A DNA stretch of 64,000 nucleotides, taken from positions 1,444-65,443 of the forward strand of contig CALXWX010000001.1 of NCBI GenBank assembly GCA_944392565.1. The letters run 5' to 3'. Source of the stretch: an uncultured Alphaproteobacteria bacterium (lineage in GTDB: Bacteria; Pseudomonadota; Alphaproteobacteria; Rs-D84). Within the stretch, counting starts at the first letter, position 1. Each line of letters starts with the position of its first letter. The notes under the pieces are model-generated. The model had not been told where the DNA came from and ran no database searches. It saw only the letters and a program-made list of their open reading frames with translations. The position numbers and the translations under genes are program-made. Of this stretch, positions 1 to 64,000 are shown in pieces.

Positions 1-749
1 CTTCATCAATCAGGTCAATCGCCTTGTCTGGCAAGAATCTGTCTGTGATATATCGATTCGATAACCGCACCGCCGACACCAACGCCGCATCAGAAATACG
101 CACACCGTGATGACCCTCGTATTTTTCTTTTAATCCGCGCAGAATTGATATTGTATCATCAACTGTTGGTTCATCGACATAGACCGGCTGGAACCGGCGT
201 GCCAACGCGGGATCTTTTTCAATATATTGACGATATTCGTCCAGTGTTGTCGCCCCCAAACAGTGTAATTCACCGCGCGCCAACATGGGCTTTAACAAAT
301 TACCGGCATCCATAGATCCTTCGCCTTTACCGGCGCCAACCAATGTGTGCAGTTCATCAATGAACAAAATAATTTGCCCGTCTGAATCTTTGACCGCCTT
401 TAATATCGCTTTCAGGCGTCCTTCGAATTGACCGCGAAACATTGCGCCCGCCATCAGCGCCCCCATATCCAGCGATAATAATTTCTTTTTTAATAAGTTT
501 TCCGGTACATCACCTGACACGATACGCTGTGCCAGCCCTTCGACAATTGCGGTTTTTCCAACCCCCGGATTACCGATTAACACCGGGTTATTTTTTGTAC
601 GGCGTGATAATACCTGAATTGTGCGACGAATTTCTTCATCACGACCAATAACTGGGTCCAGCTTGCCATCAGCCGCCAATTTAGTAAAATCAGTCGTATA
701 TTTTGCAATCGCCTGTTCGGGCGTTTCTTGCATTTCATCTGGATTCATG
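1..749 (-). CDS. clpB: ClpB chaperone, N-terminal part of the gene in-window; C-terminus runs off the window. It starts at ATG 749-747 behind an AGGGGGA Shine-Dalgarno sequence and lacks the canonical N-domain.
   Basis: Manual reverse-strand translation gives [47 protein letters not shown]...[18 protein letters not shown]...[15 protein letters not shown]...[24 protein letters not shown]. This is near-identical in motifs to ClpB NBD1. An in-frame TAA lies 6 codons upstream of the ATG. Confidence 0.85.
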
Positions 750-920
750 TTTAAAAATCCCCCTTGTTATATTTAATTTTCCCTATATATAGTATCAAAA
801 TATGCATTTTCAAGGTACAGGAATCAAAACATTGATTTTTTTATATAACTGGATATTGTAAATTTTTATGATATAATAATACAGTTAAGCCAAATTTTAG
901 GAAACAATAAAACAATTCTT

Positions 921-950
921 GACTTTTGGCGAATTTTGGTATAAATTATG
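921..950 (+). promoter_or_regulatory. Putative sigma-70 promoter (TTGACT, 17-nt spacer, TATAAA) upstream of rpmB
   Basis: Sequence ttgacttttggcgaattttggtataaatt read directly; spacing is canonical. Confidence 0.35.
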
Positions 951-974
951 CCGCAGTTATTAAAGGATTATAAT

Positions 975-1349
975 ATGCCACGCGTATGTAAAGTTACAGG
1001 CAAGAAAACCCAGGTTGGGATGAATGTATCCCATTCGGATCGCCATACAAAGCGTACTTTTCTGCCTAATTTGCAAAAATTAAAATTTCACAGTGATATT
1101 TTGAATCGCGATTTTTCATTGCGTATTTCAACGGCGGGTTTGCGTACATTGACCAAACATGGTGGTCTGGACGCATATGTGATGTCAAAATCACCGTCCC
1201 GTTTAACCCCAGAAATGGCGGCAATTAAAAAGGCGATTAACAAAAAAATTGGCAAACCAGAAAAGCCAGCAAAAAAACCAGCACACAAGGCGAATCGCAG
1301 TGCGCGTCTGGTAAAAAAGGTTGATGCCAAGAAAGCAGCGGCGAAATAA
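975..1349 (+). CDS. rpmB: 50S ribosomal protein L28 with a Lys/Ala-rich C-terminal extension
   Basis: MPRVCKVTGKK...RTFLPNLQ matches the L28 N-terminus. A Shine-Dalgarno sequence aagga precedes ATG 975. The ORF track start at 948 is an upstream in-frame ATG. Confidence 0.85.
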   Translation: MPRVCKVTGKKTQVGMNVSHSDRHTKRTFLPNLQKLKFHSDILNRDFSLRISTAGLRTLTKHGGLDAYVMSKSPSRLTPEMAAIKKAINKKIGKPEKPAKKPAHKANRSARLVKKVDAKKAAAK

Positions 1350-1370
1350 AAACCGACCGTATTGCATTTT

Positions 1371-1455
1371 GGCCCCGTGGCGGAATTGGTAGACGCGCTT
1401 GACTCAAAATCAAGTTCTGCAAGGAGTGTCGGTTCGAGTCCGACCAGGGCCACCA
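1371..1455 (+). tRNA. tRNA-Leu (anticodon CAA), long variable arm, encoded CCA
   Basis: The cloverleaf folds by hand. The acceptor is GGCCCCG/CAGGGCC with one C-A mismatch. The anticodon loop is CUCAAAA, the T-loop is TTCGAGT, and a long variable arm is present. Confidence 0.85.
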
Positions 1456-1463
1456 AAAATATA

Positions 1464-1490
1464 AACCACCACCAGGTGGTTTTTTTTTTA
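1464..1490 (+). terminator. Rho-independent terminator (aaccacc-a-ggtggtt followed by T9)
   Basis: A GC stem followed by a poly-T run lies immediately after the tRNA. Confidence 0.5.
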
Positions 1491-1521
1491 TTTATTCCCG
1501 CATTTGACATAAAAGAATCTC

Positions 1522-1562
1522 ACTGGATCGCCACGGTCGCACCGCTCCCTCGCGATAACAAA
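1522..1562. repeat. Short copy (module 1 only) of the interspersed palindromic intergenic element
   Basis: actggatcgccacggtcgc...ctcgcgataacaaa recurs at 14912-14950. Confidence 0.6.
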
Positions 1563-1584
1563 GAGGACATCAACGATAATAAAT

Positions 1585-1614
1585 AAAAAAATCGCCCAAA
1601 AGGGCGATTTTTTA
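1585..1614. terminator. Bidirectional terminator hairpin atcgccc-aaaa-gggcgat flanked by A and T runs
   Basis: The hairpin lies between the element and convergent rpsU. A near-identical hairpin is at 15143-15170. Confidence 0.5.
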
Positions 1615-1618
1615 TTAA

Positions 1619-1825
1619 CTAGAAACCAAAAACCATTCTTTGTTTTGACTGGCGCTTTTTTTCATTGCGCACGGCTTCTTCTTTCATACGCTTGCGTTTT
1701 GTGGTTGGTTTTTCATAACGCTGGCGCTCTTTCATTTCGCGATACAGACCTTCTTTTTGTGATTTGCGTTTTGCAACACGCAGTGCCTGTTCGACATTAT
1801 TATCGCGAACCAGAACCTTTACCAT
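1619..1825 (-). CDS. rpsU: 30S ribosomal protein S21
   Basis: [52 protein letters not shown] matches S21. The Shine-Dalgarno sequence is AGGGGGTG. The ORF track start 9 codons upstream is an alternative start. Confidence 0.9.
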
Positions 1826-1863
1826 CGTATATTCACCCCCTTTACAAAACACTTACTATATTT

Positions 1864-1939
1864 TGGTGGAGCCAATCAGACTCGAACTGACGACCCCCTG
1901 CTTGCAAAGCAGGTGCTCTACCAACTGAGCTATGACCCC
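1864..1939 (-). tRNA. tRNA-Ala (anticodon TGC)
   Basis: The reverse complement reads GGGGTCATAGCTCAGTTGGTAGAGCACCTGCTTTGCAAGCAGGGGGTCGTCAGTTCGAGTCTGATTGGCTCCACCA. The anticodon loop is TTTGCAA. Confidence 0.85.
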
Positions 1940-1981
1940 AAAACTTTGCCCTGTTATTGCCACATCTCATTTGACAGACCC

Positions 1982-2039
1982 ACAGCGTTGCAAAGCAACC
2001 CGCCCTCTACCAACTGAGCTATGACCCCAAAACTTTGCC
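1982..2039 (-). pseudogene. Degenerate 5' fragment of tRNA-Ala. A 35-bp direct repeat at 2005-2039 matches 1916-1950.
   Basis: An exact repeat ctctaccaactgagctatgaccccaaaactttgcc is present. The copy retains the acceptor and D-arm but has a corrupted anticodon stem. Confidence 0.6.
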
Positions 2040-2174
2040 TTATATTACTATAAAAGCCCACAGATTTTATACTTATTTGCAATGATTGTCAATTTAAAAA
2101 TGCAAAAAAACATTTTATCATGTACACAATCTTTCACTGGACAGTTTTCTTTATACAACATATAATAAATTGCT

Positions 2175-3995
2175 ATGTTAAAAAATATTAAAAAGAAAAT
2201 TAAAAAAATTATCAAGGGCGACGAATCCAACGGTCGCATTAAATGGTCATTGTATGGGCGCGTATGGCGCGAAATTGGAAAACCACAATGGAAATGGTTG
2301 CTGTTTGGTGTAATTGCAACAATTGGCGCCGCCGGGGCTGAGGCATATACCATCACCCTGGTTCAACAGGTCGTGGACAAGGCATTTATCGAAAAAAGCA
2401 TGACACATATTTATATGTTTGGTCTGCAAATAATCGCCGCATTTGGTGCCAAGGGGGTATTCAGCTATGCCAAATCACTTATCATGGCAAAGGCTGGATT
2501 AAATGCCAGTGCTGATTTACAGCAACGCATTTATAACCATATGGTGAAAATGAATATTTCTAAATTCTATGGCGATGGAATTGGGAAACACTTAAATTAT
2601 TTTGGTGTCCAGGCGGGCGCTGTATTAAACCTGGTAACTGGCACATTAATCAGCACGATACAGCAAATTGCAACATTAGCAATGACATTGGGATTAATGG
2701 TATACTATGCACCACAAATGTGTGCAGTGTTATTATTCTTGGTCCCGGCAATCATGGTTCCAATGGTTTTAATTATGCGCAAGCGCAGAAAATTATCACG
2801 CGAATCATTTGGCATCGCGAATGATGTGTCCCAGCATTTAAATCAAACATTGCATGGTATTAAAACAATCCAGGCATTCGGCACCGAAGATGTCGAAACC
2901 CAAAAATTTGCCCGTGTATTGGATTCATCAATGTGCAATTCGTACAAGGGAACCCAGGCATTCGCACTGCAATCGCCATTACTGGAATTAATGATATCGA
3001 TTGGATTGTGTTTGGCACTGATTATTGGTGGTCATTTTATTGTCAGTGGTGCAATAACCACCGGTGATTTTACTGCATTCCTGCTGGCATTGACCGCGGC
3101 ATATAAACCCGCGCGCAGCATTACCAGCACCAGCAATACGGTTCAACATGGATTGCTGGCAGCAGAAGTTTTATTTGACTTCTTGGACAGCAAACCAGAT
3201 ATCCAAGATGCACCAAATGCAGTTGAATTGAAACCTGGTAAAATGTCTGTTGGATTCAATCATGTATATTTTGAATATAATCCTGGCGAACCAGTGTTAC
3301 GCGATATAAACTTGCATGTTCCTGCGGGCAAAGTATGTGCACTGGTTGGTCCATCGGGCGGTGGAAAAACCACAATGTTTAATTTAATTGAACGCTTTTA
3401 TGACCCACAAAAAGGTCAAGTAGAAATTAACCGCAAAAATATAAAAGATATTACCCTGCATTCACTGCGCCAAAATATTGCAGAGGTTTCACAAGATGTA
3501 TTTTTGTTCAATGGCACAATCGAAGAAAACATTAAATATGGTTCCCCAAATGCCACACCAGACCAGGTCCAAGCTGCTGCACGCGCGGCAAATGCCCATG
3601 ATTTCATTATGAAATTCCCCAAGAAATATAAATCCAAGGTTGGTGAAGGTGGCGCATTATTGTCCGGTGGACAAAAACAACGAATCGCGATTGCACGCGC
3701 AATATTAAAAGATGCGCCAATTTTACTGTTGGACGAGGCGACATCTGCACTGGATACGCAAAGTGAAAAATTAATCCAGGCGGCATTAAAAGACCTGATG
3801 CGTGGGCGCACAACATTTGTTATTGCACACCGCTTGTCAACGATACTGGATGCTGATATAATATGCGTAATCAAAGATGGTCATATTATTGAACGCGGAA
3901 CAGATGCGGAACTGGTTGCGTTGAACGGCGAATATAAAAAATTACGCGATATTCAGTTCAAACCCGAAGAACAAAAACAGAAAAAAAATAAATGA
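2175..3995 (+). CDS. ABC transporter fused permease/ATPase, MsbA-like exporter
   Basis: Six predicted N-terminal TM helices. Walker A is GPSGGGKTT and the signature is LSGGQKQRIAIARA, with Walker B ILLLDEATSALD. Confidence 0.85.
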   Translation: MLKNIKKKIKKIIKGDESNGRIKWSLYGRVWREIGKPQWKWLLFGVIATIGAAGAEAYTITLVQQVVDKAFIEKSMTHIYMFGLQIIAAFGAKGVFSYAKSLIMAKAGLNASADLQQRIYNHMVKMNISKFYGDGIGKHLNYFGVQAGAVLNLVTGTLISTIQQIATLAMTLGLMVYYAPQMCAVLLFLVPAIMVPMVLIMRKRRKLSRESFGIANDVSQHLNQTLHGIKTIQAFGTEDVETQKFARVLDSSMCNSYKGTQAFALQSPLLELMISIGLCLALIIGGHFIVSGAITTGDFTAFLLALTAAYKPARSITSTSNTVQHGLLAAEVLFDFLDSKPDIQDAPNAVELKPGKMSVGFNHVYFEYNPGEPVLRDINLHVPAGKVCALVGPSGGGKTTMFNLIERFYDPQKGQVEINRKNIKDITLHSLRQNIAEVSQDVFLFNGTIEENIKYGSPNATPDQVQAAARAANAHDFIMKFPKKYKSKVGEGGALLSGGQKQRIAIARAILKDAPILLLDEATSALDTQSEKLIQAALKDLMRGRTTFVIAHRLSTILDADIICVIKDGHIIERGTDAELVALNGEYKKLRDIQFKPEEQKQKKNK

Positions 3996-4768
3996 ACAAA
4001 CAAAACATTTCTTTGATACAGAATAATAATTTGCAATGTGTGCGTACACCAAGTGGTCAATATACTTTGAATATACGCAATACCAATGGTCGTATGCATC
4101 GGATTAAATCCATTGGTTTTTCATCACAGCCATTTGAAATCGTCGCGCAATTTCAAAATACCCCGATGATTGCTGTACGCCGCAGTATTATGACACCACG
4201 CGGTCTGGTGGCGCGTTTATATCTGGTAAATACAACGACCGGCATGATTGATGAACGCACGGCTAATGGTGTTGCATCCATTTCATACAATCCAATTGAC
4301 CGGCAATTTTATTTTTTAAATGAACCAGTGAAAAATAACGCACAAACATTGACATCAAATGTGTTGTTATTGTGGTTGTTGATGCAAAATCAAATTGATG
4401 CAGCATTGATGCAGCGTTTATTACAAAACCCAACCGCATTACAAACAATTGATATAAATACAAATGGGATTGCAATAAATACAATTATGCGCCCAATCCG
4501 TAAACGCAAACCGCGTAATCGTAAAAAATTACGCGCCCGTGCAAAGCGTATTCGTACAACACGAAAAAATGCGCGCATTGCAAAACCAAGACCAAAAAAA
4601 TCGGCATTACATGCCACATTAAATGCACCATATTCATTGCAACCAAAACAAAATATTAAATATGGAATGCAAAAAATCAACATACCCGATACAGGGATTA
4701 ATAAAAAACATCAAAAAAATGCACTGATACAAAAATATTTAATGCAATCTGCGCAAATACAACGATAA
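3992..4768 (+). CDS. Hypothetical protein with an Arg/Lys-rich C-terminus; start overlaps the ABC gene stop (ATGA)
   Basis: The ORF uses an ATG start. Its tail is basic (KRKPRNRKKLRARAKRIRTTRKNARIAKPRPKK). No family was recognised. Confidence 0.5.
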   Translation: MNKQNISLIQNNNLQCVRTPSGQYTLNIRNTNGRMHRIKSIGFSSQPFEIVAQFQNTPMIAVRRSIMTPRGLVARLYLVNTTTGMIDERTANGVASISYNPIDRQFYFLNEPVKNNAQTLTSNVLLLWLLMQNQIDAALMQRLLQNPTALQTIDINTNGIAINTIMRPIRKRKPRNRKKLRARAKRIRTTRKNARIAKPRPKKSALHATLNAPYSLQPKQNIKYGMQKINIPDTGINKKHQKNALIQKYLMQSAQIQR

Positions 4769-4800
4769 AAAAATGCGGGATTAAATCCCGCATTTTTATC
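4768..4800 (+). terminator. Rho-independent terminator gcgggatttaatcccgc followed by a T-run
   Basis: The hairpin was read directly. Confidence 0.55.
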
Positions 4801-4873
4801 GGGTCGTTGTCGTATCAATTTGTATTTTGCGGCGATTTATGATATTATTCATGTATAATAAAAGGGAAATAAT

Positions 4874-5359
4874 ATGCCAGCAAAAAAATCTGTAAAGAAA
4901 CAGCGCGAACCGGTTACCAGCAAAAAATATACTAATATGTTCCAGGCGTATGGTGCGTTTTGGCGGCGTGGTTTTACTGAATGGGCGGGTACTTCGTCGC
5001 TGTCAGAATATTGGTGGACATATTTGGTGAATCTTTTAATAGTTATCGCATGGTGGGTATTGTTTGTGATAGCGGCTGGTCCAGGTATGATTGAACCAAG
5101 TATACCACTTAGTAATACACCAGCGGTTATGTTTTTAACATTGTTGTTGGCAGGATACGGTTTGGCGAGTGTTGTGCCATCTTTATCGATGATGGTGCGG
5201 CGTTTGCACGATGCGGGATTAAGTGCGTGGTGGTTAATGTTGTGGATTTTGGCAATTATCCCAGTGGTGAATTTTATTGTTAGTATTGTATTCTTGGTAT
5301 TTTTTGTATTACCAACCAAAGAAACAGATAATCCATATCATAAATTTAATAAGAATTAA
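4874..5359 (+). CDS. DUF805 family inner-membrane protein
   Basis: [12 protein letters not shown] matches the DUF805 signature (RLHDxGxSGWW). Several TM helices are predicted. The Shine-Dalgarno sequence is aagggaa. Confidence 0.7.
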
Positions 5360-5390
5360 AAAAATCCCCCGATTGGGGGATTTTTTATGC
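5356..5390. terminator. Bidirectional terminator atcccccgattgggggat between convergent genes
   Basis: A perfect hairpin with flanking A and T runs. Confidence 0.55.
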
Positions 5391-6662
5391 GACCTTTTTC
5401 GCATCACGCAATATTTCAACCGGTGGCTTTTTCCCAACAACAACATCTTTATCAATAACAATTTCCGCCAGTTCATTATTATCCGGTGCATCAAACATTG
5501 GTTGCAACAATATTTTTTCCAGTATGCTGCGCAATCCACGCGCACCCGTCTTGCGCGCAACCGCCATTTTGGCAATTTCACGCAACCCATCATCAGTAAT
5601 TGTTAATTTCACCCCATCCAATTCCAACATTGCCGCATATTGCTTTACAATTGCATTTTTTGGTTCTGTCAATATTTTGACCAGCGCATCTTCATCCAAA
5701 TCCTGTAATGTTGTAATAACAGGCAAACGACCAACCAATTCCGGAATAATGCCAAATTTTACCAAATCTTCGGGTTGTACATCATCCAAATAATTTTTTG
5801 ATTCGCGATCTTTCTTTGATTCAACATTTGCGCCAAATCCGATACCCGCACGCGCATTTTTACGCGAACCGATAATCTTGTTCAAACCATCAAATGCCCC
5901 ACCGCATATAAACAAGATTTTGGATGTATCCAATTGAACTGTCGCTTCGCCCGGGTGTTTACGCCCTGCCCCACCGGCGGGAACATTTGCAACCGTGCCT
6001 TCGACCAGTTTTAATAGTGCCTGTTGCACACCTTCGCCAGATACATCACGCGTCAGCGACGGATTTTCCGATTTGCGCGCAATTTTATCAATTTCATCGA
6101 TATATATAATTCCGCGTCCTGCGCGTTCAACATCAAAATTTGCATTCTGTAATAAGCGCGTTAATACACTTTCCACATCATCGCCGACATATCCAGCCTC
6201 GGTCAATGTGGTGGCATCTGCAATTGCAAATGGTACATCCAAAATTCGTGCTAATGTCTGGGCAAACAGTGTTTTTCCTGTTCCCGTTGGTCCAATTAAT
6301 AATACATTTGATTTTTGAATTTCGACCTTGGTTGTATCTGCGACACTGTGCCGTTTATAATGATTATAAACCGCAACAGATAATGTACGCTTTGCATAAT
6401 CCTGACCAACGATATATTCGTTTAAAAAGTTATATATTTGATGCGGTGTCGGTAATTTTGCCCGCGCACCATCAACATCACGGCGCATATCATCCGCCAT
6501 AATATCATTACACAAATTTATGCATTCATCACAAATGCAAACATTACGACCACTGACCAGTTTTTTTACTTCATATACAGCCTTGCCGCAAAAACTGCAA
6601 AACTGTGGGGTTGTCACATTTTCTTGTTTTTCATCCGATGAATTTATTTTATCGTTGCTCAT
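5385..6662 (-). CDS. clpX: ATP-dependent Clp protease ATP-binding subunit ClpX
   Basis: An N-terminal zinc ribbon (CSFCGK...CICDECI) is followed by a AAA+ core ([11 protein letters not shown]...[10 protein letters not shown]). Confidence 0.92.
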
Positions 6663-6696
6663 AATACCATCCCTGAATTAAAACAATTGGATAAAA

Positions 6697-7278
6697 TTAT
6701 TTTCTTGTCAAAATGCCATCAATCAAACCGAATTTTTTCGCTTCATCTGGACACATCCAGTTATCCCGTTCCATTGCCTCGAACAATTCTTTTTCTTTGC
6801 GTCCGGTAAATTCTGCCATTTGCTTAATCAATGTTTTTTTATTTTTTTGATATTGCGCCATGCGGATTTCCATATCTGTAATTTGCCCTTCGGCACCCGC
6901 CATTGGTTGATGTATCATGATTTGTGTATTTGGCAAAACAAAGCGTTTACCCTTTTCACCCGCCGCCAATAATACAGACCCCATTGACGCAACCAATCCC
7001 ATACCAATTGTTGACACTGGCGATTTTATATATTGCATAGTATCCATAATCGCCCAACCTGCTGAAACATCCCCACCCGGCGAATTAATATACATAGAAA
7101 TATCCGCATTTGGATTTTCGGATTCCAAAAATAATAATTGTGCAACAATCGAATTTGCCATTGTTGGTTCAATTTGCCCATTTACCATAACAATTCTGTC
7201 GCGTAATAACCTGGAATAAATATCAAAAGATCGTTCCCCGCGCGGCGATTCTTCTATAACCATTGGTATTAATGCCAT
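6697..7278 (-). CDS. clpP: ATP-dependent Clp protease proteolytic subunit ClpP
   Basis: [21 protein letters not shown]...INSPGG...MIHQP match ClpP motifs. The clpP-clpX operon order is conserved. Confidence 0.92.
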
Positions 7279-7445
7279 AATTAAAACCTCATATTTTTAC
7301 AAATAAAACTATATCATACAAAAACCCGATTCGCGAATTTATCATGTATATAGGTATACATCCACAAAAAACAAGATGTAAAAGATATTTGACAATAAAT
7401 AACCGTATGATACTATCTGGCGGCTAAAAAACACAGGAACAATGA

Positions 7446-7826
7446 ATGACACCAGGATTTCGTATTATTGAACGCGAACGAATAATTGCGAACATAAAAA
7501 TTATTATGATGGCATACCGCGCATCAAATGCCCAAACACAATACCATGCAAATCTGTTAAAACTGTTATCTAAATACAATGGCAAATCTGACGCGCTGAA
7601 AATAAAAATGCAATTTAACCACATCCGAAACGAACAATTATTAACAGAAATTGCGGCATATTTGTATGATTTAACATCAGACGAAGATTATTTTTCTTAC
7701 GATTATGAACGATATGTTGTCGATGTCGCCGAAAATCTGGCATATACCGCCCAAAACCGCAGAAGCAACCAGATTATTCCAACAATCCGTTCACGAATTG
7801 CCGCATTATTTCAAAAAACAAAATAA
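7446..7826 (+). CDS. Hypothetical protein
   Basis: A 126-aa ORF followed by a terminator hairpin at 7826-7852. No family was recognised. Confidence 0.4.
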   Translation: MTPGFRIIERERIIANIKIIMMAYRASNAQTQYHANLLKLLSKYNGKSDALKIKMQFNHIRNEQLLTEIAAYLYDLTSDEDYFSYDYERYVVDVAENLAYTAQNRRSNQIIPTIRSRIAALFQKTK

Positions 7827-7855
7827 AAAATGCCATATCGGCATTTTTTATGCAG
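7826..7855. terminator. Hairpin aaaaaatgccatatcggcatttttta
   Basis: The stem-loop with a T-run was read directly. Confidence 0.45.
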
Positions 7856-8948
7856 CCTGCTTTATACTGCGTTTAACATTACGAACATAACTGCGCAGTT
7901 CATCAATTGGCACCAGCGTTCCATCACGCTTTTCTGCCGACCAATAATCCCAACCGTTAAAGCTGACGCAATGCTGTAACCGTGCCGCCATAACATGAAT
8001 TGACGCCTTGCCATGCAGCGAATGTGCCAATTGCCCATCACGGGTAATCATAACGCGTTCACCACGCGGACTGACCAATGTTTGACCAACATATAATAAT
8101 CCCGCCTCTATTAATTCTTTGAATGCAACACGAACTTCATCCCGTTTTGGGTTTGCGACCTCTATTTCCGACAAATCAATTGGTTGAACCGCATCCACAC
8201 GCGCACGCGCCGCGGCGACATATGATTCTTCGCGTTCAATACCAATAAAATTGCGTCCCAATTCTTTGGCAGCGGCGGCGGTTGTACCACTGCCCAAGAA
8301 CGGATCCAGAATAACATCACCCGCCTTGGTCGATGCCAAAATCACACGACGCAACAAATCCATTGGCTTTTGCGTATTATGCAAACTTTTGCCATTTTTG
8401 TCTTTTACCCGTTCTTCGCCCAGGCAAATATTAATATTCCAATCTGAACGCATCTGCTTTCCACCATTCAGACGCTTCATCGTTTCATAATTAAATGTAT
8501 ATTTACCTGTCTTGCGCGGCGTTGCCCAAATTAATGTTTCATGCGCATTTGTAAAACGCGTGCCACGAAAATTAGGCATCGGATTTGTTTTCACCCAAAC
8601 AATATCATTCAGTATCCAAAAGCCTAAATCTTGTAATATCGCACCCACACGGAAAATATTATGATAACTGCCAATGACCCACATTGCGCCATCCGGCTTC
8701 AAGACGCGTTTACATTCTGTCAACCACTGGCGCGTAAATTCATCATATGCCGCCGGACTATCAAATGCATCCCATGCATCACGCACGGCACGCGCGGCAG
8801 TTTGATCTTCGGGTCTGTATAATGTTTTTGCCCCCAACTGTAAATTATATGGTGAATCCGCAAATACCGCATCAACTGATGCATCTGGGATATTACGCAT
8901 TACATCTATGCAATCACCGGTCAAAATCTGGTTTAAATATTTTTCCAT
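7848..8948 (-). CDS. ccrM: Cell-cycle regulated DNA adenine (N6) methyltransferase, CcrM-like (GANTC family)
   Basis: The protein shows DSPYN, IWVIGSYHNIFRVG, FWILNDIVW and RFTNAHETLIWA, plus a C-terminal domain colinear with Caulobacter CcrM. The start was trimmed to MEKYLNQILTGDC at 8948. Confidence 0.85.
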   Translation of the reverse strand: MEKYLNQILTGDCIDVMRNIPDASVDAVFADSPYNLQLGAKTLYRPEDQTAARAVRDAWDAFDSPAAYDEFTRQWLTECKRVLKPDGAMWVIGSYHNIFRVGAILQDLGFWILNDIVWVKTNPMPNFRGTRFTNAHETLIWATPRKTGKYTFNYETMKRLNGGKQMRSDWNINICLGEERVKDKNGKSLHNTQKPMDLLRRVILASTKAGDVILDPFLGSGTTAAAAKELGRNFIGIEREESYVAAARARVDAVQPIDLSEIEVANPKRDEVRVAFKELIEAGLLYVGQTLVSPRGERVMITRDGQLAHSLHGKASIHVMAARLQHCVSFNGWDYWSAEKRDGTLVPIDELRSYVRNVKRSIKQAA

Positions 8949-9124
8949 CTCTCTCTGAATCTCAGAACATATTTTATCATAAAATCCCCCCATTAAAAAG
9001 CCGCGGTCGCAACATTGGACGCAAATAAAACACTTGATTTTTATAAAAAAGCAATTTTTTACCCTGGCGCCCATTTGCAAATTCTGCTTTACAGTTGGAT
9101 TTTTGACTGCTACCGTATATAACT

Positions 9125-9631
9125 ATGAGATGTCCGTATTGTAATTCAACCGACAGCCGGGTAACAGATTCCCGCCCCGATACCGAAGACGCAATTATTC
9201 GGCGTCGTCGGGTATGCAATCAATGTGGCGCAAAATTCACAACGGTTGAACGCGTTCAAATGCGCGATTTAATGGTGCGTAAAAACAGTGGGAAACTGGA
9301 ACCATTTGACCGCGAAAAATTACGGCGCAGTATAAAACTGGCATGCCGCAATCGCGATGTCGGGGACGAACAAATTGAAAAACTGGTAACATCTATTCAC
9401 CGCAGACTGGAAACAGAAACTGCCGACGACACGGTCAGCAGTGCATTGGTTGGACAAATGGTATCTGATTCATTATTAAATCTGGATCCGATTGCATTCG
9501 TGCGATTTGTATCAGTATATCGCAAATTTTCGCACATTTCTGATTTTAAAAAGATAATTGCCCAAATTCCAGAATCAGACACAGACGACAATTCAACCAC
9601 ATGCCAGCTGCCTAAAACATCACTATTTTGA
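9125..9631 (+). CDS. nrdR: Transcriptional repressor NrdR (zinc ribbon plus ATP-cone)
   Basis: MRCPYCNSTDSRVTDSRP...CNQCGAKFTTVERV matches the NrdR N-terminus. Confidence 0.88.
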   Translation: MRCPYCNSTDSRVTDSRPDTEDAIIRRRRVCNQCGAKFTTVERVQMRDLMVRKNSGKLEPFDREKLRRSIKLACRNRDVGDEQIEKLVTSIHRRLETETADDTVSSALVGQMVSDSLLNLDPIAFVRFVSVYRKFSHISDFKKIIAQIPESDTDDNSTTCQLPKTSLF

Positions 9632-9639
9632 CAACAATC

Positions 9640-11370
9640 ATGAAAAAAATATTCACATTTTTAATAGCAATCTTGTTGCCGTTTGGTGCATTCGCATCAG
9701 ACGCCCCAACAATCGATATACTGGCTGACGGTGATGCCAGCCTGTACGAACAAATATTCTTACTACAAAACGAAGAAGAAATCAGTGCGGCACAAAAACT
9801 GGAAAAACAATTAAATGACCCACTGTTAATGAACGAAGTTTTATATCAACGATACATCTCTGACACATATCGCACCCGTGGCAAAGAACTGACCGCATGG
9901 ATGGAAAAATATTACGACATGCCGGGTGCCGACAGAATGGTAAAATTGGCAAAAATTAAACAAGCCACGGTCCGCAAAGCATCTGTTCCACGCATAATCA
10001 GTGGTGGCGCATCAATTGAAACCGCCCAATCAGAAACATGGACCGCAAAAAAATATACCGGCGATACAGAAAAAAAGATAACACAATTCAAACGCGCCAT
10101 ACGCAGTGGTTCGACAAAACGCGCCCGATTAATACTGGAAGATTCATCATTTAAACGCAAATTAACCGAATCTGATTATGGTCGCCTGGCGGGTCGCTTG
10201 TCATTTATATACTATACAAATGGTGAATTTGAACTGGCAAAGAAATGGGGATTTGTTGCCGCGGACGCAAAATCAGAATACGGTCTGTGGGCAATGGGAT
10301 TGCTGTATTACAAAGAAGAAAAATTTGACGAAAGCGAAAAATATTTCAGTGCAATATTGGATTTGGATCAAATAAATAATGCCCGCAAGACCGAGGCTGC
10401 ATTCTGGGCAGGTCGCGCCGCCGATGCCGATGGCGACCGCAGCGCGGCAAAAAAATACTGGCAAATTGCGGCGACGCACCCAATGGCATTTTATGGTGCA
10501 TTGGCATCTGTAATGCTGGGACATACACCACGATATGAATTTTTTGAACAAGATTGCACAGATGAAGATATTGATGAACTGCGCGAAACAAAATATGGCA
10601 AAATTGCCCTGGGACTGTTACAGGTTGGTCAAAAAGATCGCGCTGAATTATACCTGAAATATATGATAACACCAAAAGTATCTGACCGCACACTGCATGC
10701 AATTAATTCTGTGGCAACCGCATACGGTCTGCCCCGTGTATCAATCCAGGCATCCAGTTTAATCCAAGATCGTGGCATTTTGGAAATTGATGATGATATT
10801 ATTTATTCTGCGCAATACCCATTGCCAGACTGGGAACCAATGGGTGGGTGGTCAATTGACCGCGCGTTATTACTGGCAATCACGAAACAAGAAAGCGGAT
10901 TCCGCACAAATGCAAAATCTGGCGCAGGCGCAAATGGATTAATGCAAATTATGCCAGGAACCGCAAAACGCGTTGCCCGCGAGAATAAGGTTGATATGTC
11001 TGAAATCGACATGCAAAATCCAGAACACAATATGTTCTTGGGTCAACAATACATTGTCGATTTATTGGCACACCCAAATATAAAGAATAATATAATAAAA
11101 ATGTTGGCGGCATATAATGCCGGCATGGGAACAATGGTTGAATTTGAAAAAATGTTCCAAACATATGACCCATTGCTATATATCGAAAGCTTTCCAACAT
11201 ACGAAACCCGCAGTTATATAAAACGCGTTATGTCAAACATGTGGTTGTACCGCGCCAGATTAGATCAACCTTTAACAATAATGCGTGAACTGGCAGAATC
11301 ACAGTGGCCGCTGTATAACAGCGAAGATGAATATGTCCAACAGCAAATTGCAAATCGCATGGCAATTTAG
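9640..11370 (+). CDS. slt: Soluble lytic murein transglycosylase (Slt family), secreted
   Basis: The signal peptide is MKKIFTFLIAILLPFGAFA. The catalytic motif ITKQESGFRTNAKSGAGANGLMQIMPGTA is present, with superhelical TPR-like repeats upstream. The ORF track start at 9628 is TTG; ATG 9640 was chosen. Confidence 0.8.
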   Translation: MKKIFTFLIAILLPFGAFASDAPTIDILADGDASLYEQIFLLQNEEEISAAQKLEKQLNDPLLMNEVLYQRYISDTYRTRGKELTAWMEKYYDMPGADRMVKLAKIKQATVRKASVPRIISGGASIETAQSETWTAKKYTGDTEKKITQFKRAIRSGSTKRARLILEDSSFKRKLTESDYGRLAGRLSFIYYTNGEFELAKKWGFVAADAKSEYGLWAMGLLYYKEEKFDESEKYFSAILDLDQINNARKTEAAFWAGRAADADGDRSAAKKYWQIAATHPMAFYGALASVMLGHTPRYEFFEQDCTDEDIDELRETKYGKIALGLLQVGQKDRAELYLKYMITPKVSDRTLHAINSVATAYGLPRVSIQASSLIQDRGILEIDDDIIYSAQYPLPDWEPMGGWSIDRALLLAITKQESGFRTNAKSGAGANGLMQIMPGTAKRVARENKVDMSEIDMQNPEHNMFLGQQYIVDLLAHPNIKNNIIKMLAAYNAGMGTMVEFEKMFQTYDPLLYIESFPTYETRSYIKRVMSNMWLYRARLDQPLTIMRELAESQWPLYNSEDEYVQQQIANRMAI

Positions 11371-11424
11371 TTTTACATTTTTTCATAAACTTTTTATGCA
11401 TATAAATATATAATTCATGGGAAT

Positions 11425-12081
11425 ATGAAACTGGAATCTGTTGGAATTTTAATAAACATGCGCCCAATTGGCGAACGCGATTCGATTGCCCGAATATTTA
11501 CCCCCGATTTTGGCGTTATATGTGGTGTAATGCGCGCCGCCCAAATTGCAAAGAAAAATCGCCCACTGGTTGGGCAATTTGGCACAATGACATGGAATGC
11601 CCGTCTGGATACACAGCTGGGTACATTTCATTGGGAACCAGAAAAGAATATGGCATCTGCATTAATGCCAATTCCGCGCGCATTGGGCATGATGAACAGC
11701 GCATTTGCGCTTGTATCAACATTATTACCAGAACGCGAACAATATACCGGCATGTACAACGCAACAATTGATTTAATGAACACGCTGCCCACCCAAAACA
11801 ATGTACAAACATACCTGGATTGGGAAACAAAATTATTGCGTGAAATGGGATACGGATTGAACTTATCTGCATGTTCTGGGTGCGGCACACATGAAAATCT
11901 GGAATATATATCGCCACGCACAGGGCGTGCGGTCTGCGCAACATGTGGCGCCCCATATGCCCCACGACTGTACAAAATGCCGCTTAATCTGGATATAACA
12001 CGCAAATTTATTGAACACATATGCATGTCCCAGGGCGCCGAAATTCCCCTTGCCCGCCGCATGTTATCTGGCATACAATAA
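11425..12081 (+). CDS. recO: DNA repair protein RecO
   Basis: The N-terminal OB region has RecO-like architecture. A C-terminal CxxC...CxxC zinc motif (CSGCG...CATCG) is present. Confidence 0.7.
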   Translation: MKLESVGILINMRPIGERDSIARIFTPDFGVICGVMRAAQIAKKNRPLVGQFGTMTWNARLDTQLGTFHWEPEKNMASALMPIPRALGMMNSAFALVSTLLPEREQYTGMYNATIDLMNTLPTQNNVQTYLDWETKLLREMGYGLNLSACSGCGTHENLEYISPRTGRAVCATCGAPYAPRLYKMPLNLDITRKFIEHICMSQGAEIPLARRMLSGIQ

Positions 12082-12163
12082 TTATAAAAATATTTATTTA
12101 TTCCTTGCGCCAATTATTTTTTTTCAGTATTCTTTTTTTGTTCAACAGACAAAGGAGAAAACT

Positions 12164-12997
12164 ATGACTTGGACAATCTTGGTTCTGGTGGTTGGTATTC
12201 TTCTGTTCCTGTTTGGTGGCATGCTGCTGCCAAAGGGTGATGGGAAAAAACCTTCGGCTGGAAATATTGTTATGGGCAAATGCATTAATTTAATTGCCAT
12301 TATCCTGATTGCGGGCAGTGTATGCCGCCTGTACATGCCATATTACCTGACGGCGGTAAATCCGTTAATCGTTCAGGAAATGGTCAACGGCATGCAAGAA
12401 CAACAACAGGCTGAAAAAAACAAACAGATTCGCAAATATGTTCGTTCCGAAGGCGACAAAATGATGCGTGATGCACCGGTTTTGGGTAATCGTGACGCGA
12501 AAAAGACAATCTATGTTTGGACAGACTTCTCTTGCCCATATTGCCGCCGCGTACACGGTGAAATCGAACGCGTATTGGCGGATCGTAATGACACACGCGT
12601 CGTGATAAAGAACTTCTCTATCCATGGTCCATTATCTGACGGTCCGGCACGCGCTGTTATTGCTGCAAATATGCAAGACCCAGCAAAAGCAGCCGAATTA
12701 ACAAACATGTTAATGACACGCGAATTCTATACACAAGATGACCTGAAAGACCAATCAACATTGGCTGATAAAGTCGAAGAAAATGTTATGAAATTCGCCA
12801 AAGAAGCTGGTCTGGATACAGAACAATTGAAAAAAGACATGGACAGCGAAACAGTTGCCCGTGAATTAAGAAATGTTCGCGACCTGGCACAACGCTTTGA
12901 AATCAGCGGAACACCATTCTTAATCATTGGCGAACAGGCATTCCCTGGCGCAATCCCGGCGGATCAAATCGAATCTGCATTGGATGAAGCGGAATAA
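12164..12997 (+). CDS. DsbA-like thiol:disulfide interchange protein (thioredoxin fold, CPYC)
   Basis: An N-terminal TM or signal segment is followed by FSCPYCRR and a C-terminal SGTPFLIIG. The Shine-Dalgarno sequence is AAAGGAGAA. The ORF track start at 12011 overlaps recO and was rejected. Confidence 0.75.
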   Translation: MTWTILVLVVGILLFLFGGMLLPKGDGKKPSAGNIVMGKCINLIAIILIAGSVCRLYMPYYLTAVNPLIVQEMVNGMQEQQQAEKNKQIRKYVRSEGDKMMRDAPVLGNRDAKKTIYVWTDFSCPYCRRVHGEIERVLADRNDTRVVIKNFSIHGPLSDGPARAVIAANMQDPAKAAELTNMLMTREFYTQDDLKDQSTLADKVEENVMKFAKEAGLDTEQLKKDMDSETVARELRNVRDLAQRFEISGTPFLIIGEQAFPGAIPADQIESALDEAE

Positions 12998-13015
12998 TAA
13001 TTCGCCTGAACATGA

Positions 13016-13085
13016 TAAAATCCCACCAACTGGTGGGATTTTTTTATTCTATCAAAAAAAATGGGGCAAATGCCCCATTTTTACT
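13016..13085. terminator. Two adjacent terminator hairpins (cccaccaactggtggg and atggggcaaatgccccat) between convergent genes
   Basis: Both hairpins were read directly, each with T-runs. Confidence 0.5.
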
Positions 13086-14250
13086 TGCTTTCCAATATTG
13101 CAATCCCCGGCAGAACGCGTCCCTCAATAAATTCCAAGAACGCGCCACCACCCGTTGAAACATATGTAATATCAGATTTTACACCACATGCCTCTAATGC
13201 GGCAACGGTGTCCCCACCGCCAACAATACTTTCCAATTTTCCGGCACGCGTCTGTTCTGCAATGGCACGCGCGATTGCAAATGAACCATACGACCATGTT
13301 GGTTGCCATTCTGCCATACCAACAGTTCCATTCCATATAACTGTTGCCGCCGAACGAATCGCCGCCACATCACGCTGTGTTGTTTTTTCGCCAGCATCAA
13401 TTATAATGTCATCATCTTCGATTTCCGTAAAATCTTTATTTGTGCGGGCGGCATCCGCTTTAAACTCTTTGGCAACCCCCTTGTCCAGCGGCAATAAAAC
13501 TTCACAATTATTCTGTTTTGCATATTCCAAAATTTCCAGCGCTGTATCTTTCTGGTCTGCTTCATACAGCGAATTTCCAACGCGCCCCCCCATGGCATAG
13601 TTAAATGTTGTCCCCAACGCACCGCCAATAATTAATTTATCAGACAATTTCGCCAATGCTTTTAATACACCGATTTTTGTTGAAACCTTGCTGCCGGCGA
13701 CAATTGACAACAATGGACGGCGTGGATTTTCCATAACTGCGGACAGATGTTCAATTTCTGATGCTAACAGTTTACCCGCATATGATGGCAGTATTTCTGC
13801 GACGCCAACCGTACTGGCATGTGCTCGATGCGACACAGCAAATGCATCATTTACAAATATATCAAAACCATCTGCCAATTTTGCGGCAAACCCAGGATCA
13901 TTCGCTTCTTCCCCTGGATAGAACCGAACATTTTCCAACAGTACAACATCACCATCATGCATTTTTGCCATAAAATCTTTATCCAAACAATCCGGAATTA
14001 ATGGTATTTTCATATAATCTGCGACCGGCGCCAACGAATACGCCATATTACGCGCGCCCTTTGGACGCCCCAGGTGCGCACAAATTGCGATTCGCGCCCC
14101 GGCATTACGCAATGCATTAATCGTCGGCATACTTTGCTGAATTCTGAATGCATCTGTAATTTTTCCATCAACAATCTGAACATTAAAATCATCGCGCAGC
14201 AAAACATACTTTCCACGCACATCCAGATTTTCAATTCCCCGCAGTTTCAT
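13081..14250 (-). CDS. pgk: Phosphoglycerate kinase
   Basis: Architecture is typical of Pgk. The start was trimmed to ATG at 14250 with a Shine-Dalgarno sequence AAAGGA. Confidence 0.88.
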   Translation of the reverse strand: MKLRGIENLDVRGKYVLLRDDFNVQIVDGKITDAFRIQQSMPTINALRNAGARIAICAHLGRPKGARNMAYSLAPVADYMKIPLIPDCLDKDFMAKMHDGDVVLLENVRFYPGEEANDPGFAAKLADGFDIFVNDAFAVSHRAHASTVGVAEILPSYAGKLLASEIEHLSAVMENPRRPLLSIVAGSKVSTKIGVLKALAKLSDKLIIGGALGTTFNYAMGGRVGNSLYEADQKDTALEILEYAKQNNCEVLLPLDKGVAKEFKADAARTNKDFTEIEDDDIIIDAGEKTTQRDVAAIRSAATVIWNGTVGMAEWQPTWSYGSFAIARAIAEQTRAGKLESIVGGGDTVAALEACGVKSDITYVSTGGGAFLEFIEGRVLPGIAILESK

Positions 14251-14854
14251 TTTCAATCCTTTCTTTTATTGGTTTAAAACTTTTTCGATAATGCTGGTTT
14301 ATACCATATTTTTCAATGGCGCGCAAATGTTCTGGGGTTGGATAGCCCGCATTTTTATCCCACGCATACATTGGGTATTGCGCCGCCAAATCACGCATAA
14401 TTTTATCACGCGTTTCTTTGGCAATAATTGATGCCGCCGCAATAGACAGCGATTTTGCATCGCCCTTTACAACCGTCATACCATTCAAATCCGGCGGCAA
14501 TTTGTTCCCGTCAATTAAACAAAATTGCGGCACACACGACAATTTTTCAACCGCCCGCCGCATTGCCAATAATGATGCATTTAAAATATTTAATTCATCA
14601 ATTTCCCCCGCACTGCATTGCGCCACCGCCCAAATCGTATTATGCGTTATCCAATCATACGCCGCGGCACGCATATGCGATGTCATTTGTTTTGAATCGC
14701 GAATAATAACGGGAATTTCAATATCACGCCGTGGGAAAATAACCGCCGCCGCAACCACCGGTCCGCACAGCGGACCACGTCCAACCTCGTCCACGCCGGC
14801 GATTAAATCAAATCCATAATTATTTTCAATATCAAATGTCGGACTTTCTTTCAT
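14231..14854 (-). CDS. rnhB: Ribonuclease HII
   Basis: DLIAGVDEVGRGPLCGPVVAAAV...DSK match the RNase HII motifs. Confidence 0.85.
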   Translation of the reverse strand: MKESPTFDIENNYGFDLIAGVDEVGRGPLCGPVVAAAVIFPRRDIEIPVIIRDSKQMTSHMRAAAYDWITHNTIWAVAQCSAGEIDELNILNASLLAMRRAVEKLSCVPQFCLIDGNKLPPDLNGMTVVKGDAKSLSIAAASIIAKETRDKIMRDLAAQYPMYAWDKNAGYPTPEHLRAIEKYGINQHYRKSFKPIKERIENETAGN

Positions 14855-14880
14855 ATCAACAACGATATCATAAAATTATG

Positions 14881-15140
14881 CACGCACGCAACTGCGTGCG
14901 ACTTTATTATGACTGGATCGCCACGGTCGCGATGCTCCCGCGCGATAACAAAAAGCACCACACCCAGTTCCCCTCTATGGAGGGGTGCCGCGCAGCGGCG
15001 GGGTGGTCAGAGGGTTCAAGAATGCCTTTCCTCTCTGTCCCCGGGTACGCCCCCACCCACACACCTCTGTCATTGCGAGTGAAACGAAGCAATCCAGTAA
15101 ATAAAACCCGTCACGAATGCGACACATTATTTACTGCAAA
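14881..15140. repeat. Full copy of the modular palindromic intergenic repeat element (modules 1, 2 and 3), preceded by the hairpin cacgcacgcaactgcgtgcg
   Basis: Module 1 is shared with 1522-1562. Module 2 (agcaccacacc...cccctc-ggagggg...tgccgcgcagcggcggggtggtcagag) is shared with 21885-21995. Module 3 (tcattgcgag...gcaatccagtaaata) is shared with 22116-22160. Confidence 0.7.
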
Positions 15141-15142
15141 TT

Positions 15143-15172
15143 AAAAATCGCCCAAATGGGCGATTTTTATTA
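15143..15172. terminator. Bidirectional terminator atcgccc-aaat-gggcgat
   Basis: Near-identical to the hairpin at 1591-1608. Confidence 0.5.
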
Positions 15173-15769
15173 TTCTGCATCTTCTGTTTTTTCTGCTGGT
15201 TCTTCGGCTGACTTTTCTGCCGCATCGGATACATCTGCTGCTTTTTCAGCGTCTGCCCCTTCTTCAACTTTCTTGGTACCGAATGTCAGAACCTTGCCCG
15301 CAACCAATGCATCAATTTCATCTTGGGTCTGGGCAACATAAACCTTGACCGGAACAATAACATCCGGATGCAGCGCGATTTGTGTATCAAACGCACCAAT
15401 GGATTTAATCGGCGCACCCAACAACACCTGGGCTGATTCAACATTAACCCCAGTCAGTTCTTTCAACATACGCGCAATATCGCGTGTTGAAACCGAACCA
15501 TACAATTGACCAGTATCACCAGCCTGGCGAATCATGTGCAGTTTTGCATTCTTGACCGCATCAACATTTGATTCCGCAGTCTTGCGTGCGGCATCTTGGC
15601 GCGCCTGTAATTCAGCCTTTTTCGCTTCGAACAATGCAACATTTTCGCGGGTCCAGCGCATTGCCTTGCCATTTGGCAACAGATAGTTACGCGCAAATCC
15701 CGTCTTTACTTCGACCGTATCGCCAATATTACCCAATTTTGTAATTTTTTCTGTTAAAATAACTTTCAT
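15170..15769 (-). CDS. rplI: 50S ribosomal protein L9 with an acidic, Ala/Glu-rich C-terminal extension
   Basis: MKVILTEKITKLGNIGDTVEVKTGFARNYLLPNGKA matches the L9 N-terminus. The ORF track start is TTG; ATG 15769 with a Shine-Dalgarno sequence AAGGA was chosen. Confidence 0.85.
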   Translation of the reverse strand: MKVILTEKITKLGNIGDTVEVKTGFARNYLLPNGKAMRWTRENVALFEAKKAELQARQDAARKTAESNVDAVKNAKLHMIRQAGDTGQLYGSVSTRDIARMLKELTGVNVESAQVLLGAPIKSIGAFDTQIALHPDVIVPVKVYVAQTQDEIDALVAGKVLTFGTKKVEEGADAEKAADVSDAAEKSAEEPAEKTEDAE

Positions 15770-15846
15770 TTTATCTGTCCTTTTTTTATTCAAAAGTTAG
15801 GGATAAATCCCAAATTAAAATTTATACATAATACCCATGCATACAG

Positions 15847-15950
15847 ATTGGTTAATTATGTGCGGGGGTGGGAAGTGTTCACCCCAGTCCCGACGTGTAT
15901 TAGACATACACGAGGGACTGTGAACACGACCAATCCCCACAGAATTAACC
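15847..15950. repeat. An ~105-bp imperfect palindrome between rpsR and rplI, with nested arms (ttggttaatt...aattaaccaa; agtccc...gggact; acgtgtat...atacacg)
   Basis: The arms were read and reverse-complemented by hand. The right arm overlaps the rpsR stop codon. Confidence 0.6.
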
Positions 15951-16172
15951 AAGATTGTTGCGAACGAATGGCATTAACCCCAAATGCCGCGCGCGCTTGA
16001 TGGCGGTTGCCAATTCACGCTGGTCTTTTTGGGAAACACCGCTGATACGCGATGGAACGATTTTGCCGCGTTCGGTTATATAGTGCGACAAAGTCTTGAT
16101 ATCTTTATAATCAATAACCTTGCCCTTTAATGGGTTTGATTTTTTACGATAAATTGCTGCACGGACTGCCAT
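15945..16172 (-). CDS. rpsR: 30S ribosomal protein S18
   Basis: The protein matches S18. The rpsF stop and rpsR start overlap (TAATG). Confidence 0.9.
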
Positions 16173-16510
16173 TATTCTGCCTCTTCGTTAGATTTTTTCA
16201 TCATGATTGACGGTGTTTTTGATAACGCATGAACGCGTACATTCAAGAAACGAATAATATCTTCATCAATACGCATACGGCGTTCATATTCCGCAATCTG
16301 TTCACCCGGCAATTCGATATTTAACATAACATAATGTGCCTTGCGATTTTTACGAATGATATATGCCAGATTTTTCAATCCCCAGAATTCTGTGGATTTT
16401 ACATCCCCGCCCAGTTCTTTGATAACATCTGTGTATTTTGCCGCTTTTTCTTTGACCTGCGGTTCGGTCAGATCCTGGCGGAAAACCAGAACACTTTCAT
16501 AGTAAGCCAT
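16172..16510 (-). CDS. rpsF: 30S ribosomal protein S6
   Basis: [21 protein letters not shown] matches S6. The start was trimmed from an upstream alternative start. Confidence 0.88.
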
Positions 16511-16603
16511 TTTATTTCCTTTGGTCTTATACAGCCGACGACCCCATGCCGCCAGCAGGAACACCGCATATTATGCCGTTTTTATTAATAAAATCAAGTA
16601 TTT

Positions 16604-18736
16604 TTATTTATCGTCATCAGGTTCAACACAGAAATTACTTATTTTCGTCTTTTCATTGCCAAAGAACACCCAGAACTGAACTTTTCTGTCCATTGCTTTT
16701 TGGTCCGGGGTTGGTTTTACCTTTGTTGCACATGTATCCCCTGCACTGCGCGCCTCTATTTTGTCGTCAGTAAGTCCTGTCCAACTCTCTTTAATATAAT
16801 TAACGACAGACTCCGCACGCGCCCGCCCCAGTGCATCATTCGTACAAATCCCAGACCCGTTTTTACATAAAGTACCACCGCGAATAATTCTGTCACTATC
16901 AGTATACCCAAACACAACTATTGTAAAATCAGTATTGGTACCTATTTCTGTTTTCATTTCATTGATGGTTCTATCCAACGTTTCTTTTGCTTTATCTTTT
17001 ATTGTCGTTTCACCACTGTCGAACAATGCATCACCATACAATTTAACAAAAGGCCTTGGTTCTTCGACCACTGGTTGTACCTGGTCAACAATTGCTTCAA
17101 CAACAACACTTCCATCGTCTTCGCATTTTTTTGTATCTTTATTCCAAGTTTTCCCGTTTGGGCAAACACAGCTCCCCCCCTCATCATCCCATGTTCCGTC
17201 CTCTTCCACACAAATATCTTCATCTGATGGTTGCTCTTCAACCGTCTCTTTTTCTGGCTCATGTTCCGGTGGGTTTTCGGTCACTTCTTCACGGGTTTGG
17301 TCTTCTATTTCTTTTAATCTGCGACGCAATTCCCGGCGTTTTTCTTCATATTCTGCAATAATTTCATCAGATTTTTCATCCGGCGCATCACGATTTATCA
17401 GCAAATTACCAACCACACCACCAACAATGCCCACGCCCGCCATAACCGCACCGGTTGTTAATTGTGATTTTGTGTCCGAACGCTGCTGCGCCCATTCGGC
17501 GGCATCGGCGCCGTCTGGGTCTGATAATGCACGCGACAGTGATGTATATGCCCCGTCCGTTATGCCCAATGATTCATCGTCATACAGCCCCATAGTGGCA
17601 CTGTCCAAAATAACTTCGGATTCTATGCCGGGTGTCATTTCCAGTGCATCTTTACGCGTTTTTAAATCCGCCGCCAGTTCCATAAATTGTTGTTTTAGTT
17701 CAATTAAATTATTCCCACCGGGTAATTGAACATCTGTTTCGCCACCCATAATATTGCGACCCTGACCATAATCACAGCGGAATGTTGCCAGATATGCCGC
17801 CATATCGCGTTCAGCGGCGTCATCCGCACGATTTTCGGCAATTGCCGATGCCAATTGCATCCCACCAATCCCAGTCGCCGCAATTGATGCACCACCCAAT
17901 AATTTATTTGCGGTGGATTGTTCTGTTTTTGTCATGGCACTTGCATTTTTCGCCAAATCAGCAATTTTTTGTTCCGACAATTCTGATTCTGAATCTGCAT
18001 CTATGATTTCATCTGACGCGGAACCTGCATCATTATCTGATGAATCTTCTGATGAATCTGATGCATCTGGCTTTTCTGAATCTGTTGTATCCCCACCTGG
18101 GGTTCCCAAATCAGTACCAGCCGCCCCATCCAAGGCAACTGCCTTATCTGCCTCTTTTAAATCAACACTTTCATTACCACTTGTCCTTGCTTTCCCGTAA
18201 TTCTCACCATTACATAAATCCTTTTCGTCGTCATCCGCCGCAACCTTCCTGCTTTTCTGCCCCGGTCCGATCAGAACACAACCTTCGTATTCTGTCGGCA
18301 AAAAATCATTACCACCACTACAATAAACTATTAAGTTTCCGTCATCGTCATCGTCATTCCAACTATATTGCCTTGCCGCGTTATCTATATCTCCATTTAT
18401 CCAACATTCAACTTCGTTGGCTAATTTACACCGATCCCCATCAATGGTACAAATAAAATCAGAAACATAAAAAGGCGTCCTCGCTTCATCTCCCTCATAA
18501 TTCTTAATATATGTACACGCCGCATACATAATTGGTTTCAGTTTTTTAACTTGGGCGGCATCATAATTATCTTCCGCACTCAACTTATAATCATAAATAC
18601 CCAGACACGCAGACAGCCAATGATCGCCGGGCTCATGTCCAATTTCCGACAAACTCACCACCGCCCCCAATGCAACATTTGGCGCCACAACCATTAAAAT
18701 ATAAACCAAAATCCGCGGTAATTTCATTCTCTGCAT
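16604..18736 (-). CDS. Large OmpA-family protein: signal peptide, extensive D/E/S-rich low-complexity region, charged coiled-coil, predicted internal hydrophobic helix, C-terminal OmpA-like peptidoglycan-binding domain
   Basis: The C-terminus (VVFGYTDSD...NDALGRARAESVVNYI...DRKVQFWVF) matches OmpA_C. The N-terminal signal is MKLPRILVYILMVVAPNVALGAV. The ATG start 18736 (MQRMKLPR) was chosen. Confidence 0.7.
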   Translation of the reverse strand: MQRMKLPRILVYILMVVAPNVALGAVVSLSEIGHEPGDHWLSACLGIYDYKLSAEDNYDAAQVKKLKPIMYAACTYIKNYEGDEARTPFYVSDFICTIDGDRCKLANEVECWINGDIDNAARQYSWNDDDDDGNLIVYCSGGNDFLPTEYEGCVLIGPGQKSRKVAADDDEKDLCNGENYGKARTSGNESVDLKEADKAVALDGAAGTDLGTPGGDTTDSEKPDASDSSEDSSDNDAGSASDEIIDADSESELSEQKIADLAKNASAMTKTEQSTANKLLGGASIAATGIGGMQLASAIAENRADDAAERDMAAYLATFRCDYGQGRNIMGGETDVQLPGGNNLIELKQQFMELAADLKTRKDALEMTPGIESEVILDSATMGLYDDESLGITDGAYTSLSRALSDPDGADAAEWAQQRSDTKSQLTTGAVMAGVGIVGGVVGNLLINRDAPDEKSDEIIAEYEEKRRELRRRLKEIEDQTREEVTENPPEHEPEKETVEEQPSDEDICVEEDGTWDDEGGSCVCPNGKTWNKDTKKCEDDGSVVVEAIVDQVQPVVEEPRPFVKLYGDALFDSGETTIKDKAKETLDRTINEMKTEIGTNTDFTIVVFGYTDSDRIIRGGTLCKNGSGICTNDALGRARAESVVNYIKESWTGLTDDKIEARSAGDTCATKVKPTPDQKAMDRKVQFWVFFGNEKTKISNFCVEPDDDK

Positions 18737-19000
18737 CCATATAAAAAACGAACCTTTTAATTCGGCGATGATTGTTTTAATTTTTTTCTGTTTTCTGCCA
18801 CTTTTGGGTGTTGTGTGGTTGCCGAAAAAAAAAGGTTGGTTTATTTTCAACACCCTTTCCCAGTAATTATATCAAATTTACACATTTATTACAATGACTT
18901 TTTCCATCAGACATTCCGAAATTCATGCAAATAATCACTATTGACTTCGATTTACAAAATTTACTATTATCAAAATATAAATATAGTAAAGAGAGATTGC

Positions 19001-19765
19001 ATGACCAACCAATTTCATCGCGCACTGAACAGAATGGCATTTTTTACCGCATTGCTGGTGGCGGGACTGATTTTGTTTTACGAACCGTTTTTGCGTGTGG
19101 CATCGGCAAACATTGTTTTAAATGGAATTATTATCGGCACAACATTATTTGGAATTGGATTGTGCTTTGTCGAAATGTTCAAATTGCTGCCTGAATATAA
19201 ATGGGCGCGGGCATATTTTGCCGGGCGCAAGAATGCCGCCCTGCCCCCGCGGCTGTTGCGACCGGTGGCATTAATGCTGCGTGCGCGTCCATTGCGCATA
19301 CCGGCATCGACATTAAATGGCATGCTGGATATGATTCAAATTCGTTTTGACGATTCGCGCGAATCGGTGCGATATATAACAAACACATTAATATTCTTGG
19401 GATTGTTGGGTACTTTTTGGGGATTAATTATAACCGTTGGCGGATTCGCTGATTTAATTGGCAACTTAAACTTTGCCGATGAAAATGTTTTAACCGCAAT
19501 GCAAAGTGGCTTAACCCGCCCATTATCCGGCATGGCAACCGCATTTACCAGTTCACTGATGGGACTGGCGGGCAGTTTGGCGGTCGGATTTCTGGGACTG
19601 CAAGTGCAATTGGCACAAAATGGTATATTCCGCGATGTCGAAGATTATCTGGCGGCACATACCAGCGTGGCACCAATTGATGACGCATCTGTTGTATGCA
19701 ACGCAACCAAAGAATTAAATAAAAGTGTCCAAGAATTAAAACAAACATTTTCTGAATTGGCATAA
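19001..19765 (+). CDS. MotA/TolQ/ExbB-family proton-channel protein (4 TM, MotA-like topology)
   Basis: Four TM helices are arranged as TM1-TM2, a cytoplasmic loop, then TM3-TM4. Conserved LGLLGTFWGLI and GMATAFTSSLMGLAGSL segments are present. The Shine-Dalgarno sequence is aagagaga and the start is ATG 19001. Confidence 0.65.
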   Translation: MTNQFHRALNRMAFFTALLVAGLILFYEPFLRVASANIVLNGIIIGTTLFGIGLCFVEMFKLLPEYKWARAYFAGRKNAALPPRLLRPVALMLRARPLRIPASTLNGMLDMIQIRFDDSRESVRYITNTLIFLGLLGTFWGLIITVGGFADLIGNLNFADENVLTAMQSGLTRPLSGMATAFTSSLMGLAGSLAVGFLGLQVQLAQNGIFRDVEDYLAAHTSVAPIDDASVVCNATKELNKSVQELKQTFSELA

Positions 19766-19786
19766 AATATTAATGCGGGGGGACAA

Positions 19787-20899
19787 ATGATAAACTTTCG
19801 TTTTCGTGAAAAAGTAAATACATGGCCGGCATTTGTGGACTTGTTTTCCAATCTGGTTATCATATTGATATTTCTGCTGATTGTATTTGTATTTTTGTGG
19901 ACAACAACCAGTGTATTTAATAAAAACACCGGCGCCAAGACGGTTGCTGACCTGAAACAATTAAATTCCGAACAGGCAGAAAAAATCCAGCAAATGACCG
20001 CCGATGAAGCAACGGCAAAACAATTATTGATAATGGCGCGCAATGAACTGGAAAGTCTGTCTGCAAACAATGAAAAATTATCCACCGAATTGGATGCGGT
20101 AAATACCAGTTTTGATGAACTGGTTACCCAATACGAACAACGGGTTGCCGAACTGCAATCCCAGGGAACAGAATTACAGACCCAGGTTGCAGAATTAACA
20201 ACACAATTGAACCAGGCAACACTGGATAAACAGCGCACCGCCGAACTGGAACAAGAACGTCGCGCATTACAAGATCAAATGACCCAGCAACGTGCGGAAC
20301 TGGCAACGCAATTACAAAAATTACAGGCGGCACTGGATGCCGCCGAAGCGGAATCACACGAAAAAGACATAAAATATGTTGAAATGTCGAATCGATTGAA
20401 CAAGGCATTGGCGGATAAAGTCGCCGAACTGAACAATGTTGCAAAATATCAATCTGCATTTTATCGTGCAATCAAAGACGCATTGGGCGATGACAGTTTT
20501 ATCGAAACCGCCGGCGACAGATTTATTGTATCCAGCGATATTTTATTCAGCAGTGGTTCATACACCCTGTCGCCTGAGGGGAAAAATCAACTGCGCCTGA
20601 TTGCAAATGTAATCAAAGATTTGGAAAACAAGATTCCAACAAACATTGATTGGATAATTCGTGTTGATGGTCACACCGATAAAAAACAGGTTGTCCCCGG
20701 CACACGCGGATATTCAAATAATATGGAATTATCATTATTGCGTGCGAATGCCGTCGTTGATGAATTGGCGCGCAATGGCGTATCGCGGCGGCGCCTGATC
20801 CCCAGTGGATTTGGCGATTTGCATCCAGTTGCATTGGGACGCGATGCCGCCAGTTTGCAGCAAAATCGCCGCATAGAATTACAATTAACAAACAGATAA
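19787..20899 (+). CDS. MotB-like protein: N-terminal TM, ~150-aa coiled-coil linker, C-terminal OmpA/MotB peptidoglycan-binding domain
   Basis: The TM segment is WPAFVDLFSNLVIILIFLLIVFVFLW. The central region is rich in heptad-like Q/E/L repeats. The C-terminus (RVDGHTD...ELSLLRANAVVDEL...NRRIELQL) matches OmpA_C. Confidence 0.65.
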   Translation: MINFRFREKVNTWPAFVDLFSNLVIILIFLLIVFVFLWTTTSVFNKNTGAKTVADLKQLNSEQAEKIQQMTADEATAKQLLIMARNELESLSANNEKLSTELDAVNTSFDELVTQYEQRVAELQSQGTELQTQVAELTTQLNQATLDKQRTAELEQERRALQDQMTQQRAELATQLQKLQAALDAAEAESHEKDIKYVEMSNRLNKALADKVAELNNVAKYQSAFYRAIKDALGDDSFIETAGDRFIVSSDILFSSGSYTLSPEGKNQLRLIANVIKDLENKIPTNIDWIIRVDGHTDKKQVVPGTRGYSNNMELSLLRANAVVDELARNGVSRRRLIPSGFGDLHPVALGRDAASLQQNRRIELQLTNR

Positions 20900-21005
20900 C
20901 AGGATTTTAATTGACATATTTACAAAAAATATGACAAAATATTACATAGAAAAAATGCCGAAAATAAACCACCGTTTAGGTTCGGCACAACAAGGGGGAT
21001 AAAAC

Positions 21006-21797
21006 ATGCAGATTTCTGGGATAATTTCTAAAATAAAAATGCCGATATTAAACGGTGGTTTATTTACAGCAATACTTACCGTAATTATATTATTCAGCCA
21101 TTCTGCAAATGCAACATCCGCTGTTATTCCCAGCTTAAATTGTTCTGAATGCAGCGATGATGTATTGGAACATTCAATGCCAAAAAATTTCACCGCCGCC
21201 GATGGCAAAACATATTCGAATTGCAATGCATTATGCCGGGCGTATCAAACCTTTAGGGAAGACAACACGACCGGCGAACCAAATGAATACGGCGTATATG
21301 TATACAATGTGTATACATACGGTGAAATATGTGGAACATGGAACCCCGGAACACAAATGGGTGCGCTTGGTCAATGTTTTTTAGTATCAAATGAACGCTA
21401 TAAATGCGGTCTGGGATATTATGGTAACGCCACCAGTGCAACATCTGGGTGTACAAAATGCCCGGCAAATGCAACATGTACGCGTGGAACAGGTTTTGAT
21501 TGTAATTCAGGATGGTATGAAAATACCGCCGGTAATGGGTGTTCGCAATGTCCGCCACCAGATACGGGTACAGGTGATAAAAAAAATTGGACTGTTGGCA
21601 GCAGTTATCAAGTCGGTCAATCAGGCGGTATAATAGTGAATGGTCCAACAGGCGCAACCGATATTGGTCAATGCTATTTGGCAAATACCAGTGTTGTAAC
21701 CGACAATACCGGCACATATGAAATAGAGGGGGCAACCGGTGGTGGCGGCGGTCTTTGGGGGCCTGGTAAATACTGTGATTATTACGGTCGGTATTAA
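21006..21797 (+). CDS. Secreted cysteine-rich protein (signal peptide; about 24 Cys; Gly-rich C-terminus)
   Basis: The Shine-Dalgarno sequence is aagggggat. A hydrophobic signal is followed by many CxxC-type spacings. No family was recognised. Confidence 0.55.
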   Translation: MQISGIISKIKMPILNGGLFTAILTVIILFSHSANATSAVIPSLNCSECSDDVLEHSMPKNFTAADGKTYSNCNALCRAYQTFREDNTTGEPNEYGVYVYNVYTYGEICGTWNPGTQMGALGQCFLVSNERYKCGLGYYGNATSATSGCTKCPANATCTRGTGFDCNSGWYENTAGNGCSQCPPPDTGTGDKKNWTVGSSYQVGQSGGIIVNGPTGATDIGQCYLANTSVVTDNTGTYEIEGATGGGGGLWGPGKYCDYYGRY

Positions 21798-21805
21798 TTT
21801 GTTTA

Positions 21806-21838
21806 ATAAAAAATCCCGCAAATGCGGGATTTTTTAAT
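21806..21838. terminator. Terminator atcccgcaaatgcgggat with a T-run
   Basis: The hairpin was read directly. Confidence 0.5.
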
Positions 21839-21867
21839 GTAAAATTCGGTATTATAAATCATACCCG

Positions 21868-22190
21868 ACATTTAAAGCACCACACCAAGTTCCCCTCCGT
21901 TGGAGGGGTGCCGCGCAGCGGCGGGGTGGTCAGAGAGTTCAAGAACGCGTTCCCATTCTGTCCCCCGGTACACTGCCACTCTCTCTTGTCATTGCGAGCC
22001 ATCGCAGATGGCGTGGCAATCTCTTTTTTGTTGTTGTGTCGCTCGGGCGCTTATGCGCCCTGTGCGTATCCTCGTATTTGTTCAAATTGCGCTGCCGCTT
22101 GTTTTCACATACTCGGATTCATTGCGAGCCATCGCAGATGGCGTGGCAATCCAGTAAATATGCCCGCACGCGACACATCAAATTACACAT
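21868..22190. repeat. Copy of the palindromic intergenic element carrying module 2 and two tandem copies of module 3 (cattgcgagccatcgcagatggcgtggcaatc)
   Basis: Shared segments with 14951-15106 were aligned by eye. The ORF track 'MEGCRAAAGWSE...' translations are artefacts of this repeat. Confidence 0.7.
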
Positions 22191-22195
22191 TGCGC

Positions 22196-22228
22196 ATTAA
22201 AAAACGCCCCGTTGGGGCGTTTTTTAAT
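22196..22228. terminator. Bidirectional terminator aacgccccgttggggcgtt
   Basis: A hairpin with A and T flanks. Confidence 0.5.
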
Positions 22229-22605
22229 TACAATTTTTCAACATAGTCAACATCGACTTCGGTTTTAAATAAACCAGAATCAACTTCGCCATACAATTTT
22301 ACTGTATCAGACGGGCTGACCGTTTGCCCACGCCAATCTTTGCGATCAATTTCAATCGTAATTGAACCTGTTGAATCTTGGAACAAATACTTTTCATCAC
22401 CCATGCGCTGAACAATATTACCCTGGATAATAACCGGTGTATCATCGCGCATTTCTTTTACCTGGCTGACCGTTACAATATTTTCTGTTCCACCGACAAA
22501 CCCACCCATTGGCGATGGTGCCTGTGGTGTATTTGGTTGAAAATCCGCATATGCCGCACCACCAACCATTGCGCATACAACCGCCATAATTGACATTTTT
22601 TTCAT
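22228..22605 (-). CDS. BOF (YgiW/YdeI, DUF388) family periplasmic OB-fold protein
   Basis: A signal peptide is followed by TVSQVK...VIIQGNIVQRMGDEKYLFQDSTGSITIEID...VKLYGEVD, matching the BOF family pattern. Confidence 0.75.
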   Translation of the reverse strand: MKKMSIMAVVCAMVGGAAYADFQPNTPQAPSPMGGFVGGTENIVTVSQVKEMRDDTPVIIQGNIVQRMGDEKYLFQDSTGSITIEIDRKDWRGQTVSPSDTVKLYGEVDSGLFKTEVDVDYVEKL

Positions 22606-22685
22606 GTATTACCCCCTTTTGTTCATTTACCCTGTTATATAATATCACATTTATCAATAAAAAAGTCTAGGAAAATTATTCCATA

Positions 22686-22718
22686 TAAAAACGGGAAAAA
22701 TCCCGTTTTTATATTTAC
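22686..22718. terminator. Hairpin aaacgggaaaaatcccgttttt
   Basis: Read directly. Confidence 0.4.
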
Positions 22719-25219
22719 ATAACAATATCTTCACATACTGGTTCTGACGCATTTGTTGTACATTCTGTATTTCGACTGTTATGGAACCAGCTGCTGCTGC
22801 CCGTGGTTTTACAATCTTGCGTAATTGTTGTTGTGCAAATATGACATGTTCTGGTATCGCGACTGAATATCGCTGTGACCTGGCGCGTCATACCACCACC
22901 ACTCAAACTGCTGCCCCCCAGATACCCTTTGTTCGTAAATGTAACACCATCTGTCTGTAAAACACCGGCGCCCCCCTTGGCTAAATCTTCGGTTGTCAAA
23001 CCTGAACCAACATCATAACTGATTGCATACGGCGGGGTTAATGGGGTTGACGCATTTATATCACCGCCACCGGCACCACCATTTTCCGCAATCTTTTGAC
23101 ACATATATTGCGCCAAATCTGTTGATGCATTTTTAGTTGCCTCTGCAATTTCTGTATTTAATTTTGCATTATAATTATCCTGTGCCTGACGTAATGCGGC
23201 AACTGCGATTTGCATTTTTACCTGGTTCAACAGATTCGGGAAGCGCCCTGTGGTTGATGCCCCCACATCACCAGTAATTTGATCCAAACTGCGTCCATTA
23301 ACACAATATTGTATTTCTGGATCTTGTTCAATCATTTCAATCGTGCGATTAATCGTCCCGGCGATATTATTCAATTCTTCTTCGATTGCCGATATAATAC
23401 CATCTGCATTTTCAACATTTTTATTGGTTTCACGAATCTTTGCCAAATATTCTTCAACAGCAATTTCTCCGGGTTCTAATGTTATTTCATCACCATCGCT
23501 GTCAATTGTTGTTTCGCCATCCGCGTTACCCATCTTGATGCTGCCAAATGAAATCATGCCCGTCACACGATATACCGTTCCATCTTTCTGTGAACGCAAT
23601 GACCCGGTACCAATTGTATCATCAGATGCGAAACGATTACAATCAGTGGTGCTGCCACAAACTTCTGCCATTCTTGTATCAACCAAATTCTGGCATTGTT
23701 CCATCATTGCATTATCAATATTCAGATACAGCCCCATCAACATATCATCCAAATCATCCATTGAAAAGTTTGGATTATCTTGCTTGCAAACAACCAAGCT
23801 GTCAATTGGACATATGTTATGGATATATTCATAATCCATACCGATACAATTCTGGAAATTTTCACCACAACGCGTATCCGCGGTAAAGCAATCTTTTACT
23901 TCCTGGGTACATGCATCAACACGCATTGCCGCCAATTTATCTTTTACATAATCCCAAATTTGCGGTTCCATTCTTTCACACGGATCAATTTCAACCTTGC
24001 AAAAACTGCGTGCCATATCTGGTCGTGCCAAACATGCATCCATTGTTGCAACGCCTTTTCCGGCAATATCATCACGACATGCGGTCTGAATACAGTCCGA
24101 AATATCCCCCAAACAAGATTGGCGGAATTTAGATTCCACAATACTTTCCGCAACTTTTATCGTTGGTGCCGATTCGCGCAAGAAATTTGGCCAAACCTGG
24201 TCCCGCACTGCGACACATTGATCCAACACATTTTCACAAATTGGTCGCTTCGCACTAAGTATTTCCATTGTTGACGCGGTTATATCATATGTATCAACCG
24301 TATCAACCGTTGTACCCGCCGTACTGGTCGCTTCATTATTTTGCATATTTTCAGACGCGATTGTTGCAACACAATTTTCCCAATCTTCACCACATGCATC
24401 TTCGGTTTGCATACATTTTTTAAATTCGACCATGCATTGACCCAAATCATATTTATTTGCACTTTCAAAGCTTTCTTGTAATGCAACACGAACCTCAGAC
24501 TGGGCGGCGGCTAAATCAGCTTCTGCCTCTGCCCGCTGTTGGGTCAAAGAATTTTTATATCCCAAACAATCTGATGTAATCTGGCGCGAATATAATTGCC
24601 GCAAAAATTCTATATCATCTGCGCATGAATCTGGAACCTGGGCATAACATAAATTATCTGCCGCACGATATAATTCTGCACCCGTCATATCCGCCATACT
24701 GGCAACCGAGCCATCAAACACATCTTCATCATCTTCATATATACTGTTTGTATTAAACAGTGCCAATAAATCAGCACGCCGTTGTTCTTTTTGTTCTTCT
24801 GCTGTTAATTCACCTTCTGCCAGTATATTTCCATCTGCATCATACCTGCGTTCACCCGTAAATATAATATCTGCATCCGCGCCCGCCTTGACCCGTTCAA
24901 CTTCTTCGGTACGCAGTCGATTTGCTTCATCCAAAATATCTTGAATTTCTGCTAATTCGTTATCATATTCTGTAATATCATCGCTGCATGTACATGCACC
25001 ACCACTGGCATTATCAGTTATACAAAACTGATCCATACAACCAAAATATGCATCATAACATGCCTGGTCGTACAATCCGGTTGCCTCTACCTTTGTACGA
25101 ACGGTCGTCCCCAATTGTATTGCCGATTGCTTGGTTGTTCTGGTCAAACCATAAGAATCCAACGCGACCAATAACGCCGACAAACCAATTACAGATGCAA
25201 AAACATATTTTAGTTTCAT
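22715..25219 (-). CDS. Large secreted cysteine-rich protein, paralog A of a tandem family
   Basis: The signal peptide is MKLKYVFASVIGLSALLVA. The conserved module is CYDAYFGCMDQFC...GGACTCS, with repeated CENVLDQC and CGENFxNC motifs shared with paralogs B and C. The Shine-Dalgarno sequence is aagagg. Confidence 0.7.
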   Translation of the reverse strand: MKLKYVFASVIGLSALLVALDSYGLTRTTKQSAIQLGTTVRTKVEATGLYDQACYDAYFGCMDQFCITDNASGGACTCSDDITEYDNELAEIQDILDEANRLRTEEVERVKAGADADIIFTGERRYDADGNILAEGELTAEEQKEQRRADLLALFNTNSIYEDDEDVFDGSVASMADMTGAELYRAADNLCYAQVPDSCADDIEFLRQLYSRQITSDCLGYKNSLTQQRAEAEADLAAAQSEVRVALQESFESANKYDLGQCMVEFKKCMQTEDACGEDWENCVATIASENMQNNEATSTAGTTVDTVDTYDITASTMEILSAKRPICENVLDQCVAVRDQVWPNFLRESAPTIKVAESIVESKFRQSCLGDISDCIQTACRDDIAGKGVATMDACLARPDMARSFCKVEIDPCERMEPQIWDYVKDKLAAMRVDACTQEVKDCFTADTRCGENFQNCIGMDYEYIHNICPIDSLVVCKQDNPNFSMDDLDDMLMGLYLNIDNAMMEQCQNLVDTRMAEVCGSTTDCNRFASDDTIGTGSLRSQKDGTVYRVTGMISFGSIKMGNADGETTIDSDGDEITLEPGEIAVEEYLAKIRETNKNVENADGIISAIEEELNNIAGTINRTIEMIEQDPEIQYCVNGRSLDQITGDVGASTTGRFPNLLNQVKMQIAVAALRQAQDNYNAKLNTEIAEATKNASTDLAQYMCQKIAENGGAGGGDINASTPLTPPYAISYDVGSGLTTEDLAKGGAGVLQTDGVTFTNKGYLGGSSLSGGGMTRQVTAIFSRDTRTCHICTTTITQDCKTTGSSSWFHNSRNTECTTNASEPVCEDIVM

Positions 25220-25282
25220 TTATAATGCCTCTTTTGCATAACGCATAAAAAGAATAATGCAATTCTGGGCAAATGCCCAAAA

Positions 25283-27433
25283 TTACATATTAATATCTTC
25301 ACAAGATTCAATTTCCTGGCAGAATTCTTGTTCACCACCCGCGGACCGACCGGCAAAGAACCCACCCAAACCACCAACAACCGCACCAATTGCAGTACCC
25401 CAACCTGGTGTCACCATGGTACCAGCCGCCGCCCCCGCAGACAGCCCACCTGCTAATCCCTGAACACCGGCGGCACCCTTGGACTGACCACCAACCTCGC
25501 AAACCTGTTGCATACGGCAAACATGGCAATTACGCAATGATGGTTCCCACGATACACTGCGGATATAGCTGTAATTTTTGCTGGATTCATCTGGAGTTTC
25601 AACCTGGTATGTGTTATAACAGTTTTGTTCCGCTTCTTCTAAGTCTTGCTGGCGTGATAATTCTGCAATTTTTGATTCCAATTCGCGCATCGCACGATTT
25701 TCTGCACCAACTTGCGCAATCATTTTCGCACTGTTAAACACACTGTCCCCCAGGCTTTCACGATCTGCCGGTTTTTGACTGTCCTGGCATGCGGCAACTG
25801 TTTTATCCTGTTCGAATTGAACAAAGAATTCATTAACCGCATTTTCTGTATTTGCACGAACAGTTTCACGCAATGTGGCTAACTCTTCTTGCGTTTCTGG
25901 AACCTCTACCAGTGATGCCACCAATGTATCGGTTGGCAAACAAGACATATCCGTTCCACAAACCGCACCCAATTGTTCACCAAAATAATTCAAGCATCCC
26001 TGTAACATTTGATAATCCATCTGCAACAACACGGCTTGAACGATAATATCAAATTGTGTTTCATTTTTACACGACGGGAACATATCCTGGGGACACAGAC
26101 CTGCAATTTCATTGGCACTTTTCCCCAAGCATTCTGGTGCCGTAAAGTTTTCGCCACATCTGTCACGCAAACACGCATCAATATCATTTTGACAGAACTG
26201 TGTACGCAAATATCCCAACTTGTCATTAACAACCGCCTGTATTCCCGGAATCAATTTTTCACATTCCGTAATAACCGGGCAAATACCCGCCGCAACATTA
26301 ACATCTGTTAAACACGCTGAATTTGTTTCTGTGGAACAACTGTCTTCCAGACACAACTGAATTCGTGCCAAACACGTCCCACGCGCATTTTTATCGGCAT
26401 ATTTTGCCGCCTCTGTCAATATACTAACCGCCTCGTCTTCCCAATCTTCCAACACATAATCACGCACCGCCATGCATTGATCCAAAACATTTTCACACGC
26501 ATTTGCACGACGCTGTAATAAATCTGCATCCAAACAGTTTTCAAAATTTACACCACATCCGCCTTTATCAGAAATACACGAACGATACGCCAATAAACAT
26601 TCACCACGATTATATTTATTTGTTGTATCCAGCATTTGCAAGCGCGCCTGGCGCACTGCTGCCTCTGCCGTGCGTTTATTTTGTTCCGCAATTGATTTTT
26701 GATCTGCCAAATATGTTTCATATGATTTGCAATCTTGAACAATCTGGCGCATATACAGCATTTCTTCCATTTCCGCATCATCACCACACGCCGCCAGCCT
26801 GTCTGCACAAAATTCTGCCGCCATTGCATACAGTGGATCACCAATATCACTGTCAGCACCCAAACTGGCATCTTCTGAATCAGAATTTATCCAATCTGCA
26901 AAACTGATACCCGATATACGCGAACTTTTTTGCGCTGCCTCGCTTTCGCCAAATACTAATTTCGCCTGGGCGCCCAACTGTTCGCGTTCAACACCTTCTG
27001 TATATAACAAATCTGCTTCTTCTTGGATTTCTTGGATTTCTTGAATTAATGATTTCGACTGTTCAATATTTGACGAACATGCACAACGATATCCCTCTGA
27101 TTCATCCAGCAAACAAAAATCATCCATACATGCCCGATATGCATCACGACAGCTTTCACTGGATGTATTATCATCAGATGTTGAATTACCAGAATTACTT
27201 GATCCACTTGACGAATTGCTGCCTGTATTTGGATTCTTGGACAATGTCGGATTAGATGTCGACACACTGGTATTTGTCACCATTTGCGTTGTCCCGGCAA
27301 CCATACTGGGCATACGCGCACCAACCTGGTTTGCACGACTGACGCCAACGCGCACACTGGCACTGTCACGCGTTGCCGCCACTGCAACCCCCGGAATCAT
27401 CATTAAAACAGCAAGAAAGAAGTTCAGTTTCAT
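25283..27433 (-). CDS. Large secreted cysteine-rich protein, paralog B (Ser/Thr/Asn-rich N-terminal stretch then the Cys module)
   Basis: The signal peptide is MKLNFFLAVLMMIPGVAVA. It carries CRDAYRACMDDFC...YRCACSS, ACENVLDQCMAVRD and CGENFTAPEC. The start was trimmed to ATG 27433 with a Shine-Dalgarno sequence aggatggga. Confidence 0.7.
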   Translation of the reverse strand: MKLNFFLAVLMMIPGVAVAATRDSASVRVGVSRANQVGARMPSMVAGTTQMVTNTSVSTSNPTLSKNPNTGSNSSSGSSNSGNSTSDDNTSSESCRDAYRACMDDFCLLDESEGYRCACSSNIEQSKSLIQEIQEIQEEADLLYTEGVEREQLGAQAKLVFGESEAAQKSSRISGISFADWINSDSEDASLGADSDIGDPLYAMAAEFCADRLAACGDDAEMEEMLYMRQIVQDCKSYETYLADQKSIAEQNKRTAEAAVRQARLQMLDTTNKYNRGECLLAYRSCISDKGGCGVNFENCLDADLLQRRANACENVLDQCMAVRDYVLEDWEDEAVSILTEAAKYADKNARGTCLARIQLCLEDSCSTETNSACLTDVNVAAGICPVITECEKLIPGIQAVVNDKLGYLRTQFCQNDIDACLRDRCGENFTAPECLGKSANEIAGLCPQDMFPSCKNETQFDIIVQAVLLQMDYQMLQGCLNYFGEQLGAVCGTDMSCLPTDTLVASLVEVPETQEELATLRETVRANTENAVNEFFVQFEQDKTVAACQDSQKPADRESLGDSVFNSAKMIAQVGAENRAMRELESKIAELSRQQDLEEAEQNCYNTYQVETPDESSKNYSYIRSVSWEPSLRNCHVCRMQQVCEVGGQSKGAAGVQGLAGGLSAGAAAGTMVTPGWGTAIGAVVGGLGGFFAGRSAGGEQEFCQEIESCEDINM

Positions 27434-27573
27434 GTATCCCATCCTACAATATTTACATATAATTTTATCAAAACACACCCACCTGTGCAAGCATATAAAA
27501 ACATCTTGCATTCAACACCACAAAATAATATTATATTTCCAGTATGTTTTTTAGTAAATACAGAGGATAATTA

Positions 27574-27822
27574 ATGGCAAAAGATGATGTAATCGTTTTC
27601 AGTGGTACTGTCGAAGATAAATTACCAAATACGATGTTTCGCGTAAAATTAGAAAACGGTCATGAAATATTGGCAACCGTATGCGGCAAAATGCGCAAGG
27701 CACGCATATGGGTAAATGTTGGCGAACGCGTACGCGTTGAAATGACGCCATATGATCTGGACAAGGGTCGCATAACATTTGTTGAACGCAATCGCCCTGG
27801 CACAGATGCCCCAACAAAATAA
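27574..27822 (+). CDS. infA: Translation initiation factor IF-1
   Basis: [69 protein letters not shown] matches IF-1. The Shine-Dalgarno sequence is GAGGA. Confidence 0.9.
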
Positions 27823-27825
27823 ATA

Positions 27826-27858
27826 CACAATCCCGCGATGCGGGATTTTTTCTTGTTA
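27826..27858 (+). terminator. Terminator atcccgcgatgcgggat with a T-run
   Basis: Read directly. Confidence 0.5.
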
Positions 27859-27932
27859 AAAATAAATTTATATTTAAATAAATTCTTTCCATAAAAATAT
27901 ATTTTTGTTATCATTTAAATATAAATACGGGA

Positions 27933-30455
27933 ATGAAAAGAATTTTGCTTTTTACATTGATGTGTTGCATTGGCATCATGCATGCTGATGCTGCTGTTCG
28001 TGATTCTGAATCAATATCGCGGCAAACATCATCTGGAAACAATTCCGCATCCGTAATTGCGCGAACAACCACCACACCAACATTGCAAAATACATCGATA
28101 TCAAATCGCAGCAATGCATCCACCACAAATTCGCGCAACGCTAAAAGCACTGTCCACCGCACCAACAACATTGTTGCCCGAACATCAAACAACACAATAA
28201 ATCAATCAACAACTGTACGCAGTGCGACAACGGTTAATAACGCATCACGCAGTACCAGAAACGCAACCAATACATCCGCAACAACCGCACGCAACGCAAA
28301 CAATAAAACCGTTGTACGCAGTGCCAAACCACGCCAATCTGTTGCAAATTCTGCCCAAACGGCACGCACCGCACGTGCGACAACAATTGCACCCGCATCG
28401 GTTACAAACACATTTGGCACAGAATATAATGAATGCAGATTGGCATATTTCACATGCATGGATCAATTTTGCGCAAATATGAACGATTCATATCGCCGCT
28501 GTGTATGTTCGTCCAGATTAACAGATATCCAAGAACGCGAACGCGCACTGGGACAAACCGCTGACCAATTGGCTGATTTTAAAAATTTAAATATAGAAGT
28601 TATACCAAAAACCGCCGAAGAAGTTAACGCAATGTTAAACGCCAGCGAAGGCGAACTGGCAATAACCGAAGATAATTCCGCATCCGCACAAAAACTGGCT
28701 GGCATCAGCGAAGTATTAACATCATCAAAATCACAAGCATTAACAACACTGGGGACACTGGACATTGCCGGCGACATAAATCAAATATGGGCAACAACAG
28801 ATTTAGCATCTGGGGAAAATATTGCAAATTTAACGGGCGAACCGTTATATAACGCGGTACATGCGCAATGTGTTGACCTGGTGGCATCCAGTTGTCCATC
28901 ACAATCAACCCTGAACATGGTCATATCTGCATATGGGATGTATATTGAAAACGATTGCACATTATTAATGAACGCCCTGAACAGTCAAAAGGTCCAAGCC
29001 AATCAATCCATTCGTGAAACAGAACGCGAAATGAATGTTGCCCGACTGGAAAATTATAATGCACACAATTCAACATCCATAAATGATTGCATCGCCCAGG
29101 TTCGCACCGACATCACCGCCGATACGGCATGTGGTGCCGATTATGTACATTGCCTGGACATAACGGGGCGATATTTAAATCGCGACACTGGTGAACCGAT
29201 ATATTCACCTGACTTTTACCAATTGGAAAATCAAATCTCGCTGGATGGCGATGTATTAACCAATGCAACAAACAGATTAATTGTCGCCGAATTAAACAGC
29301 AAACGCATTTATGCCGCCCGCGGTCTGGAAACCTGTCGCGATATCGCAGACGAGGTTTGGGATGAATTCGTTCGCCAGGCAATTGTTGAAATATACCAGG
29401 GTCAACAAGAAAAAATCCGCGATGTAAAAAATGAATGCCTGGATGTCGTTAACACATGCTATGACGAACAGAGTAATTCGTTAAAAGATTTTAGTAATAT
29501 TAAAGAAGAACTACTGTTGGGTTCACGTCTGGAATTATCCGAAGAACTATGCGAAGAAAAACTATATGCATGCAGTAATTTATACGGCGATCCAAATGGC
29601 AATGGACTGGAATTATTAATAACTGCAATGCACGAAATCACAGACCAAAAAATTGCCAAAGAATGTCGCGCATTATTGGAAGCATTTGCCCAAGACACAT
29701 GCGCCGTCCCCAGCAACGACACATTGCATTCGTACCCATACGGTTGCCGTGCATATGCCCCCGGCGATCAACGATTTGCCGCAATTCCGATTTGTAATCA
29801 ATCACTGACATCAAACTCATCTTCTAATACCGACAGCGGCGATACCGGCGGTTCAAACCCCGAATTTGATGACAACGGATACACATGCCCGACATTAAAA
29901 CAATACCAATCGTGCAAGCCAGGATACTTTTTATATTACATTGATACAGCAACACAAAACGACTATTATGGCATCGCCGCCAAAGATTTTGTTGGGAATC
30001 AATGCCGCAGCTGTACGACACTGGGACTGGACATCGAAGAATGTCCCGGCGGCACAGAAGTGCCAGCCACAAAAGAAAGTATGTGTGGCACAGACTATGC
30101 CGGCAGTTTATATCAAAAGGTTGTCAGATACGCAACCCAGGTATGTGTACGACCATCAGATTCAGAATCTATTGCATCTGGCGCCATGTCAATACCAACA
30201 GAAGTCATGGGCGATATTAACAGCGTCATGGATTCGATAAAGGTTGACATGGCAAACGAATTATCTAATGAATGTGACCGATTGGGCGGCACATGGGTTG
30301 ATACCCAATGGGTCGACGATGTTGGCGACGATGATATACACGACAAAACCAAACATACACTGTGGAAATATTTCTATGATGAAACAGGTGCAAACACAAA
30401 ATGGGGATATTGCGCTGATAAAAGCAGTGTAGAAACCGCAACAACAGGATTATAA
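27933..30455 (+). CDS. Large secreted cysteine-rich protein, paralog C (long S/T/N/R-rich N-terminal low-complexity region)
   Basis: The signal peptide is MKRILLFTLMCCIGIMHADA. The module CRLAYFTCMDQFC...YRRCVCSS is homologous to paralogs A and B. Many further Cys pairs follow. Confidence 0.7.
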   Translation: MKRILLFTLMCCIGIMHADAAVRDSESISRQTSSGNNSASVIARTTTTPTLQNTSISNRSNASTTNSRNAKSTVHRTNNIVARTSNNTINQSTTVRSATTVNNASRSTRNATNTSATTARNANNKTVVRSAKPRQSVANSAQTARTARATTIAPASVTNTFGTEYNECRLAYFTCMDQFCANMNDSYRRCVCSSRLTDIQERERALGQTADQLADFKNLNIEVIPKTAEEVNAMLNASEGELAITEDNSASAQKLAGISEVLTSSKSQALTTLGTLDIAGDINQIWATTDLASGENIANLTGEPLYNAVHAQCVDLVASSCPSQSTLNMVISAYGMYIENDCTLLMNALNSQKVQANQSIRETEREMNVARLENYNAHNSTSINDCIAQVRTDITADTACGADYVHCLDITGRYLNRDTGEPIYSPDFYQLENQISLDGDVLTNATNRLIVAELNSKRIYAARGLETCRDIADEVWDEFVRQAIVEIYQGQQEKIRDVKNECLDVVNTCYDEQSNSLKDFSNIKEELLLGSRLELSEELCEEKLYACSNLYGDPNGNGLELLITAMHEITDQKIAKECRALLEAFAQDTCAVPSNDTLHSYPYGCRAYAPGDQRFAAIPICNQSLTSNSSSNTDSGDTGGSNPEFDDNGYTCPTLKQYQSCKPGYFLYYIDTATQNDYYGIAAKDFVGNQCRSCTTLGLDIEECPGGTEVPATKESMCGTDYAGSLYQKVVRYATQVCVRPSDSESIASGAMSIPTEVMGDINSVMDSIKVDMANELSNECDRLGGTWVDTQWVDDVGDDDIHDKTKHTLWKYFYDETGANTKWGYCADKSSVETATTGL

Positions 30456-30506
30456 CATCTTGCCATAAATAAAAAAATTTGTTAAAATATAATCCAAGAG
30501 AAAGAG

Positions 30507-31208
30507 ATGAAAAAAACATTCGCATTTTCAATATATTGTTTAATGTTTTCACCGGTTGCATTTGCTGCAACGCCATGGTGGCAACAACCAACGGTTTGCC
30601 GGCTGGATCCAACTGATTGTTATTCCAAAATGGGTGCGGGATATGATGCAGAATTATGGGATTCAACCAGCCAGTGTTGGGGCATGAAATTAATCTGTCC
30701 AGATGCATTGGTCGCCGAAGAATATCAACCTGTTGCAATCGGGCGCACAGAAATTGCCAGTGGCAACAAAATCAAAGAAGATTTTGACCCAGATATTTTA
30801 AATGGTGATTGTTTTGGCGTACGCAAAACAACATCAAATGGAACGATGGCATCTGTTAATGGCGAATATGTTCGTGTTTGGTGCAATGGAATTCTGGATA
30901 ATGCGGATGAATATTTACCAAATGGCGAAATAACATATGGCGCCCAACCAACATGTTCTGACCTGGCAGAATATGGTTATATTGCGGTTGAAAACAATCG
31001 ATGCTATGGCAAATATTATGATATGGCAAAATATTATATCGAATGTAATGGTAATGATATAATGCCCAGTCGTTTAATTGTATTAAATGGCGCTGATTAT
31101 ACAATGTCATCGGGTAATGCACCGGCGGACAAGGACGCTGCCAACGACATATTTGATAAAATGGAATCTGTTTCCCAGACCCAGCGTGAAAAATATTTTA
31201 AAAATTAA
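30507..31208 (+). CDS. Secreted cysteine-containing protein (233 aa)
   Basis: The signal peptide is MKKTFAFSIYCLMFSPVAFA. The Shine-Dalgarno sequence is aagagaaagag. About 12 Cys are present. No family was recognised. Confidence 0.55.
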   Translation: MKKTFAFSIYCLMFSPVAFAATPWWQQPTVCRLDPTDCYSKMGAGYDAELWDSTSQCWGMKLICPDALVAEEYQPVAIGRTEIASGNKIKEDFDPDILNGDCFGVRKTTSNGTMASVNGEYVRVWCNGILDNADEYLPNGEITYGAQPTCSDLAEYGYIAVENNRCYGKYYDMAKYYIECNGNDIMPSRLIVLNGADYTMSSGNAPADKDAANDIFDKMESVSQTQREKYFKN

Positions 31209-31217
31209 TTAAAAATA

Positions 31218-31250
31218 AAAAATCCCCATTTTGGGGATTTTTTATATCAG
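31218..31250. terminator. Bidirectional terminator atccccattttggggat
   Basis: Read directly. Confidence 0.5.
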
Positions 31251-33616
31251 AAATCATACCTGAATTTTAACATTCCCGTATGTGATGTATAACTTTCACG
31301 CAAGTTTAAATTATAATCTAATGTAATATCCCATCCGTCATACAAAATGCCCAATCCGATACCGAATTCACCCCCCATACGGGATAACGCATCACCATTA
31401 ACCACGTATGATGCCGCCCCCGGAATCATAACATTTGCTGCCACAGAATCAGACAAGAAGTCATATGTTGCCGCCGCATGCAGCTGTGGACGCAATTTCA
31501 TTTTCCAATCTGCCCCAACGATAAATGAATAATCTAATCCTGCGACCCCGGTTAAAAAGTTTGTATCATCGACACTTATATCTGCAACACCATTGTTATA
31601 ATCATCATGGGAAATATGCAAATATCGCGCACCAATTTCCGGCGTTAATCCAGACGCAAAATCATATCCCGTCATTATTTGTCCGCCAAATGAATTAACA
31701 TCATATTCAGATTCAAATAAAACCCCAAATGCGCTGGCTGTTTCTGTATACTTTGCCATCGTATAATTCAATGCAGCATTTATAAACCACTTATTCGGTT
31801 GATATTGTCCATATATAAACAGTGTATTACTTTCTATATCTGTATCGCGCGACACAGAATCAATATCCGAATTACTATATGAATATCCCGCACCAATTGT
31901 ATATTTTTTATTTATCAGCGCATCTGCACCAACCGCCAATCCGCGCGTATATCCACTGAACACATCAGAATACTTGGTTTTATTAAATATCCCATGCCCC
32001 CAAACACCATAATCCGTTGTAACCGCATCGCCACCATTTCGCCCAATCGTTCCACCAGACATACGCCCAGACACTAATGACAGAACTTGATTCTGAACAG
32101 ATGCCGCAACAGATTGCACCACAGGCTTGTCTTCGGCACGCAACTTTGCCGCCTCATCTTCTACATACCCAATATTTCCATCTGCCAATGCTTGTTGCGC
32201 GTTCAGCGATGCAACGCCAATCGAATAATTATCTGTATTTGCCAAACCCGACAATACCGCTGCCGCATTCGTTGTTAAATTATTTGACTTTGCAATTTCA
32301 TCAACTGATTTTGTTTCGAAAATAACCGTCCCACCATTTTGCGTCATATTATATAACGCATCATTATAATTAATATTTATATCTGCATCTGTAGAAAACA
32401 AATCATATTCCCCCGCCGTCCCCAGCGAAATATCCACAGCGCCATTTTCCCCAATATTATAATTATCTGCCAACAGTCGACCATACGAATTTGAATTAAT
32501 AATTGACATTGATACTGTGCCATTTAAATTTACAGTCCCCTGTTCAACTGTTGTGGCACCAATATCCAGTGTTGCCCCATCCGTAATTATCATTTGCCCA
32601 TCACCAGAAATACCGCCACCTATTTTAGTTGTACCATCCGCAATAACCAATTCCCCCATATTATGAATGTCATTTGCAAAATCACCCGCGGTATTACCAG
32701 AAAAAATATTATCACCACGCAAAGTGATTTTCCCACCCAGCGCATTATATATCGCCCCACCATTTTCACCGGCACGATTATTTAAAAATTGTGTATCTTT
32801 TATTGTAATTGTTGGCTGTGCGTCCGCCTGATTTTCAACATTTGCAATTGCGCCACCAATTTTTCCCGCCTGGTTTCCACTGAACACCGATTTATCTATT
32901 ATGCCGATTGTGCCAGCATTTGTAATCGCCCCACCCTGCTGAACATCGCCATTTAATGCCGTATTATTCACAAATTGCGTATTTACAATCCCATTAACAA
33001 CACTGCCCCATGAACCATTATTTATTGCCCCACCATTACCAGACGCATTCTGCATAAACAAAGAATCTTTTATATCTTCGATTTTACCCTGGTTGCGAAT
33101 CGCCCCACCCTGGGAAGAACCGGCATAGTTCCCAATAAAACTGGAATTTGCAATTAATTTTATCACCCCGCCCGCGCCAGCACCAATTAAATTAGAATTA
33201 TTAATCGCCCCACCCATCGCCGCAGAATTTTCTTGGAACAATACATGCGTTAAACTGTCAATTACACCATTATTATATATTGCACCACCGGCACTGTTTG
33301 CCTGATTTTTATAAAAAGATAATTGCCCTGTATCTGCAATTTGTGTTAAATTCCCCTCATTCCAAACAGCGCCACCAAACACCGCCTGGTTTCCAGACAT
33401 AATAACACCCGCACCAATATTTAAATCACCGGCATTAAACACAACACCGCCGTTTGAATCTGTCGTACTATATTCACTGTATTTTGAATTTTCTAATGTT
33501 TCTGTTTCCCCCGTATTAATAATAATTTTATCTGCCGCTGCGGCTGGCACGGCAATCAAAACAGACAATACAGAACAATATCTTAATAAAAATTCCCAAC
33601 ATGTATGAACAGACAT
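31247..33616 (-). CDS. Autotransporter with Pmp-like (GGA[ILV]/FxxN) passenger repeats and a C-terminal beta-barrel ending KFRYDF
   Basis: There is an N-terminal signal and many GGAI(N/Y)N and FSGN/FIGN/FLNN repeats. The C-terminal ~280 aa is about 65% identical to the autotransporter at 52972-57042. A terminal aromatic residue is present. The Shine-Dalgarno sequence is aaagggggat. Confidence 0.8.
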   Translation of the reverse strand: MSVHTCWEFLLRYCSVLSVLIAVPAAAADKIIINTGETETLENSKYSEYSTTDSNGGVVFNAGDLNIGAGVIMSGNQAVFGGAVWNEGNLTQIADTGQLSFYKNQANSAGGAIYNNGVIDSLTHVLFQENSAAMGGAINNSNLIGAGAGGVIKLIANSSFIGNYAGSSQGGAIRNQGKIEDIKDSLFMQNASGNGGAINNGSWGSVVNGIVNTQFVNNTALNGDVQQGGAITNAGTIGIIDKSVFSGNQAGKIGGAIANVENQADAQPTITIKDTQFLNNRAGENGGAIYNALGGKITLRGDNIFSGNTAGDFANDIHNMGELVIADGTTKIGGGISGDGQMIITDGATLDIGATTVEQGTVNLNGTVSMSIINSNSYGRLLADNYNIGENGAVDISLGTAGEYDLFSTDADININYNDALYNMTQNGGTVIFETKSVDEIAKSNNLTTNAAAVLSGLANTDNYSIGVASLNAQQALADGNIGYVEDEAAKLRAEDKPVVQSVAASVQNQVLSLVSGRMSGGTIGRNGGDAVTTDYGVWGHGIFNKTKYSDVFSGYTRGLAVGADALINKKYTIGAGYSYSNSDIDSVSRDTDIESNTLFIYGQYQPNKWFINAALNYTMAKYTETASAFGVLFESEYDVNSFGGQIMTGYDFASGLTPEIGARYLHISHDDYNNGVADISVDDTNFLTGVAGLDYSFIVGADWKMKLRPQLHAAATYDFLSDSVAANVMIPGAASYVVNGDALSRMGGEFGIGLGILYDGWDITLDYNLNLRESYTSHTGMLKFRYDF

Positions 33617-33832
33617 TTATCCCCCTTTCCTGTTATTAATACAATATTAAAAACAAACCAGAATTGTTGCAATAAATTTATATACATAAATATAAAACCC
33701 GCGACACGCGGGTATTTTAATAATGTTTAATATCAAGTGCGTCTGCCACACTTCGTTAAAACTTCGTGTGGCACTTCTTCGCGTGAACTGTTCCGCTCTG
33801 GCTTGCCAGCGCATCGTCACAGACGCGAAGGG

Positions 33833-33852
33833 TGGTTGGGGCAGCTGATTCC
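33833..33852 (-). pseudogene. 20-nt fragment of the tRNA-Gln 3' end (tggttggggcagctg-attcc), 150 bp downstream of the intact tRNA and embedded in a locally GC-rich segment
   Basis: Aligned by eye to 34004-34024; one indel. Confidence 0.5.
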
Positions 33853-34003
33853 CTCGGCTGGCGCCTGCGGGGAAACCGTGACGATTTGACTGCGTAAATA
33901 CTTGTCAAATCTACTTGTTTTCGAACCAGGCGATATTCATCGCATGATTGAACTGCGCGACCCAAAACCAATAATTAAACCCGCGACACGCGGGTTGAAT
34001 TCT

Positions 34004-34077
34004 TGGTTGGGGCAGCTGGATTCGAACCAACACTGACGGAGTCAGAGTCCGGAGTTCTACCGTTAAACTATGCCCCA
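34004..34077 (-). tRNA. tRNA-Gln (anticodon CTG)
   Basis: The reverse complement is TGGGGCATAGTTTAACGGTAGAACTCCGGACTCTGACTCCGTCAGTGTTGGTTCGAATCCAGCTGCCCCAACCA. The acceptor has 7 bp, the anticodon loop is CTCTGAC and the T-loop is TTCGAAT. Confidence 0.8.
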
Positions 34078-34081
34078 ATGC
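34038..34081. repeat. Left copy of a 44-bp direct repeat (tRNA-Gln nt 1-40 plus 4 flanking nt); the right copy is at 52467-52510
   Basis: An exact 44/44 match, ggagtcagagtccggagttctaccgttaaactatgccccaatgc, was read from both sites. Confidence 0.85.
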
Positions 34082-34152
34082 CTGGCTATTATATGCATAT
34101 CAATCTCAATTTGCAAGCACAAGTTTAACACTTTTCACGGAAATCCACTCAA

Positions 34153-34359
34153 CTACACCAACACAACAAATTTTACACGATTTTCACATTGAATACCTGG
34201 TGCGAAATAGGCTTCGCCCCCAGTAACAACATGTCGCACCGGTTCACGTCTGCCGGCATAGAACCCCAGCAAGAACAGAGCTGGAACGATTAAAAGTACG
34301 ACCTTGCCCTTCATCGCCCCCATTCTATTTTTCCCAATAAAACCACGGCTTTTATTCAC
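34153..34359 (-). CDS. Possible small membrane protein (68 aa, one TM)
   Basis: ORF only; it has a hydrophobic segment VVLLIVPALFLLGFYAG. It could be spurious. Confidence 0.2.
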   Translation of the reverse strand: MNKSRGFIGKNRMGAMKGKVVLLIVPALFLLGFYAGRREPVRHVVTGGEAYFAPGIQCENRVKFVVLV

Positions 34360-34586
34360 ATATTATTTGTTTTTAGCCCTATTTTATGATAAAATATCAC
34401 CCGACACAGGCGACTGTGCTGGGCGTTACAACCCATAACATTAGGTGTCCGTGGGGACACAAAAAACCTCTAACCTTTGGTTGGAGGGCGGCGAATATAT
34501 TGAATAAGCCCGCTATTTCCTAATGTTATAGTTGTAAACCTCCAACCACCTAAATTATGCCTGTGTGGAATTAGACGGAGAGCAGC

Positions 34587-36374
34587 ATGACCAAACAGAA
34601 ACAAACAGCCAACAACCCCCCCCCCCTGCCCAAGACATTGTGGGGATTTTATTTTAAACATGCAATTCATGGTAATGGCTGGATGATTCTGGCGGGTGCA
34701 ATCTTATCATTTATTGTCGCATTTGACCGCGTATTACAGCCACTTATTCAAAGCTGGACAGTGGCAATATTCGAAACACCGGTACCAGCCGGCATGACAT
34801 TGATGGAACATGCATTGCCGACCGTATTGATGATAATCGGATTAAACCTTACTATGACAGTCCTGGGGCAAATCAGGGGATGGCTTGGCACACATTGGGC
34901 TCCCAGAGCATATCGTCAAATATCAGAGGTTCTGACAGCCTATGTCCATAGACAATCTATGTCATTTTGGACAGGTCGTATGGCCGGACAGACAAGCAGC
35001 CAAATGGGCCAAATATCCACCGGGTTTGACGTATTGGGAACACTGATAGATGCCTTTTGTCGTTTGGCGACAATTGTTGTTAATGCAACATTGCTGTTTT
35101 CAGTAAACAGATATGTTGCATACATGTTTTTTGCAATCATAGTATTTAGAGTTCTTTACTCATGGCGATTATCAAAGAAACTGAAAGATGCAACCAAGCA
35201 CCGAGCAACGGTTATCAGCAAATTACAGGGCAAGGTTCTGGACAGTGTGTCAAACTACTCGCTGGTAAAACTGTTTGCACGTTCTAAGCAGGAAGAAGAA
35301 CACTTGGCCCCTATTCGCACAGAACGAGTTCAGGCCACAATTAACACAGGATTCTTACAACGACTGTTTAATGGTGTCCCAGCTGTTTTATGGGATATCA
35401 CAACAGGAATAAATATATTACTGTGCGTATATCTGTATTCCAAAGGCGAATTAACAATCGCAGGTGCAGTCCTTGCGACAAGTATCTATATCGGCGTGTT
35501 TGGCACTATTGCCGCAGTAATTGATATGGTTCCAACAATTATAGAAAAAACAGGTGCAGCTGCACGCGCCTATGAAGAACTGGTATCACCAATCGATGTT
35601 ATGGATGCGCCAAATGCCCCAGATATGCAGGTCACATGTGGCACAATTGAATTCCGCAATGTATCATTCAAATACAAACGCAAATGGGTTCTAAAAGACC
35701 TGAACCTGAAAATCAAATGTGGCGAACGTGTCGGTATCGTTGGCCCATCGGGTGCGGGTAAGACAACATTGGTACACCTGTTGATGCGTTTCTGGGATCC
35801 AACGCACGGCCAAATCCTGATTGATGGACAGGATATCAAAGAATACACCCAGGATTCACTGCGCGAAAATATCGCATTTATTCCACAAGACCCAACAATG
35901 TTTAACCGCACCCTGCGTGAAAACATCGGATATGGCAAAGTAAATGCAACGGATGCGGAAATCCGCCGTGCAGCCAAGCGTGCTGCCGCCCACGATTTCA
36001 TTATGGAAACCGACAAGAAATATGATTCCCTGGTTGGTGACCGTGGCATCAAATTATCAGGCGGTCAAAGACAGCGCATCGCCATTGCACGTGCATTCTT
36101 GAAAGATGCACCTATCCTGGTCCTGGACGAGGCTACATCTGCCCTGGACAGCGAAACCGAAGTCGCAATTCAGGAATCATTTGAAGAACTGGCAACCGGG
36201 CGCACAACGGTTGCGATTGCCCACCGACTGTCGACCCTGCGCAATATGGACCGCATTATTGTAATCAAAGATTGCCACGTAATTGAACAAGGCAGTCACC
36301 AATCGCTGTTGCGCAAACGTGGAGAATATGCCCGCCTGTGGAAAATGCAGTCTGGTGGATTCTTACAGGAATAA
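34587..36374 (+). CDS. ABC transporter fused permease/ATPase (MsbA/HlyB-like exporter), island-encoded; an 11-nt poly-C tract lies at codons 10-13
   Basis: TM helices are followed by Walker A GPSGAGKTT, the signature LSGGQRQRIAIARA and Walker B ILVLDEATSALD. It is a paralog of 2175-3995. Confidence 0.85.
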   Translation: MTKQKQTANNPPPLPKTLWGFYFKHAIHGNGWMILAGAILSFIVAFDRVLQPLIQSWTVAIFETPVPAGMTLMEHALPTVLMIIGLNLTMTVLGQIRGWLGTHWAPRAYRQISEVLTAYVHRQSMSFWTGRMAGQTSSQMGQISTGFDVLGTLIDAFCRLATIVVNATLLFSVNRYVAYMFFAIIVFRVLYSWRLSKKLKDATKHRATVISKLQGKVLDSVSNYSLVKLFARSKQEEEHLAPIRTERVQATINTGFLQRLFNGVPAVLWDITTGINILLCVYLYSKGELTIAGAVLATSIYIGVFGTIAAVIDMVPTIIEKTGAAARAYEELVSPIDVMDAPNAPDMQVTCGTIEFRNVSFKYKRKWVLKDLNLKIKCGERVGIVGPSGAGKTTLVHLLMRFWDPTHGQILIDGQDIKEYTQDSLRENIAFIPQDPTMFNRTLRENIGYGKVNATDAEIRRAAKRAAAHDFIMETDKKYDSLVGDRGIKLSGGQRQRIAIARAFLKDAPILVLDEATSALDSETEVAIQESFEELATGRTTVAIAHRLSTLRNMDRIIVIKDCHVIEQGSHQSLLRKRGEYARLWKMQSGGFLQE

Positions 36375-36388
36375 ATAAGGAGTAACAA

Positions 36389-37255
36389 ATGGCGCAAAAA
36401 GATTCTGACAAAATAAAGACCACCCCAGCTGAGGGGAAAATTGCTGCATCGGTATTGGATGCAGTATTAGAGTTTTGCGAAACGAACGGTCATCAACCTA
36501 ATCCAGAAAGTATGTTGGGAACGTTATACGCGGCTATTTATGCCTATGACCATTCTAAAAGACATTATGATAAAAATGAAAATGACGAAATGTATGCGGA
36601 TAAACTACATAGAGCAAGAGCATTTACATCATACGGCAGAAAGAAAATTCGTGATGCAGGCAAAGAAATTAGCATACGCAAAGCAGAAAAAAATGCCGTT
36701 GGCATTGAACGTGTCTTTCCACGTGCAAAATTGGTGCGTGTAATATTTGGCGAACCTGCATACCAACACATAACAGCACAGAAAAATGATATGGCAGCAA
36801 AAATCTTTGCAGAATATTTTGACACGGTTCTTAATGAAAATTTTTCTAAACGTGATATTGAATTTTTGGAACTGGGGGTTGGTATTGGCGTTACAGATTA
36901 TATGAGAAAAGAATTAGAAAAACCTGCCTTCGTACAAAAAACACAGGCATATAGAATGGGGTATTTTGCAGAAGGCCTACACCCTCGTGCGATAGCGGAT
37001 GCCTATTTATTAACAGAAAGTCGTGTCCGCCAGATACAAAACTGGTCAATTAGAAAATTGCAAAACGATCAAGAGCTGGAAAGATTCTTTAATCTTTACC
37101 AAAATGGCGATATTGATGGCATGCTGGCATTGTTACCACCACAACAACAACGGGCGTATAAATTTCAGCAAGAAAATAAAATGGCGGAATTACCAACAGA
37201 TGATGCTAACAAAGTCGGAGAATGGCTGGCAGACAATTTCAAATTGCAACGATAA
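36389..37255 (+). CDS. Hypothetical protein with a C-terminal sigma-70 region 4-like HTH
   Basis: IADAYLLTESRVRQIQNWSIRKLQ resembles sigma-70 region 4.2. Confidence 0.45.
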   Translation: MAQKDSDKIKTTPAEGKIAASVLDAVLEFCETNGHQPNPESMLGTLYAAIYAYDHSKRHYDKNENDEMYADKLHRARAFTSYGRKKIRDAGKEISIRKAEKNAVGIERVFPRAKLVRVIFGEPAYQHITAQKNDMAAKIFAEYFDTVLNENFSKRDIEFLELGVGIGVTDYMRKELEKPAFVQKTQAYRMGYFAEGLHPRAIADAYLLTESRVRQIQNWSIRKLQNDQELERFFNLYQNGDIDGMLALLPPQQQRAYKFQQENKMAELPTDDANKVGEWLADNFKLQR

Positions 37256-37260
37256 AAGAT

Positions 37261-38355
37261 ATGCAAACACTAGAAAACCTGGAACGGAAATTTTTATCGA
37301 TTATACCAATAAAACCATTTGAATTGGGTGATGTGCGTGCAACCACAGACTCAGATAAACAACTGACAGTCGAACAGGCAAAGCAAGACATTGCAGTATT
37401 GGTACAGATGTTGATAAACACGTATGGGGGCTGGCCTTTTTATCCGAAATTATTGCGGTTGCGCATATTGAATAAACTGAACAGAATCTATGACAAAATC
37501 ACACAACCAATAACCGCATCTGAATTGTTTGCGCAATTAAAACCAATAATTGAAATTATGCCGGATAATCATCTGTGGATTAAACTGGGTGATAATTTGG
37601 CAAAATATCCACGCAAACCACGAATTGATGTTGGCACAAATTTAGCTATAACGCATGGTGGTGGCAAAAAATATTGGATTGATAAAATCGGCAGCATTGG
37701 TGTGATTGCTTTTTCAAAATGCTTTGCACCAGACGACAAAGAAAACATGGAACAGTTCCGCAATCGCATTCGTGATGTTATGGCTGGCACACGCGCAATA
37801 ATCATAGATTTGCGTGATAATGGTGGTGGCAGTCCGCTGATTATGTCAATGATTTGCGATGAAATTATGGGGCCGGTTGGCATTCCGCGCACAAAGCGTA
37901 TGTGGTCGCGCACCACACCCCAGGCACAAGAATTATACCAATATTCCACACTGTCGCGCGACCATATAGACAAAACAGTTGACCCAACAATTGTGGCAGA
38001 TAACACCAAATTCAAATTGCCAACCGATTACAAACCGTTGTATGACCGCCCAATTTATATTTTACAAAATAACAAAACCGCATCATCGGCGGAACACTTG
38101 CAGGCGCAATTACGATATCATCCACAAATGCAAATCGTTGGCTCAAACTCATCGGGGTGTATGCAATATACCAACTATCAAACATTGAAATTGGAGCATT
38201 CTGGTATTCTGATTCAATTAGCCAGTGTATATGCCGAATTCTTTGGAATAAAACACTTTGAAACGCACGGGTTTACCCCCGACATCAAATGCCCAGACGG
38301 CACCGATCCATTTGCCGTTGCAATGGCCCAGATTGACACAAAGGAAAGACAATGA
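37261..38355 (+). CDS. S41 (C-terminal processing peptidase)-like protein; no signal peptide
   Basis: IIDLRDNGGG and NNKTASSAEHL resemble the S41 LRxNxGG and G(S/T)ASA(S)E motifs. It is a paralog of the next gene. Confidence 0.6.
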   Translation: MQTLENLERKFLSIIPIKPFELGDVRATTDSDKQLTVEQAKQDIAVLVQMLINTYGGWPFYPKLLRLRILNKLNRIYDKITQPITASELFAQLKPIIEIMPDNHLWIKLGDNLAKYPRKPRIDVGTNLAITHGGGKKYWIDKIGSIGVIAFSKCFAPDDKENMEQFRNRIRDVMAGTRAIIIDLRDNGGGSPLIMSMICDEIMGPVGIPRTKRMWSRTTPQAQELYQYSTLSRDHIDKTVDPTIVADNTKFKLPTDYKPLYDRPIYILQNNKTASSAEHLQAQLRYHPQMQIVGSNSSGCMQYTNYQTLKLEHSGILIQLASVYAEFFGIKHFETHGFTPDIKCPDGTDPFAVAMAQIDTKERQ

Positions 38356-39506
38356 CCAAGATACCAACGATCAGTGAAATGGAAGAATTATTACTGCGTG
38401 ATTCCAAAACGGCAGATTTGGTTGATGGACGTAGTGCCAAATCAAAATCACCAGACACAAAATTGACCGCAGACCAAGTTCGACATGAAGTATCAGTCTT
38501 TGCGCGAGTGTTAATAAATATATATTGTGGTTGGCCTTTTCATAATGAGGTGCTGAAACGCAAAATCTTGAAGACGTTGGTTGATATTCACAAAAATGCA
38601 CACGATATGACGGCGGCAGAACTGCTGAAGCGGCTGCGCCCTGCGATTGAGATAATACCAGACAATCACATTAAACTGCGAATGATGGGGTATGGCATGG
38701 GGGTGCGTACGGCCCTGCGCAAGCCAAGACCAAATGTCGGAACAAATATTGCAGGTAATAAAAAATTTCATACCACACAACATGGCAACATTGGAATTAT
38801 TGCGGTTCCAACGCTATCAGGCTGGACAGACGATGAACGGAAAATGTTTGAGAAACAGTGGCGCACAATTCTGCCACAGTCAGAAATACTTATCATTGAC
38901 CTGCGCGACAATGGTGGTGGCAACAACAAACCATTGTCCGACATGGCAGATTATATTTTAGGCGATGAAAACTTCCCATTTGCACGCAGACAATATATTC
39001 GCAACAACCCAGATGCCAATGCTGTCAAAAAAATATACGAACATGTAAACGGCACCAAGTTCAATATTAAATCAACGACAGATCCCATTATTTACGAAGA
39101 CAACAGCAACAGTGATACATTACCAAAATTTGATGCAACACGTGCAGGTTTTAATGGGCCAATTTATATCCTGATAGACGGTGGTGTAATGTCATCAGGG
39201 GAACTGATATGCACCCTGTTGCACAACCACCCAAAGGCAAAGTTTGTTGGAACAAACACACGTGGTGGCGAAGTGTATGGCTATAACTATGCGTACATAT
39301 TATTACCACATTCACACATGCAGTTTAATGTCGGCTGTGTATATCGTGAATTATTTACAGAAAATTTCGAACTGAACGGTTATACACCCGACATCAAATG
39401 CCTTGATGGCACCGATGCATTTGCCGTTGCAATGACCGAGATTGAAAAAAGCCAAGACATTACAATCGCAGACACCCGAAAGATAAAGGATAAAGCATGC
39501 AGATAA
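38352..39506 (+). CDS. S41-like peptidase paralog
   Basis: IIDLRDNGGG is present with DGGVMSSGE. It is colinear with 37261-38355, sharing GWPF...DIKCxDGTDxFAVAM. Confidence 0.6.
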   Translation: MTKIPTISEMEELLLRDSKTADLVDGRSAKSKSPDTKLTADQVRHEVSVFARVLINIYCGWPFHNEVLKRKILKTLVDIHKNAHDMTAAELLKRLRPAIEIIPDNHIKLRMMGYGMGVRTALRKPRPNVGTNIAGNKKFHTTQHGNIGIIAVPTLSGWTDDERKMFEKQWRTILPQSEILIIDLRDNGGGNNKPLSDMADYILGDENFPFARRQYIRNNPDANAVKKIYEHVNGTKFNIKSTTDPIIYEDNSNSDTLPKFDATRAGFNGPIYILIDGGVMSSGELICTLLHNHPKAKFVGTNTRGGEVYGYNYAYILLPHSHMQFNVGCVYRELFTENFELNGYTPDIKCLDGTDAFAVAMTEIEKSQDITIADTRKIKDKACR

Positions 39507-40207
39507 AGTTAGAACATCTTGATGCAGAAAGTGCATGGCAACGCATTATTCGCGCCCACGAAAGATATCATACAAACCTTAAAAACTATAAATATAGTTA
39601 CGAGATGTTCATCCCTAACGATGACAGAATGCGCGAAATGTTTGAGCAGCCAAAACTGACCGAACAACAGATCCAGCACTATCACGATATTTTTGTTAAG
39701 GAAATATACAAACTGTCAGATTTAACGCACAAAGATGCTGATATAAACAGCGCAATACAGAGATTCCAAAACAGAATTAAAACACTTATTGCACCATTAT
39801 TGCCAGCATGGAATGCAACAATGCCAGAAACATTAAGCATCAAATGCACATATGGATACGGTGGCGGATACTCATCAGGCAGGAACGCAACCATTCTGTT
39901 CCGCATGAGTCGCGACAAGCGAAATGATTATGGTATATACCTGTTACTGATGCATGAATTTGTACACATCTTGATAGAAGAACAGATTATAGGCAAGTAT
40001 AATGTTCCACAAGACCTGAAAGAACGCATTGTTGATATTATCGGTCTGGAATTGTTTAACAAGCCAATCCAACAAATGTATGAGAATTCATTTGCTAATT
40101 CATATATCACACCAGCGGTTATTCGCACAGACCTGGAATCTGCAGTTAAAAAAATGATGACGGACTATACAGCACTAAAACAAGCCCAAGTCACAAAGGA
40201 CAGATAA
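39497..40207 (+). CDS. Hypothetical protein with an HExxH motif (LLMHEFVHIL), putative zinc metallopeptidase
   Basis: Motif only. Confidence 0.4.
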   Translation: MQIKLEHLDAESAWQRIIRAHERYHTNLKNYKYSYEMFIPNDDRMREMFEQPKLTEQQIQHYHDIFVKEIYKLSDLTHKDADINSAIQRFQNRIKTLIAPLLPAWNATMPETLSIKCTYGYGGGYSSGRNATILFRMSRDKRNDYGIYLLLMHEFVHILIEEQIIGKYNVPQDLKERIVDIIGLELFNKPIQQMYENSFANSYITPAVIRTDLESAVKKMMTDYTALKQAQVTKDR

Positions 40208-40758
40208 TGAAAACAGAACAGTTCGAAAACGCAATAAACGACATACATAGCCGAGTAAAGGAACTGGTTATGAATCAGTTGCCAACACTGGATGGTATTA
40301 TGCAGGTCGATAAAATGTCGCCAGAAGACCGAGTTTTCTATGAGGCATACAAAAAATACGGCAACAGAAATCACACTTGGCAAGATTTCAAAGCAATGTT
40401 TAATGGCGATATTGCAACCATGCAGAAAACAGTAAAACATTGGAGGACATGGGACGAAATAAATGATGCATTATCACAAGCATACAATTTAATACCAGAA
40501 ATAAAAAGGTTAATAGACAAGTATAAGTTAGAAACTATCGATGTAACAAAGCCAGAAGAATTTGAACAATATCCAGATTTAGTGGCAGTGTGTGAAGAAT
40601 ATCGCAAAGTGTACAATAGCACACATCAAAATTATTCTACATTTAATCCGCAGGTTGCAAAATTAGAACAAGAATTCGAGAAAAAAGCAAAAACGATAGA
40701 TAAAAACGACAAAAAAGCCAAGATAGATTTAGTTGTAGAATATATAAAAAAAATTTGA
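40207..40758 (+). CDS. Hypothetical protein
   Basis: A 183-aa ORF, translationally coupled (ATAATGA). Confidence 0.4.
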   Translation: MKTEQFENAINDIHSRVKELVMNQLPTLDGIMQVDKMSPEDRVFYEAYKKYGNRNHTWQDFKAMFNGDIATMQKTVKHWRTWDEINDALSQAYNLIPEIKRLIDKYKLETIDVTKPEEFEQYPDLVAVCEEYRKVYNSTHQNYSTFNPQVAKLEQEFEKKAKTIDKNDKKAKIDLVVEYIKKI

Positions 40759-40771
40759 TGAATACATTGAT

Positions 40772-41314
40772 TTGACCAATGGCAATTTTGTTATTGGCGA
40801 ACGCATAGAATTGTATCGTAAAATTATATTACAAGACCAACAAATATTAGAACAGGCAAAAAATTTTGATAATTTATCCGCCGTACAAAAAATTGATTTA
40901 GCCCGTATGATATTAAACAAAAGCGCAGAAATTACCGGTACGCCAACAGGCAAAGTGACTCAAGATGACGCCATACTTGGACCACACGCACTGAAAGGGA
41001 ACCAAACCGCAGGATACGCACACAAAGAGAAAGAATTTTTATTCAGAGCAGAAATTCTTGAACGTTATCCTCTGGCACTTTTTCTAAAAGATTTAGCACA
41101 CGAAGATGCACACAGAATAGACTACTATAATGCAGAATACGGAATGATTGGCACACAACTTATGAAATTTGTGGAAGACAATTATCTGAATGATAATGAA
41201 ATAGGTGTTGAATTATACAAGAAATTTGCCACAGAACAAAGTTCGTACTATATGCACGACACAGTTGCAGCCGCTTTACGTTACAATATAAAATATGACA
41301 CAAAGGATATATAA
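40772..41314 (+). CDS. Hypothetical protein with an HExxH motif (LAHEDAHRIDYYNAEYG)
   Basis: Motif only. The HExxH followed by a YG spacing is shared with 46588-47436. Confidence 0.4.
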   Translation: MTNGNFVIGERIELYRKIILQDQQILEQAKNFDNLSAVQKIDLARMILNKSAEITGTPTGKVTQDDAILGPHALKGNQTAGYAHKEKEFLFRAEILERYPLALFLKDLAHEDAHRIDYYNAEYGMIGTQLMKFVEDNYLNDNEIGVELYKKFATEQSSYYMHDTVAAALRYNIKYDTKDI

Positions 41315-41784
41315 TGTCGCGAATTCATGTCATTGGTGCGCCAGGGTCTGGTAAAACAACATACGCGCGGCGGTTGGCGGCCGCACGCAATTTACCCCTG
41401 TGCCATTTAGATGAGATTTTTCATGACAATTCTGGCACCACTCCACGCAAACGCACCGAATCCGAACGCACAGAAATGGCGGCTGAATTTGCCCAGGGCA
41501 AAGACTGGATATCCGAGGGCGCATCATTTTCCGACTGGGTAAATCCAATCTTAAAACGTGCAACCGAAATACACATTGTATCCCCATCACGCACGATACG
41601 CGTTTGGCGACAGATTAAACGGTATATCCGCCGGAAATTTGGTATCGAGCAGACAACATACCGCGAAACATTACGCGGTCTGTGGGGCGGAATAAAATGG
41701 ACATGGAACTATGACAGTGATACATTACCAGTAATATTAAAGAAAATCCCAAAACGCACCAAAATCAAAAAGGTAAAGGCATAG
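41314..41784 (+). CDS. P-loop kinase of the FlaR/topology-modulation (adenylate-kinase-like) family
   Basis: MSRIHVIGAPGSGKTTYARRLA...LCHLDEIF matches the FlaR-like family pattern. Confidence 0.6.
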   Translation: MSRIHVIGAPGSGKTTYARRLAAARNLPLCHLDEIFHDNSGTTPRKRTESERTEMAAEFAQGKDWISEGASFSDWVNPILKRATEIHIVSPSRTIRVWRQIKRYIRRKFGIEQTTYRETLRGLWGGIKWTWNYDSDTLPVILKKIPKRTKIKKVKA

Positions 41785-41786
41785 AT

Positions 41787-42596
41787 ATGAAATACGTACC
41801 AGATATGAATTTATTGCGTTCTTATTCTGATGTTACAGATCGCCTGCCGGCACCGACACTGGCAGTGTTTGAATTTGACAATAAAAAACTGATTTACTGT
41901 GGCACCAAACATTCCGCAGACGTGTCATTTCAACTGATTGATAAATGTTTTAATGACTATGACATAGATTGCGTAGTAACCGAAGTACACAGAAACGCAG
42001 AACCTGTCAAAATCCAAACACATACACGCAGCCGCAATGAATTGACATATTCTGCACGACTGGGGTACAAGCGTGATATTCCAGTCATACTGGCCGATCC
42101 CAGCAAGTACGATTGGTTCACAGATTTATTAAAGGTTGATAGCAATTACCTAAAACCATTACAGGTGTTTTTCATGCTGGACGATGCGTACACATACAAA
42201 CAACACTTCAAAGAAAACTATTCAATTGAACGCGCGCTGAAAAATACAATTCACAAATACTGGGACGACACACTGCCCCCACCAATGACCCGGGAAGAAT
42301 TTCAAGAATACTTTCTGGAACAATTCGGCATTGAAATCACCGATGATAACATCAGTGATATTTACATCACACACCCTGAATGGCACTGCCCAGACAACAA
42401 TGGCAGTCTGTTGAATAAAATGTGGTCAGATATTGGCATGATTTCACGCGACCCATATATGGTAAAATGCATTTTTGATGCAGTAAATTCACACGATTGC
42501 GTTCTGGCAACATTTGGCGCAGGCCACCTGAACAAGCAAATACGGATTCTGGAACAGGCATTCGGCAAACCAACATTTGTAGATATAAAGGCATAG
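41787..42596 (+). CDS. Hypothetical protein
   Basis: A 269-aa ORF. No family was recognised. Confidence 0.4.
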   Translation: MKYVPDMNLLRSYSDVTDRLPAPTLAVFEFDNKKLIYCGTKHSADVSFQLIDKCFNDYDIDCVVTEVHRNAEPVKIQTHTRSRNELTYSARLGYKRDIPVILADPSKYDWFTDLLKVDSNYLKPLQVFFMLDDAYTYKQHFKENYSIERALKNTIHKYWDDTLPPPMTREEFQEYFLEQFGIEITDDNISDIYITHPEWHCPDNNGSLLNKMWSDIGMISRDPYMVKCIFDAVNSHDCVLATFGAGHLNKQIRILEQAFGKPTFVDIKA

Positions 42597-42598
42597 AC

Positions 42599-43135
42599 AT
42601 GACAGACAAACCAAAAACACTTTATCATGGCTCGCAAAGCGAAATCACAGATGGCTTCATCAGGATGCGACCTGGACACATCAACGGCATGCAGACACCG
42701 ATAACTGCCGCATTCGCAACCCCCAGTTATAGACATGCACGACTGTATGCGGCCATGCGAATAATTTCTAATGGTTGAAAATGGCCCAAGGGGATAGATA
42801 CACTGTATGTAGAGCGCATAAGCCCAAATATTAGCAACTCCAAGGCGTATGTATATGAAGTTTCATCGGACGGCTTTATCCCAGATGGCGATGATTATTA
42901 TTGTCTGAACGATGTGCCAATCTTGAAAACCTATGAAATTGACGTTATGCAGGAAATCAGAAACGAAAATATTAAAGTATATGTCCTGCAAGATAAGGTA
43001 AATTTTGATGACCTGACAGAAGAGGAAGGTCTGGCTTTATGGCGCAAAACATGCAAAACAGGCAACTTCAAACGCTATCTTCCAGAAGAATCAAATCAAA
43101 TTACGACATTTCTTAACAATGGTATGGATAGATAA
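42599..43135 (+). pseudogene. Paralog of 43150-43755 interrupted by an in-frame TGA at 42776-42778
   Basis: Track ORFs 42497-42778 and 42914-43135 are in the same frame. Manual translation across the gap is continuous (…IISNG*KWPKGIDTLYVERISPN…). Both halves align to the downstream paralog (TLYHGSQSEITDGF versus TFYHGSATKIDGDF; YVERISPNI versus FFERISDSI; KVYVL versus EIYVL). Confidence 0.6.
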
Positions 43136-43149
43136 AACAGGGATTGAGC

Positions 43150-43755
43150 ATGAAAAAGAATACTTTTGAACAAGCCACACAACAGATAGAATCACGCACG
43201 TTTTATCATGGTTCTGCAACAAAAATAGATGGCGACTTTTTAGAACCCAAAGAACAATTTAACAGTGTTCAAAACAAACGTGTCGTCGGCGCATTTGTTA
43301 CATCAGATGCAGATTATGCAAAATTTTTTGCCTTGGTAAAATGCATATCGGGGCGCGGTCAATGTAAATTACATGGTAAAAAAATATTTTTTGAGAGAAT
43401 ATCCGACAGTATAAAGCCAGAATTCAATTTGTATACAGTTGTCGAAAAACCAGGCGAAAAATTTATTCACGACAAAGGCACAGAATATTATTCACCCACA
43501 CCAATCAAGATATCTAAAAGGCAAACATGTAATACGGTTGAAGAAATAGAAAAGTTGGGGTATGAAATATACGTGCTGAACGAACCGTTAAAAAATAAAA
43601 CAAGCAAACAAGCCAGTGACAATTCACGCGTTCACTCTGAAATGCACCAGGCAATTGAAAACGGCGCATATCATCGCGTAGATATTGCAAATTTAATTAG
43701 ACAGCAAAAATCAAAAAGTATATTCCACAAACTATTTAATTGGCAAAAAGATTAG
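43150..43755 (+). CDS. Hypothetical protein (intact paralog of the pseudogene)
   Basis: ATG 43150; the ORF track start is TTG. Confidence 0.45.
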   Translation: MKKNTFEQATQQIESRTFYHGSATKIDGDFLEPKEQFNSVQNKRVVGAFVTSDADYAKFFALVKCISGRGQCKLHGKKIFFERISDSIKPEFNLYTVVEKPGEKFIHDKGTEYYSPTPIKISKRQTCNTVEEIEKLGYEIYVLNEPLKNKTSKQASDNSRVHSEMHQAIENGAYHRVDIANLIRQQKSKSIFHKLFNWQKD

Positions 43756-43781
43756 GTACAAACAGACAAAAAGGTACAAAT

Positions 43782-44297
43782 ATGAATGTAAAAATCAGAA
43801 ATGCAGTGCCAGACGATGCGGCCGCAATCCAAAAAATTATTGCAGCCGGATACCGCCGGTCTTTTGCCGGTCTGCACAGTCCAGAATACTTGGAACAGAA
43901 GATTCAGGAATACCTTAGTCCAGCCAGAATTGAAAAAATGGCAAACATAATCCGCAATGAAAATTCTGTAAATATCGTTGCAGAAAACGCGGATGGCGAT
44001 GTTGTTGGCTCAGTCGGCGGTATGAGGGACGAAAACAACAACTGGGAACTGATTGCATTATATGTAGATGAAAATGTAATTGGCGACACCAAATTTGCAT
44101 TATCACTGGTTCAAGAATTTGCCAAACGCATCAAAGATGCCGGTGCAACAACATTTACAACCGGCACCCTGACCGGCAGTCGTGTTTGCCGGCTGTACGA
44201 ATTACTGGGCGGTAAAAAGATAAAAGAATACATCAACGAAAAGCGCGACAATGTATCAGAAACAGTCTTTGAGTTTAACCTGAACCGATTTATTTAA
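43782..44297 (+). CDS. GNAT family N-acetyltransferase
   Basis: The pattern MNVKIRNAVPDDAAAIQKI...ELIALYVDEN...GxG is GNAT-like. The Shine-Dalgarno sequence is aaaagg. Confidence 0.6.
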   Translation: MNVKIRNAVPDDAAAIQKIIAAGYRRSFAGLHSPEYLEQKIQEYLSPARIEKMANIIRNENSVNIVAENADGDVVGSVGGMRDENNNWELIALYVDENVIGDTKFALSLVQEFAKRIKDAGATTFTTGTLTGSRVCRLYELLGGKKIKEYINEKRDNVSETVFEFNLNRFI

Positions 44298-44317
44298 CAT
44301 ACACTACGGAGAAAGAA

Positions 44318-44620
44318 ATGAAATACACCAAAGGCGGAAACTTTACCACCCAAGAAATGAGCATGCTGGAAACTCTGCAAGAACTGGAAGATGTGGTTCA
44401 TATTGCAAAAACAATGTGTCGTGGCATTCATAAAGACGGCGGCATGCCAGATTCCGCACGTGGCGATGCAAAATACGCCCACACAAACCTGGACGAGGCA
44501 GAAGAATATATATCTTTCCTGCGCAAGAAAATAAAAATTGCGTTGGAACACGTGCCAGAAAACATACAAAAAAAAAGAACAGCTATAAAATACTGCCCAA
44601 TCGGGCGGTTATTATTTTGA
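44318..44620 (+). CDS. Hypothetical protein (100 aa)
   Basis: The Shine-Dalgarno sequence acggagaaaga precedes an ATG. Confidence 0.4.
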   Translation: MKYTKGGNFTTQEMSMLETLQELEDVVHIAKTMCRGIHKDGGMPDSARGDAKYAHTNLDEAEEYISFLRKKIKIALEHVPENIQKKRTAIKYCPIGRLLF

Positions 44621-45385
44621 ATGCGATTGCAGTGCAATGTTTTGATAATTGCTTTCGTACAATTTGCGCGCGGCATCGGATTTTAAGACCTCTAAGGCAC
44701 GCGGTTTCAGTTTTAATTGTTCCGCGCATTTCACACCACGCGACCGGGCGGCACGCATCAATTTGCCCATAATTTTCAATTCCAATTTATAGTATTCTGC
44801 ATTATCTGGCATGTCTGGAATATCTGTCAGCAACAACAAAATTAAATCACCAATGTTACGGATGTTTTTAACCGGGCGCAGGTCAATAATATGAAACCGC
44901 CCAGCCCCAGCATCAAACAGCATATTGCCTTCGGATGGATCAATTGTGAAATTGGTCGTGGCCAGGTGGTTCAAATCATCAACCAGTTTGTTATACGCAC
45001 TTTGTGGCGCAGATGCCATTATGTGCATCTTTTCAATCGCCACAGATACCGCATTGGCCCGTTGTTGGGCGGTCAATGGTTCTTCGACCAAATCATTTGT
45101 TGGGATGCCATCAACCTTTTTACAGACAGACAACACCACAGTCCCGGACATTGGGTCTGTTAGATTATACAATGGCTGGCCAAAATTGCGGCGACCGTGT
45201 ACATTGTCGGCACGCATATACCGATATGCACCGGATGACAACCTGTCCCGAAACGCTTTATCAATCTTGACAGTATGCGGCACACGCACAACATAACGAC
45301 CGGCATCGTATGTGGTGGCCTCGGTCCCCGAACCAATCGGTTTTTGTGAAATTGCGGACAAGATTTCCGAAATATTCAATCGCAT
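44612..45385 (-). CDS. Protein-kinase-like fold protein (putative)
   Basis: The catalytic-loop-like segment IDPSEGNMLFD...GRFHIIDL resembles the HGDxxxxN...DF/L pattern of aminoglycoside/Ser-Thr kinase-like folds. This is a weak call. Confidence 0.35.
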   Translation of the reverse strand: MRLNISEILSAISQKPIGSGTEATTYDAGRYVVRVPHTVKIDKAFRDRLSSGAYRYMRADNVHGRRNFGQPLYNLTDPMSGTVVLSVCKKVDGIPTNDLVEEPLTAQQRANAVSVAIEKMHIMASAPQSAYNKLVDDLNHLATTNFTIDPSEGNMLFDAGAGRFHIIDLRPVKNIRNIGDLILLLLTDIPDMPDNAEYYKLELKIMGKLMRAARSRGVKCAEQLKLKPRALEVLKSDAARKLYESNYQNIALQSHSK

Positions 45386-45912
45386 TATTCCGCCACCTTT
45401 GAAAACATTTTCATATCACGTGGTTCGCCACGCAGAACAAAGTACTTACGCAAGACACCCTCACACTCATAACCACAACGCAGTGCAACCGCAGCCGAAC
45501 GAATATTCTGTTTATCAAGGGTCAATTGCACACGTTGTAATCCCATGTCAGCAAACCCCATTTCGGTCAGTTTATTTAATGCGCGTGTCATAATGCCACG
45601 GCCATTAAAGCCATGCGCCAGCCAATAACTGATTTCACCCATGTTGTCGTCTGTATCCACAAAGCCAATCTTGCCCACAATATCATCCGCCACCATGATA
45701 AAGTAAGCGCATTTATCATCGCCGTATGATTTTTCAATATTTGCCAGTGTTTTATCGGTTGTGGTATAACCATCAACCCATTCCAAGAATTCGCCCAGGA
45801 ATTCACGATTGGCGTTTATAACCGACAACAACCGTTCGGCATTTTGTGCCGTTGGCTCAAGTTTTACCAGCCGGAAATCACCCATATCAATAATGCGTGG
45901 AAACGAAACCAT
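45385..45912 (-). CDS. GNAT family N-acetyltransferase (RimJ/RimL-like)
   Basis: FNGRGIMTRALNKLTEMGFADMGLQRVQLTLDKQNIRSAAVALRCGYECEG matches the GNAT core. Confidence 0.65.
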   Translation of the reverse strand: MVSFPRIIDMGDFRLVKLEPTAQNAERLLSVINANREFLGEFLEWVDGYTTTDKTLANIEKSYGDDKCAYFIMVADDIVGKIGFVDTDDNMGEISYWLAHGFNGRGIMTRALNKLTEMGFADMGLQRVQLTLDKQNIRSAAVALRCGYECEGVLRKYFVLRGEPRDMKMFSKVAE

Positions 45913-46502
45913 TACTTACCCTTATATTCCGACTTCAGTTTTGTAAAGACCAACTGGTCCATAAATGTGCCATCACTTAGCATAGTTGATGCACGAATAC
46001 GACCATCCAAATGGAAACCACTGCCACTGATAGACTTTTGCGATTGTACATTATCCCCCATACATTGGCGCATAATTCTGTTTGCCCCCAATTCCTCAAA
46101 TGCCTTTTTCATTATCAAGGCCCAAATTTCTTGATTAAAACCCTGGCCCTGAGCAGACTTCACAAACCATACATTGCCAGACTGCACAGATTTATTATTA
46201 CTAAAATAAAATATTCCATGATGGCCAATCAATTTGCCGTTATGAAACACGTACCACACCGCGCCATTTGGATTGACATCACGTTCCTGCTCTTGCTGCA
46301 TTTGCTTTAATGTTTCATCCAAAGATTCCGGCAACGGTTTTTTATAGTCGGGCGTCCAATTCACATACTTAAAATCACCAGGGTTTTCATTCTGGATGGC
46401 ATCCCAAACCAACCGGGCATTTTCTGGGGTCGGTTGCAAAACACGCAATTCCAGACGTTTGGTTTTCAGATCCCGTCTAAATATTTCATAAAATTTTTCC
46501 AT
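45912..46502 (-). CDS. GNAT family N-acetyltransferase
   Basis: NVWFVKSAQGQGFNQEIWALIMKKAFEELGANRIMRQCMGDNVQSQKSISGSGFHLDG is GNAT-like. Confidence 0.6.
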   Translation of the reverse strand: MEKFYEIFRRDLKTKRLELRVLQPTPENARLVWDAIQNENPGDFKYVNWTPDYKKPLPESLDETLKQMQQEQERDVNPNGAVWYVFHNGKLIGHHGIFYFSNNKSVQSGNVWFVKSAQGQGFNQEIWALIMKKAFEELGANRIMRQCMGDNVQSQKSISGSGFHLDGRIRASTMLSDGTFMDQLVFTKLKSEYKGK

Positions 46503-46587
46503 CTACTTTTTCCTTTGATTATCCTGACAATTTTATCATAAAAATCCCATATTCCCAAATAAAAAGCCCCCAATCGGGGGGGCAATT

Positions 46588-47436
46588 TTACTTTCCCTTT
46601 TCTATCATTTGCTGCGCCATCATTTGTAGTGTCTGTCGTGTTGCATTTTCGTATTCATAACGCAACAATTTCAATTTTTGTTTTAACTTTTCAGGCACAT
46701 CATAGCCAGAACTGTACAATCCACGACCATTAAAAGTTAAATATGCACCCCCAACAGAATTAAAATTCTTGGAATACTGGGGCGACAAATTGCCTAACAA
46801 ATGTTGTTTTATTGTATCGTCATTCTGACCGGCACAAGCAAGCACTATACGGCGTTGAATCTGTTGCATGTGTTGGGCAATGTACCAATTTTTTCTGTTC
46901 AACAAATCGTCAATGCCGTACGAAACCGCCATACAAACCTCATCAAATGTTGGAACACCTGTGCCAAGATATGCGGTTGCATATGCGGAAACCTCATCAA
47001 GAGCATACAGTCCCGATATTTCATAATAGTTTTTCATGGTAAACAAAGGGTTGCCATATTTAGCATTTTCCAGATGCTTTGTTTCATGTGCAATCGTCTT
47101 TGGTTCTTCCAATCTCAATAATTCTGCAGTTTCCCGAATAACATCATCTGGCCCCAGAATTAAATCCGGTGCGATTTCATAACGGTAAACTATAACATCA
47201 TTGCTGCCATAACAAGTGTCCCCACCAATCATTGGCTGCCTTCCAGAACGATACGCATCGATATTTAAACTATTTATCGTCCTATTCACATATATAATTT
47301 TAACCTGTTTTTCGGGTTTGTTTTGTGGCGCATCAAGAACAGACGACTGATTTGTCGTCTTTGGTTTAAAAAAATTCAAGATTTTTTCTAAAGTTGCCAT
47401 AGCAACGATTATTGACAACAATACATCATTTGTCAA
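46588..47436 (-). CDS. Hypothetical protein with an HExxH motif (IAHETKHLENAKYG)
   Basis: Motif only. The start is uncertain. Confidence 0.4.
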   Translation of the reverse strand: MTNDVLLSIIVAMATLEKILNFFKPKTTNQSSVLDAPQNKPEKQVKIIYVNRTINSLNIDAYRSGRQPMIGGDTCYGSNDVIVYRYEIAPDLILGPDDVIRETAELLRLEEPKTIAHETKHLENAKYGNPLFTMKNYYEISGLYALDEVSAYATAYLGTGVPTFDEVCMAVSYGIDDLLNRKNWYIAQHMQQIQRRIVLACAGQNDDTIKQHLLGNLSPQYSKNFNSVGGAYLTFNGRGLYSSGYDVPEKLKQKLKLLRYEYENATRQTLQMMAQQMIEKGK

Positions 47437-47506
47437 TATTTATTTTTGAATTTTCCACAAAATATGGCATAATTGCTGAGACAAAATTAAAATACAGGAC
47501 AAATTT

Positions 47507-50332
47507 ATGAAAGCAGATGCACACAAACAGGTTCAATATTTACGCCATGGGATGGAACAATTCCTGGCCGATGAAGACAAACATATCACCAATGGCGCAC
47601 CGCGCCTGCGTGGCGAACAGTACTTTGCGCTGGGCGCATTGACCAAGCTGTCCGACACCCAAATTGCGGCCAGTTATTACAAACTGCCCACTGGGTTTGG
47701 TAAAACCGTAATGTTTTCATACATGGCCCAGGCGTATCTGCTCCAGGCACGCGCCAATGGTGACACAAAGAAACTGGTTATATTGGTGCCACGTTTGAAT
47801 TTGATTAACCAAACCAGCGACAAACTGGACAGCTTTGCCGGATTTAGTGCATCGGAATTTAGCGGCCGCACCAAGGACACCGATGCAGACATCATCATTT
47901 CAACATACCGTTCACTGGATAAACTGGTGGAAACCATTGGGATTGAAAATATCGGCCTAATCTTTGCGGACGAGGCCCACCATGTCACCGGCGACAAAAT
48001 TTCCCAAACAATGACCAATTTGATGAAATCGGTGCCTACAATTGGTTTTACCGCCACCCCATCATACGATGCTGACAAATCGGTTGGCAATGTACTGAGG
48101 ACAGAAATATTTGCAATGACGATTGCCGATGGCGTGCGTGGCGGAATGTTATCACCGGTAAAAAACACCCTGTATTGTTCCAGTATTGTATATGACCTGG
48201 AAAACACACCTGCAACCAGTCAAGGCGAATATGATTATAACAGTATAACCGGTCAGATTGATACAGACACACTGACCAGCGAAATTGCAGACATATACAT
48301 CAATGGCGTTGACGAAGACACCGGTCGCCGATTTATTGATGCCAAGGCAATGATAAACTGTCCCAACATTGAAATGGCAAAACGTCAGGCCGATGCAATT
48401 AACCAACGGGCCGGCCACATCATCGCACGCGCATTTTCATCAGACATGAAAGATTTCGAGATTGAAAAAGCAAAATTCATTGCCGGCAAATACCAGGTTG
48501 CATGCCAGGTTAACACCATGACCGAGGGCTTTGACGACACCACAGTCAGCCTGTGCATAAACTATCCAACACGTTCCGCCGTTCGTGCCGAACAGGCCGC
48601 CGGACGTGCAATTCGTCTGAATGAATCTGATCCGCATAAAATCGCATTTGTAATCGATACAATTTTCAGAAAGCACGACAGTGAAACCAGCGACACCGCT
48701 CTGCAAACCGCACGACACGCAAAACAAGTTTTGTTCAAAGACATCGCCGGCGGAATGGTATTATTCCCAGAAAATTTCAAGGATGGCATCACACATGACA
48801 AACACCATCCACACACCCGTGGCAACCACAAAACCGTAAAACCATATGAAATCATTACATCAACGGAAACACTGCTGGATTTGAATCGTGTCGATACAGA
48901 ACGCGCCAAGGAAGAAGAAATACCAGAAAAAACCGATGAATGGTTGACTGCTACAGAACTTATGAAATATATTTTGGGTGGCAAGGATAAAATTTTACAA
49001 AAACTAATCGCTTTGACCAAAGATATGCCAGGCAAGATTGAAACAAGACAATCTGGCAGCAACACCCCTCTGTGTCTGCATATCAGTGCGATTGAAGAAT
49101 TTTGCCAACTATCAGAATTAAAAATGGTTGGCAGTATACAGCCAAAGTCGAAAGACTGGTTGACCGCAGACGAACTTCGAAAATATTTTGTAGGTCAATC
49201 AGAAAAAATATTAGCAAAACTGCGAGAACTAGCAGAAAAAATGCCAGACAAAATTCAACAAAGAAAATCCGGAGGTGCAACTCCACTATGTCTACATATT
49301 AGCGGAATTGAAGAATTTAGACTTTTATCAGGCCTTGAAAGAAGAACGGAAATCCAACCAAAGACCAAAGACTGGTTAAACTCAAAAGAGGCAAGCCAAT
49401 ATTTTAAAGCAAAACAAATGATCGTTTTGCAAAAAATGAATGAATTAGCTGAAAAGATGCCAGACAAGATTCAGAAAAGACAATCTGGTTCTCTGACACC
49501 ACTATGTGTACACATCGGTGCAATCGATGACCTGGCAAAATATTCGGGATTAGAAAGAAAAGGGAAATTCCCAGCCAAAACAAACGATTGGCTGACAGCA
49601 AACGAATTACACATGCACATCAGAGCAAAAGCCGATAAAATTCTAGAAAAACTCAAAGAATTTGCAAATATGATGCCTGATAAAATCCAACAAAGAGAAA
49701 TCTTCAACGGCCAGTCTCCTTTATGTCTACACATTAGTGGGTTAGATAAGTTTATACAGCTTTCCGGATTGGAAAAAAGAACCACTATTTCTAAAAAGAC
49801 AACCGAATGGTTAACTGCTGATGAATTGACCAACCATTTTATTGGTGGCGCAGGTAAGATTTTAGGAAAACTACGAGAACTGGCCGCTAAAATGACAAAT
49901 GAAATTCAAATTATGCAGTCCGGCTCTCGGCAAGTTCTTTGTCTGCATATTAGTGCTCTGGACAAATTTGCTAAATTATCAAAACTAAAAAGACAAATAA
50001 AACTACAAGCAAAGACCAATGACTGGTTAAATGCAACAGAGCTAGCCAAATACTTTATAGGGGGCAGAGATAAAATATTAAAAAAACTTGATGAATTAAA
50101 AACAACGATGCCAGACAAAATACAAAAAAAACAAAATGGATCCCACACGCCCCTATGCCTGCATATCGATGCACTGGATGAATTTACGCGTTTATCCGGT
50201 TTAACAAGACGTGGCGAAGTCACCCCAGAAAAGTTCCATGCCGGAACTAAAGTTGTCAAGGCAATGACCCAGATGGCAGAATCCAAGAAACAAGCAAAGG
50301 ATACCATCACCCCCGACAACCAATACGAATAA
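47507..50332 (+). CDS. SF2 (DEAH-type) helicase with six C-terminal ~73-aa tandem repeats
   Basis: Motif I is KLPTGFGKTV, motif II is IFADEAHH, and motif VI is QAAGRAIRL. Repeats of the form DWLTA.EL.KYF.G...KIL.KL.EL..KMPDKIQ.R.SG..TPLCLHIS...F..LSGLE.R span about 48935-50235. Confidence 0.75.
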   Translation: MKADAHKQVQYLRHGMEQFLADEDKHITNGAPRLRGEQYFALGALTKLSDTQIAASYYKLPTGFGKTVMFSYMAQAYLLQARANGDTKKLVILVPRLNLINQTSDKLDSFAGFSASEFSGRTKDTDADIIISTYRSLDKLVETIGIENIGLIFADEAHHVTGDKISQTMTNLMKSVPTIGFTATPSYDADKSVGNVLRTEIFAMTIADGVRGGMLSPVKNTLYCSSIVYDLENTPATSQGEYDYNSITGQIDTDTLTSEIADIYINGVDEDTGRRFIDAKAMINCPNIEMAKRQADAINQRAGHIIARAFSSDMKDFEIEKAKFIAGKYQVACQVNTMTEGFDDTTVSLCINYPTRSAVRAEQAAGRAIRLNESDPHKIAFVIDTIFRKHDSETSDTALQTARHAKQVLFKDIAGGMVLFPENFKDGITHDKHHPHTRGNHKTVKPYEIITSTETLLDLNRVDTERAKEEEIPEKTDEWLTATELMKYILGGKDKILQKLIALTKDMPGKIETRQSGSNTPLCLHISAIEEFCQLSELKMVGSIQPKSKDWLTADELRKYFVGQSEKILAKLRELAEKMPDKIQQRKSGGATPLCLHISGIEEFRLLSGLERRTEIQPKTKDWLNSKEASQYFKAKQMIVLQKMNELAEKMPDKIQKRQSGSLTPLCVHIGAIDDLAKYSGLERKGKFPAKTNDWLTANELHMHIRAKADKILEKLKEFANMMPDKIQQREIFNGQSPLCLHISGLDKFIQLSGLEKRTTISKKTTEWLTADELTNHFIGGAGKILGKLRELAAKMTNEIQIMQSGSRQVLCLHISALDKFAKLSKLKRQIKLQAKTNDWLNATELAKYFIGGRDKILKKLDELKTTMPDKIQKKQNGSHTPLCLHIDALDEFTRLSGLTRRGEVTPEKFHAGTKVVKAMTQMAESKKQAKDTITPDNQYE

Positions 50333-50376
50333 AACACCGCCCAACCGGGCGGTATTTTATTAGTCAAACAATATAG

Positions 50377-51570
50377 TTATTCCATATCCCGTGCAGACTG
50401 CCGCTGCAACAATAACTCATTTTGCAAATGCGCAATTACCTTTTGGGGCTGTATCACTATATCATAATTGGTTTCAGAATCAGCATCTTTACGCTGGCCC
50501 GTAGAACGAACAACATCAAAAAAATGATCTGGCGTCAAATTCGGATACACTTGCTTGGCCATGGCATAGACACCAACCAGATAAGGTGTTGACCAAGACA
50601 AACCACCAGTTCCCGTATAGACGTAGTTATCATGCCCACAAAAACCTGCCAACGTACGTCCCCCGGCCGGCACTAAAATCCTGTTAGAATCACCTGTACC
50701 GCGAAGACGGTCATATTCATAAGACCCAACACTATTTGGATCAGAATTCAAAGTTCGATGAATTCTGCTAAAGCAAGCCTTTTCTCCATAAAAATTCCAA
50801 GGATCAGTGGTCAACACTAAAACCCCACTGTTAATAAGCTCATTTATCAACTCAGTACATTCTGGGCTTTTACCCAACATTCCCCAACTAATCGATACCG
50901 CAGAAATACGTTTGTCCTCTGGCAGGCGCAAATTCATAAACAGAATTTTACGTAACGCCTTGGCGTAATTAGAAAAATAAATCTCCCATTGCTTGCCAGC
51001 ATGATCTGACTGAACAAACGGCTTTTCATCTGGTGCACCAGAATAAAAATTTGCTGCAAAATAAACCAATTTTGCATCAGGGGCAACCCCTATACTTTTA
51101 CCGCAAGCCAGACTAGACACTGCTGTTGCATGCATATTTGCAACCAATGGCACATCAGATGGATACCCAATACTTTCATAATGAATCAAGTTATCCTTAA
51201 TTTCCTGATGCGCAGTATCCAATGGATTATCAATTATAGCAATGGTGACACCGCATCCCGTTATACCACGTTCATGCAATTCACGCACCCCAAGCCCAGG
51301 ATCTTTCCCTGACTCTAATATCTTATTTGGCACGAACCCATCTGGCAACTTGTCTGCCCCCGGGAAGACAACATTGTTATCAAAACTCATAACCTTTAAA
51401 GCCTCGCCAGCATCTGATAAATTTACATCAGAAACATCCACATCCAGCAGGGAAAAATCGAATTCACCCATATCCTTAATTGATTTGGAAAAATCAGGAA
51501 TGGCTTTTCTGTGCAAACTCTGTGGTTGTGCGCCTGGATGAATCTTGAAAACAGCAAATTTATTTTCCAT
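50377..51570 (-). CDS. Subtilisin-like (S8) serine peptidase; no signal peptide
   Basis: The Asp is in GVTIAIIDN, the His in MHATAVSS and the Ser in GTGGLSWSTPYLVGVYA (GTSxAxP-like). The Shine-Dalgarno sequence is gaggtaa. Confidence 0.65.
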   Translation of the reverse strand: MENKFAVFKIHPGAQPQSLHRKAIPDFSKSIKDMGEFDFSLLDVDVSDVNLSDAGEALKVMSFDNNVVFPGADKLPDGFVPNKILESGKDPGLGVRELHERGITGCGVTIAIIDNPLDTAHQEIKDNLIHYESIGYPSDVPLVANMHATAVSSLACGKSIGVAPDAKLVYFAANFYSGAPDEKPFVQSDHAGKQWEIYFSNYAKALRKILFMNLRLPEDKRISAVSISWGMLGKSPECTELINELINSGVLVLTTDPWNFYGEKACFSRIHRTLNSDPNSVGSYEYDRLRGTGDSNRILVPAGGRTLAGFCGHDNYVYTGTGGLSWSTPYLVGVYAMAKQVYPNLTPDHFFDVVRSTGQRKDADSETNYDIVIQPQKVIAHLQNELLLQRQSARDME

Positions 51571-51578
51571 GCATTACC

Positions 51579-52124
51579 TCACCGTTCCAAAATCTTTTCC
51601 AGAATGTATTCGTGATGCCATTCGCCGTCAATGAATGCGGTGTCGTGTAAAATACCGACAATTTCATAACCTTGCTTTAACAGATTACCAAGCGAACGCG
51701 TGTTTTTATGTCGAACACCACTTTGTAGTACGTGAACATTATTTTCACGGGCCCACCTTTCAATAATTTGCTTAAATTTTGTCCCCAGACCATTTGATGT
51801 ATATTGTTCTAACATAGTTGTTGCTGTGCTTGCCACACGTCCGGAATAAGGATGACCAACTTGTTTCTTATTTATGTCAGCCATACCAATAAGTTTATTT
51901 CCATCCCACGCACCAACAAACAAATTATTTGGATTGTCATAAATTTGAATAGATTTTTCTTTGTCTTTTTTGGGTTGACCTGCATACTGCCATGTCCATT
52001 TAGCCCCAGGACCGCTTGCAAATTTACTTAAATATTTCATAACGTCTTCATAATCCGTACCACGAATACGGCGAATGGTTACAACCTTGCCATTTTTTAA
52101 CTTGAATTTAATTGCGCGCCTCAT
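51579..52124 (-). CDS. GNAT family N-acetyltransferase
   Basis: GHPYSGRVASTATTMLEQYTSNGLGTKFKQIIERWARENNVHVLQSGV is GNAT-like. The Shine-Dalgarno sequence is gggggatt. Confidence 0.55.
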   Translation of the reverse strand: MRRAIKFKLKNGKVVTIRRIRGTDYEDVMKYLSKFASGPGAKWTWQYAGQPKKDKEKSIQIYDNPNNLFVGAWDGNKLIGMADINKKQVGHPYSGRVASTATTMLEQYTSNGLGTKFKQIIERWARENNVHVLQSGVRHKNTRSLGNLLKQGYEIVGILHDTAFIDGEWHHEYILEKILER

Positions 52125-52466
52125 TCAATCCCCCATACATTATTGGGTAATATTTTATCATAAAATCTGGCAGTTAGCAAATAATGCCCAACCGGGCGGT
52201 TTTTATTTGACAAAGAAAATTCCACAGCCTAATATGTAAAAAATGTGTAAAATGTATGCGAAAAGCAAATATCGAATCCCTACAGATTTTTCTGAAAAGA
52301 TACCCCAAAATTCCTGTGTAAAAAATATGTAAAACTGAAACTATATACGGACCAGCTTAAACCAGCCTGTATGCAGTGATATGCACAAATGTTAAACGGC
52401 CATTTTTGCCCGTGATTCAATCTGTATTATGCGGAAATCTGGGATTTTTTGTTATGTAGCATATGT

Positions 52467-52510
52467 GGAGTCAGAGTCCGGAGTTCTACCGTTAAACTAT
52501 GCCCCAATGC
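52467..52510. repeat. Right copy of the 44-bp direct repeat (partial tRNA-Gln 5' part) bounding the island
   Basis: Identical to 34038-34081. Downstream sequence diverges from the tRNA. Confidence 0.85.
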
Positions 52511-52971
52511 GGGACGCATTATATAACGCATCTATATAATTTGCAATGAATTTTTTTATTTGATTTAAATGCAATACAAACTATAATTAACCCTGAATCC
52601 AAAGGGATTTGGGTTTGGGGTCGTAAGAAAACCTTTACCAAATCGGCATATAAATATGTATGTCGCAATCCGCACGGGGATAGTATGCGGCGCAAAGGGT
52701 GCGCCTTTTATTATCCACAACCCCGCACAGGTCGGGGGGCCGTCAGTTATACAACAGGGACGCAAGCGGACCTGATTCAGGTTTCCCAAAGGCTGGCGGG
52801 GTCAAATTTGGTTGATTTTCTTAACTCCCCGACCGCCAAATCCATATGGATTGGCGGCGTATTTATTTAGGGAAAAAAATCACAATAAATTATGTTGCAA
52901 GTTTCCCTAAGTATGATACGCTAAAAGGACAGAAGGGTATCAAATTTCACAAACAGCAAAAGGAGAACGGT

Positions 52972-55900
52972 ATGGCGACATACAAGCATTTAACAGATTT
53001 ATTAAAGATCTGTTCCGTGCTGCCTGCGTTGGCGATTATGCCCGCAATGGCGACAACGGTAGATATCAGTGATGATATTGTTATCGAAAATCAAACCAAT
53101 TCGGATGGAAGTAACCAGAACGCGGCGGGGTTAACGCTGTCGTACGGGGATAAATTATCCACCAATGGTGCGAATAATGTTAAATTCAACAATAATTCGT
53201 CTGTGAATTCTGGTGGTGCGATGAAGGCGTTAAATGGATTCACCGCGGGTGATGGTTGGACATTTACAAATAACCATTCTGATAAAATGTCCGGTGGTTT
53301 GTATGTCAAGATTCCAGAATCATATACTGGTGTTGACCCGGAAAATATTAACCGTGATGTTGTATTCGGTAAAAATACCACGTTTACAGGCAACAGTTCC
53401 AAGCATTTGGGCGGTGCATTGGGTATAGAAACCGCACGTAATGTAACCATTGGCGATAACGCAAAGTTTACAAGCAATACAACCGAAACGGATGGTGGTG
53501 CGATTGCGATTTGGACGGATTCGGAAAATGGTGTTAAAACGCCCAGTACGCTGACATTGGGTACATCAGAATTCACCGGAAATACGGCGGCGGATCGTGG
53601 TGGTGCAATTGCAAATTTGAACAGTGATAACAATCCGACGGAATTTAATAATACAGTTAATATCGCGACATCGACATTCGAAAACAACAGTGCGAAAAAC
53701 GGTGGCGCGATTTATAATGTTGGCACCATGAACGTTGGTGGAACATTTACAGGAAATAAAGCAACCAAACAAGGTGGTGCAGTTTGGAATTCTGGCACAT
53801 TGAATATTGCAGATGGTTCTGTGTTCAGTGAAAATTCAAATGCGAACGGTTCAGCCATTTATAATGACTATAAAGCAGGTAAGTTAACGATTGGTGATAA
53901 TGTTAAATTTTCTGGTAATTTAACCGGGGCGGCCGTCTATGGTGGTGGTGAAATTAAAATAGGCGATGGTGCAGAATTTACAGGAAATGCAGGTGGAATT
54001 GCTTTATCGGCATTTAATAAAGGTTCTTTGGAAATTGGTGATAATGCTGTATTTACAAAGAACAATTCCAAGAAAGGTGGCGCCGCGATTAATATCAATG
54101 TTGGTGCGGATAAGTTTGTGATGGGGAACAATGCAAAGTTTTCTGAAAACACATCCACGCAAGTAGGTGGTGCGCTGTATATTGCTAATAATGACGCTAC
54201 GTTGGGTACAGGGTATACGTTTGAAAACAATACGGGCGCACAGGGTGGTGCATTGGCATATAATGGTAAAAATGCGGATGCGGTGTTAAGTTTAGATAAC
54301 TTTACTTTTGATACAAACCACGCTATTGGTAGTACAAATAAAACAGCTGGTGGTGGTGCCCTGTTGGTAAGCGATGGCGTCACGGGTACGGTAGATATCA
54401 AGAATTCTACGTTTGAAAAGAATGATTCGACAGTTGCCGGTGGTGCCATTTTGCAGATGGACGGTTCAACCGCAACGATAAATATCGATGGTTCCACATT
54501 TGCCCAGAACCAGACCGGTGCCGAAGGTGGTGCGGTTGTTTCTGATGCAACGTTAGTTGTAAAAAATTCAACATTTACCGGAAATAAAACAACCGGTACA
54601 AAGGTTGTAGAAGCAGGTAAACCCGTATTGGATGCCAATGGTGGTGGCGGTGCAATATTCTTGTACGACGAATCCAACACAACCATCAGTGGTTCCACAT
54701 TCACCGGTAATACATCCGGCACATACGGTGGTGCAATCGCAACGCGTATGGGGGCAGATTCCGCGGTGTCTTCGTTGACATTGTCGAATTCTGTGTTTGA
54801 ATCGAACCATGCCGGTGCAAATGGTGGTGCCGTTTACAATACTGTGAAAACCACAATTGGTAATGGTATGTCGTTCACAGACAACAATGCACACAATGGT
54901 GGCGCAATCTGGAATGACCGGGACGCAATATTATCCTTTGTTAATACGGAACAAATTAAGTTTGAAAAAAATATTGCGGGCAATGCCGGCGGTGCGATTT
55001 ACAGTGCAGGTGTAATTGACAAAATATCAAATGTATTGTTCAAAGAAAACGAAGGTTATTTGGCTGGTGCAATCAATAATTCTAACCTGATTGGTGAAAA
55101 CCAGGGTGGATATATTGGTGAAATTTCCAATTCGCAGTTTATTGGGAACAAGGGTGGCACATCCATGGGTGGCGCGATCCGCAACCAGGGTCGAATTGCC
55201 AAAATCACAGATGTACTGTTCAGTGGAAACATTGCTGGGAACGGCGGTGCGCTGAATAACGGCACATGGGGCAGTTTGGTTGATTCTGTCACGAATGTTG
55301 ATTTTATCGGTAATGTCGCCACAGGTGGCGTCGGTCAAGGTGGTGCAATTGTGAACGCTGGCAAGATTGCGTTGATTGATGGTTCTAATTTTTCAGACAA
55401 TCGCGCAGATGTCAAGGGTGGCGCAATTGCAAACGTTGCGCCAAGTGATGGAGATGGCACCGCCATTGCGACCATCACGTTAAAAGACACCAACTTTACC
55501 GGAAATATCGCCGATGAAATGGGTGGCGCCATTTACAACCATGAACGTGGTGAAATTGTTCTGAACGGTAAAAACACATTCAGTGGCAACATGGCGGGTG
55601 ACGTTGCAAACGACATCCACAATGATGGTAAATTTTCCATCGCGTCTGGCACAACAACGCTGGGTGGTGGTATTACCGGTGACGGTACACTGACCATTGC
55701 GGATGGTGCAACACTGAATATCGGTACAACAGTTGTTGAACAGGCGTCCATTGACATCCAGGGTGCGTTGCAAACAATATTGACCGACAGTGAAAACTTT
55801 GGCTCATTGGCTGCCAAGGATATAACCACCAGTGGAAATGGCGTTCTGCAACTGATTATCAACGGCGTTGGAGAATATGATATCTTTGGCGAAACACCGT

Positions 55901-57042
55901 ACGATGATGTCAATATCAAACACGCCGGGGTTTATGATGTTACCCAAAATGACACAGGTGCATTTATTGTTTCAGAAAAAGCAGTTGCGGATATTGCCGC
56001 AGATACAGGTCTGACAACAAATTCAGCAAATGCAGTTAATGTACTGTTGAAATCCGAAGACGATGTCTTGAATACGATTTCGCTGATGGCGCAACAAGAC
56101 CTGGTCGCGGGCAATACTGGCAATGCTGAAAAAGAACTGGCAAAACTGAACCCAGATGACAAGCCGGTCGCACAATCGGTCGCATCGTCTGTCCAGAACC
56201 AGGTGATGTCGCTGGCTGCGGGTCGTATGTCCGGTGCATCGGTCGGTCGCAGTGGTGGTGATTTAACATCTGCGGATTATGGCCTGTGGGTCCAGGGTCT
56301 GTACAACCATTCGAAATATAATGGCAAGTTCAGCGGCGATACATGGGGTATTTCTGTCGGTGCAGATACACTGATTGACGGTAAATATACTCTGGGTATC
56401 GGTTATGCATACAATGACACTGATGTCGATTCGAATTCGCGTGATACAACGATTGAATCGAACAGCTTGTTCCTGTATGGCCAGTACAAGCCAAACGAAT
56501 GGTATGTTAATGCAGCATTGAACTATACAATGGCTAACTATGACGAATCTGCGGATCCATATGGATTCAAACGCAATGCAGAATATGATGTCGATTCGTT
56601 CGGTGGTCAAATCATGACTGGATATGACTTTGCATCTGGTCTGACCCCAGAAGTTGGTATGCGTTACCTGCACATCAGCCAGGATGCATATCAAAGCGCA
56701 TTGGGTACCGTTGACGCGTTGGATACAGACTATCTGACCGGTGTCGCGGGCGTAAAGTATGCGTTCGAAATCGAATCGGCGTCTGAACTGAAATTCCGTC
56801 CGGAACTGCGTGCGGCGGCAACATATGACTTTATGTCTGATGCAGCCGTGGCAACAGTGAACGCGCCGGGTAATGTTGCATATGTCATCGATGCGGATCG
56901 CCTGTCACGGTTCGGTGGTGAATTCGGTATTGGATTGACCGCACAGTATCGTGGGCTGGATGTATCGTTGAACTATGAACTGGATCTGCACGAAGATTAC
57001 ACTTCACAGACCGGTATGTTAAAGTTCAGATATGATTTCTAA
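52972..57042 (+). CDS. Large Pmp-like autotransporter (GGAI/FxxN repeats; C-terminal beta-barrel ending KFRYDF)
   Basis: The signal peptide is MATYKHLTDLLKICSVLPALAIMPAMA. There are dozens of GGA[IL] and F(T/S)GN repeats. The C-terminal translocator is paralogous to 31247-33616. The Shine-Dalgarno sequence is AAGGAGAA; the ORF track start is 52846. Confidence 0.8.
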   Translation: MATYKHLTDLLKICSVLPALAIMPAMATTVDISDDIVIENQTNSDGSNQNAAGLTLSYGDKLSTNGANNVKFNNNSSVNSGGAMKALNGFTAGDGWTFTNNHSDKMSGGLYVKIPESYTGVDPENINRDVVFGKNTTFTGNSSKHLGGALGIETARNVTIGDNAKFTSNTTETDGGAIAIWTDSENGVKTPSTLTLGTSEFTGNTAADRGGAIANLNSDNNPTEFNNTVNIATSTFENNSAKNGGAIYNVGTMNVGGTFTGNKATKQGGAVWNSGTLNIADGSVFSENSNANGSAIYNDYKAGKLTIGDNVKFSGNLTGAAVYGGGEIKIGDGAEFTGNAGGIALSAFNKGSLEIGDNAVFTKNNSKKGGAAININVGADKFVMGNNAKFSENTSTQVGGALYIANNDATLGTGYTFENNTGAQGGALAYNGKNADAVLSLDNFTFDTNHAIGSTNKTAGGGALLVSDGVTGTVDIKNSTFEKNDSTVAGGAILQMDGSTATINIDGSTFAQNQTGAEGGAVVSDATLVVKNSTFTGNKTTGTKVVEAGKPVLDANGGGGAIFLYDESNTTISGSTFTGNTSGTYGGAIATRMGADSAVSSLTLSNSVFESNHAGANGGAVYNTVKTTIGNGMSFTDNNAHNGGAIWNDRDAILSFVNTEQIKFEKNIAGNAGGAIYSAGVIDKISNVLFKENEGYLAGAINNSNLIGENQGGYIGEISNSQFIGNKGGTSMGGAIRNQGRIAKITDVLFSGNIAGNGGALNNGTWGSLVDSVTNVDFIGNVATGGVGQGGAIVNAGKIALIDGSNFSDNRADVKGGAIANVAPSDGDGTAIATITLKDTNFTGNIADEMGGAIYNHERGEIVLNGKNTFSGNMAGDVANDIHNDGKFSIASGTTTLGGGITGDGTLTIADGATLNIGTTVVEQASIDIQGALQTILTDSENFGSLAAKDITTSGNGVLQLIINGVGEYDIFGETPYDDVNIKHAGVYDVTQNDTGAFIVSEKAVADIAADTGLTTNSANAVNVLLKSEDDVLNTISLMAQQDLVAGNTGNAEKELAKLNPDDKPVAQSVASSVQNQVMSLAAGRMSGASVGRSGGDLTSADYGLWVQGLYNHSKYNGKFSGDTWGISVGADTLIDGKYTLGIGYAYNDTDVDSNSRDTTIESNSLFLYGQYKPNEWYVNAALNYTMANYDESADPYGFKRNAEYDVDSFGGQIMTGYDFASGLTPEVGMRYLHISQDAYQSALGTVDALDTDYLTGVAGVKYAFEIESASELKFRPELRAAATYDFMSDAAVATVNAPGNVAYVIDADRLSRFGGEFGIGLTAQYRGLDVSLNYELDLHEDYTSQTGMLKFRYDF

Positions 57043-57053
57043 AAAAAACAGTC

Positions 57054-57090
57054 TGACTGAAAAAAATCCCCCAATTGGGGGATTTTTTAT
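57054..57090 (+). terminator. Terminator atcccccaattgggggat with a T-run
   Basis: Read directly. Confidence 0.5.
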
Positions 57091-57158
57091 TATTCCCTGC
57101 CCCCGTGTGGCAATCTTTCCTGTGGTAAAAAAGATAAAAATATTGAATAATAATAAAC

Positions 57159-58247
57159 ATGGAGAGCAGAATTAAATTTTCCGCAATTGTTGCTTTAATC
57201 GGCATTACATGCGCAAACAGTGCATATGCCTGTACAGGCATAACATTGAAATCCAAAGATGATGGTGTTGTTACCGCCCGCACAATTGAATGGGGCGAAT
57301 CAGAAATGGAAAATATGTACACCATTGTCCCACGCGGATATATCCAGCAATCAATGTTGCCAAACGGTGAAACCGGCGGCATGGCTTTTTCCAGCATGTA
57401 TGGTTATGTCGGATTGGCGGTTGTTGAACCGGGCTGGGTCGTTGACGGCATGAACGAAGCGGGCTTGTCCGCGGGGCTGTTCTATTTTCCGGGCTATGGT
57501 GAATACCCAGAATATAATCCTGAAAACCGTGCAAAAACAATTTCTGACTTTCAGCTGGTATCATGGATACTGTCGCGCTTTTCCACGGTTGACCAGGTAC
57601 GCAATGCAATCCAAGACATCGATGTGGTCAGCATTGATCCACGCGCATCAACCGCGCATTGGCGTGTCAGTGAACCATCCGGCAAACAAATAATCATCGA
57701 ATTTGTTGATGGACACGCCCAGGTATACGACAGTGAACTGGGGGTTTTAACAAATTCACCAGAATATCCATGGCAACTGAAAAATTTAAATAATTATGTG
57801 AACTTAATCCCTGGTACGGCGGGTCCGGTACAATTTGGTCCAATAACACTGCGCGCATTTGGTGCGGGATCTGGATTTCTGGGATTGCCGGGTGATTTTA
57901 CACCGCCATCCCGATTCGTTCGCGCCGCATTTTTACAAAATTATTCTATTCAACAAGACACATCATATGAATCCGCGATGCAGGCATTTCATATACTGAA
58001 TAATTTTGATGTACCATTGGGTACTGAATACCCGGTTGGACGCGCACCGGTTAATATGCCATCTGCGACACAATGGACCGTGGCGACCGATATGCATGAT
58101 AAAATTGTGTACTATAATACAATGTATAATCGAACATTGCGTTCAATTGATTTGAACCAGATTGACTTTGCAAATATCGCATTTCAATCGCATCCATTGG
58201 ACACAATTAAATCAGAAACAATTATACCGGTTCAAATAAACGAATAA
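57159..58247 (+). CDS. Secreted Ntn-hydrolase of the choloylglycine hydrolase/penicillin V acylase family
   Basis: A signal peptide ends ...AYA followed by Cys (CTGITLKSKDDGVVTARTIEW). An N-terminal nucleophile Cys after the signal is the family hallmark. Confidence 0.65.
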   Translation: MESRIKFSAIVALIGITCANSAYACTGITLKSKDDGVVTARTIEWGESEMENMYTIVPRGYIQQSMLPNGETGGMAFSSMYGYVGLAVVEPGWVVDGMNEAGLSAGLFYFPGYGEYPEYNPENRAKTISDFQLVSWILSRFSTVDQVRNAIQDIDVVSIDPRASTAHWRVSEPSGKQIIIEFVDGHAQVYDSELGVLTNSPEYPWQLKNLNNYVNLIPGTAGPVQFGPITLRAFGAGSGFLGLPGDFTPPSRFVRAAFLQNYSIQQDTSYESAMQAFHILNNFDVPLGTEYPVGRAPVNMPSATQWTVATDMHDKIVYYNTMYNRTLRSIDLNQIDFANIAFQSHPLDTIKSETIIPVQINE

Positions 58248-58251
58248 TACA

Positions 58252-59358
58252 ATGAAAACACAAAAAATTTATTTTACCGCAATTGCGGGGCTGGCATTAT
58301 TATGCATTAATACCGCATTCGCATGTACCGGCATAACATTGACCACAAACGATGATGCAATAATTGTCGCACGCACAATGGATTGGTCGCGCGAAGAAAT
58401 GGACAGTTTTTATTTAATTGCCCCACGGAACTATATGCATCAGTCCATGCTGCCAAATGGCGATTCAGGGGGCATGATTTTTGCCGGCAAATACGGATAT
58501 GTTGGATTGGGACTAGAAATGTCTGAATTTGTGATAGATGGCATAAACGAAACTGGTCTGTCCGCCGCCCTGTTTTATTTTCCAGAATACGGTAAATATG
58601 AACAATACGACCCGACCTACAAATCACATACATTGTCCGACGCCCAGGTTGTTTCATGGATACTATCACAATTTTCCAACATAGATGAATTAAAAGAAGC
58701 AATAAAAAATATACGAATTGTTCATGTTGACCCACGCATAGACACCCTGCACTGGCGCATTACCGAACCATCAGGACGCCAGGTAATAATGGAAATAACA
58801 GATAATGGACATGTAAATTTTTACGACAGCAAACTGGGCGTATTTACAAACGCCCCCAATTACCCATGGCATTTAAAAAATTTAAATAATTATGTAAATT
58901 TAAAACCAGGAACAGCGGGTCCTGTTCAATTTGGTCCAATAACACTGCGCGCATTTGGCGCGGGGTCTGGACTGCTGGGGATACCGGGGGATTTTACCCC
59001 ACCATCACGTTTCGTTCGCGCCGCATTTTTGCAAACATACGCATTAAAGCAAAATACCGCATACGATGCGATTGCCACAGCATTTCATATTTTAAATAAT
59101 TTCGATGTGCCATTGGGTGTGCAATTCGCACCCGGCGCCGCACCAGACGACATGCCATCTGCAACCCAATGGACAATTGCCAGCGACACAAAAAATAAAA
59201 TTGTTTACTATCATACAATGTATAATCGCACATTGCGCATGATTGATTTAAGCAACATTGATTTCCAAACTGTGGAATTTCAAACCCACCCTTTAGACAT
59301 AACACGCACAGAAAATATTATCCCGGCACAAATAAATACAGCCCAGCAAAACCAATAA
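58252..59358 (+). CDS. Secreted Ntn-hydrolase paralog (choloylglycine hydrolase family)
   Basis: FACTGITLTTNDDAIIVARTMDW is present. The protein is colinear and highly similar to the upstream gene. Confidence 0.65.
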   Translation: MKTQKIYFTAIAGLALLCINTAFACTGITLTTNDDAIIVARTMDWSREEMDSFYLIAPRNYMHQSMLPNGDSGGMIFAGKYGYVGLGLEMSEFVIDGINETGLSAALFYFPEYGKYEQYDPTYKSHTLSDAQVVSWILSQFSNIDELKEAIKNIRIVHVDPRIDTLHWRITEPSGRQVIMEITDNGHVNFYDSKLGVFTNAPNYPWHLKNLNNYVNLKPGTAGPVQFGPITLRAFGAGSGLLGIPGDFTPPSRFVRAAFLQTYALKQNTAYDAIATAFHILNNFDVPLGVQFAPGAAPDDMPSATQWTIASDTKNKIVYYHTMYNRTLRMIDLSNIDFQTVEFQTHPLDITRTENIIPAQINTAQQNQ

Positions 59359-59442
59359 AAATATTTATTGCGGCACAATTTGCCTTTTCCCTAAATCAGA
59401 CTATAATTTAAATTATATCTAAAAAACCAAGGGGGAAATATC

Positions 59443-60681
59443 ATGAAAATAAAACCATTTGCCGGCATTCGCCCACCGCGTGAAATCGCAGACCAGGTCG
59501 CATCCCGTCCATATGATGTCTTGAATTCTGTTGAGGCAAAATCCGAAGCCGGTGAAAAATCATTACTGCACATAATAAAGCCAGAAATTGATTTTGACCC
59601 AATAATCGACGAACATTCTCAGCCCGCATATGATAAAGCCGTCGAAAACTTTAAAAAATGGCAAGAACGCGGATGGCTGGTTCCAGATGATAAAGAAATG
59701 TACTATATCTACGCCCAAACAATGAACGGGCGCACACAATACGGTCTGGTTGCGGCGGCAAATGTTGATGATTATATGACCGGAAAAATCAAAAAGCACG
59801 AATTAACACGCAAAGATAAAGAAGACGACCGCATGATCCATGTTCGTATTCAAAATGCAAATATAGAACCTGTATTTTTCGCATATCCTGATGTTGATGA
59901 AATGAACAAAATTATATCTGAATATGTTGCATCACACACACCCGAATATGATTTTGTTGCCCCCGATGGATTTGGTCATACATTTTGGAAAATTGATGAT
60001 GATAAAATAATAAACAGAATAACAGAAATATTCCGTGATATCCCCGCACTATATGTTGCCGATGGTCATCACAGAACCGCCGCCGCTGCGCGCGTTGGTG
60101 CGGAAAAACGCACACAAAACCCAAATCATACCGGCAATGAAGAATATAACTATTTCTTGGCGGTAATTTTCCCCGCCAGTCAATTGCATGTAATCGATTA
60201 CAATCGCGTGGTGCGTGATTTAAATGGTTTGACCCCGAATGAATTCTTGGAAAAATTACGCGAATCATTTGATGTTGTCGATATGGGTACCGAAATTTAC
60301 AAGCCAAACAAATTGCATAACTTTGGTATGTATTTAAATGGACATTGGTATTCATTAACCGCCCTGCCCGGAACATACAACGACAACGATCCAATTGGCG
60401 TATTAGATGTAACAGTATTATCAAATCTGGTATTTGACAAGATATTAAACCTGGGCGATCTGCGCACCAGCCAGCGTATCGACTTTGTCGGCGGCATTCG
60501 TGGTCTGGGCGAATTACAGAAACGCGTTGATTCTGGTGAAATGATGGCGGCATTTGCAATGTACCCAGTTACAATGCAACAGATTATTGATATTGCCGAC
60601 ACAGGAAATATCATGCCACCAAAAACAACATGGTTTGAACCAAAACTGCGCAGCGGTTTGGTAATACATAAACTGTCATAA
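59443..60681 (+). CDS. DUF1015 family protein
   Basis: MKIKPFAGIRPPREIADQVASRPYDVLNSVEA matches the characteristic DUF1015 N-terminus. The Shine-Dalgarno sequence is aagggggaaa. Confidence 0.6.
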   Translation: MKIKPFAGIRPPREIADQVASRPYDVLNSVEAKSEAGEKSLLHIIKPEIDFDPIIDEHSQPAYDKAVENFKKWQERGWLVPDDKEMYYIYAQTMNGRTQYGLVAAANVDDYMTGKIKKHELTRKDKEDDRMIHVRIQNANIEPVFFAYPDVDEMNKIISEYVASHTPEYDFVAPDGFGHTFWKIDDDKIINRITEIFRDIPALYVADGHHRTAAAARVGAEKRTQNPNHTGNEEYNYFLAVIFPASQLHVIDYNRVVRDLNGLTPNEFLEKLRESFDVVDMGTEIYKPNKLHNFGMYLNGHWYSLTALPGTYNDNDPIGVLDVTVLSNLVFDKILNLGDLRTSQRIDFVGGIRGLGELQKRVDSGEMMAAFAMYPVTMQQIIDIADTGNIMPPKTTWFEPKLRSGLVIHKLS

Positions 60682-60687
60682 CAAAAT

Positions 60688-60720
60688 AAAAAATCCCGCA
60701 TTGCGGGATTTTTTATTTTG
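60688..60720. terminator. Bidirectional terminator atcccgcattgcgggat
   Basis: Read directly. Confidence 0.5.
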
Positions 60721-62125
60721 CAAAGAATCTATTATAAACTTTCTCGTTTATTTTGACCGGATATTCCCGAATTAAAAACGCATTATAATCATCCATTATT
60801 TCCTGGGCGGACATTTTTTCCAATTCTGTACGAATATTTGCCATTTTTTTATCGTCCACATCTGGGGCAATTTCTTTTTCAACATGCAATACATAAAATG
60901 CATCGCCCCCTGATACGATTGAATTAGACCCAATTTCTGAATTAAATGCCGCATTTAAAACATCCACCGGCGCACCCGATGCCCGCGAAACAGTTTTTGT
61001 CTGTTTGCCGTCCAATGTTCCATTTTGATTCAAATCAACCAACAATTCATTTGCACGAACATATGCTTGCTTGCGTTGTTCTGCGCGCCGCCATGCATCA
61101 ACTAAATTATCTTTGACATCATCAAATTCCGCATTATGCGCCGGAATAATTTTATCAACACGAACAATAACAAAACCATGTTTTGTTTCAATCAGTTCGC
61201 TTTCCAGTCCTTCTTCCATGTCAAAAATATTTTTCATCATGGCATCTGTCAAAATCACATCGACTGGACGGCTGTCTGCATCAAATGTCCCCAGCGCAAC
61301 AAATTTGGCATCATGATTTTTCGCCGCTGTTTCCATTGTTTCGCCACCGATAATATCGTCTTCAACCGATATCGCATTTTGATACGCCGCGTCATATTCA
61401 TCTGGCTTGTCCATATCCGCCGGTACCAATACATAAGAAACCGTGCGCTGTTCTGGGACCGTATGCGGATTTTGTTCATAATACGCACGCAAATCTTCTT
61501 GTGTTGGCGTACCAACTTTAAAATCATCAAATTTAACAGTTGTATAATCAATCTGACGCTGTGCATACCGGGCATCATACGCCGCGCGTACTGCAAATTC
61601 TGGGACTGGCAATGGCACCGAAATCCCCCCCAATACATAACCACGCAACACCTGGCGCCGCAGAACATCTGCGAATGCTACCTCGCTATATCCGCTGTTT
61701 GCCAAAACAGTATCGAATAAATAAGTCGAAAATTGCCCATTCATCTGAAATTCTGGAAAATCACGAATTTCACGCGCAATTTGTGCATCTGTTACAACGA
61801 ACCCCAAATCATTGGCACGATTTTCCGCCATTGCCTGGGTTGTTAATGTTGACAGCACATTGCGATTTAATGCATCTGACAAAGCCGCATCTGCATATGT
61901 TGCGCGCTGCTGTTCACGTGTCATATTTGCCAATTCACGCGATTTTTCCAGACTGAAATCCTGGATTGTAATTTCAGCATCACCAACATGCACCAATGTT
62001 GTATCACTGGCGGTGCCACCAAAAATCCATTCTGCAACACCCCAGCCAACAAACGAAAATGCCAATAAAGCAATTAAAATTTTTGCAACCGGTTTATCCG
62101 CCGCATTTCGTAAATATTCTAGCAT
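60713..62125 (-). CDS. Periplasmic chaperone / peptidyl-prolyl isomerase PpiD-like (N-terminal TM anchor plus SurA-N-like domain)
   Basis: An N-terminal TM helix (ILIALLAFSFVGWGVAEWIF) is followed by a long soluble domain. The family assignment rests on architecture only. Confidence 0.45.
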   Translation of the reverse strand: MLEYLRNAADKPVAKILIALLAFSFVGWGVAEWIFGGTASDTTLVHVGDAEITIQDFSLEKSRELANMTREQQRATYADAALSDALNRNVLSTLTTQAMAENRANDLGFVVTDAQIAREIRDFPEFQMNGQFSTYLFDTVLANSGYSEVAFADVLRRQVLRGYVLGGISVPLPVPEFAVRAAYDARYAQRQIDYTTVKFDDFKVGTPTQEDLRAYYEQNPHTVPEQRTVSYVLVPADMDKPDEYDAAYQNAISVEDDIIGGETMETAAKNHDAKFVALGTFDADSRPVDVILTDAMMKNIFDMEEGLESELIETKHGFVIVRVDKIIPAHNAEFDDVKDNLVDAWRRAEQRKQAYVRANELLVDLNQNGTLDGKQTKTVSRASGAPVDVLNAAFNSEIGSNSIVSGGDAFYVLHVEKEIAPDVDDKKMANIRTELEKMSAQEIMDDYNAFLIREYPVKINEKVYNRFFAK

Positions 62126-62193
62126 TTAATCCCCTTTTGCGATACCATAGCAAAACGATATCAGAAAAATCAACGAAAAAAAGGGGAAAATAC

Positions 62194-62895
62194 ATGAAAA
62201 TTATCGCTGGAAATTGGAAAATGAACGGCAGTCGCGATGCATTAAAAAACATGATTAACGCACTGCAAGACATCGATTCGGAAAATACAATTATATTATG
62301 CGTTCCATATACAATGCTGGGGCTGGACGGGGGGCGCGTATCAATGGGCGCCCAAGATGTCAGCCAACATGACCATGGTGCATACACTGGCGAAGTTTCT
62401 GCCCAAATGATTGCAGCAACTGGCGCAAAATATGTAATTGTCGGTCACAGCGAACGCCGCCAATATCACGGTGAAACAAATGATATTGTCCGCCAGAAAT
62501 CTGCCGCCGCAATTGCGCTTGGATTAACACCAATAATTTGCGTTGGTGAAACAATGGACGAAAAACAGGCTGGCAAAACAATGGCGATTATTGAATCTGG
62601 GGTTCGCGAATCAATTCCAACAGATGCCCGAAATGTAATTGTTGCATACGAACCGCGTTGGGCAATTGGTGCGGGATTGACCCCGACAGACACCGAAATC
62701 GCCGACGCCCACAAATTAATTGCCGACACACTGGAATCAATGGGCATGGGCGGCACACCAATATTATACGGCGCCAGTGTCAAGGGCGCAAACGCCGCGC
62801 AAATAATGTCTATCCCAAATGTTGATGGCGTATTGGTTGGCGGTGCATCCTTGAAACCAGACGATTTCATACCTATAATAACCAGTGTGAAATAA
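62194..62895 (+). CDS. tpiA: Triosephosphate isomerase
   Basis: MKIIAGNWKMNG...VGHSERR...AYEPRWAIG(A)G...VGGASLK match the TIM motifs. The Shine-Dalgarno sequence is aaaggggaaaa. The ORF track start at 61996 is an alternative start inside the upstream gene. Confidence 0.9.
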   Translation: MKIIAGNWKMNGSRDALKNMINALQDIDSENTIILCVPYTMLGLDGGRVSMGAQDVSQHDHGAYTGEVSAQMIAATGAKYVIVGHSERRQYHGETNDIVRQKSAAAIALGLTPIICVGETMDEKQAGKTMAIIESGVRESIPTDARNVIVAYEPRWAIGAGLTPTDTEIADAHKLIADTLESMGMGGTPILYGASVKGANAAQIMSIPNVDGVLVGGASLKPDDFIPIITSVK

Positions 62896-62961
62896 ATATA
62901 TAGTTTAAACGGGGGTGAATATCCGCCACCCCCACGCTATAAAAACAATGGGTATTTTGAC

Positions 62962-63513
62962 ATGGATGATAAAAAAGAAGTAAAAGTAGATTCGGTTTCA
63001 ATCAGTGATACAAACACTGATGATACAGAAACCCAACAAAATTCAACTGATAAAATCAATACGGATACAGATGAACAAATTGAAAAACTGACCGCCCAAG
63101 TATCTGAATTAACAGATAAATATCTGCGTACCGCCGCTGAACTGGAAAACACGCGTCGTCGTGCGGCATTGGATATTGAATCTGCGGCGCGGAACCGTGC
63201 GATATCAATTACGAAAAAATTTCTGCCAGTGATGGATGCAATCGAATCGGCAAAAAAACACAATCCTGATGATGCGGGAATAAAATCCATGGCACTGGCA
63301 ATGGAAAGTGCATTTGCCCAAATCGGAATTACAAAAATAGAATCAATTGGTCAGCCATTAAACCCAATGTTTCATAACGCGGTCCAGGTCGTTCCAATCC
63401 CCGCAGATGCGAATCCAAAACCTGAACCAAATACAATTGCCACAGAAATGCAAACCGGGTACATGTTTGGCGACACAGTTCTGCGTACCGCGATGGTCAG
63501 TGTGTATAAATAA
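62962..63513 (+). CDS. grpE: Nucleotide exchange factor GrpE
   Basis: LTAQVSELTDKYLRTAAELENTRRRAALDIESA and a C-terminal beta domain match GrpE. Confidence 0.8.
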   Translation: MDDKKEVKVDSVSISDTNTDDTETQQNSTDKINTDTDEQIEKLTAQVSELTDKYLRTAAELENTRRRAALDIESAARNRAISITKKFLPVMDAIESAKKHNPDDAGIKSMALAMESAFAQIGITKIESIGQPLNPMFHNAVQVVPIPADANPKPEPNTIATEMQTGYMFGDTVLRTAMVSVYK

Positions 63514-63546
63514 AAAATCCACCAAATGGTGGATTTTTTATTAACG
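63513..63546. terminator. Bidirectional terminator atccaccaaatggtggat
   Basis: Read directly. Confidence 0.5.
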
Positions 63547-63993
63547 CTGCTTTCCTGATTTTGAACATATTTGACTTTTTATAAATTGAATTTTTTCATC
63601 AAGTGTCCGTCTAATTTGTTCATTATCCATGGGTTTTATTAAACGAACAAAATCGCGTCGCCCCGCATCTATTTCAATATCCCGACGCCACGCACGCAAC
63701 GACATACGCGGCGAATAGTAATAACGTGATTTATGCATGCTTACTTTTATCCCATTTCTTGTGAACAAATGTTGGGCAACATCTAAATAATCTTCATTTA
63801 ATGGGAAAAAATAAAAATACGAAACATTATTACGCGCCTTTAAAAATACCGCCTCTGACGCCATTGATGACAACAACTGGGCATCTAATACCGGTGTTGA
63901 TTCTGTATTTTTCATACGCGGTGTAAAAAAACTCTTTATAATTTCTATACTTTCATACCAAGCCATCTTAATAACCTTTTGTTTAGCCACCAT
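63541..63993 (-). CDS. Hypothetical protein (start near the window edge)
   Basis: A 150-aa ORF with no recognised family. Its start codon lies within 7 nt of the window end, so the N-terminus is uncertain. Confidence 0.35.
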   Translation of the reverse strand: MVAKQKVIKMAWYESIEIIKSFFTPRMKNTESTPVLDAQLLSSMASEAVFLKARNNVSYFYFFPLNEDYLDVAQHLFTRNGIKVSMHKSRYYYSPRMSLRAWRRDIEIDAGRRDFVRLIKPMDNEQIRRTLDEKIQFIKSQICSKSGKQR

Positions 63994-64000
63994 ATAATAT

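Follow-up and report, generated by a model that had tools for sequence, protein, structure and literature searches.

An integrase-less genomic island on the 5' side of tRNA-Gln(CTG) in an uncultured gut alphaproteobacterium

Results

An intact and a truncated tRNA-Gln(CTG) bracket 18.4 kb of accessory genes

The locus lies within a 64-kb stretch of DNA from an uncultured alphaproteobacterium (the window, 64,000 nucleotides), where a repeat brackets 18.4 kb of accessory genes at 34082-52466. Exact match search of the window showed two exact copies of the 44-mer GGAGTCAGAGTCCGGAGTTCTACCGTTAAACTATGCCCCAATGC, at 34038-34081 and 52467-52510, the same positions as in the first-pass annotation. That annotation had described the repeat as tRNA nt 1-40 plus 4 upstream nt, which was borne out by ARAGORN and by Rfam tRNA placement, and the second copy is indeed truncated, with nt 41-74 missing and nt 1-40 at 52467-52506 on the minus strand. 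The repeat runs from nt -4 to +40 and the intact gene has the island on its upstream side, which is a 5'-side polarity. No third copy of the 44-mer was present in the window at up to 3 mismatches, where shuffles expect 0 matches, and within these 64 kb the worry that the repeat might belong to a dispersed family was not realised. An Rfam scan of 30000-56000 returned the tRNA alone, plus a sub-threshold sRNA-Xcc1 match outside the island. The features of the locus are listed below; the words native and element-borne follow the interpretation given in the Discussion.

34004-34077 (-): intact tRNA-Gln(CTG) (ARAGORN; Rfam tRNA, 62.9 bits)
34004-34037 (-): native 3' half of the intact tRNA, nt 41-74
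34038-34077 (-): element-borne 5' half of the intact tRNA, nt 1-40
34038-34081 (-): left repeat copy, attR-like, tRNA nt 1-40 with GCAT upstream (exact match)
34082-34547 (no strand): left arm, without integrase, with a small ORF at 34153-34359(-) (similarity to L032)
34088-34116 (-): predicted element-borne sigma-70-type promoter, TTGCAA-17-TATAAT, before the intact tRNA (consensus promoter scan)
34587-42596 (+): nine-gene cargo operon, in which are an ABC exporter, a 288-aa protein, two S41 peptidase paralogues, a HExxH 236-aa protein, a 183-aa protein, a HExxH 180-aa protein, a P-loop 156-aa protein and a 269-aa protein (ORFs, Pfam)
42596-43003 (+): frameshifted pseudogene (tblastx to the intact 180-aa ORF L014:457-999(-))
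43144-47436 (no strand): further cargo, namely 203-aa, GNAT185 (FR47-like), 100-aa and 257-aa (the one first labelled kinase-like; no family match) proteins, GNAT175, GNAT196 and a HExxH 282-aa protein
47507-50332 (+): ResIII/DEAD helicase whose C-terminal part holds about seven repeats, each ~60-70 aa long (Pfam; internal repeats)
50377-52124 (-): S8 subtilase and GNAT181 (Pfam)
52127-52466 (no strand): right arm, non-coding, with the hairpin GCCCAACCGGGCGG at 52186-52199 (similarity to L012/L032/L035)
52467-52510 (-): right repeat copy, attL-like, the displaced native 5' fragment with GCAT (exact match)
52518-52546 (-): predicted native tRNA-Gln promoter, TTGCAA-17-TATAAT, now joined to the fragment only (promoter scan)

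The cargo is a shuffled accessory set with a GC content like that of the core

The gene content first proposed for the interval was recovered by Pfam for the ABC exporter, the two S41 peptidases, the four GNATs, the P-loop protein, the helicase and the S8 subtilase, and the motifs of the three HExxH proteins were seen in their translations; the proteins described as sigma-70 region-4-like and kinase-like gave no family match. The proposed pseudogene proved to be a frameshifted homologue of the L014 ORF, to which it showed 52-58% amino acid identity in two frames (tblastx). Homologues of the operon genes were 95-96.5% identical in nucleotide sequence in L042/L045, and their order was shuffled in L038 and L041. 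The S8 subtilase and GNAT181 lie on the strand that matches the direction of the displaced native tRNA promoter, and a remnant of the GNAT181 N-terminus was found in L012. The cargo is a shuffled accessory set, and it probably serves in export and in modification or processing.

A terminator style of its own had also been claimed for the interval. The GCCCAACCGGGCGG hairpins were found only at 44595, 50339 and 52186, in agreement with that claim, and the palindromic terminator family of the core had no member within the interval. Base composition did not set the interval apart (GC 0.413, as against 0.423 in the rest of the window), which we ascribe to donors that would be congeners. Codon usage differed modestly from the rest (pooled RSCU permutation, p=0.0035), and the tetranucleotide distance of the interval was higher.

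Both tRNA copies have a predicted promoter and the island ends are conserved

Beyond the 44-mer, weaker similarity (85% over 81 nt) runs into two promoter-like regions, one at each tRNA copy. The predicted promoter before the intact tRNA has the form GTGTTAAAC...TTGCAAATTGAG. The islands of L032 and L042 carry its block of ~90 nt unchanged, L046 carries a recognisable homologue, and alignments showed the block to be absent from the empty-site loci. The displaced fragment retains the promoter type found at empty sites, and 52511-52845 was 90.6% identical to the DNA upstream of the intact tRNA at the empty-site locus L009. The element may supply the promoter for the restored tRNA.

Identity between species was much higher in the arms than in the core genes. 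The left arm was 89.3% identical to L032 5819-6295, compared with 66-75% for core genes, and the right arm reached 93% in L012, 96.8% in L032 and 98.1% in L035, compared with 65-82% for core genes. The left-end variant without an integrase is common to two divergent species, that of the window and that of L032. Each arm carries a paired motif, TGTGAAAATCGTGTAAAA at 34171-34188(-) on the left and two TGTAAAA pairs on the right, one at 52235-52252 and one at 52317-52334 (+). TGTRAAA-N4-TGTRAAA occurs three times in the 64 kb, where shuffles expect 0.025, and it is confined to the ends of the island, with inverted orientation; the islands of L032, L012 and L035 have the pair at their ends as well, and none was found in L009, L015 or L033. 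These motifs may be arm-type binding sites. Terminal inverted repeats were considered and rejected. The apparent inverted repeat ATTTTATSATAAAAT near both ends is a self-palindrome that overlaps promoter-like sites (consensus scan), and it was also found in the core (8971) and within the island (46530).

Related loci include empty and occupied sites

In the sister species locus L009 the site is empty, and the two flanks of the window meet through one intact tRNA. Over ~300-400 bp per side, L009 204-973 is colinear with window 52900 to 52467 and then 34037 to 33702, at 87-93% identity. The first-pass annotation had proposed a synteny check on the two autotransporter genes, and only part of that expectation held: the flanks are joined at L009 over this short distance, and the adjacency AT789-tRNA-AT1398 was found in no relative. 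The surroundings of tRNA-Gln were variable in all relatives, and the orientation of the tRNA flips between species. Presence and absence were also seen within one species, where L025 is empty and L042 and L045 (independent assemblies) are occupied, with cores 98-99% identical to L025; compared with L025, the identity of L042 resumes exactly at tRNA -4. Of some 30 contigs from the species of the window, none showed an excised circle or an empty allele, and none joined the two autotransporters.

The junction after the anticodon loop is common to L012, L032, L035 and L042/L045, and the occupied loci share a divergence point directly after that loop and conserved ends, with differing cargo. L032 has the fragment at 1959-1998, an interval of 4.3 kb and the full tRNA at 6296-6369; L012 has an interval of 0.9 kb; and L035, the sole extra locus from the one metagenome_contigs scan, has the right end and the fragment, with similarity that stops at the tRNA 5' end of the fragment. 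At the displaced fragment the junction ...CTCTGACTCC/ACATATGCTACAT is common to the window and L032, and the variant ...CTCTGACAGCC(C/T)ATATGC occurs in L012 and L035. The intact tRNA-Gln is identical in sequence to the tRNA of empty-site relatives. Nucleotide 16 is a species-specific C or T, the same in both tRNA copies within a genome. A viral origin was rejected after exact-pattern scans of IMG/VR with the junction and with the element promoter matched nothing.

Between species, island DNA was 89-98% identical, whereas core genes reached just 65-82%, and the window cargo was 95-96.5% identical to that of L042/L045, whose core is only 72-75% identical. Together with the empty sites (L009, L025) and the shared junctions, this excess of island over core similarity supported the earlier proposal of a horizontally acquired island. 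The accompanying suggestion that the element is old became doubtful, since cargo so similar between species with such divergent cores indicates recent spread.

The window copy is without recombination genes

As first reported, the window copy contains no integrase, none being detected by Pfam, NCBIfam or PADLOC. A remnant had been proposed as something to look for, and tblastn with the integrase and excisionase of L042 and L046 matched nothing in the window; on these searches an integrase hidden among the ORFs that have no assigned family was rejected. No excisionase or excisionase remnant was found in the window either. The window copy is an integrase-less orphan with both att sites intact.

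L032, L012 and L035 likewise have no recombinase. Directly beside the element promoter, L042/L045 and L046 carry a gene for an HTH_17 excisionase-like protein and one for an Arm-DNA-bind_3/SAM-like integrase. None of the integrase copies found is intact, all of them being truncated or frameshifted; L046 retains the start of a Phage_integrase catalytic domain below threshold (E=6e-5, 23.3 bits against a cut-off of 27.1 bits). In two pooled Pfam scans of the variable regions of the related loci, no tyrosine integrase was among the matches listed, which comprise at most 25 families and may leave out weak ones, and conjugation genes were not seen in the related copies. The position of these genes in L042/L045/L046 suggested that the lost integrase belonged to the same Arm-DNA-bind_3 tyrosine integrase family.

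Discussion

Taken together, 34082-52466 is probably a mobile island in its integrated state. Its family would have tRNA-Gln(CTG) as target in gut Alphaproteobacteria of the Candidatus Enterousia-like kind, with mirror-image polarity. On this account attB would be the native tRNA-Gln, and the attachment site of the element would carry a promoter and tRNA nt -4 to ~+37/40. The attP can be reconstructed as element promoter, 5' half and ACATATGC arm, with the expected junction ...GCATATAATAGCCAGGCAT + tRNA nt 1-40 + ACATATGCTACAT... A crossover in or beside the anticodon loop would join the element-borne 5' half to the native 3' half, giving the gene at 34004-34077. The native 5' half, with its promoter, would be displaced to the opposite end of the island as the fragment at 52467-52510. 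The duplication would fall on the 5' side because the element brings its own promoter and 5' half. The enzyme of the family is likely an Arm-DNA-bind_3 tyrosine integrase with an HTH_17 excisionase-like partner; the window copy would have lost both genes and so be an orphan unable to move unaided. Its conserved ends with paired TGTRAAA motifs may still permit mobilisation in trans, of which the one indirect sign is the integrase-less left end, 89% identical between the window and L032 at a core identity of 66-75%.

RecA-dependent homologous recombination could instead spread an integrase-less island without a site-specific recombinase, either through Campbell-type integration of a circle with one 44-bp copy or through cassette exchange via the conserved ends. 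The copies without a recombinase (the window, L032, L012 and L035) fit such a route, the tRNA is the sole long stretch of identity between species with ~70% identical flanks, and different cargo behind conserved ends is what homology arms would give. The host-specific nt-16 variant, shared by both tRNA copies of a genome, is as compatible with gene conversion or homologous recombination as with a site-specific crossover. However, the homology is just 40-44 bp, and integrase and excisionase genes sit at the att end in L042/L045/L046. The end-specific paired motifs resemble protein-binding arms, and similarity ends exactly at tRNA -4 (L042 against L025) and at the 5' end of the fragment (L035). 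We consider this route unlikely.

An origin in place would do without a discrete mobile element: tRNA-Gln and its promoter would have been duplicated locally, one copy would have been truncated, and genes would have gathered little by little at a chromosomal hotspot. Such a history is difficult to reconcile with junctions that are identical, and ends that are nearly so, in species whose cores share 65-75% identity. The same holds for presence/absence polymorphism inside one species, cargo 95-96.5% identical across species and integrase/excisionase genes beside the element promoter. It would explain why similar promoters stand at the same spacing at both copies, and it agrees with a GC content equal to that of the core and with a variable tRNA-Gln neighbourhood in which the tRNA changes orientation among relatives. 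By the comparison of island with core similarity it appears largely refuted, and we give it very little credence.

A large serine recombinase encoded beside tRNA-Gln in sister species was also weighed as the enzyme that inserted the island. L015:748-2292(-) encodes a protein with Resolvase, Recombinase and Zn_ribbon domains. Its ORF extends into the tRNA, with the stop codon at tRNA nt 42-44, beside the nt-40 junction, and the protein was the sole intact recombinase among the matches listed for the tRNA-adjacent variable regions of the scanned loci. Yet the far end of the L015 element (~9338, ...atcgt/CAACCAAGAATTAAAATGCC) puts the crossover at the very last 3' nucleotides of the tRNA and not at the anticodon loop. 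The gene also sits on the opposite (3') side, and the ends of its element share nothing with those of the window island. No serine recombinase gene was found in the window. The enzyme of L015/L033 was rejected as that of the island on the mapping of its crossover to the CCA end of the tRNA, and its involvement is scarcely credible.

It is just as improbable that the repeat-bounded structure is an assembly artefact or metagenomic chimera: the window derives from metagenome assemblies, some contigs break in the repeat (L007 at 34044, L008 at 34067, L037 at 52481) and L002 stops close to the right end, at 52137, but Scaffold_324 (L001 and L006) covers window 21247-64000 with the whole island and both junctions, the same architecture occurs in the independent GTDB genomes L012 and L032, ~17-18 further places with the same neighbouring genes were reported, and the breaks in the repeat arise because Logan contigs, with k=31, end exactly k-1=30 nt into it. 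A transposon, Tn7-like or other, was dismissed on the missing transposase domain and on a duplication that consists of 44 bp of tRNA together with a promoter, not a short target duplication.

A broader picture may be sketched, which as a whole we put forward only tentatively and hold to be doubtful. Enterousia-like genomes of ~0.9 Mb might host integrase-less islands that swap cargo, move in trans via their TGTRAAA arms and control a putative single-copy tRNA-Gln(CTG), whose promoter and 5' half they would have replaced, with the displaced native promoter re-used for the adjacent same-strand genes GNAT181 and S8. If so, a genome that lost its island imprecisely would be left with an inactive tRNA, and selection would favour keeping the island, in an addiction-like manner.

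The island makes up ~2% of a genome of ~0.9 Mb, and it shows that strongly reduced, uncultured gut Alphaproteobacteria still swap sizeable accessory sets between species. The locus forms a natural series of an empty site, sites occupied with integrase and excisionase genes, and integrase-less orphans with differing cargo. The series spans rare 5'-side integration, where the host tRNA depends on a functional promoter delivered by the element, and it opens the att core, the arms and the promoter takeover to direct tests. Island-finding software built on a duplicated tRNA 3' end, or on the presence of an integrase, would overlook such elements.

The serine-recombinase element of L015/L033 resembles the window island in its tRNA-Gln target and in its genus; its cargo includes a defence-like AAA_21 ATPase. 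It differs in enzyme class, in its acceptor/CCA-end sublocation, in the side of the tRNA and in sharing no ends. CIMEs are cis-mobilisable, att-flanked islands without recombination genes, from the ICESt family of Streptococcus thermophilus. Like these, the window island has both att sites intact and no integrase or excisionase, and relatives with integrase and excisionase genes use the same site. In contrast to CIMEs, the related copies show no conjugation genes and no intact helper integrase.

Classical tRNA islands and prophages with P4-type tyrosine integrases are reportedly described in Williams 2002 (NAR 30:866; cited in PMC1635311 and PMC6563490). The window island shares with them a tRNA target, an att identity block that ends at a tRNA loop, and variable cargo. 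In its relatives there is also an arm-binding-domain integrase with an AlpA/HTH_17-type partner, and a crossover in the anticodon loop would be a further likeness. In the classical islands the identity block extends from the loop to the 3' end; here the polarity is mirrored, the block extends from the loop in the 5' direction to the tRNA end, and the island is on the upstream side of the tRNA.

A tRNA-integrating element of reverse orientation was reportedly described by Zhao & Williams 2002 (J Bacteriol 184:859). PMC6563490, which cites this work and, beside it, archaeal cases, treats recombination through the 5'-distal part of a tRNA gene as a documented but uncommon event. The window island would agree with the reverse element of Zhao & Williams 2002 in that the duplicated att segment is the tRNA 5' part, in that the element must bring this 5' part and a promoter, and in that the integrase gene adjoins the restored gene (here in relatives). 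It differs from that element in its tRNA, in a window copy without integrase and excisionase genes, and in its host, a reduced-genome gut alphaproteobacterium of the order Rs-D84 (PMC12306168). Overall, the island is a real, recently spread tRNA island of rare 5'-side polarity, in an integrase-less copy.

The 44-bp repeat and the tRNA-Gln gene

The exact 44-mer occurred twice in the window, at 34038-34081 and 52467-52510. Allowing up to 3 mismatches gave no third copy in the window, and chance alone would produce none. By both ARAGORN and Rfam, an intact tRNA-Gln(CTG) occupies 34004-34077 of the minus strand; the repeat therefore comprises tRNA nt 1-40 and the 4 nt before them (GCAT), and what lies at 52467-52510 is a tRNA 5' fragment without nt 41-74. 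This agrees, in both coordinates and tRNA placement, with the earlier description of an intact 5' part and a truncated copy. A predicted promoter was found upstream of each.

tRNA-Gln(CTG) and promoters
34004-34077, minus strand: tRNA-Gln(CTG), ARAGORN and Rfam
34116-34088, minus strand: promoter TTGCAA-17-TATAAT upstream of the intact tRNA, good match
52546-52518, minus strand: promoter TTGCAA-17-TATAAT upstream of the tRNA fragment, good match

The final 18-20 nt of the tRNA (tggttggggcagctg) recur as a near-copy at 33833-33850, 156 nt downstream of the intact gene, within a block (33726-33852) that is 92-97% conserved in the related loci L014, L020, L026 (two copies) and L018, exceeding core genes. 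In L009, L011 and L025, similar 3' fragments follow the tRNA at a distance of ~150 nt; they also occur in L014 and L020, contigs found without an intact tRNA. The block could be an att remnant left by a classical integration at the 3' end, or it could be a small RNA.

Empty sites in related genomes

Exact-protein look-ups matched the window to human or animal gut metagenome scaffolds. GTDB species representatives were scanned with the neighbouring CBAH protein, giving 25 loci (L009-L033), all from uncultured Alphaproteobacteria or Candidatus Enterousia, one of them a circular 958-kb genome. Enterousia belongs to the order Rs-D84 and has genomes of ~0.75-1.0 Mb (PMC12306168), thus the island makes up ~2% of the genome. 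In L009, positions 204-973 were colinear with window 52900 to 52467 and then 34037 to 33702 at 87-93% identity, and a single intact tRNA-Gln joined both window flanks. The segment at window 52511-52845, which lies upstream of the fragment and takes in the beginning of the autotransporter gene, is the DNA that natively precedes the tRNA; 34082-34547, upstream of the intact tRNA, has no equivalent at empty sites. The usual order in most relatives was unk840, unk233, autotransporter (minus), tRNA-Gln, 0.1-9 kb of variable DNA and CBAH, and relatives with this order had no island genes at the tRNA-Gln-CBAH locus.

Among L009-L033, the tRNA-Gln with its ~300-bp surroundings was in plus orientation to CBAH in 16 species and minus in 4 species and the window; several species likewise have the SurA-TIM-GrpE block inverted. 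This hotspot is a recurrent site of small inversions, as in the occupied loci L042/L045, where a breakpoint falls within the island ABC gene. A sub-threshold Rfam match to sRNA-Xcc1 (RF02221, 35.3 bits, E=0.008) falls at 52730-52842 (plus), in the leader that precedes the 1398-aa PMP-repeat autotransporter, and a sequence resembling it, judged by eye, lies upstream of the autotransporter in L033 (about 6200-6340). It may be a structured leader RNA.

Conserved island ends with different cargo

Other loci carried the same ends. In L032, 4.3 kb separate a 5' fragment (1959-1998) from a full tRNA (6296-6369). In L012 a full tRNA is followed by ~0.9 kb and then a fragment, the interval holding the conserved right end together with a remnant of the island cargo gene GNAT181 and an ORF of 166 aa that contains a Nudix-box-like motif; in L035 the right end and fragment adjoin CBAH. 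The window and L032 were 89.3% identical at the left end and 96.8% at the right, and the window right end was 98.1% identical to L035 and 93% to L012; for comparison, core genes were 65-82% and native intergenic DNA ~70% identical. The cargo behind these ends was completely different among the window, L032, L012 and L035. In other samples, contig L002 starts at window 52137, on the inner border of the conserved right arm, and contig L007 ends at 34044, within the repeat; these ends may reflect co-existing strains with different cargo and the same island ends.

All fragments diverged from the tRNA directly after the anticodon loop, in two variants: ...CTCTGAC TCC followed by ACATATGC in the window and L032, and ...CTCTGAC AGC C(C/T)ATATGC in L012 and L035. 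The tRNA identity common to all copies therefore spans nt -4 to +37. Judged from these sequences, this points to a crossover in or beside the anticodon loop.

The motif TGTRAAA-N4-TGTRAAA was found three times in the 64 kb, at 34171 (minus), 52235 (plus) and 52317 (plus), compared with 0.025 in shuffles. Their distances from the junctions are 90-232 nt, with the two ends mutually inverted. L032, L012 and L035 also have the pair at their island ends, and L009, L015 and L033 lack it. These pairs are candidate arm-type binding sites. At the right arm, an extra ~82-nt stretch in the window (52253-52334, compared with L012 9687-9706) duplicates the TGTAAAA pair; L032 has two pairs as in the window, L012 and L035 one.

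Integrase and excisionase-like genes in related elements

A homologue search with the island gene S41a reached L042, and L045 is an independent assembly 98.5% identical to it. Both are strains of the L025 species (core genes 98-99% identical), and the L025 site is empty; identity between L042 and L025 picks up again at precisely nt -4 of the tRNA. In L042/L045, genes for a 60-aa HTH_17 protein and a 227-aa integrase (Arm-DNA-bind_3 and SAM-like/central integrase domains) adjoin the element-borne promoter, the integrase being truncated and fused to the last ABC exporter codons. Past a local inversion, the following cargo was 95-96.5% identical to window 36267-38351 and 39337-40095, while core genes were only 72-75% identical. 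On L046, a contig of 1.5 kb whose host is more distant, a variant tRNA-Gln(CTG) and a homologous promoter are followed by HTH_17 and an integrase, whose Phage_integrase catalytic domain start is in a shifted frame and below the Pfam threshold. In this family, therefore, the att end carries xis and int, placed between promoter and ABC operon.

Lacking both int and xis, the window copy is an orphan, and tblastn found no remnant of either in the window. Its integrase-less left end, with a small ORF at 34153-34359 (minus), is common to the window and L032, two species with cores ~70% identical. This variant probably moved after integrase loss, in trans (CIME-like) or by homologous recombination. 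That homologous recombination accounts for the integrase-less copies appears unlikely to us, even with a host-specific nt-16 variant common to both tRNA copies within a genome in its favor.

In-situ duplication with accretion is a very improbable origin, contradicted by both the excess between-species similarity and the within-species polymorphism. It is scarcely credible that the large serine recombinase beside tRNA-Gln in L015 and L033 inserted the island, this being a separate element with CCA-end insertion on the other side of the tRNA. An assembly artefact is equally hard to believe: one scaffold spans the whole island (L001 and L006 cover window 21247-64000 and both junctions), look-ups gave ~17-18 further places with the same neighbouring genes, independent genomes have the same architecture, and the Logan contigs break 30 nt inside the repeat, precisely what k=31 predicts.

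The serine recombinase element (L015 707-9340, L033 1-5966) uses the same tRNA-Gln; an AAA_21 ATPase and a REP_ORF2-G2P-like protein are among its cargo. The 514-aa recombinase ORF runs antisense through tRNA nt 74-42 in L015, so its C-terminus would differ between integrated and excised forms; the L033 recombinase has an internal deletion.

Gene content, terminators and composition

Pfam bore out the following entries in the gene list of the first-pass annotation (ABC exporter, two S41, P-loop, four GNATs, ResIII/DEAD helicase, S8 subtilase); three HExxH motifs were read from island translations, where the helicase repeats were likewise visible. Its pseudogene (~42596-43003) proved to be a frameshifted homologue of an intact L014 ORF. 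Domain searches for integrase, transposase and serine recombinase gave no match in the island, in line with the reported lack of an integrase. Island hairpins GCCCAACCGGGCGG were present only at about 44595, 50340 and 52185, and core-style terminators, described as different, were indeed missing from the interval. GC content, a proposed marker of foreign origin, was not distinctive (0.413 in the island vs 0.423); codon usage differed modestly (pooled RSCU permutation p=0.0035).

The near-identical palindromic terminators (aaatcccgc...gcgggattt type) form a dispersed family at core gene ends, with none in the island.

Core palindromic terminators
1585-1617
4769-4797
5358-5388
15142-15169
21805-21836
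31215-31245
57061-57088
60682-60720
63509-63542

The helicase (47507-50332) contains ~7 tandem repeats of ~60-70 aa (KTxDWLTAxEL...LCLHI) at residues about 480-930, and the alignment of the L041 homologue covers the same C-terminal repeat region. S41a/S41b (37222-39506) are tandem paralogues with 78% nt identity at their 3' ends. The single 384-aa gene of L042/L045 (L045 2132-3286) matches S41a to window 38351 and resumes at 39337, which suggests a deletion via recombination between the paralogues.

Homologues of the ABC exporter, P-loop, GNAT181, S41, helicase and HExxH genes were found in reshuffled order in L038/L039 and L041 (NCBI GCA_965320355.1), the latter with extra genes for an APH-type kinase, a methyltransferase, MFS and an S51 peptidase. 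The cargo is presumably an accessory set for export plus modification or processing.

Proposed model of integration

The best explanation of the island is tyrosine-integrase integration with reversed polarity. The attP would combine an element promoter and tRNA nt 1-37/40 with the ACATATGC arm. On integration, the 5' half and promoter brought by the element would make the tRNA whole again, and the native 5' half with its promoter would be left stranded at the island's far end. All these results indicate a real tRNA-Gln island with recent spread and a rare 5'-side polarity, represented in the window by a copy without integrase. Recombination with the 5'-distal part of a tRNA gene is documented, although uncommon, according to a passage of PMC6563490 that cites Zhao & Williams 2002 and archaeal cases.

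Follow-up and report, generated by a model that had tools for sequence, protein, structure and literature searches.

Insertion of the island into a tRNA-Gln gene

The window analyzed here, i.e., the whole 64-kb stretch of DNA, contains a dense group of peptidase-, acetyltransferase- and kinase-like genes. Positions 34082-52466 are an 18.4-kb genomic island, which sits in the 5' half of the chromosomal gene for tRNA-Gln(CUG) in an uncultured alphaproteobacterium of the gut or rumen. The features that define it are:

34004-34077, minus strand: intact tRNA-Gln(CUG) gene (ARAGORN and sequence reading)
34038-34081: left copy of a perfect 44-nt direct repeat (repeat search, family D7)
52467-52510: right copy of the perfect 44-nt direct repeat (repeat search and sequence reading)

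The two copies are separated by 18,385 bp. The left copy spans tRNA-Gln positions 1-40 plus 4 nt upstream, and the island side provides the 5' 40 nt and the promoter of the intact tRNA gene. The right copy is a 5' fragment displaced from tRNA-Gln; after it comes the ancestral promoter-like flank, which matches the empty-site flank of relatives. The tRNA owes its new 5' half and promoter to the island, and its old 5' half survives as the far-end repeat. It is to be noted that Islander accepts a configuration in which a 5' fragment precedes the tRNA gene (PMC4383910). The empty site itself was found in at least five related contigs, where the full tRNA and repeat lead directly into CBAH, DUF1015 and autotransporter genes, and two further related contigs agree with it as far as their sequence reaches. 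The repeat and the empty sites together bear out the island that the sequence-only reading had assumed. In locus L002, a shorter variant of 13 kb lies between an identical 44-nt repeat pair, and a 935-kb related contig carries another island at the same tRNA-Gln site, with quite different cargo; in the latter, the neighbors of the repeat are an excisionase-like gene (HTH_17/AlpA) and N-terminal domains of tyrosine integrases. The present island contains neither integrase nor excisionase, the 64-kb window as a whole has no integrase, and GC content is the same in island and flanks. The flanks carry Chlamydia-type PMP autotransporter adhesins, and the bile-salt hydrolase genes close to the island suggest a lumen-dwelling lifestyle.

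The exporter-led operon and its S41 pair

The island starts with the following elements:

34362-34402, plus strand: promoter-like element (TTGTTT, 17 nt, TGATAAAAT), located ~185 nt ahead of the ABC gene
34587-36374, plus strand: ABC exporter (Pfam E = 1e-36 and 2.5e-17)
36389-37255, plus strand: 288-aa protein (Sigma70_r4 E = 0.022, below threshold)
37222-38355, plus strand: S41-like peptidase, paralogue 1 (Pfam E = 7e-18)
38352-39506, plus strand: S41-like peptidase, paralogue 2 (Pfam E = 6e-19)

An ABC exporter had been said to open the island, and the first island gene indeed encodes a half-transporter with ABC_membrane (TMD) and ABC_tran (NBD) profiles. Domain profiles revealed no C39 peptidase and no CLD domain in it, MFP or OMP partners are absent, and the window has no RTX motifs; its best NCBIfam matches (NdvA, MsbA and HlyB) are all far below cut-offs. 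The exporter is kept at the island start in loci L006, L010 and L011, at 67-95% identity. The promoter-like element is 80% identical to one upstream of the GNAT181 gene (52145-52185), and there is a small conserved ORF of 56-68 aa upstream. The cargo genes overlap tightly in operons that have strong promoter-like sites of the consensus-like extended -10 type. The 288-aa protein is possibly a regulator, judging from its weak sigma-70 region-4-like helix-turn-helix; its conservation in L002 and L003 is 99-100%, and L006, L010 and L011 lack it.

Both paralogous S41-like proteins were recognized by Pfam, as had been claimed, and both contain IIDLRDNGGG, but the other motif ascribed to them, TASSAE, occurs in paralogue 1 only, paralogue 2 having VMSSGE instead. 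The two are in tandem, 35% identical to one another, and this arrangement is conserved in other species (L007, L008 and L009). In paralogue 1, His117, Ser288 and Glu347 are invariant, and both proteins are without the lysine of the Ser-Lys dyad. The S41 profile matched the nisin-resistance peptidase NSR (4y68) with E = 1.8e-10, and the closest PDB sequences were the non-catalytic IRBP modules.

Three HExxH proteins

Three genes encode HExxH motifs:

39497-40207, plus strand: 236-aa putative gluzincin (HEFVH), of a family without a Pfam model
40207-41314, plus strand: frameshifted HEDAH gene, 367-368 aa (from intact relatives P0048 and P0059)
46588-47400, minus strand: 270-aa putative gluzincin (HETKH; alignment A3 and model), its ORF reaching to a TTG at 47436

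The motifs lie where they had been reported, with an additional fourth, HERYH, in the 236-aa protein. From composition, 0.19 HExxH would be expected in 4,990 residues (P of at least three = 0.001). Two of the three families keep the motif without variation, and comparison detected no relatedness among the three proteins. In the HEFVH family, which comprises 131 representative clusters from many bacteria, the invariant residues are His153, His157 and Glu176, and Glu154 reaches a conservation of at least 90%; the HEFVH protein has a Glu 19 residues past the second His, and no Pfam or PDB family matched it. The HEDAH gene appears as ORFs of 183 and 180 aa that are one gene broken by an extra A, a +1 frameshift within an A8 run (40746-40753); HEDAH lies in the C-terminal half, and the 180-aa product was found in 27 contigs. 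In the HETKH family, His105, Glu106, His109, Asp135 and Glu136 are invariant, and the model (pLDDT 83.8) predicts a sheet, followed first by the HExxH helix and next by a helix with the Glu, with no significant PDB match (the best was collagenase ColH, E = 0.2). An HExxH-x8-10-YG spacing had been proposed for the last two proteins; it holds for HEDAH (x8) but not for HETKH (x5). We know of no functional precedent for the three HExxH families, or for several of the ORFs below.

Kinases and acetyltransferases

The transferase-like genes are:

41314-41784, plus strand: 156-aa P-loop kinase, FlaR/adenylate-kinase-like (PRK08118 E = 3.5e-18)
43740-44297, plus strand: GNAT-fold protein, FR47-like (23.0 bits, cut-off 22.1), likely start at ATG 43782
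44612-45385, minus strand: 257-aa minimal protein-kinase-like enzyme (alignment A2 and model)
45385-45912, minus strand: GNAT of RimL/Acetyltransf_3 type (Pfam E = 5.5e-19)
45912-46502, minus strand: GNAT of RimL/Acetyltransf_3 type (profile searches)
51579-52124, minus strand: GNAT nearest to ArsN/PAT amino-acid-analogue acetyltransferases (Pfam E = 5.5e-8)

The resemblance of the P-loop kinase to the 'DNA topology modulation protein' FlaR family, noticed earlier, was confirmed at a score below NCBI's cut-off; against AAA_33 it scored 26.5 (cut-off 27), and a 65% identical homologue exists in L006. The four reported GNATs were all recovered, three of them clearly and the FR47-like one barely. 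The first RimL-type GNAT matched the RimL model with E = 4.6e-15, below cut-off; the second has its allele replaced in L002 and L003 (54% identity); and the last, 69% identical to a homologue in L006, matched ArsN1a with E = 1.3e-9 at 38 bits, far below the cut-off of 170.

For the 257-aa protein, the suspected protein-kinase fold was borne out by a model of pLDDT 90.9 and Foldseek probabilities of 0.97-1.0. Asp149, Asn154 and Asp168 (IDPSEGN ... IIDLR) are invariant. The top Foldseek matches were APH(2'')-IVa (2e-4) and NleH2 (4e-4; probability 1.0, TMt 0.45), and the sole PDB profile match was OspG (E = 0.16). Two homologues (L065 and L067) adjoin MarR and an outer-membrane efflux gene (OEP); an RND pump (ACR_tran) is also visible in L065, and in L067 the contig ends within the neighboring gene, which has no annotation.

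Subtilase, helicase and remaining ORFs

The rest of the cargo consists of:

41787-42596, plus strand: 269-aa protein (weak Pfam match on the GAGHL region, E = 0.035)
42497-43135, plus strand: decayed paralogue of the 203-aa gene, in fragments in two frames (sequence alignment)
43144-43755, plus strand: 203-aa protein with N-terminal FYHGS motif
44318-44620, plus strand: 100-aa protein, with 55-59% identical homologues in L002 and L003
47507-50332, plus strand: 941-aa SF2 helicase, ResIII/DEAD (profiles and repeat search, D1 and D2)
50377-51570, minus strand: S8 subtilase without signal peptide (38.9 bits against a cut-off of 21.8)

The subtilase was confirmed with its triad intact, its Asp, His and Ser each having a counterpart in aligned subtilisin-like structures. 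Its missing signal peptide is unremarkable for S8, since the solved structures that match it best include intracellular subtilisins. The helicase has six 72-aa tandem repeats at its C-terminal end and weak matches to HsdR, PbeA and HamB; it is counted as cargo since the L002 island is without it. From its GTKHS and GAGHL motifs, the 269-aa protein may belong to the TraB/PrgY/GumN (Tiki/erythromycin-esterase) superfamily; no PDB match was obtained. The 203-aa protein had no Pfam, PDB or plasmid match, its only match being a weak one to CTD6 of ABC-3C (E = 0.006), and residues 16-69 of it align with a 93-aa ORF of the decayed paralogue (E = 3e-7). Profile searches found no family for the 100-aa protein.

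Overall, the earlier enzyme assignments largely survived profile and structure comparison, and the reported lack of signal peptides extends to all cargo proteins, none of which has an N-terminal hydrophobic segment (the HETKH gene being taken from its ATG start).

Variation of the cargo between strains and species

The cargo does not make up a single multi-protein machine but consists of exchangeable cassettes, arrayed in three to four closely packed operons. The strain backbone is 97-100% identical, yet the HEFVH protein and one GNAT are merely 54-56% identical, and other cargo genes are present or absent, or have His_Phos_1 genes in their place; the block of helicase, S8 and GNAT is missing from one strain. 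L011 shows 99% identity in the HEFVH protein, in contrast to 74% in the ABC exporter and 44% in the S41 protein. In other species, homologues of the kinase-like gene occur alone, directly adjoining tRNA-Pro or tRNA-Gln(UUG), and distant HEFVH-family members are located among housekeeping genes, e.g., recR and ksgA. The order ABC exporter, GNAT or 288-aa protein, S41, HEFVH protein is kept in three lineages, L010 and L011 having a RimL-like GNAT between exporter and S41. In a species with a 47% identical S41 protein, the ABC-to-helicase interval holds five GNATs among 21 called genes, along with APH/choline kinase, S41, S51, methyltransferase, His_Phos_1, PNP_UDP_1 and an MFS pump; the L006 version has PNP_UDP_1. 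The genes are indeed island cargo here and not scattered core genes of this genome, but the idea that they form one functional module was not supported, since the cargo differs by strain, its alleles diverge within a near-identical backbone, and homologues of single genes occur alone elsewhere.

Possible function of the cargo

The locus resembles a flexible accessory island, probably of the detoxification type, and not a new machine. Specifically, we tentatively favor, at somewhat less than even confidence, a flexible integrase-less tRNA island whose exchangeable cassettes are, most simply, a toolkit for the inactivation and export of toxic compounds. One ABC exporter is joined by signal-less, presumably cytoplasmic enzymes: the His/Ser-type S41 pair, an intracellular-type subtilase, four GNATs, the SF2 helicase, up to three unrelated gluzincin-like HExxH proteins (one frameshifted), the minimal protein-kinase-fold enzyme and the P-loop kinase. 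Their common denominator would be intracellular acetylation, phosphorylation or hydrolysis of substrates, plus export, and the targets may be antimicrobial peptides, antibiotics or antimetabolites encountered in the gut. Each cassette would act independently, with recombination between strains and species reshuffling the set. Consistent with this proposal are the enzyme classes in the interval of the species with the 47% identical S41, the MarR and efflux genes near kinase homologues, the aminoglycoside kinase APH(2'') as top kinase fold match, the S41 match to NSR, the GNATs nearest to RimL and to ArsN/PAT-type detoxifying acetyltransferases (below cut-offs), and the consensus-like extended -10 promoters. 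Against it, all specific family matches fall far short of the curated cut-offs, NleH2, an effector kinase, fits the kinase fold about equally well as APH, OspG is the sole profile match of the kinase, and the S41 proteins are closest to non-catalytic IRBP modules. Moreover, alleles of 54-56% identity in a near-identical backbone would be expected at conflict loci more than among detoxification genes, the repeat-bearing helicase has no obvious part in detoxification, and the MarR/RND genes may be neighbors by chance, the tRNA hotspot being shared.

Somewhat unlikely is the view that the cargo has no common function, the site being a recombination hotspot that gathers unrelated accessory genes, so that GNATs, kinases and peptidases would be enriched only because small functions of this kind, encoded by single genes, are easily transferred. 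Independent inheritance of the cassettes, the HEFVH relatives among housekeeping genes, the frameshifted and the decayed gene, and the quite different cargo at the same site in a relative all fit such a view; however, the same enzyme classes recur in the 47% identical species, gene order is kept in three lineages, the S41 tandem is conserved, and the operon genes are tightly overlapped behind strong promoter-like sites.

An undescribed conflict locus we consider unlikely. It would serve either in defence against phages or, as a store of immunity or toxin genes, in competition between bacteria, with proteases, kinase and acetyltransferases as enzymatic effectors and the helicase as sensor or motor. 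The tRNA hotspot, the strongly diverged alleles, the weak helicase matches and the PNP_UDP_1 gene of L006 would suit it, as would an AAA_15/AAA_21 ATPase of the other same-site island that matches defence families (E = 1e-23 to 1e-15). In the island itself, however, PADLOC found no defence family beyond generic ABC-ATPase, SF2-helicase and weak subtilase cross-matches, in agreement with the earlier statement that the composition is of no known defence system; nucleases, STAND NTPases, toxin delivery domains and regular toxin-immunity pairing are absent from it, and the components are not co-inherited, one strain even lacking the helicase, S8 and GNAT block.

Improbable, in our judgment, are translocated effectors of a host-associated bacterium with a secretion system encoded elsewhere, for which the kinase would be OspG/NleH-like, the S41 protease CPAF-like, and the zincins NleC/NleD-like. 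The NleH2, OspG and weak CPAF matches, the signal-less cargo and the PMP adhesins on the flanks point that way. On the other hand, no secretion-system gene occurs in the 64-kb window or any fetched locus, the exporter has no MFP/OMP partners and RTX motifs are missing, the HEFVH family resides among housekeeping genes in many bacteria, kinase homologues adjoin MarR and efflux genes, the nearby bile-salt hydrolase genes suggest life in the lumen, and the fold similarity is weak (TM ~0.3), APH being equally good. The sequence-only reading had offered effectors, a toxin-immunity set or a new defence module, and none of these gained positive evidence, the window being without a secretion system, toxin delivery domains, small immunity partners or defence hallmarks.

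Very improbable, finally, is a biosynthetic cluster in which proteases, GNATs and kinase tailor a peptide precursor for the ABC exporter: the tight operon of exporter and peptidases, the small upstream ORF, and the S8, GNAT and kinase families, which are found in RiPP clusters, would fit, but there is no recognizable core synthetase, cyclase or precursor family, gene content varies from strain to strain, and the exporter has no C39 domain.

Comparison with known systems

Islander-type/P4-like tyrosine-integrase islands share with this island the intact tRNA gene and displaced fragment as a perfect terminal direct repeat, empty sites in relatives and variable cargo, and the related same-site island has the AlpA-like excisionase and an integrase remnant. 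In contrast, the present copy is without integrase or excisionase, duplicates the promoter-bearing tRNA 5' half where the 3' end is usual, and equals its flanks in GC content.

With APH(2'') and NleH/OspG, the 257-aa protein shares the predicted protein-kinase fold, the invariant catalytic-loop Asp and Asn, and the DFG-equivalent Asp; it differs in being just 13-17% identical (TM ~0.3) and without a Pfam family, in an invariant Arg at the expected ATP-binding Lys, and in the limitation of its family to one gut alphaproteobacterial lineage. The S41 proteins resemble CPAF and the tricorn type (S41B) in their invariant His, Ser and Glu, a putative triad, without the dyad Lys, and in weak NCBIfam and PDB matches to CPAF, but these span merely ~50 residues, and the island proteins are much shorter (~380 aa) and without signal peptide.

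The Streptococcus agalactiae nisin-resistance operon consists of the S41 peptidase NSR, the NsrFP ABC transporter and a regulator. Likewise, the island has an S41 protein whose serine motif is of the TASSAE type and in which a conserved His replaces the Ser-Lys dyad, its gene adjoining an ABC transporter and a possible regulator. However, NSR is membrane-anchored and outward-facing, whereas the island proteins have neither anchor nor signal and are nearer in sequence to IRBP modules than to NSR; the island transporter is a type-I exporter, not BceAB-type, and no two-component system is present. The microcin C self-immunity set comprises the pump MccC, the RimL-like acetyltransferase MccE and the serine peptidase MccF. 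Although the island contains no microcin synthesis genes, and has an ABC exporter and S41 peptidases where microcin C has an MFS pump and an S66 peptidase, the two would, by analogy, follow the same logic in combining an exporter with a RimL-type GNAT and a serine peptidase.

Boundaries and insertion site of the island

A repeat search of the window revealed a perfect direct repeat (44/44 nt) with copies at 34038-34081 and 52467-52510, between which lie 18,385 bp running from an ABC exporter gene through the last GNAT gene. The left copy comprises positions 1-40 of a tRNA-Gln(CUG) gene (34004-34077, minus strand) plus 4 nt upstream, and the intact tRNA gene with its displaced 5' fragment upstream has the configuration and orientation expected of a tRNA island. 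Islander (PMC4383910) counts a displaced 5' fragment on the upstream side of its tRNA gene as valid, so the layout of this island is already known. A promoter-like sequence (TTGCAA-17-TATAAT) follows each of the two repeat copies; thus, the island brings the tRNA a new 5' half and promoter, leaving the old ones at the far end.

Scanning metagenome contigs with the 44-mer returned 14 loci (L-numbers here denote loci on contigs of related strains or species). Empty sites were found in at least five loci (L068, L071, L074, L079, L081), in which the complete tRNA gene and repeat are directly followed by the CBAH and DUF1015 genes and, where the locus reaches that far, by autotransporter genes, just the genes that follow the island in the window; both L070 and L078 fit an empty site over the shorter stretch that they cover. 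In another strain (L002), the same pair of repeats encloses a 13-kb variant that lacks the helicase, the S8 subtilase and the last GNAT, and on a 935-kb contig (L069) a different island occupies the same tRNA-Gln(CUG) site. The 44-nt repeat and the empty sites in relatives demonstrate what the sequence-only reading had assumed, namely that this is indeed an island: it is tRNA-integrated, precisely bounded, and without an integrase. Its base composition did not set it apart, GC being 0.413 against 0.421 and 0.429 in the flanks, and the tetranucleotide correlation was just slightly lower (0.93 versus 0.96-0.97).

Domain scans of every island ORF of 95 aa or more, and of one of 70 aa, detected no integrase or recombinase, and no integrase was found elsewhere in the window. 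The L069 island, on the other hand, carries an HTH_17/AlpA excisionase-like gene and tyrosine integrase N-terminal domains (Arm-DNA-bind_3, Phage_int_SAM_3) beside the repeat, together with an AAA_15/AAA_21 ATPase that matched defence families at E = 1e-23; tblastn of the window with the L069 recombinase, excisionase and integrase gave no match. A search of viral contigs for the 44-mer, as would be found in a phage carrying the attachment site, also returned nothing. The island is probably immobile, or else mobilised in trans. Terminal inverted repeats were considered and rejected, as comparison of the two island ends left a promoter-like 41-mer as the sole common element.

Several other features were recorded at this and related tRNA sites:

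34153-34323 (minus strand): small conserved ORF that is called at 56 aa in every strain and has a single hydrophobic helix
L011 3569-3617 / 3758-3806: partial tRNA duplication
L067 1783-1805 / 1965-1987: partial tRNA duplication
L064 9794-9816 / 11026-11048: partial tRNA duplication

The 56-aa ORF sits between the tRNA repeat and the ABC exporter, with divergent transcription. The duplications are of the 3' half of tRNA-Gln(CUG), the 3' end of tRNA-Gln(UUG) and that of tRNA-Pro. They lie beside homologous cargo in other species and have the appearance of scars left by repeated integration into tRNA genes. In the related species of L069, a large serine recombinase gene (626-2131), with Resolvase, Recombinase and Zn-ribbon domains, directly adjoins the 3' side of the same tRNA-Gln gene and has an ORF that runs into the tRNA; the other side of this tRNA gene may thus serve a second, different mobile element.

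Variation of the cargo between strains and species

Comparison of the window with L002 and L003, two strains of near-identical backbone, showed 97-100% identity along the backbone and just 54-56% in the HEFVH protein and one GNAT. The middle block of these strains, from the HEFVH gene to a 100-aa gene, is wholly or partly replaced by other genes, including two His_Phos_1 phosphatases. In L011, identity to the window is 99% for the HEFVH protein, 74% for the adjacent ABC exporter and 44% for the S41 protein. The order ABC exporter, GNAT or 288-aa protein, S41, HEFVH protein is shared by the window, L010 and L011, and the S41 tandem pair is conserved in L007-L009. In the more distant L006 (S41 47% identical), the interval from the ABC exporter to the helicase holds five GNATs, an APH/choline kinase, S41, S51, a methyltransferase, His_Phos_1, PNP_UDP_1, an MFS pump and a P-loop kinase, and that genome has its gene of the kinase-like family at another locus.

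Individual genes are also found on their own. At other loci, a homologue of the kinase-like protein stands by itself immediately behind tRNA-Pro or tRNA-Gln(UUG), and in L064 a 1.2-kb single-gene kinase cassette lies between 23-nt imperfect (83%) repeats of the tRNA 3' end. In two species the homologue adjoins MarR and efflux genes, a full RND pump being present in L065, and distant HEFVH relatives adjoin recR and ksgA or follow a GNAT. The cargo is therefore a set of cassettes and not one system; the coherent novel module proposed from the sequence alone finds no support, since the cargo varies between strains and single genes occur alone elsewhere.

Enzyme families of the cargo

ORFs were called and then scanned against Pfam, NCBIfam and PADLOC. 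Together with alignments and models, the profiles bore out most of the enzyme inventory drawn up earlier from the sequence. The principal features are as follows:

34587-36374: ABC exporter, with transmembrane and ATPase domains and nothing else
37222-38355 and 38352-39506: S41 peptidases (E about 1e-18), 35% identical to each other
39497-40207: HEFVH protein, 236 aa
40207-41314: gene with the HEDAH motif in its C-terminal half
42497-43135: decayed tandem paralogue of the 203-aa FYHGS-motif gene, with an N-terminal fragment 29% identical (E = 3e-7)
44612-45385 (minus strand): kinase-like protein, 257 aa
46588-47400: HETKH protein, 270 aa
48920-50250: helicase tandem repeats (residues about 473-911), six of 72 aa, 216-nt period
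50377-51570 (minus strand): S8 subtilase

The S41 pair scored 65.2 and 68.6 bits against a Pfam cut-off of 24. In an alignment of 13 sequences, with relatives down to 19% identity, His117, Ser288 (in TASSAE), Glu291 and Glu347 were invariant. The position at which the Ctp/Tsp dyad lysine would be expected, just after the invariant Gly312, is occupied by Cys or Gly, as judged by eye and not by residue-level Ctp alignment, and Pfam detected no PDZ domain; thus, the Ser-Lys dyad and PDZ domain of the S41A (Ctp/Tsp) type both appear to be missing from the pair. Against the PDB, the family profile best matched the non-catalytic IRBP modules (1e-24), followed by uncharacterised Bacteroides proteins, Ctp and Tsp proteases, NSR (1.8e-10) and CPAF (2e-10). 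Judged from these profiles, the pair is predicted to consist of S41-fold proteins of His/Ser type, for which peptidase activity is plausible. A locus scan with back-translated DLRDNGG proved too generic, the matches listed being mostly ordinary S41 genes, with two relevant loci (L010, L011).

HExxH motifs numbered 4, against 0.19 expected. In the HEFVH family (131 representative clusters), His153, His157 and Glu176 were invariant among 60 sequences and Glu154 was at least 90% conserved; the resulting HExxH-x18-E spacing is that of gluzincins. A few members are fused to PDZ or GNAT domains, and neither a Pfam model nor a solved relative was found for the family. In the HETKH family, His105, Glu106, His109 and Asp135-Glu136 were invariant among 16 sequences, and the model (pLDDT 83.8) placed a small sheet before the HExxH helix and a Glu-bearing helix after it; Foldseek returned nothing significant for it (collagenase ColH, E = 0.2). 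Hence the family-wide HExxH and downstream Glu of zincins and gluzincins are present in both the 236-aa and the 270-aa families, whereas conservation of HEDAH could be checked solely in relatives at least 96% identical. Neither in sequence nor in fold did the HExxH proteins significantly match any described metallopeptidase family. Homology among the three was rejected by BLASTP and hhalign (probabilities <2%), and the HExxH-x8-10-YG spacing earlier ascribed to two of them is present in the HEDAH protein and absent from the HETKH protein. The 183-aa and 180-aa ORFs that encompass HEDAH are a single gene of 367-368 aa, split by an eighth A in the run at 40746-40753. The intact 367-368-aa protein encoded by relatives implies A7, and the occurrence of the split product on 27 contigs makes it a real allele; the split gene could be a pseudogene or an instance of slippage-based on/off switching.

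The S8 subtilase scored 38.9 bits (Pfam cut-off 21.8), and its triad, Asp in IIDNP, His in NMHAT and Ser in GLSWSTP, aligned to 9ues_B. Intracellular subtilisins were among its best matches, so its lack of a signal peptide is not odd. No N-terminal hydrophobic stretch and no RTX-type GGxGxD motif was found in any cargo protein. The island has no membrane-fusion (MFP) or outer-membrane (OMP) gene, and the HlyB and PrtD models scored far under their cut-offs on the ABC exporter, which thus lacks the surroundings of type I secretion; by gene content, the island is not a type I secretion locus.

All four GNATs exceeded their own Pfam cut-offs (69.7, 44.3, 33.5 and, for FR47, 23.0 bits), one of them barely, and a 156-aa protein is similar to FlaR-type P-loop kinases. 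The 257-aa kinase-like protein has no Pfam family; its own family comprises 51 clusters from one lineage. Among 21 aligned sequences, the IDPSEGN and IIDLR motifs and the residues Asp149, Asn154 and Asp168 were invariant, and an invariant Arg34 seems to take the place of the ATP-binding Lys. Foldseek of its AlphaFold model (pLDDT 90.9) returned APH(2'')-IVa, NleH2 and eukaryotic kinases with probabilities of 0.9-1.0 (0.97-1.0 for APH(2'') and NleH2) but low TM-scores, about 0.3. The bilobal fold, the catalytic-loop Asp and Asn, and the metal-binding Asp of protein-kinase-like proteins are all present.

The consensus of the helicase repeats, K(T/S)xDWLTAxEL...KIL.KL.EL...MPDKIQ.R.SG...PLCLHI..ldeF..LSGL, had no match in Pfam and represents an unannotated domain; a homologue in L006 has 1,078 aa and is 37% identical. 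Single-sequence PDB searches with the 203-aa and 269-aa proteins were empty, and tblastn of the former against plasmids gave no match. A by-eye suspicion that the 203-aa protein was an Arr-like ADP-ribosyltransferase was dropped, as it was supported by no tool. The decayed paralogue of its gene occupies an apparent 550-bp gap.

Promoters and terminators

Two recurrent elements were mapped:

34381-34395, 46530-46544, 52152-52166, 8971-8985: palindrome ATTTTAT(N)ATAAAAT, also ATTTTATNATAAAAT
44588-44613, 50332-50357, 52179-52204: terminator-like hairpin (CCGCCCAACCGGGCGG plus T run) at cassette or operon boundaries

The palindrome occurs 4 times in the window, with 0.2 expected; three of the copies immediately precede island operons, and for two of those the distance to the start codon is exactly 28 nt. 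The palindrome can be read as an extended -10 promoter (TGATAAAAT) that has a TTGnnn -35 box 17 nt upstream, and is probably the strong promoter consensus of the source organism. For this reason ATTTTATNATAAAAT was rejected as a shared operator, which would have implied co-regulation; with a further copy outside the island at 8971, it offers no evidence of island-specific regulation. Similar hairpins bracket the lone kinase cassette of L064 (9817, 10845, 11510, 11964).

Genomic and ecological setting

The window is chromosomal DNA of an alphaproteobacterium for which metagenomes of gut and rumen are the only source, and a literature search on RF32-type gut Alphaproteobacteria yielded nothing useful on lifestyle. 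Dozens of contigs encode exact copies of the island's proteins, named just 'MAG: hypothetical protein [Alphaproteobacteria bacterium]'. Core genes around the region include ClpX, a CcrM-type methylase, PGK, DsbA, SurA and two bile-salt-hydrolase-family genes, and two Chlamydia-PMP-type autotransporters bracket it. The flanks also contain:

22715-30455: large ORFs of 834, 742 and 840 aa, upstream of the island
57159-59358: tandem pair of choloylglycine-hydrolase-family (bile salt hydrolase-like) genes

The large ORFs had zero Pfam domains and form, with the two autotransporters and OmpA-domain proteins, a block of probable surface proteins. The two choloylglycine-hydrolase-family genes fit a gut-lumen lifestyle; relatives with an empty tRNA site have one.

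Possible functions of the cargo

The island combines a tRNA anchor, no integrase, variable signal-less enzymes and one exporter, and from this content we infer the role of the cargo. The recurring classes are acetyl- and phosphotransferases, phosphatases, peptidases, a methyltransferase, a nucleoside phosphorylase and two kinds of pump. Enzymes of these classes inactivate, and such pumps expel, antibiotics, antimicrobial peptides and antimetabolites. A number of pointers, each weak, agree with this: APH(2'') was the top fold match of the kinase-like protein, the S41 relatives include NSR, the GNATs resemble RimL and ArsN/PAT, and MarR and efflux genes lie beside kinase homologues. On the strength of these classes and pointers we tentatively favour, at somewhat less than even chances, a flexible toolkit for detoxification or resistance, each cassette of which would act alone in inactivating or expelling toxic compounds. 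Against it, each specific match fell under its curated cut-off, NleH2, OspG and APH are about equally good fits to the kinase-like protein, a detoxifying role is not obvious for the helicase with its repeats, and alleles that diverge so strongly while the backbone is identical are found more typically at conflict loci.

It is somewhat unlikely that the cargo has no common function; the independent cassettes would be compatible with this, and the recurrence of the same classes speaks against it. An undescribed bank of defence or immunity genes, with which the diverged alleles would agree, is rather unlikely. A PADLOC-DB v2 scan of all 19 island proteins gave just generic ABC-ATPase, SF2-helicase and weak subtilase matches, the L069 ATPase serving as positive control (defence-family match, E = 5e-23); thus no known defence system was recognised, and the island is a member of no PADLOC defence family. 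Still more doubtful is a tRNA-Gln hotspot hosting an undescribed conflict system or cassette bank, in which the orphan enzymes (the S41 pair, three HExxH families, the OspG/NleH-like kinase, several GNATs and the repeat-bearing helicase) would be effectors or immunity factors against phages or competitors, their alleles swapped under diversifying selection. Translocated effectors, judged from the 64 kb of genome covered, are improbable; the kinase-like protein resembles NleH2 and OspG, and the island has no MFP or OMP gene to go with its exporter. A peptide-biosynthesis cluster is very improbable.

Returning to the detoxification toolkit, if the cassettes do inactivate antibiotics or antimicrobial peptides, the gut would contain resistance determinants that have gone unrecognised; as conflict genes, the cassettes would represent new types of effector. 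Either way, the island exposes lineage-restricted or unannotated families from a little-known group of uncultured gut Alphaproteobacteria, namely the His/Ser S41 pair, a minimal kinase family, and the HExxH-x18-E family, which is broadly distributed and has no Pfam model. The precise bounds, known insertion site, empty-site controls and natural variants make the cargo testable.

Comparison with known systems

In function, the closest analogies would be with nisin resistance through the NSR/NsrFP operon and with immunity through the MccC/MccE/MccF set, but the island belongs to neither. Like other tRNA-integrated genomic islands, it has the tRNA gene and fragment repeat and the empty sites in relatives; it has no integrase, and its base composition is like that of the host. 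Overall, the architecture is the ordinary one of a flexible tRNA island, and the contents are unusual, uncharacterised and lineage-specific.
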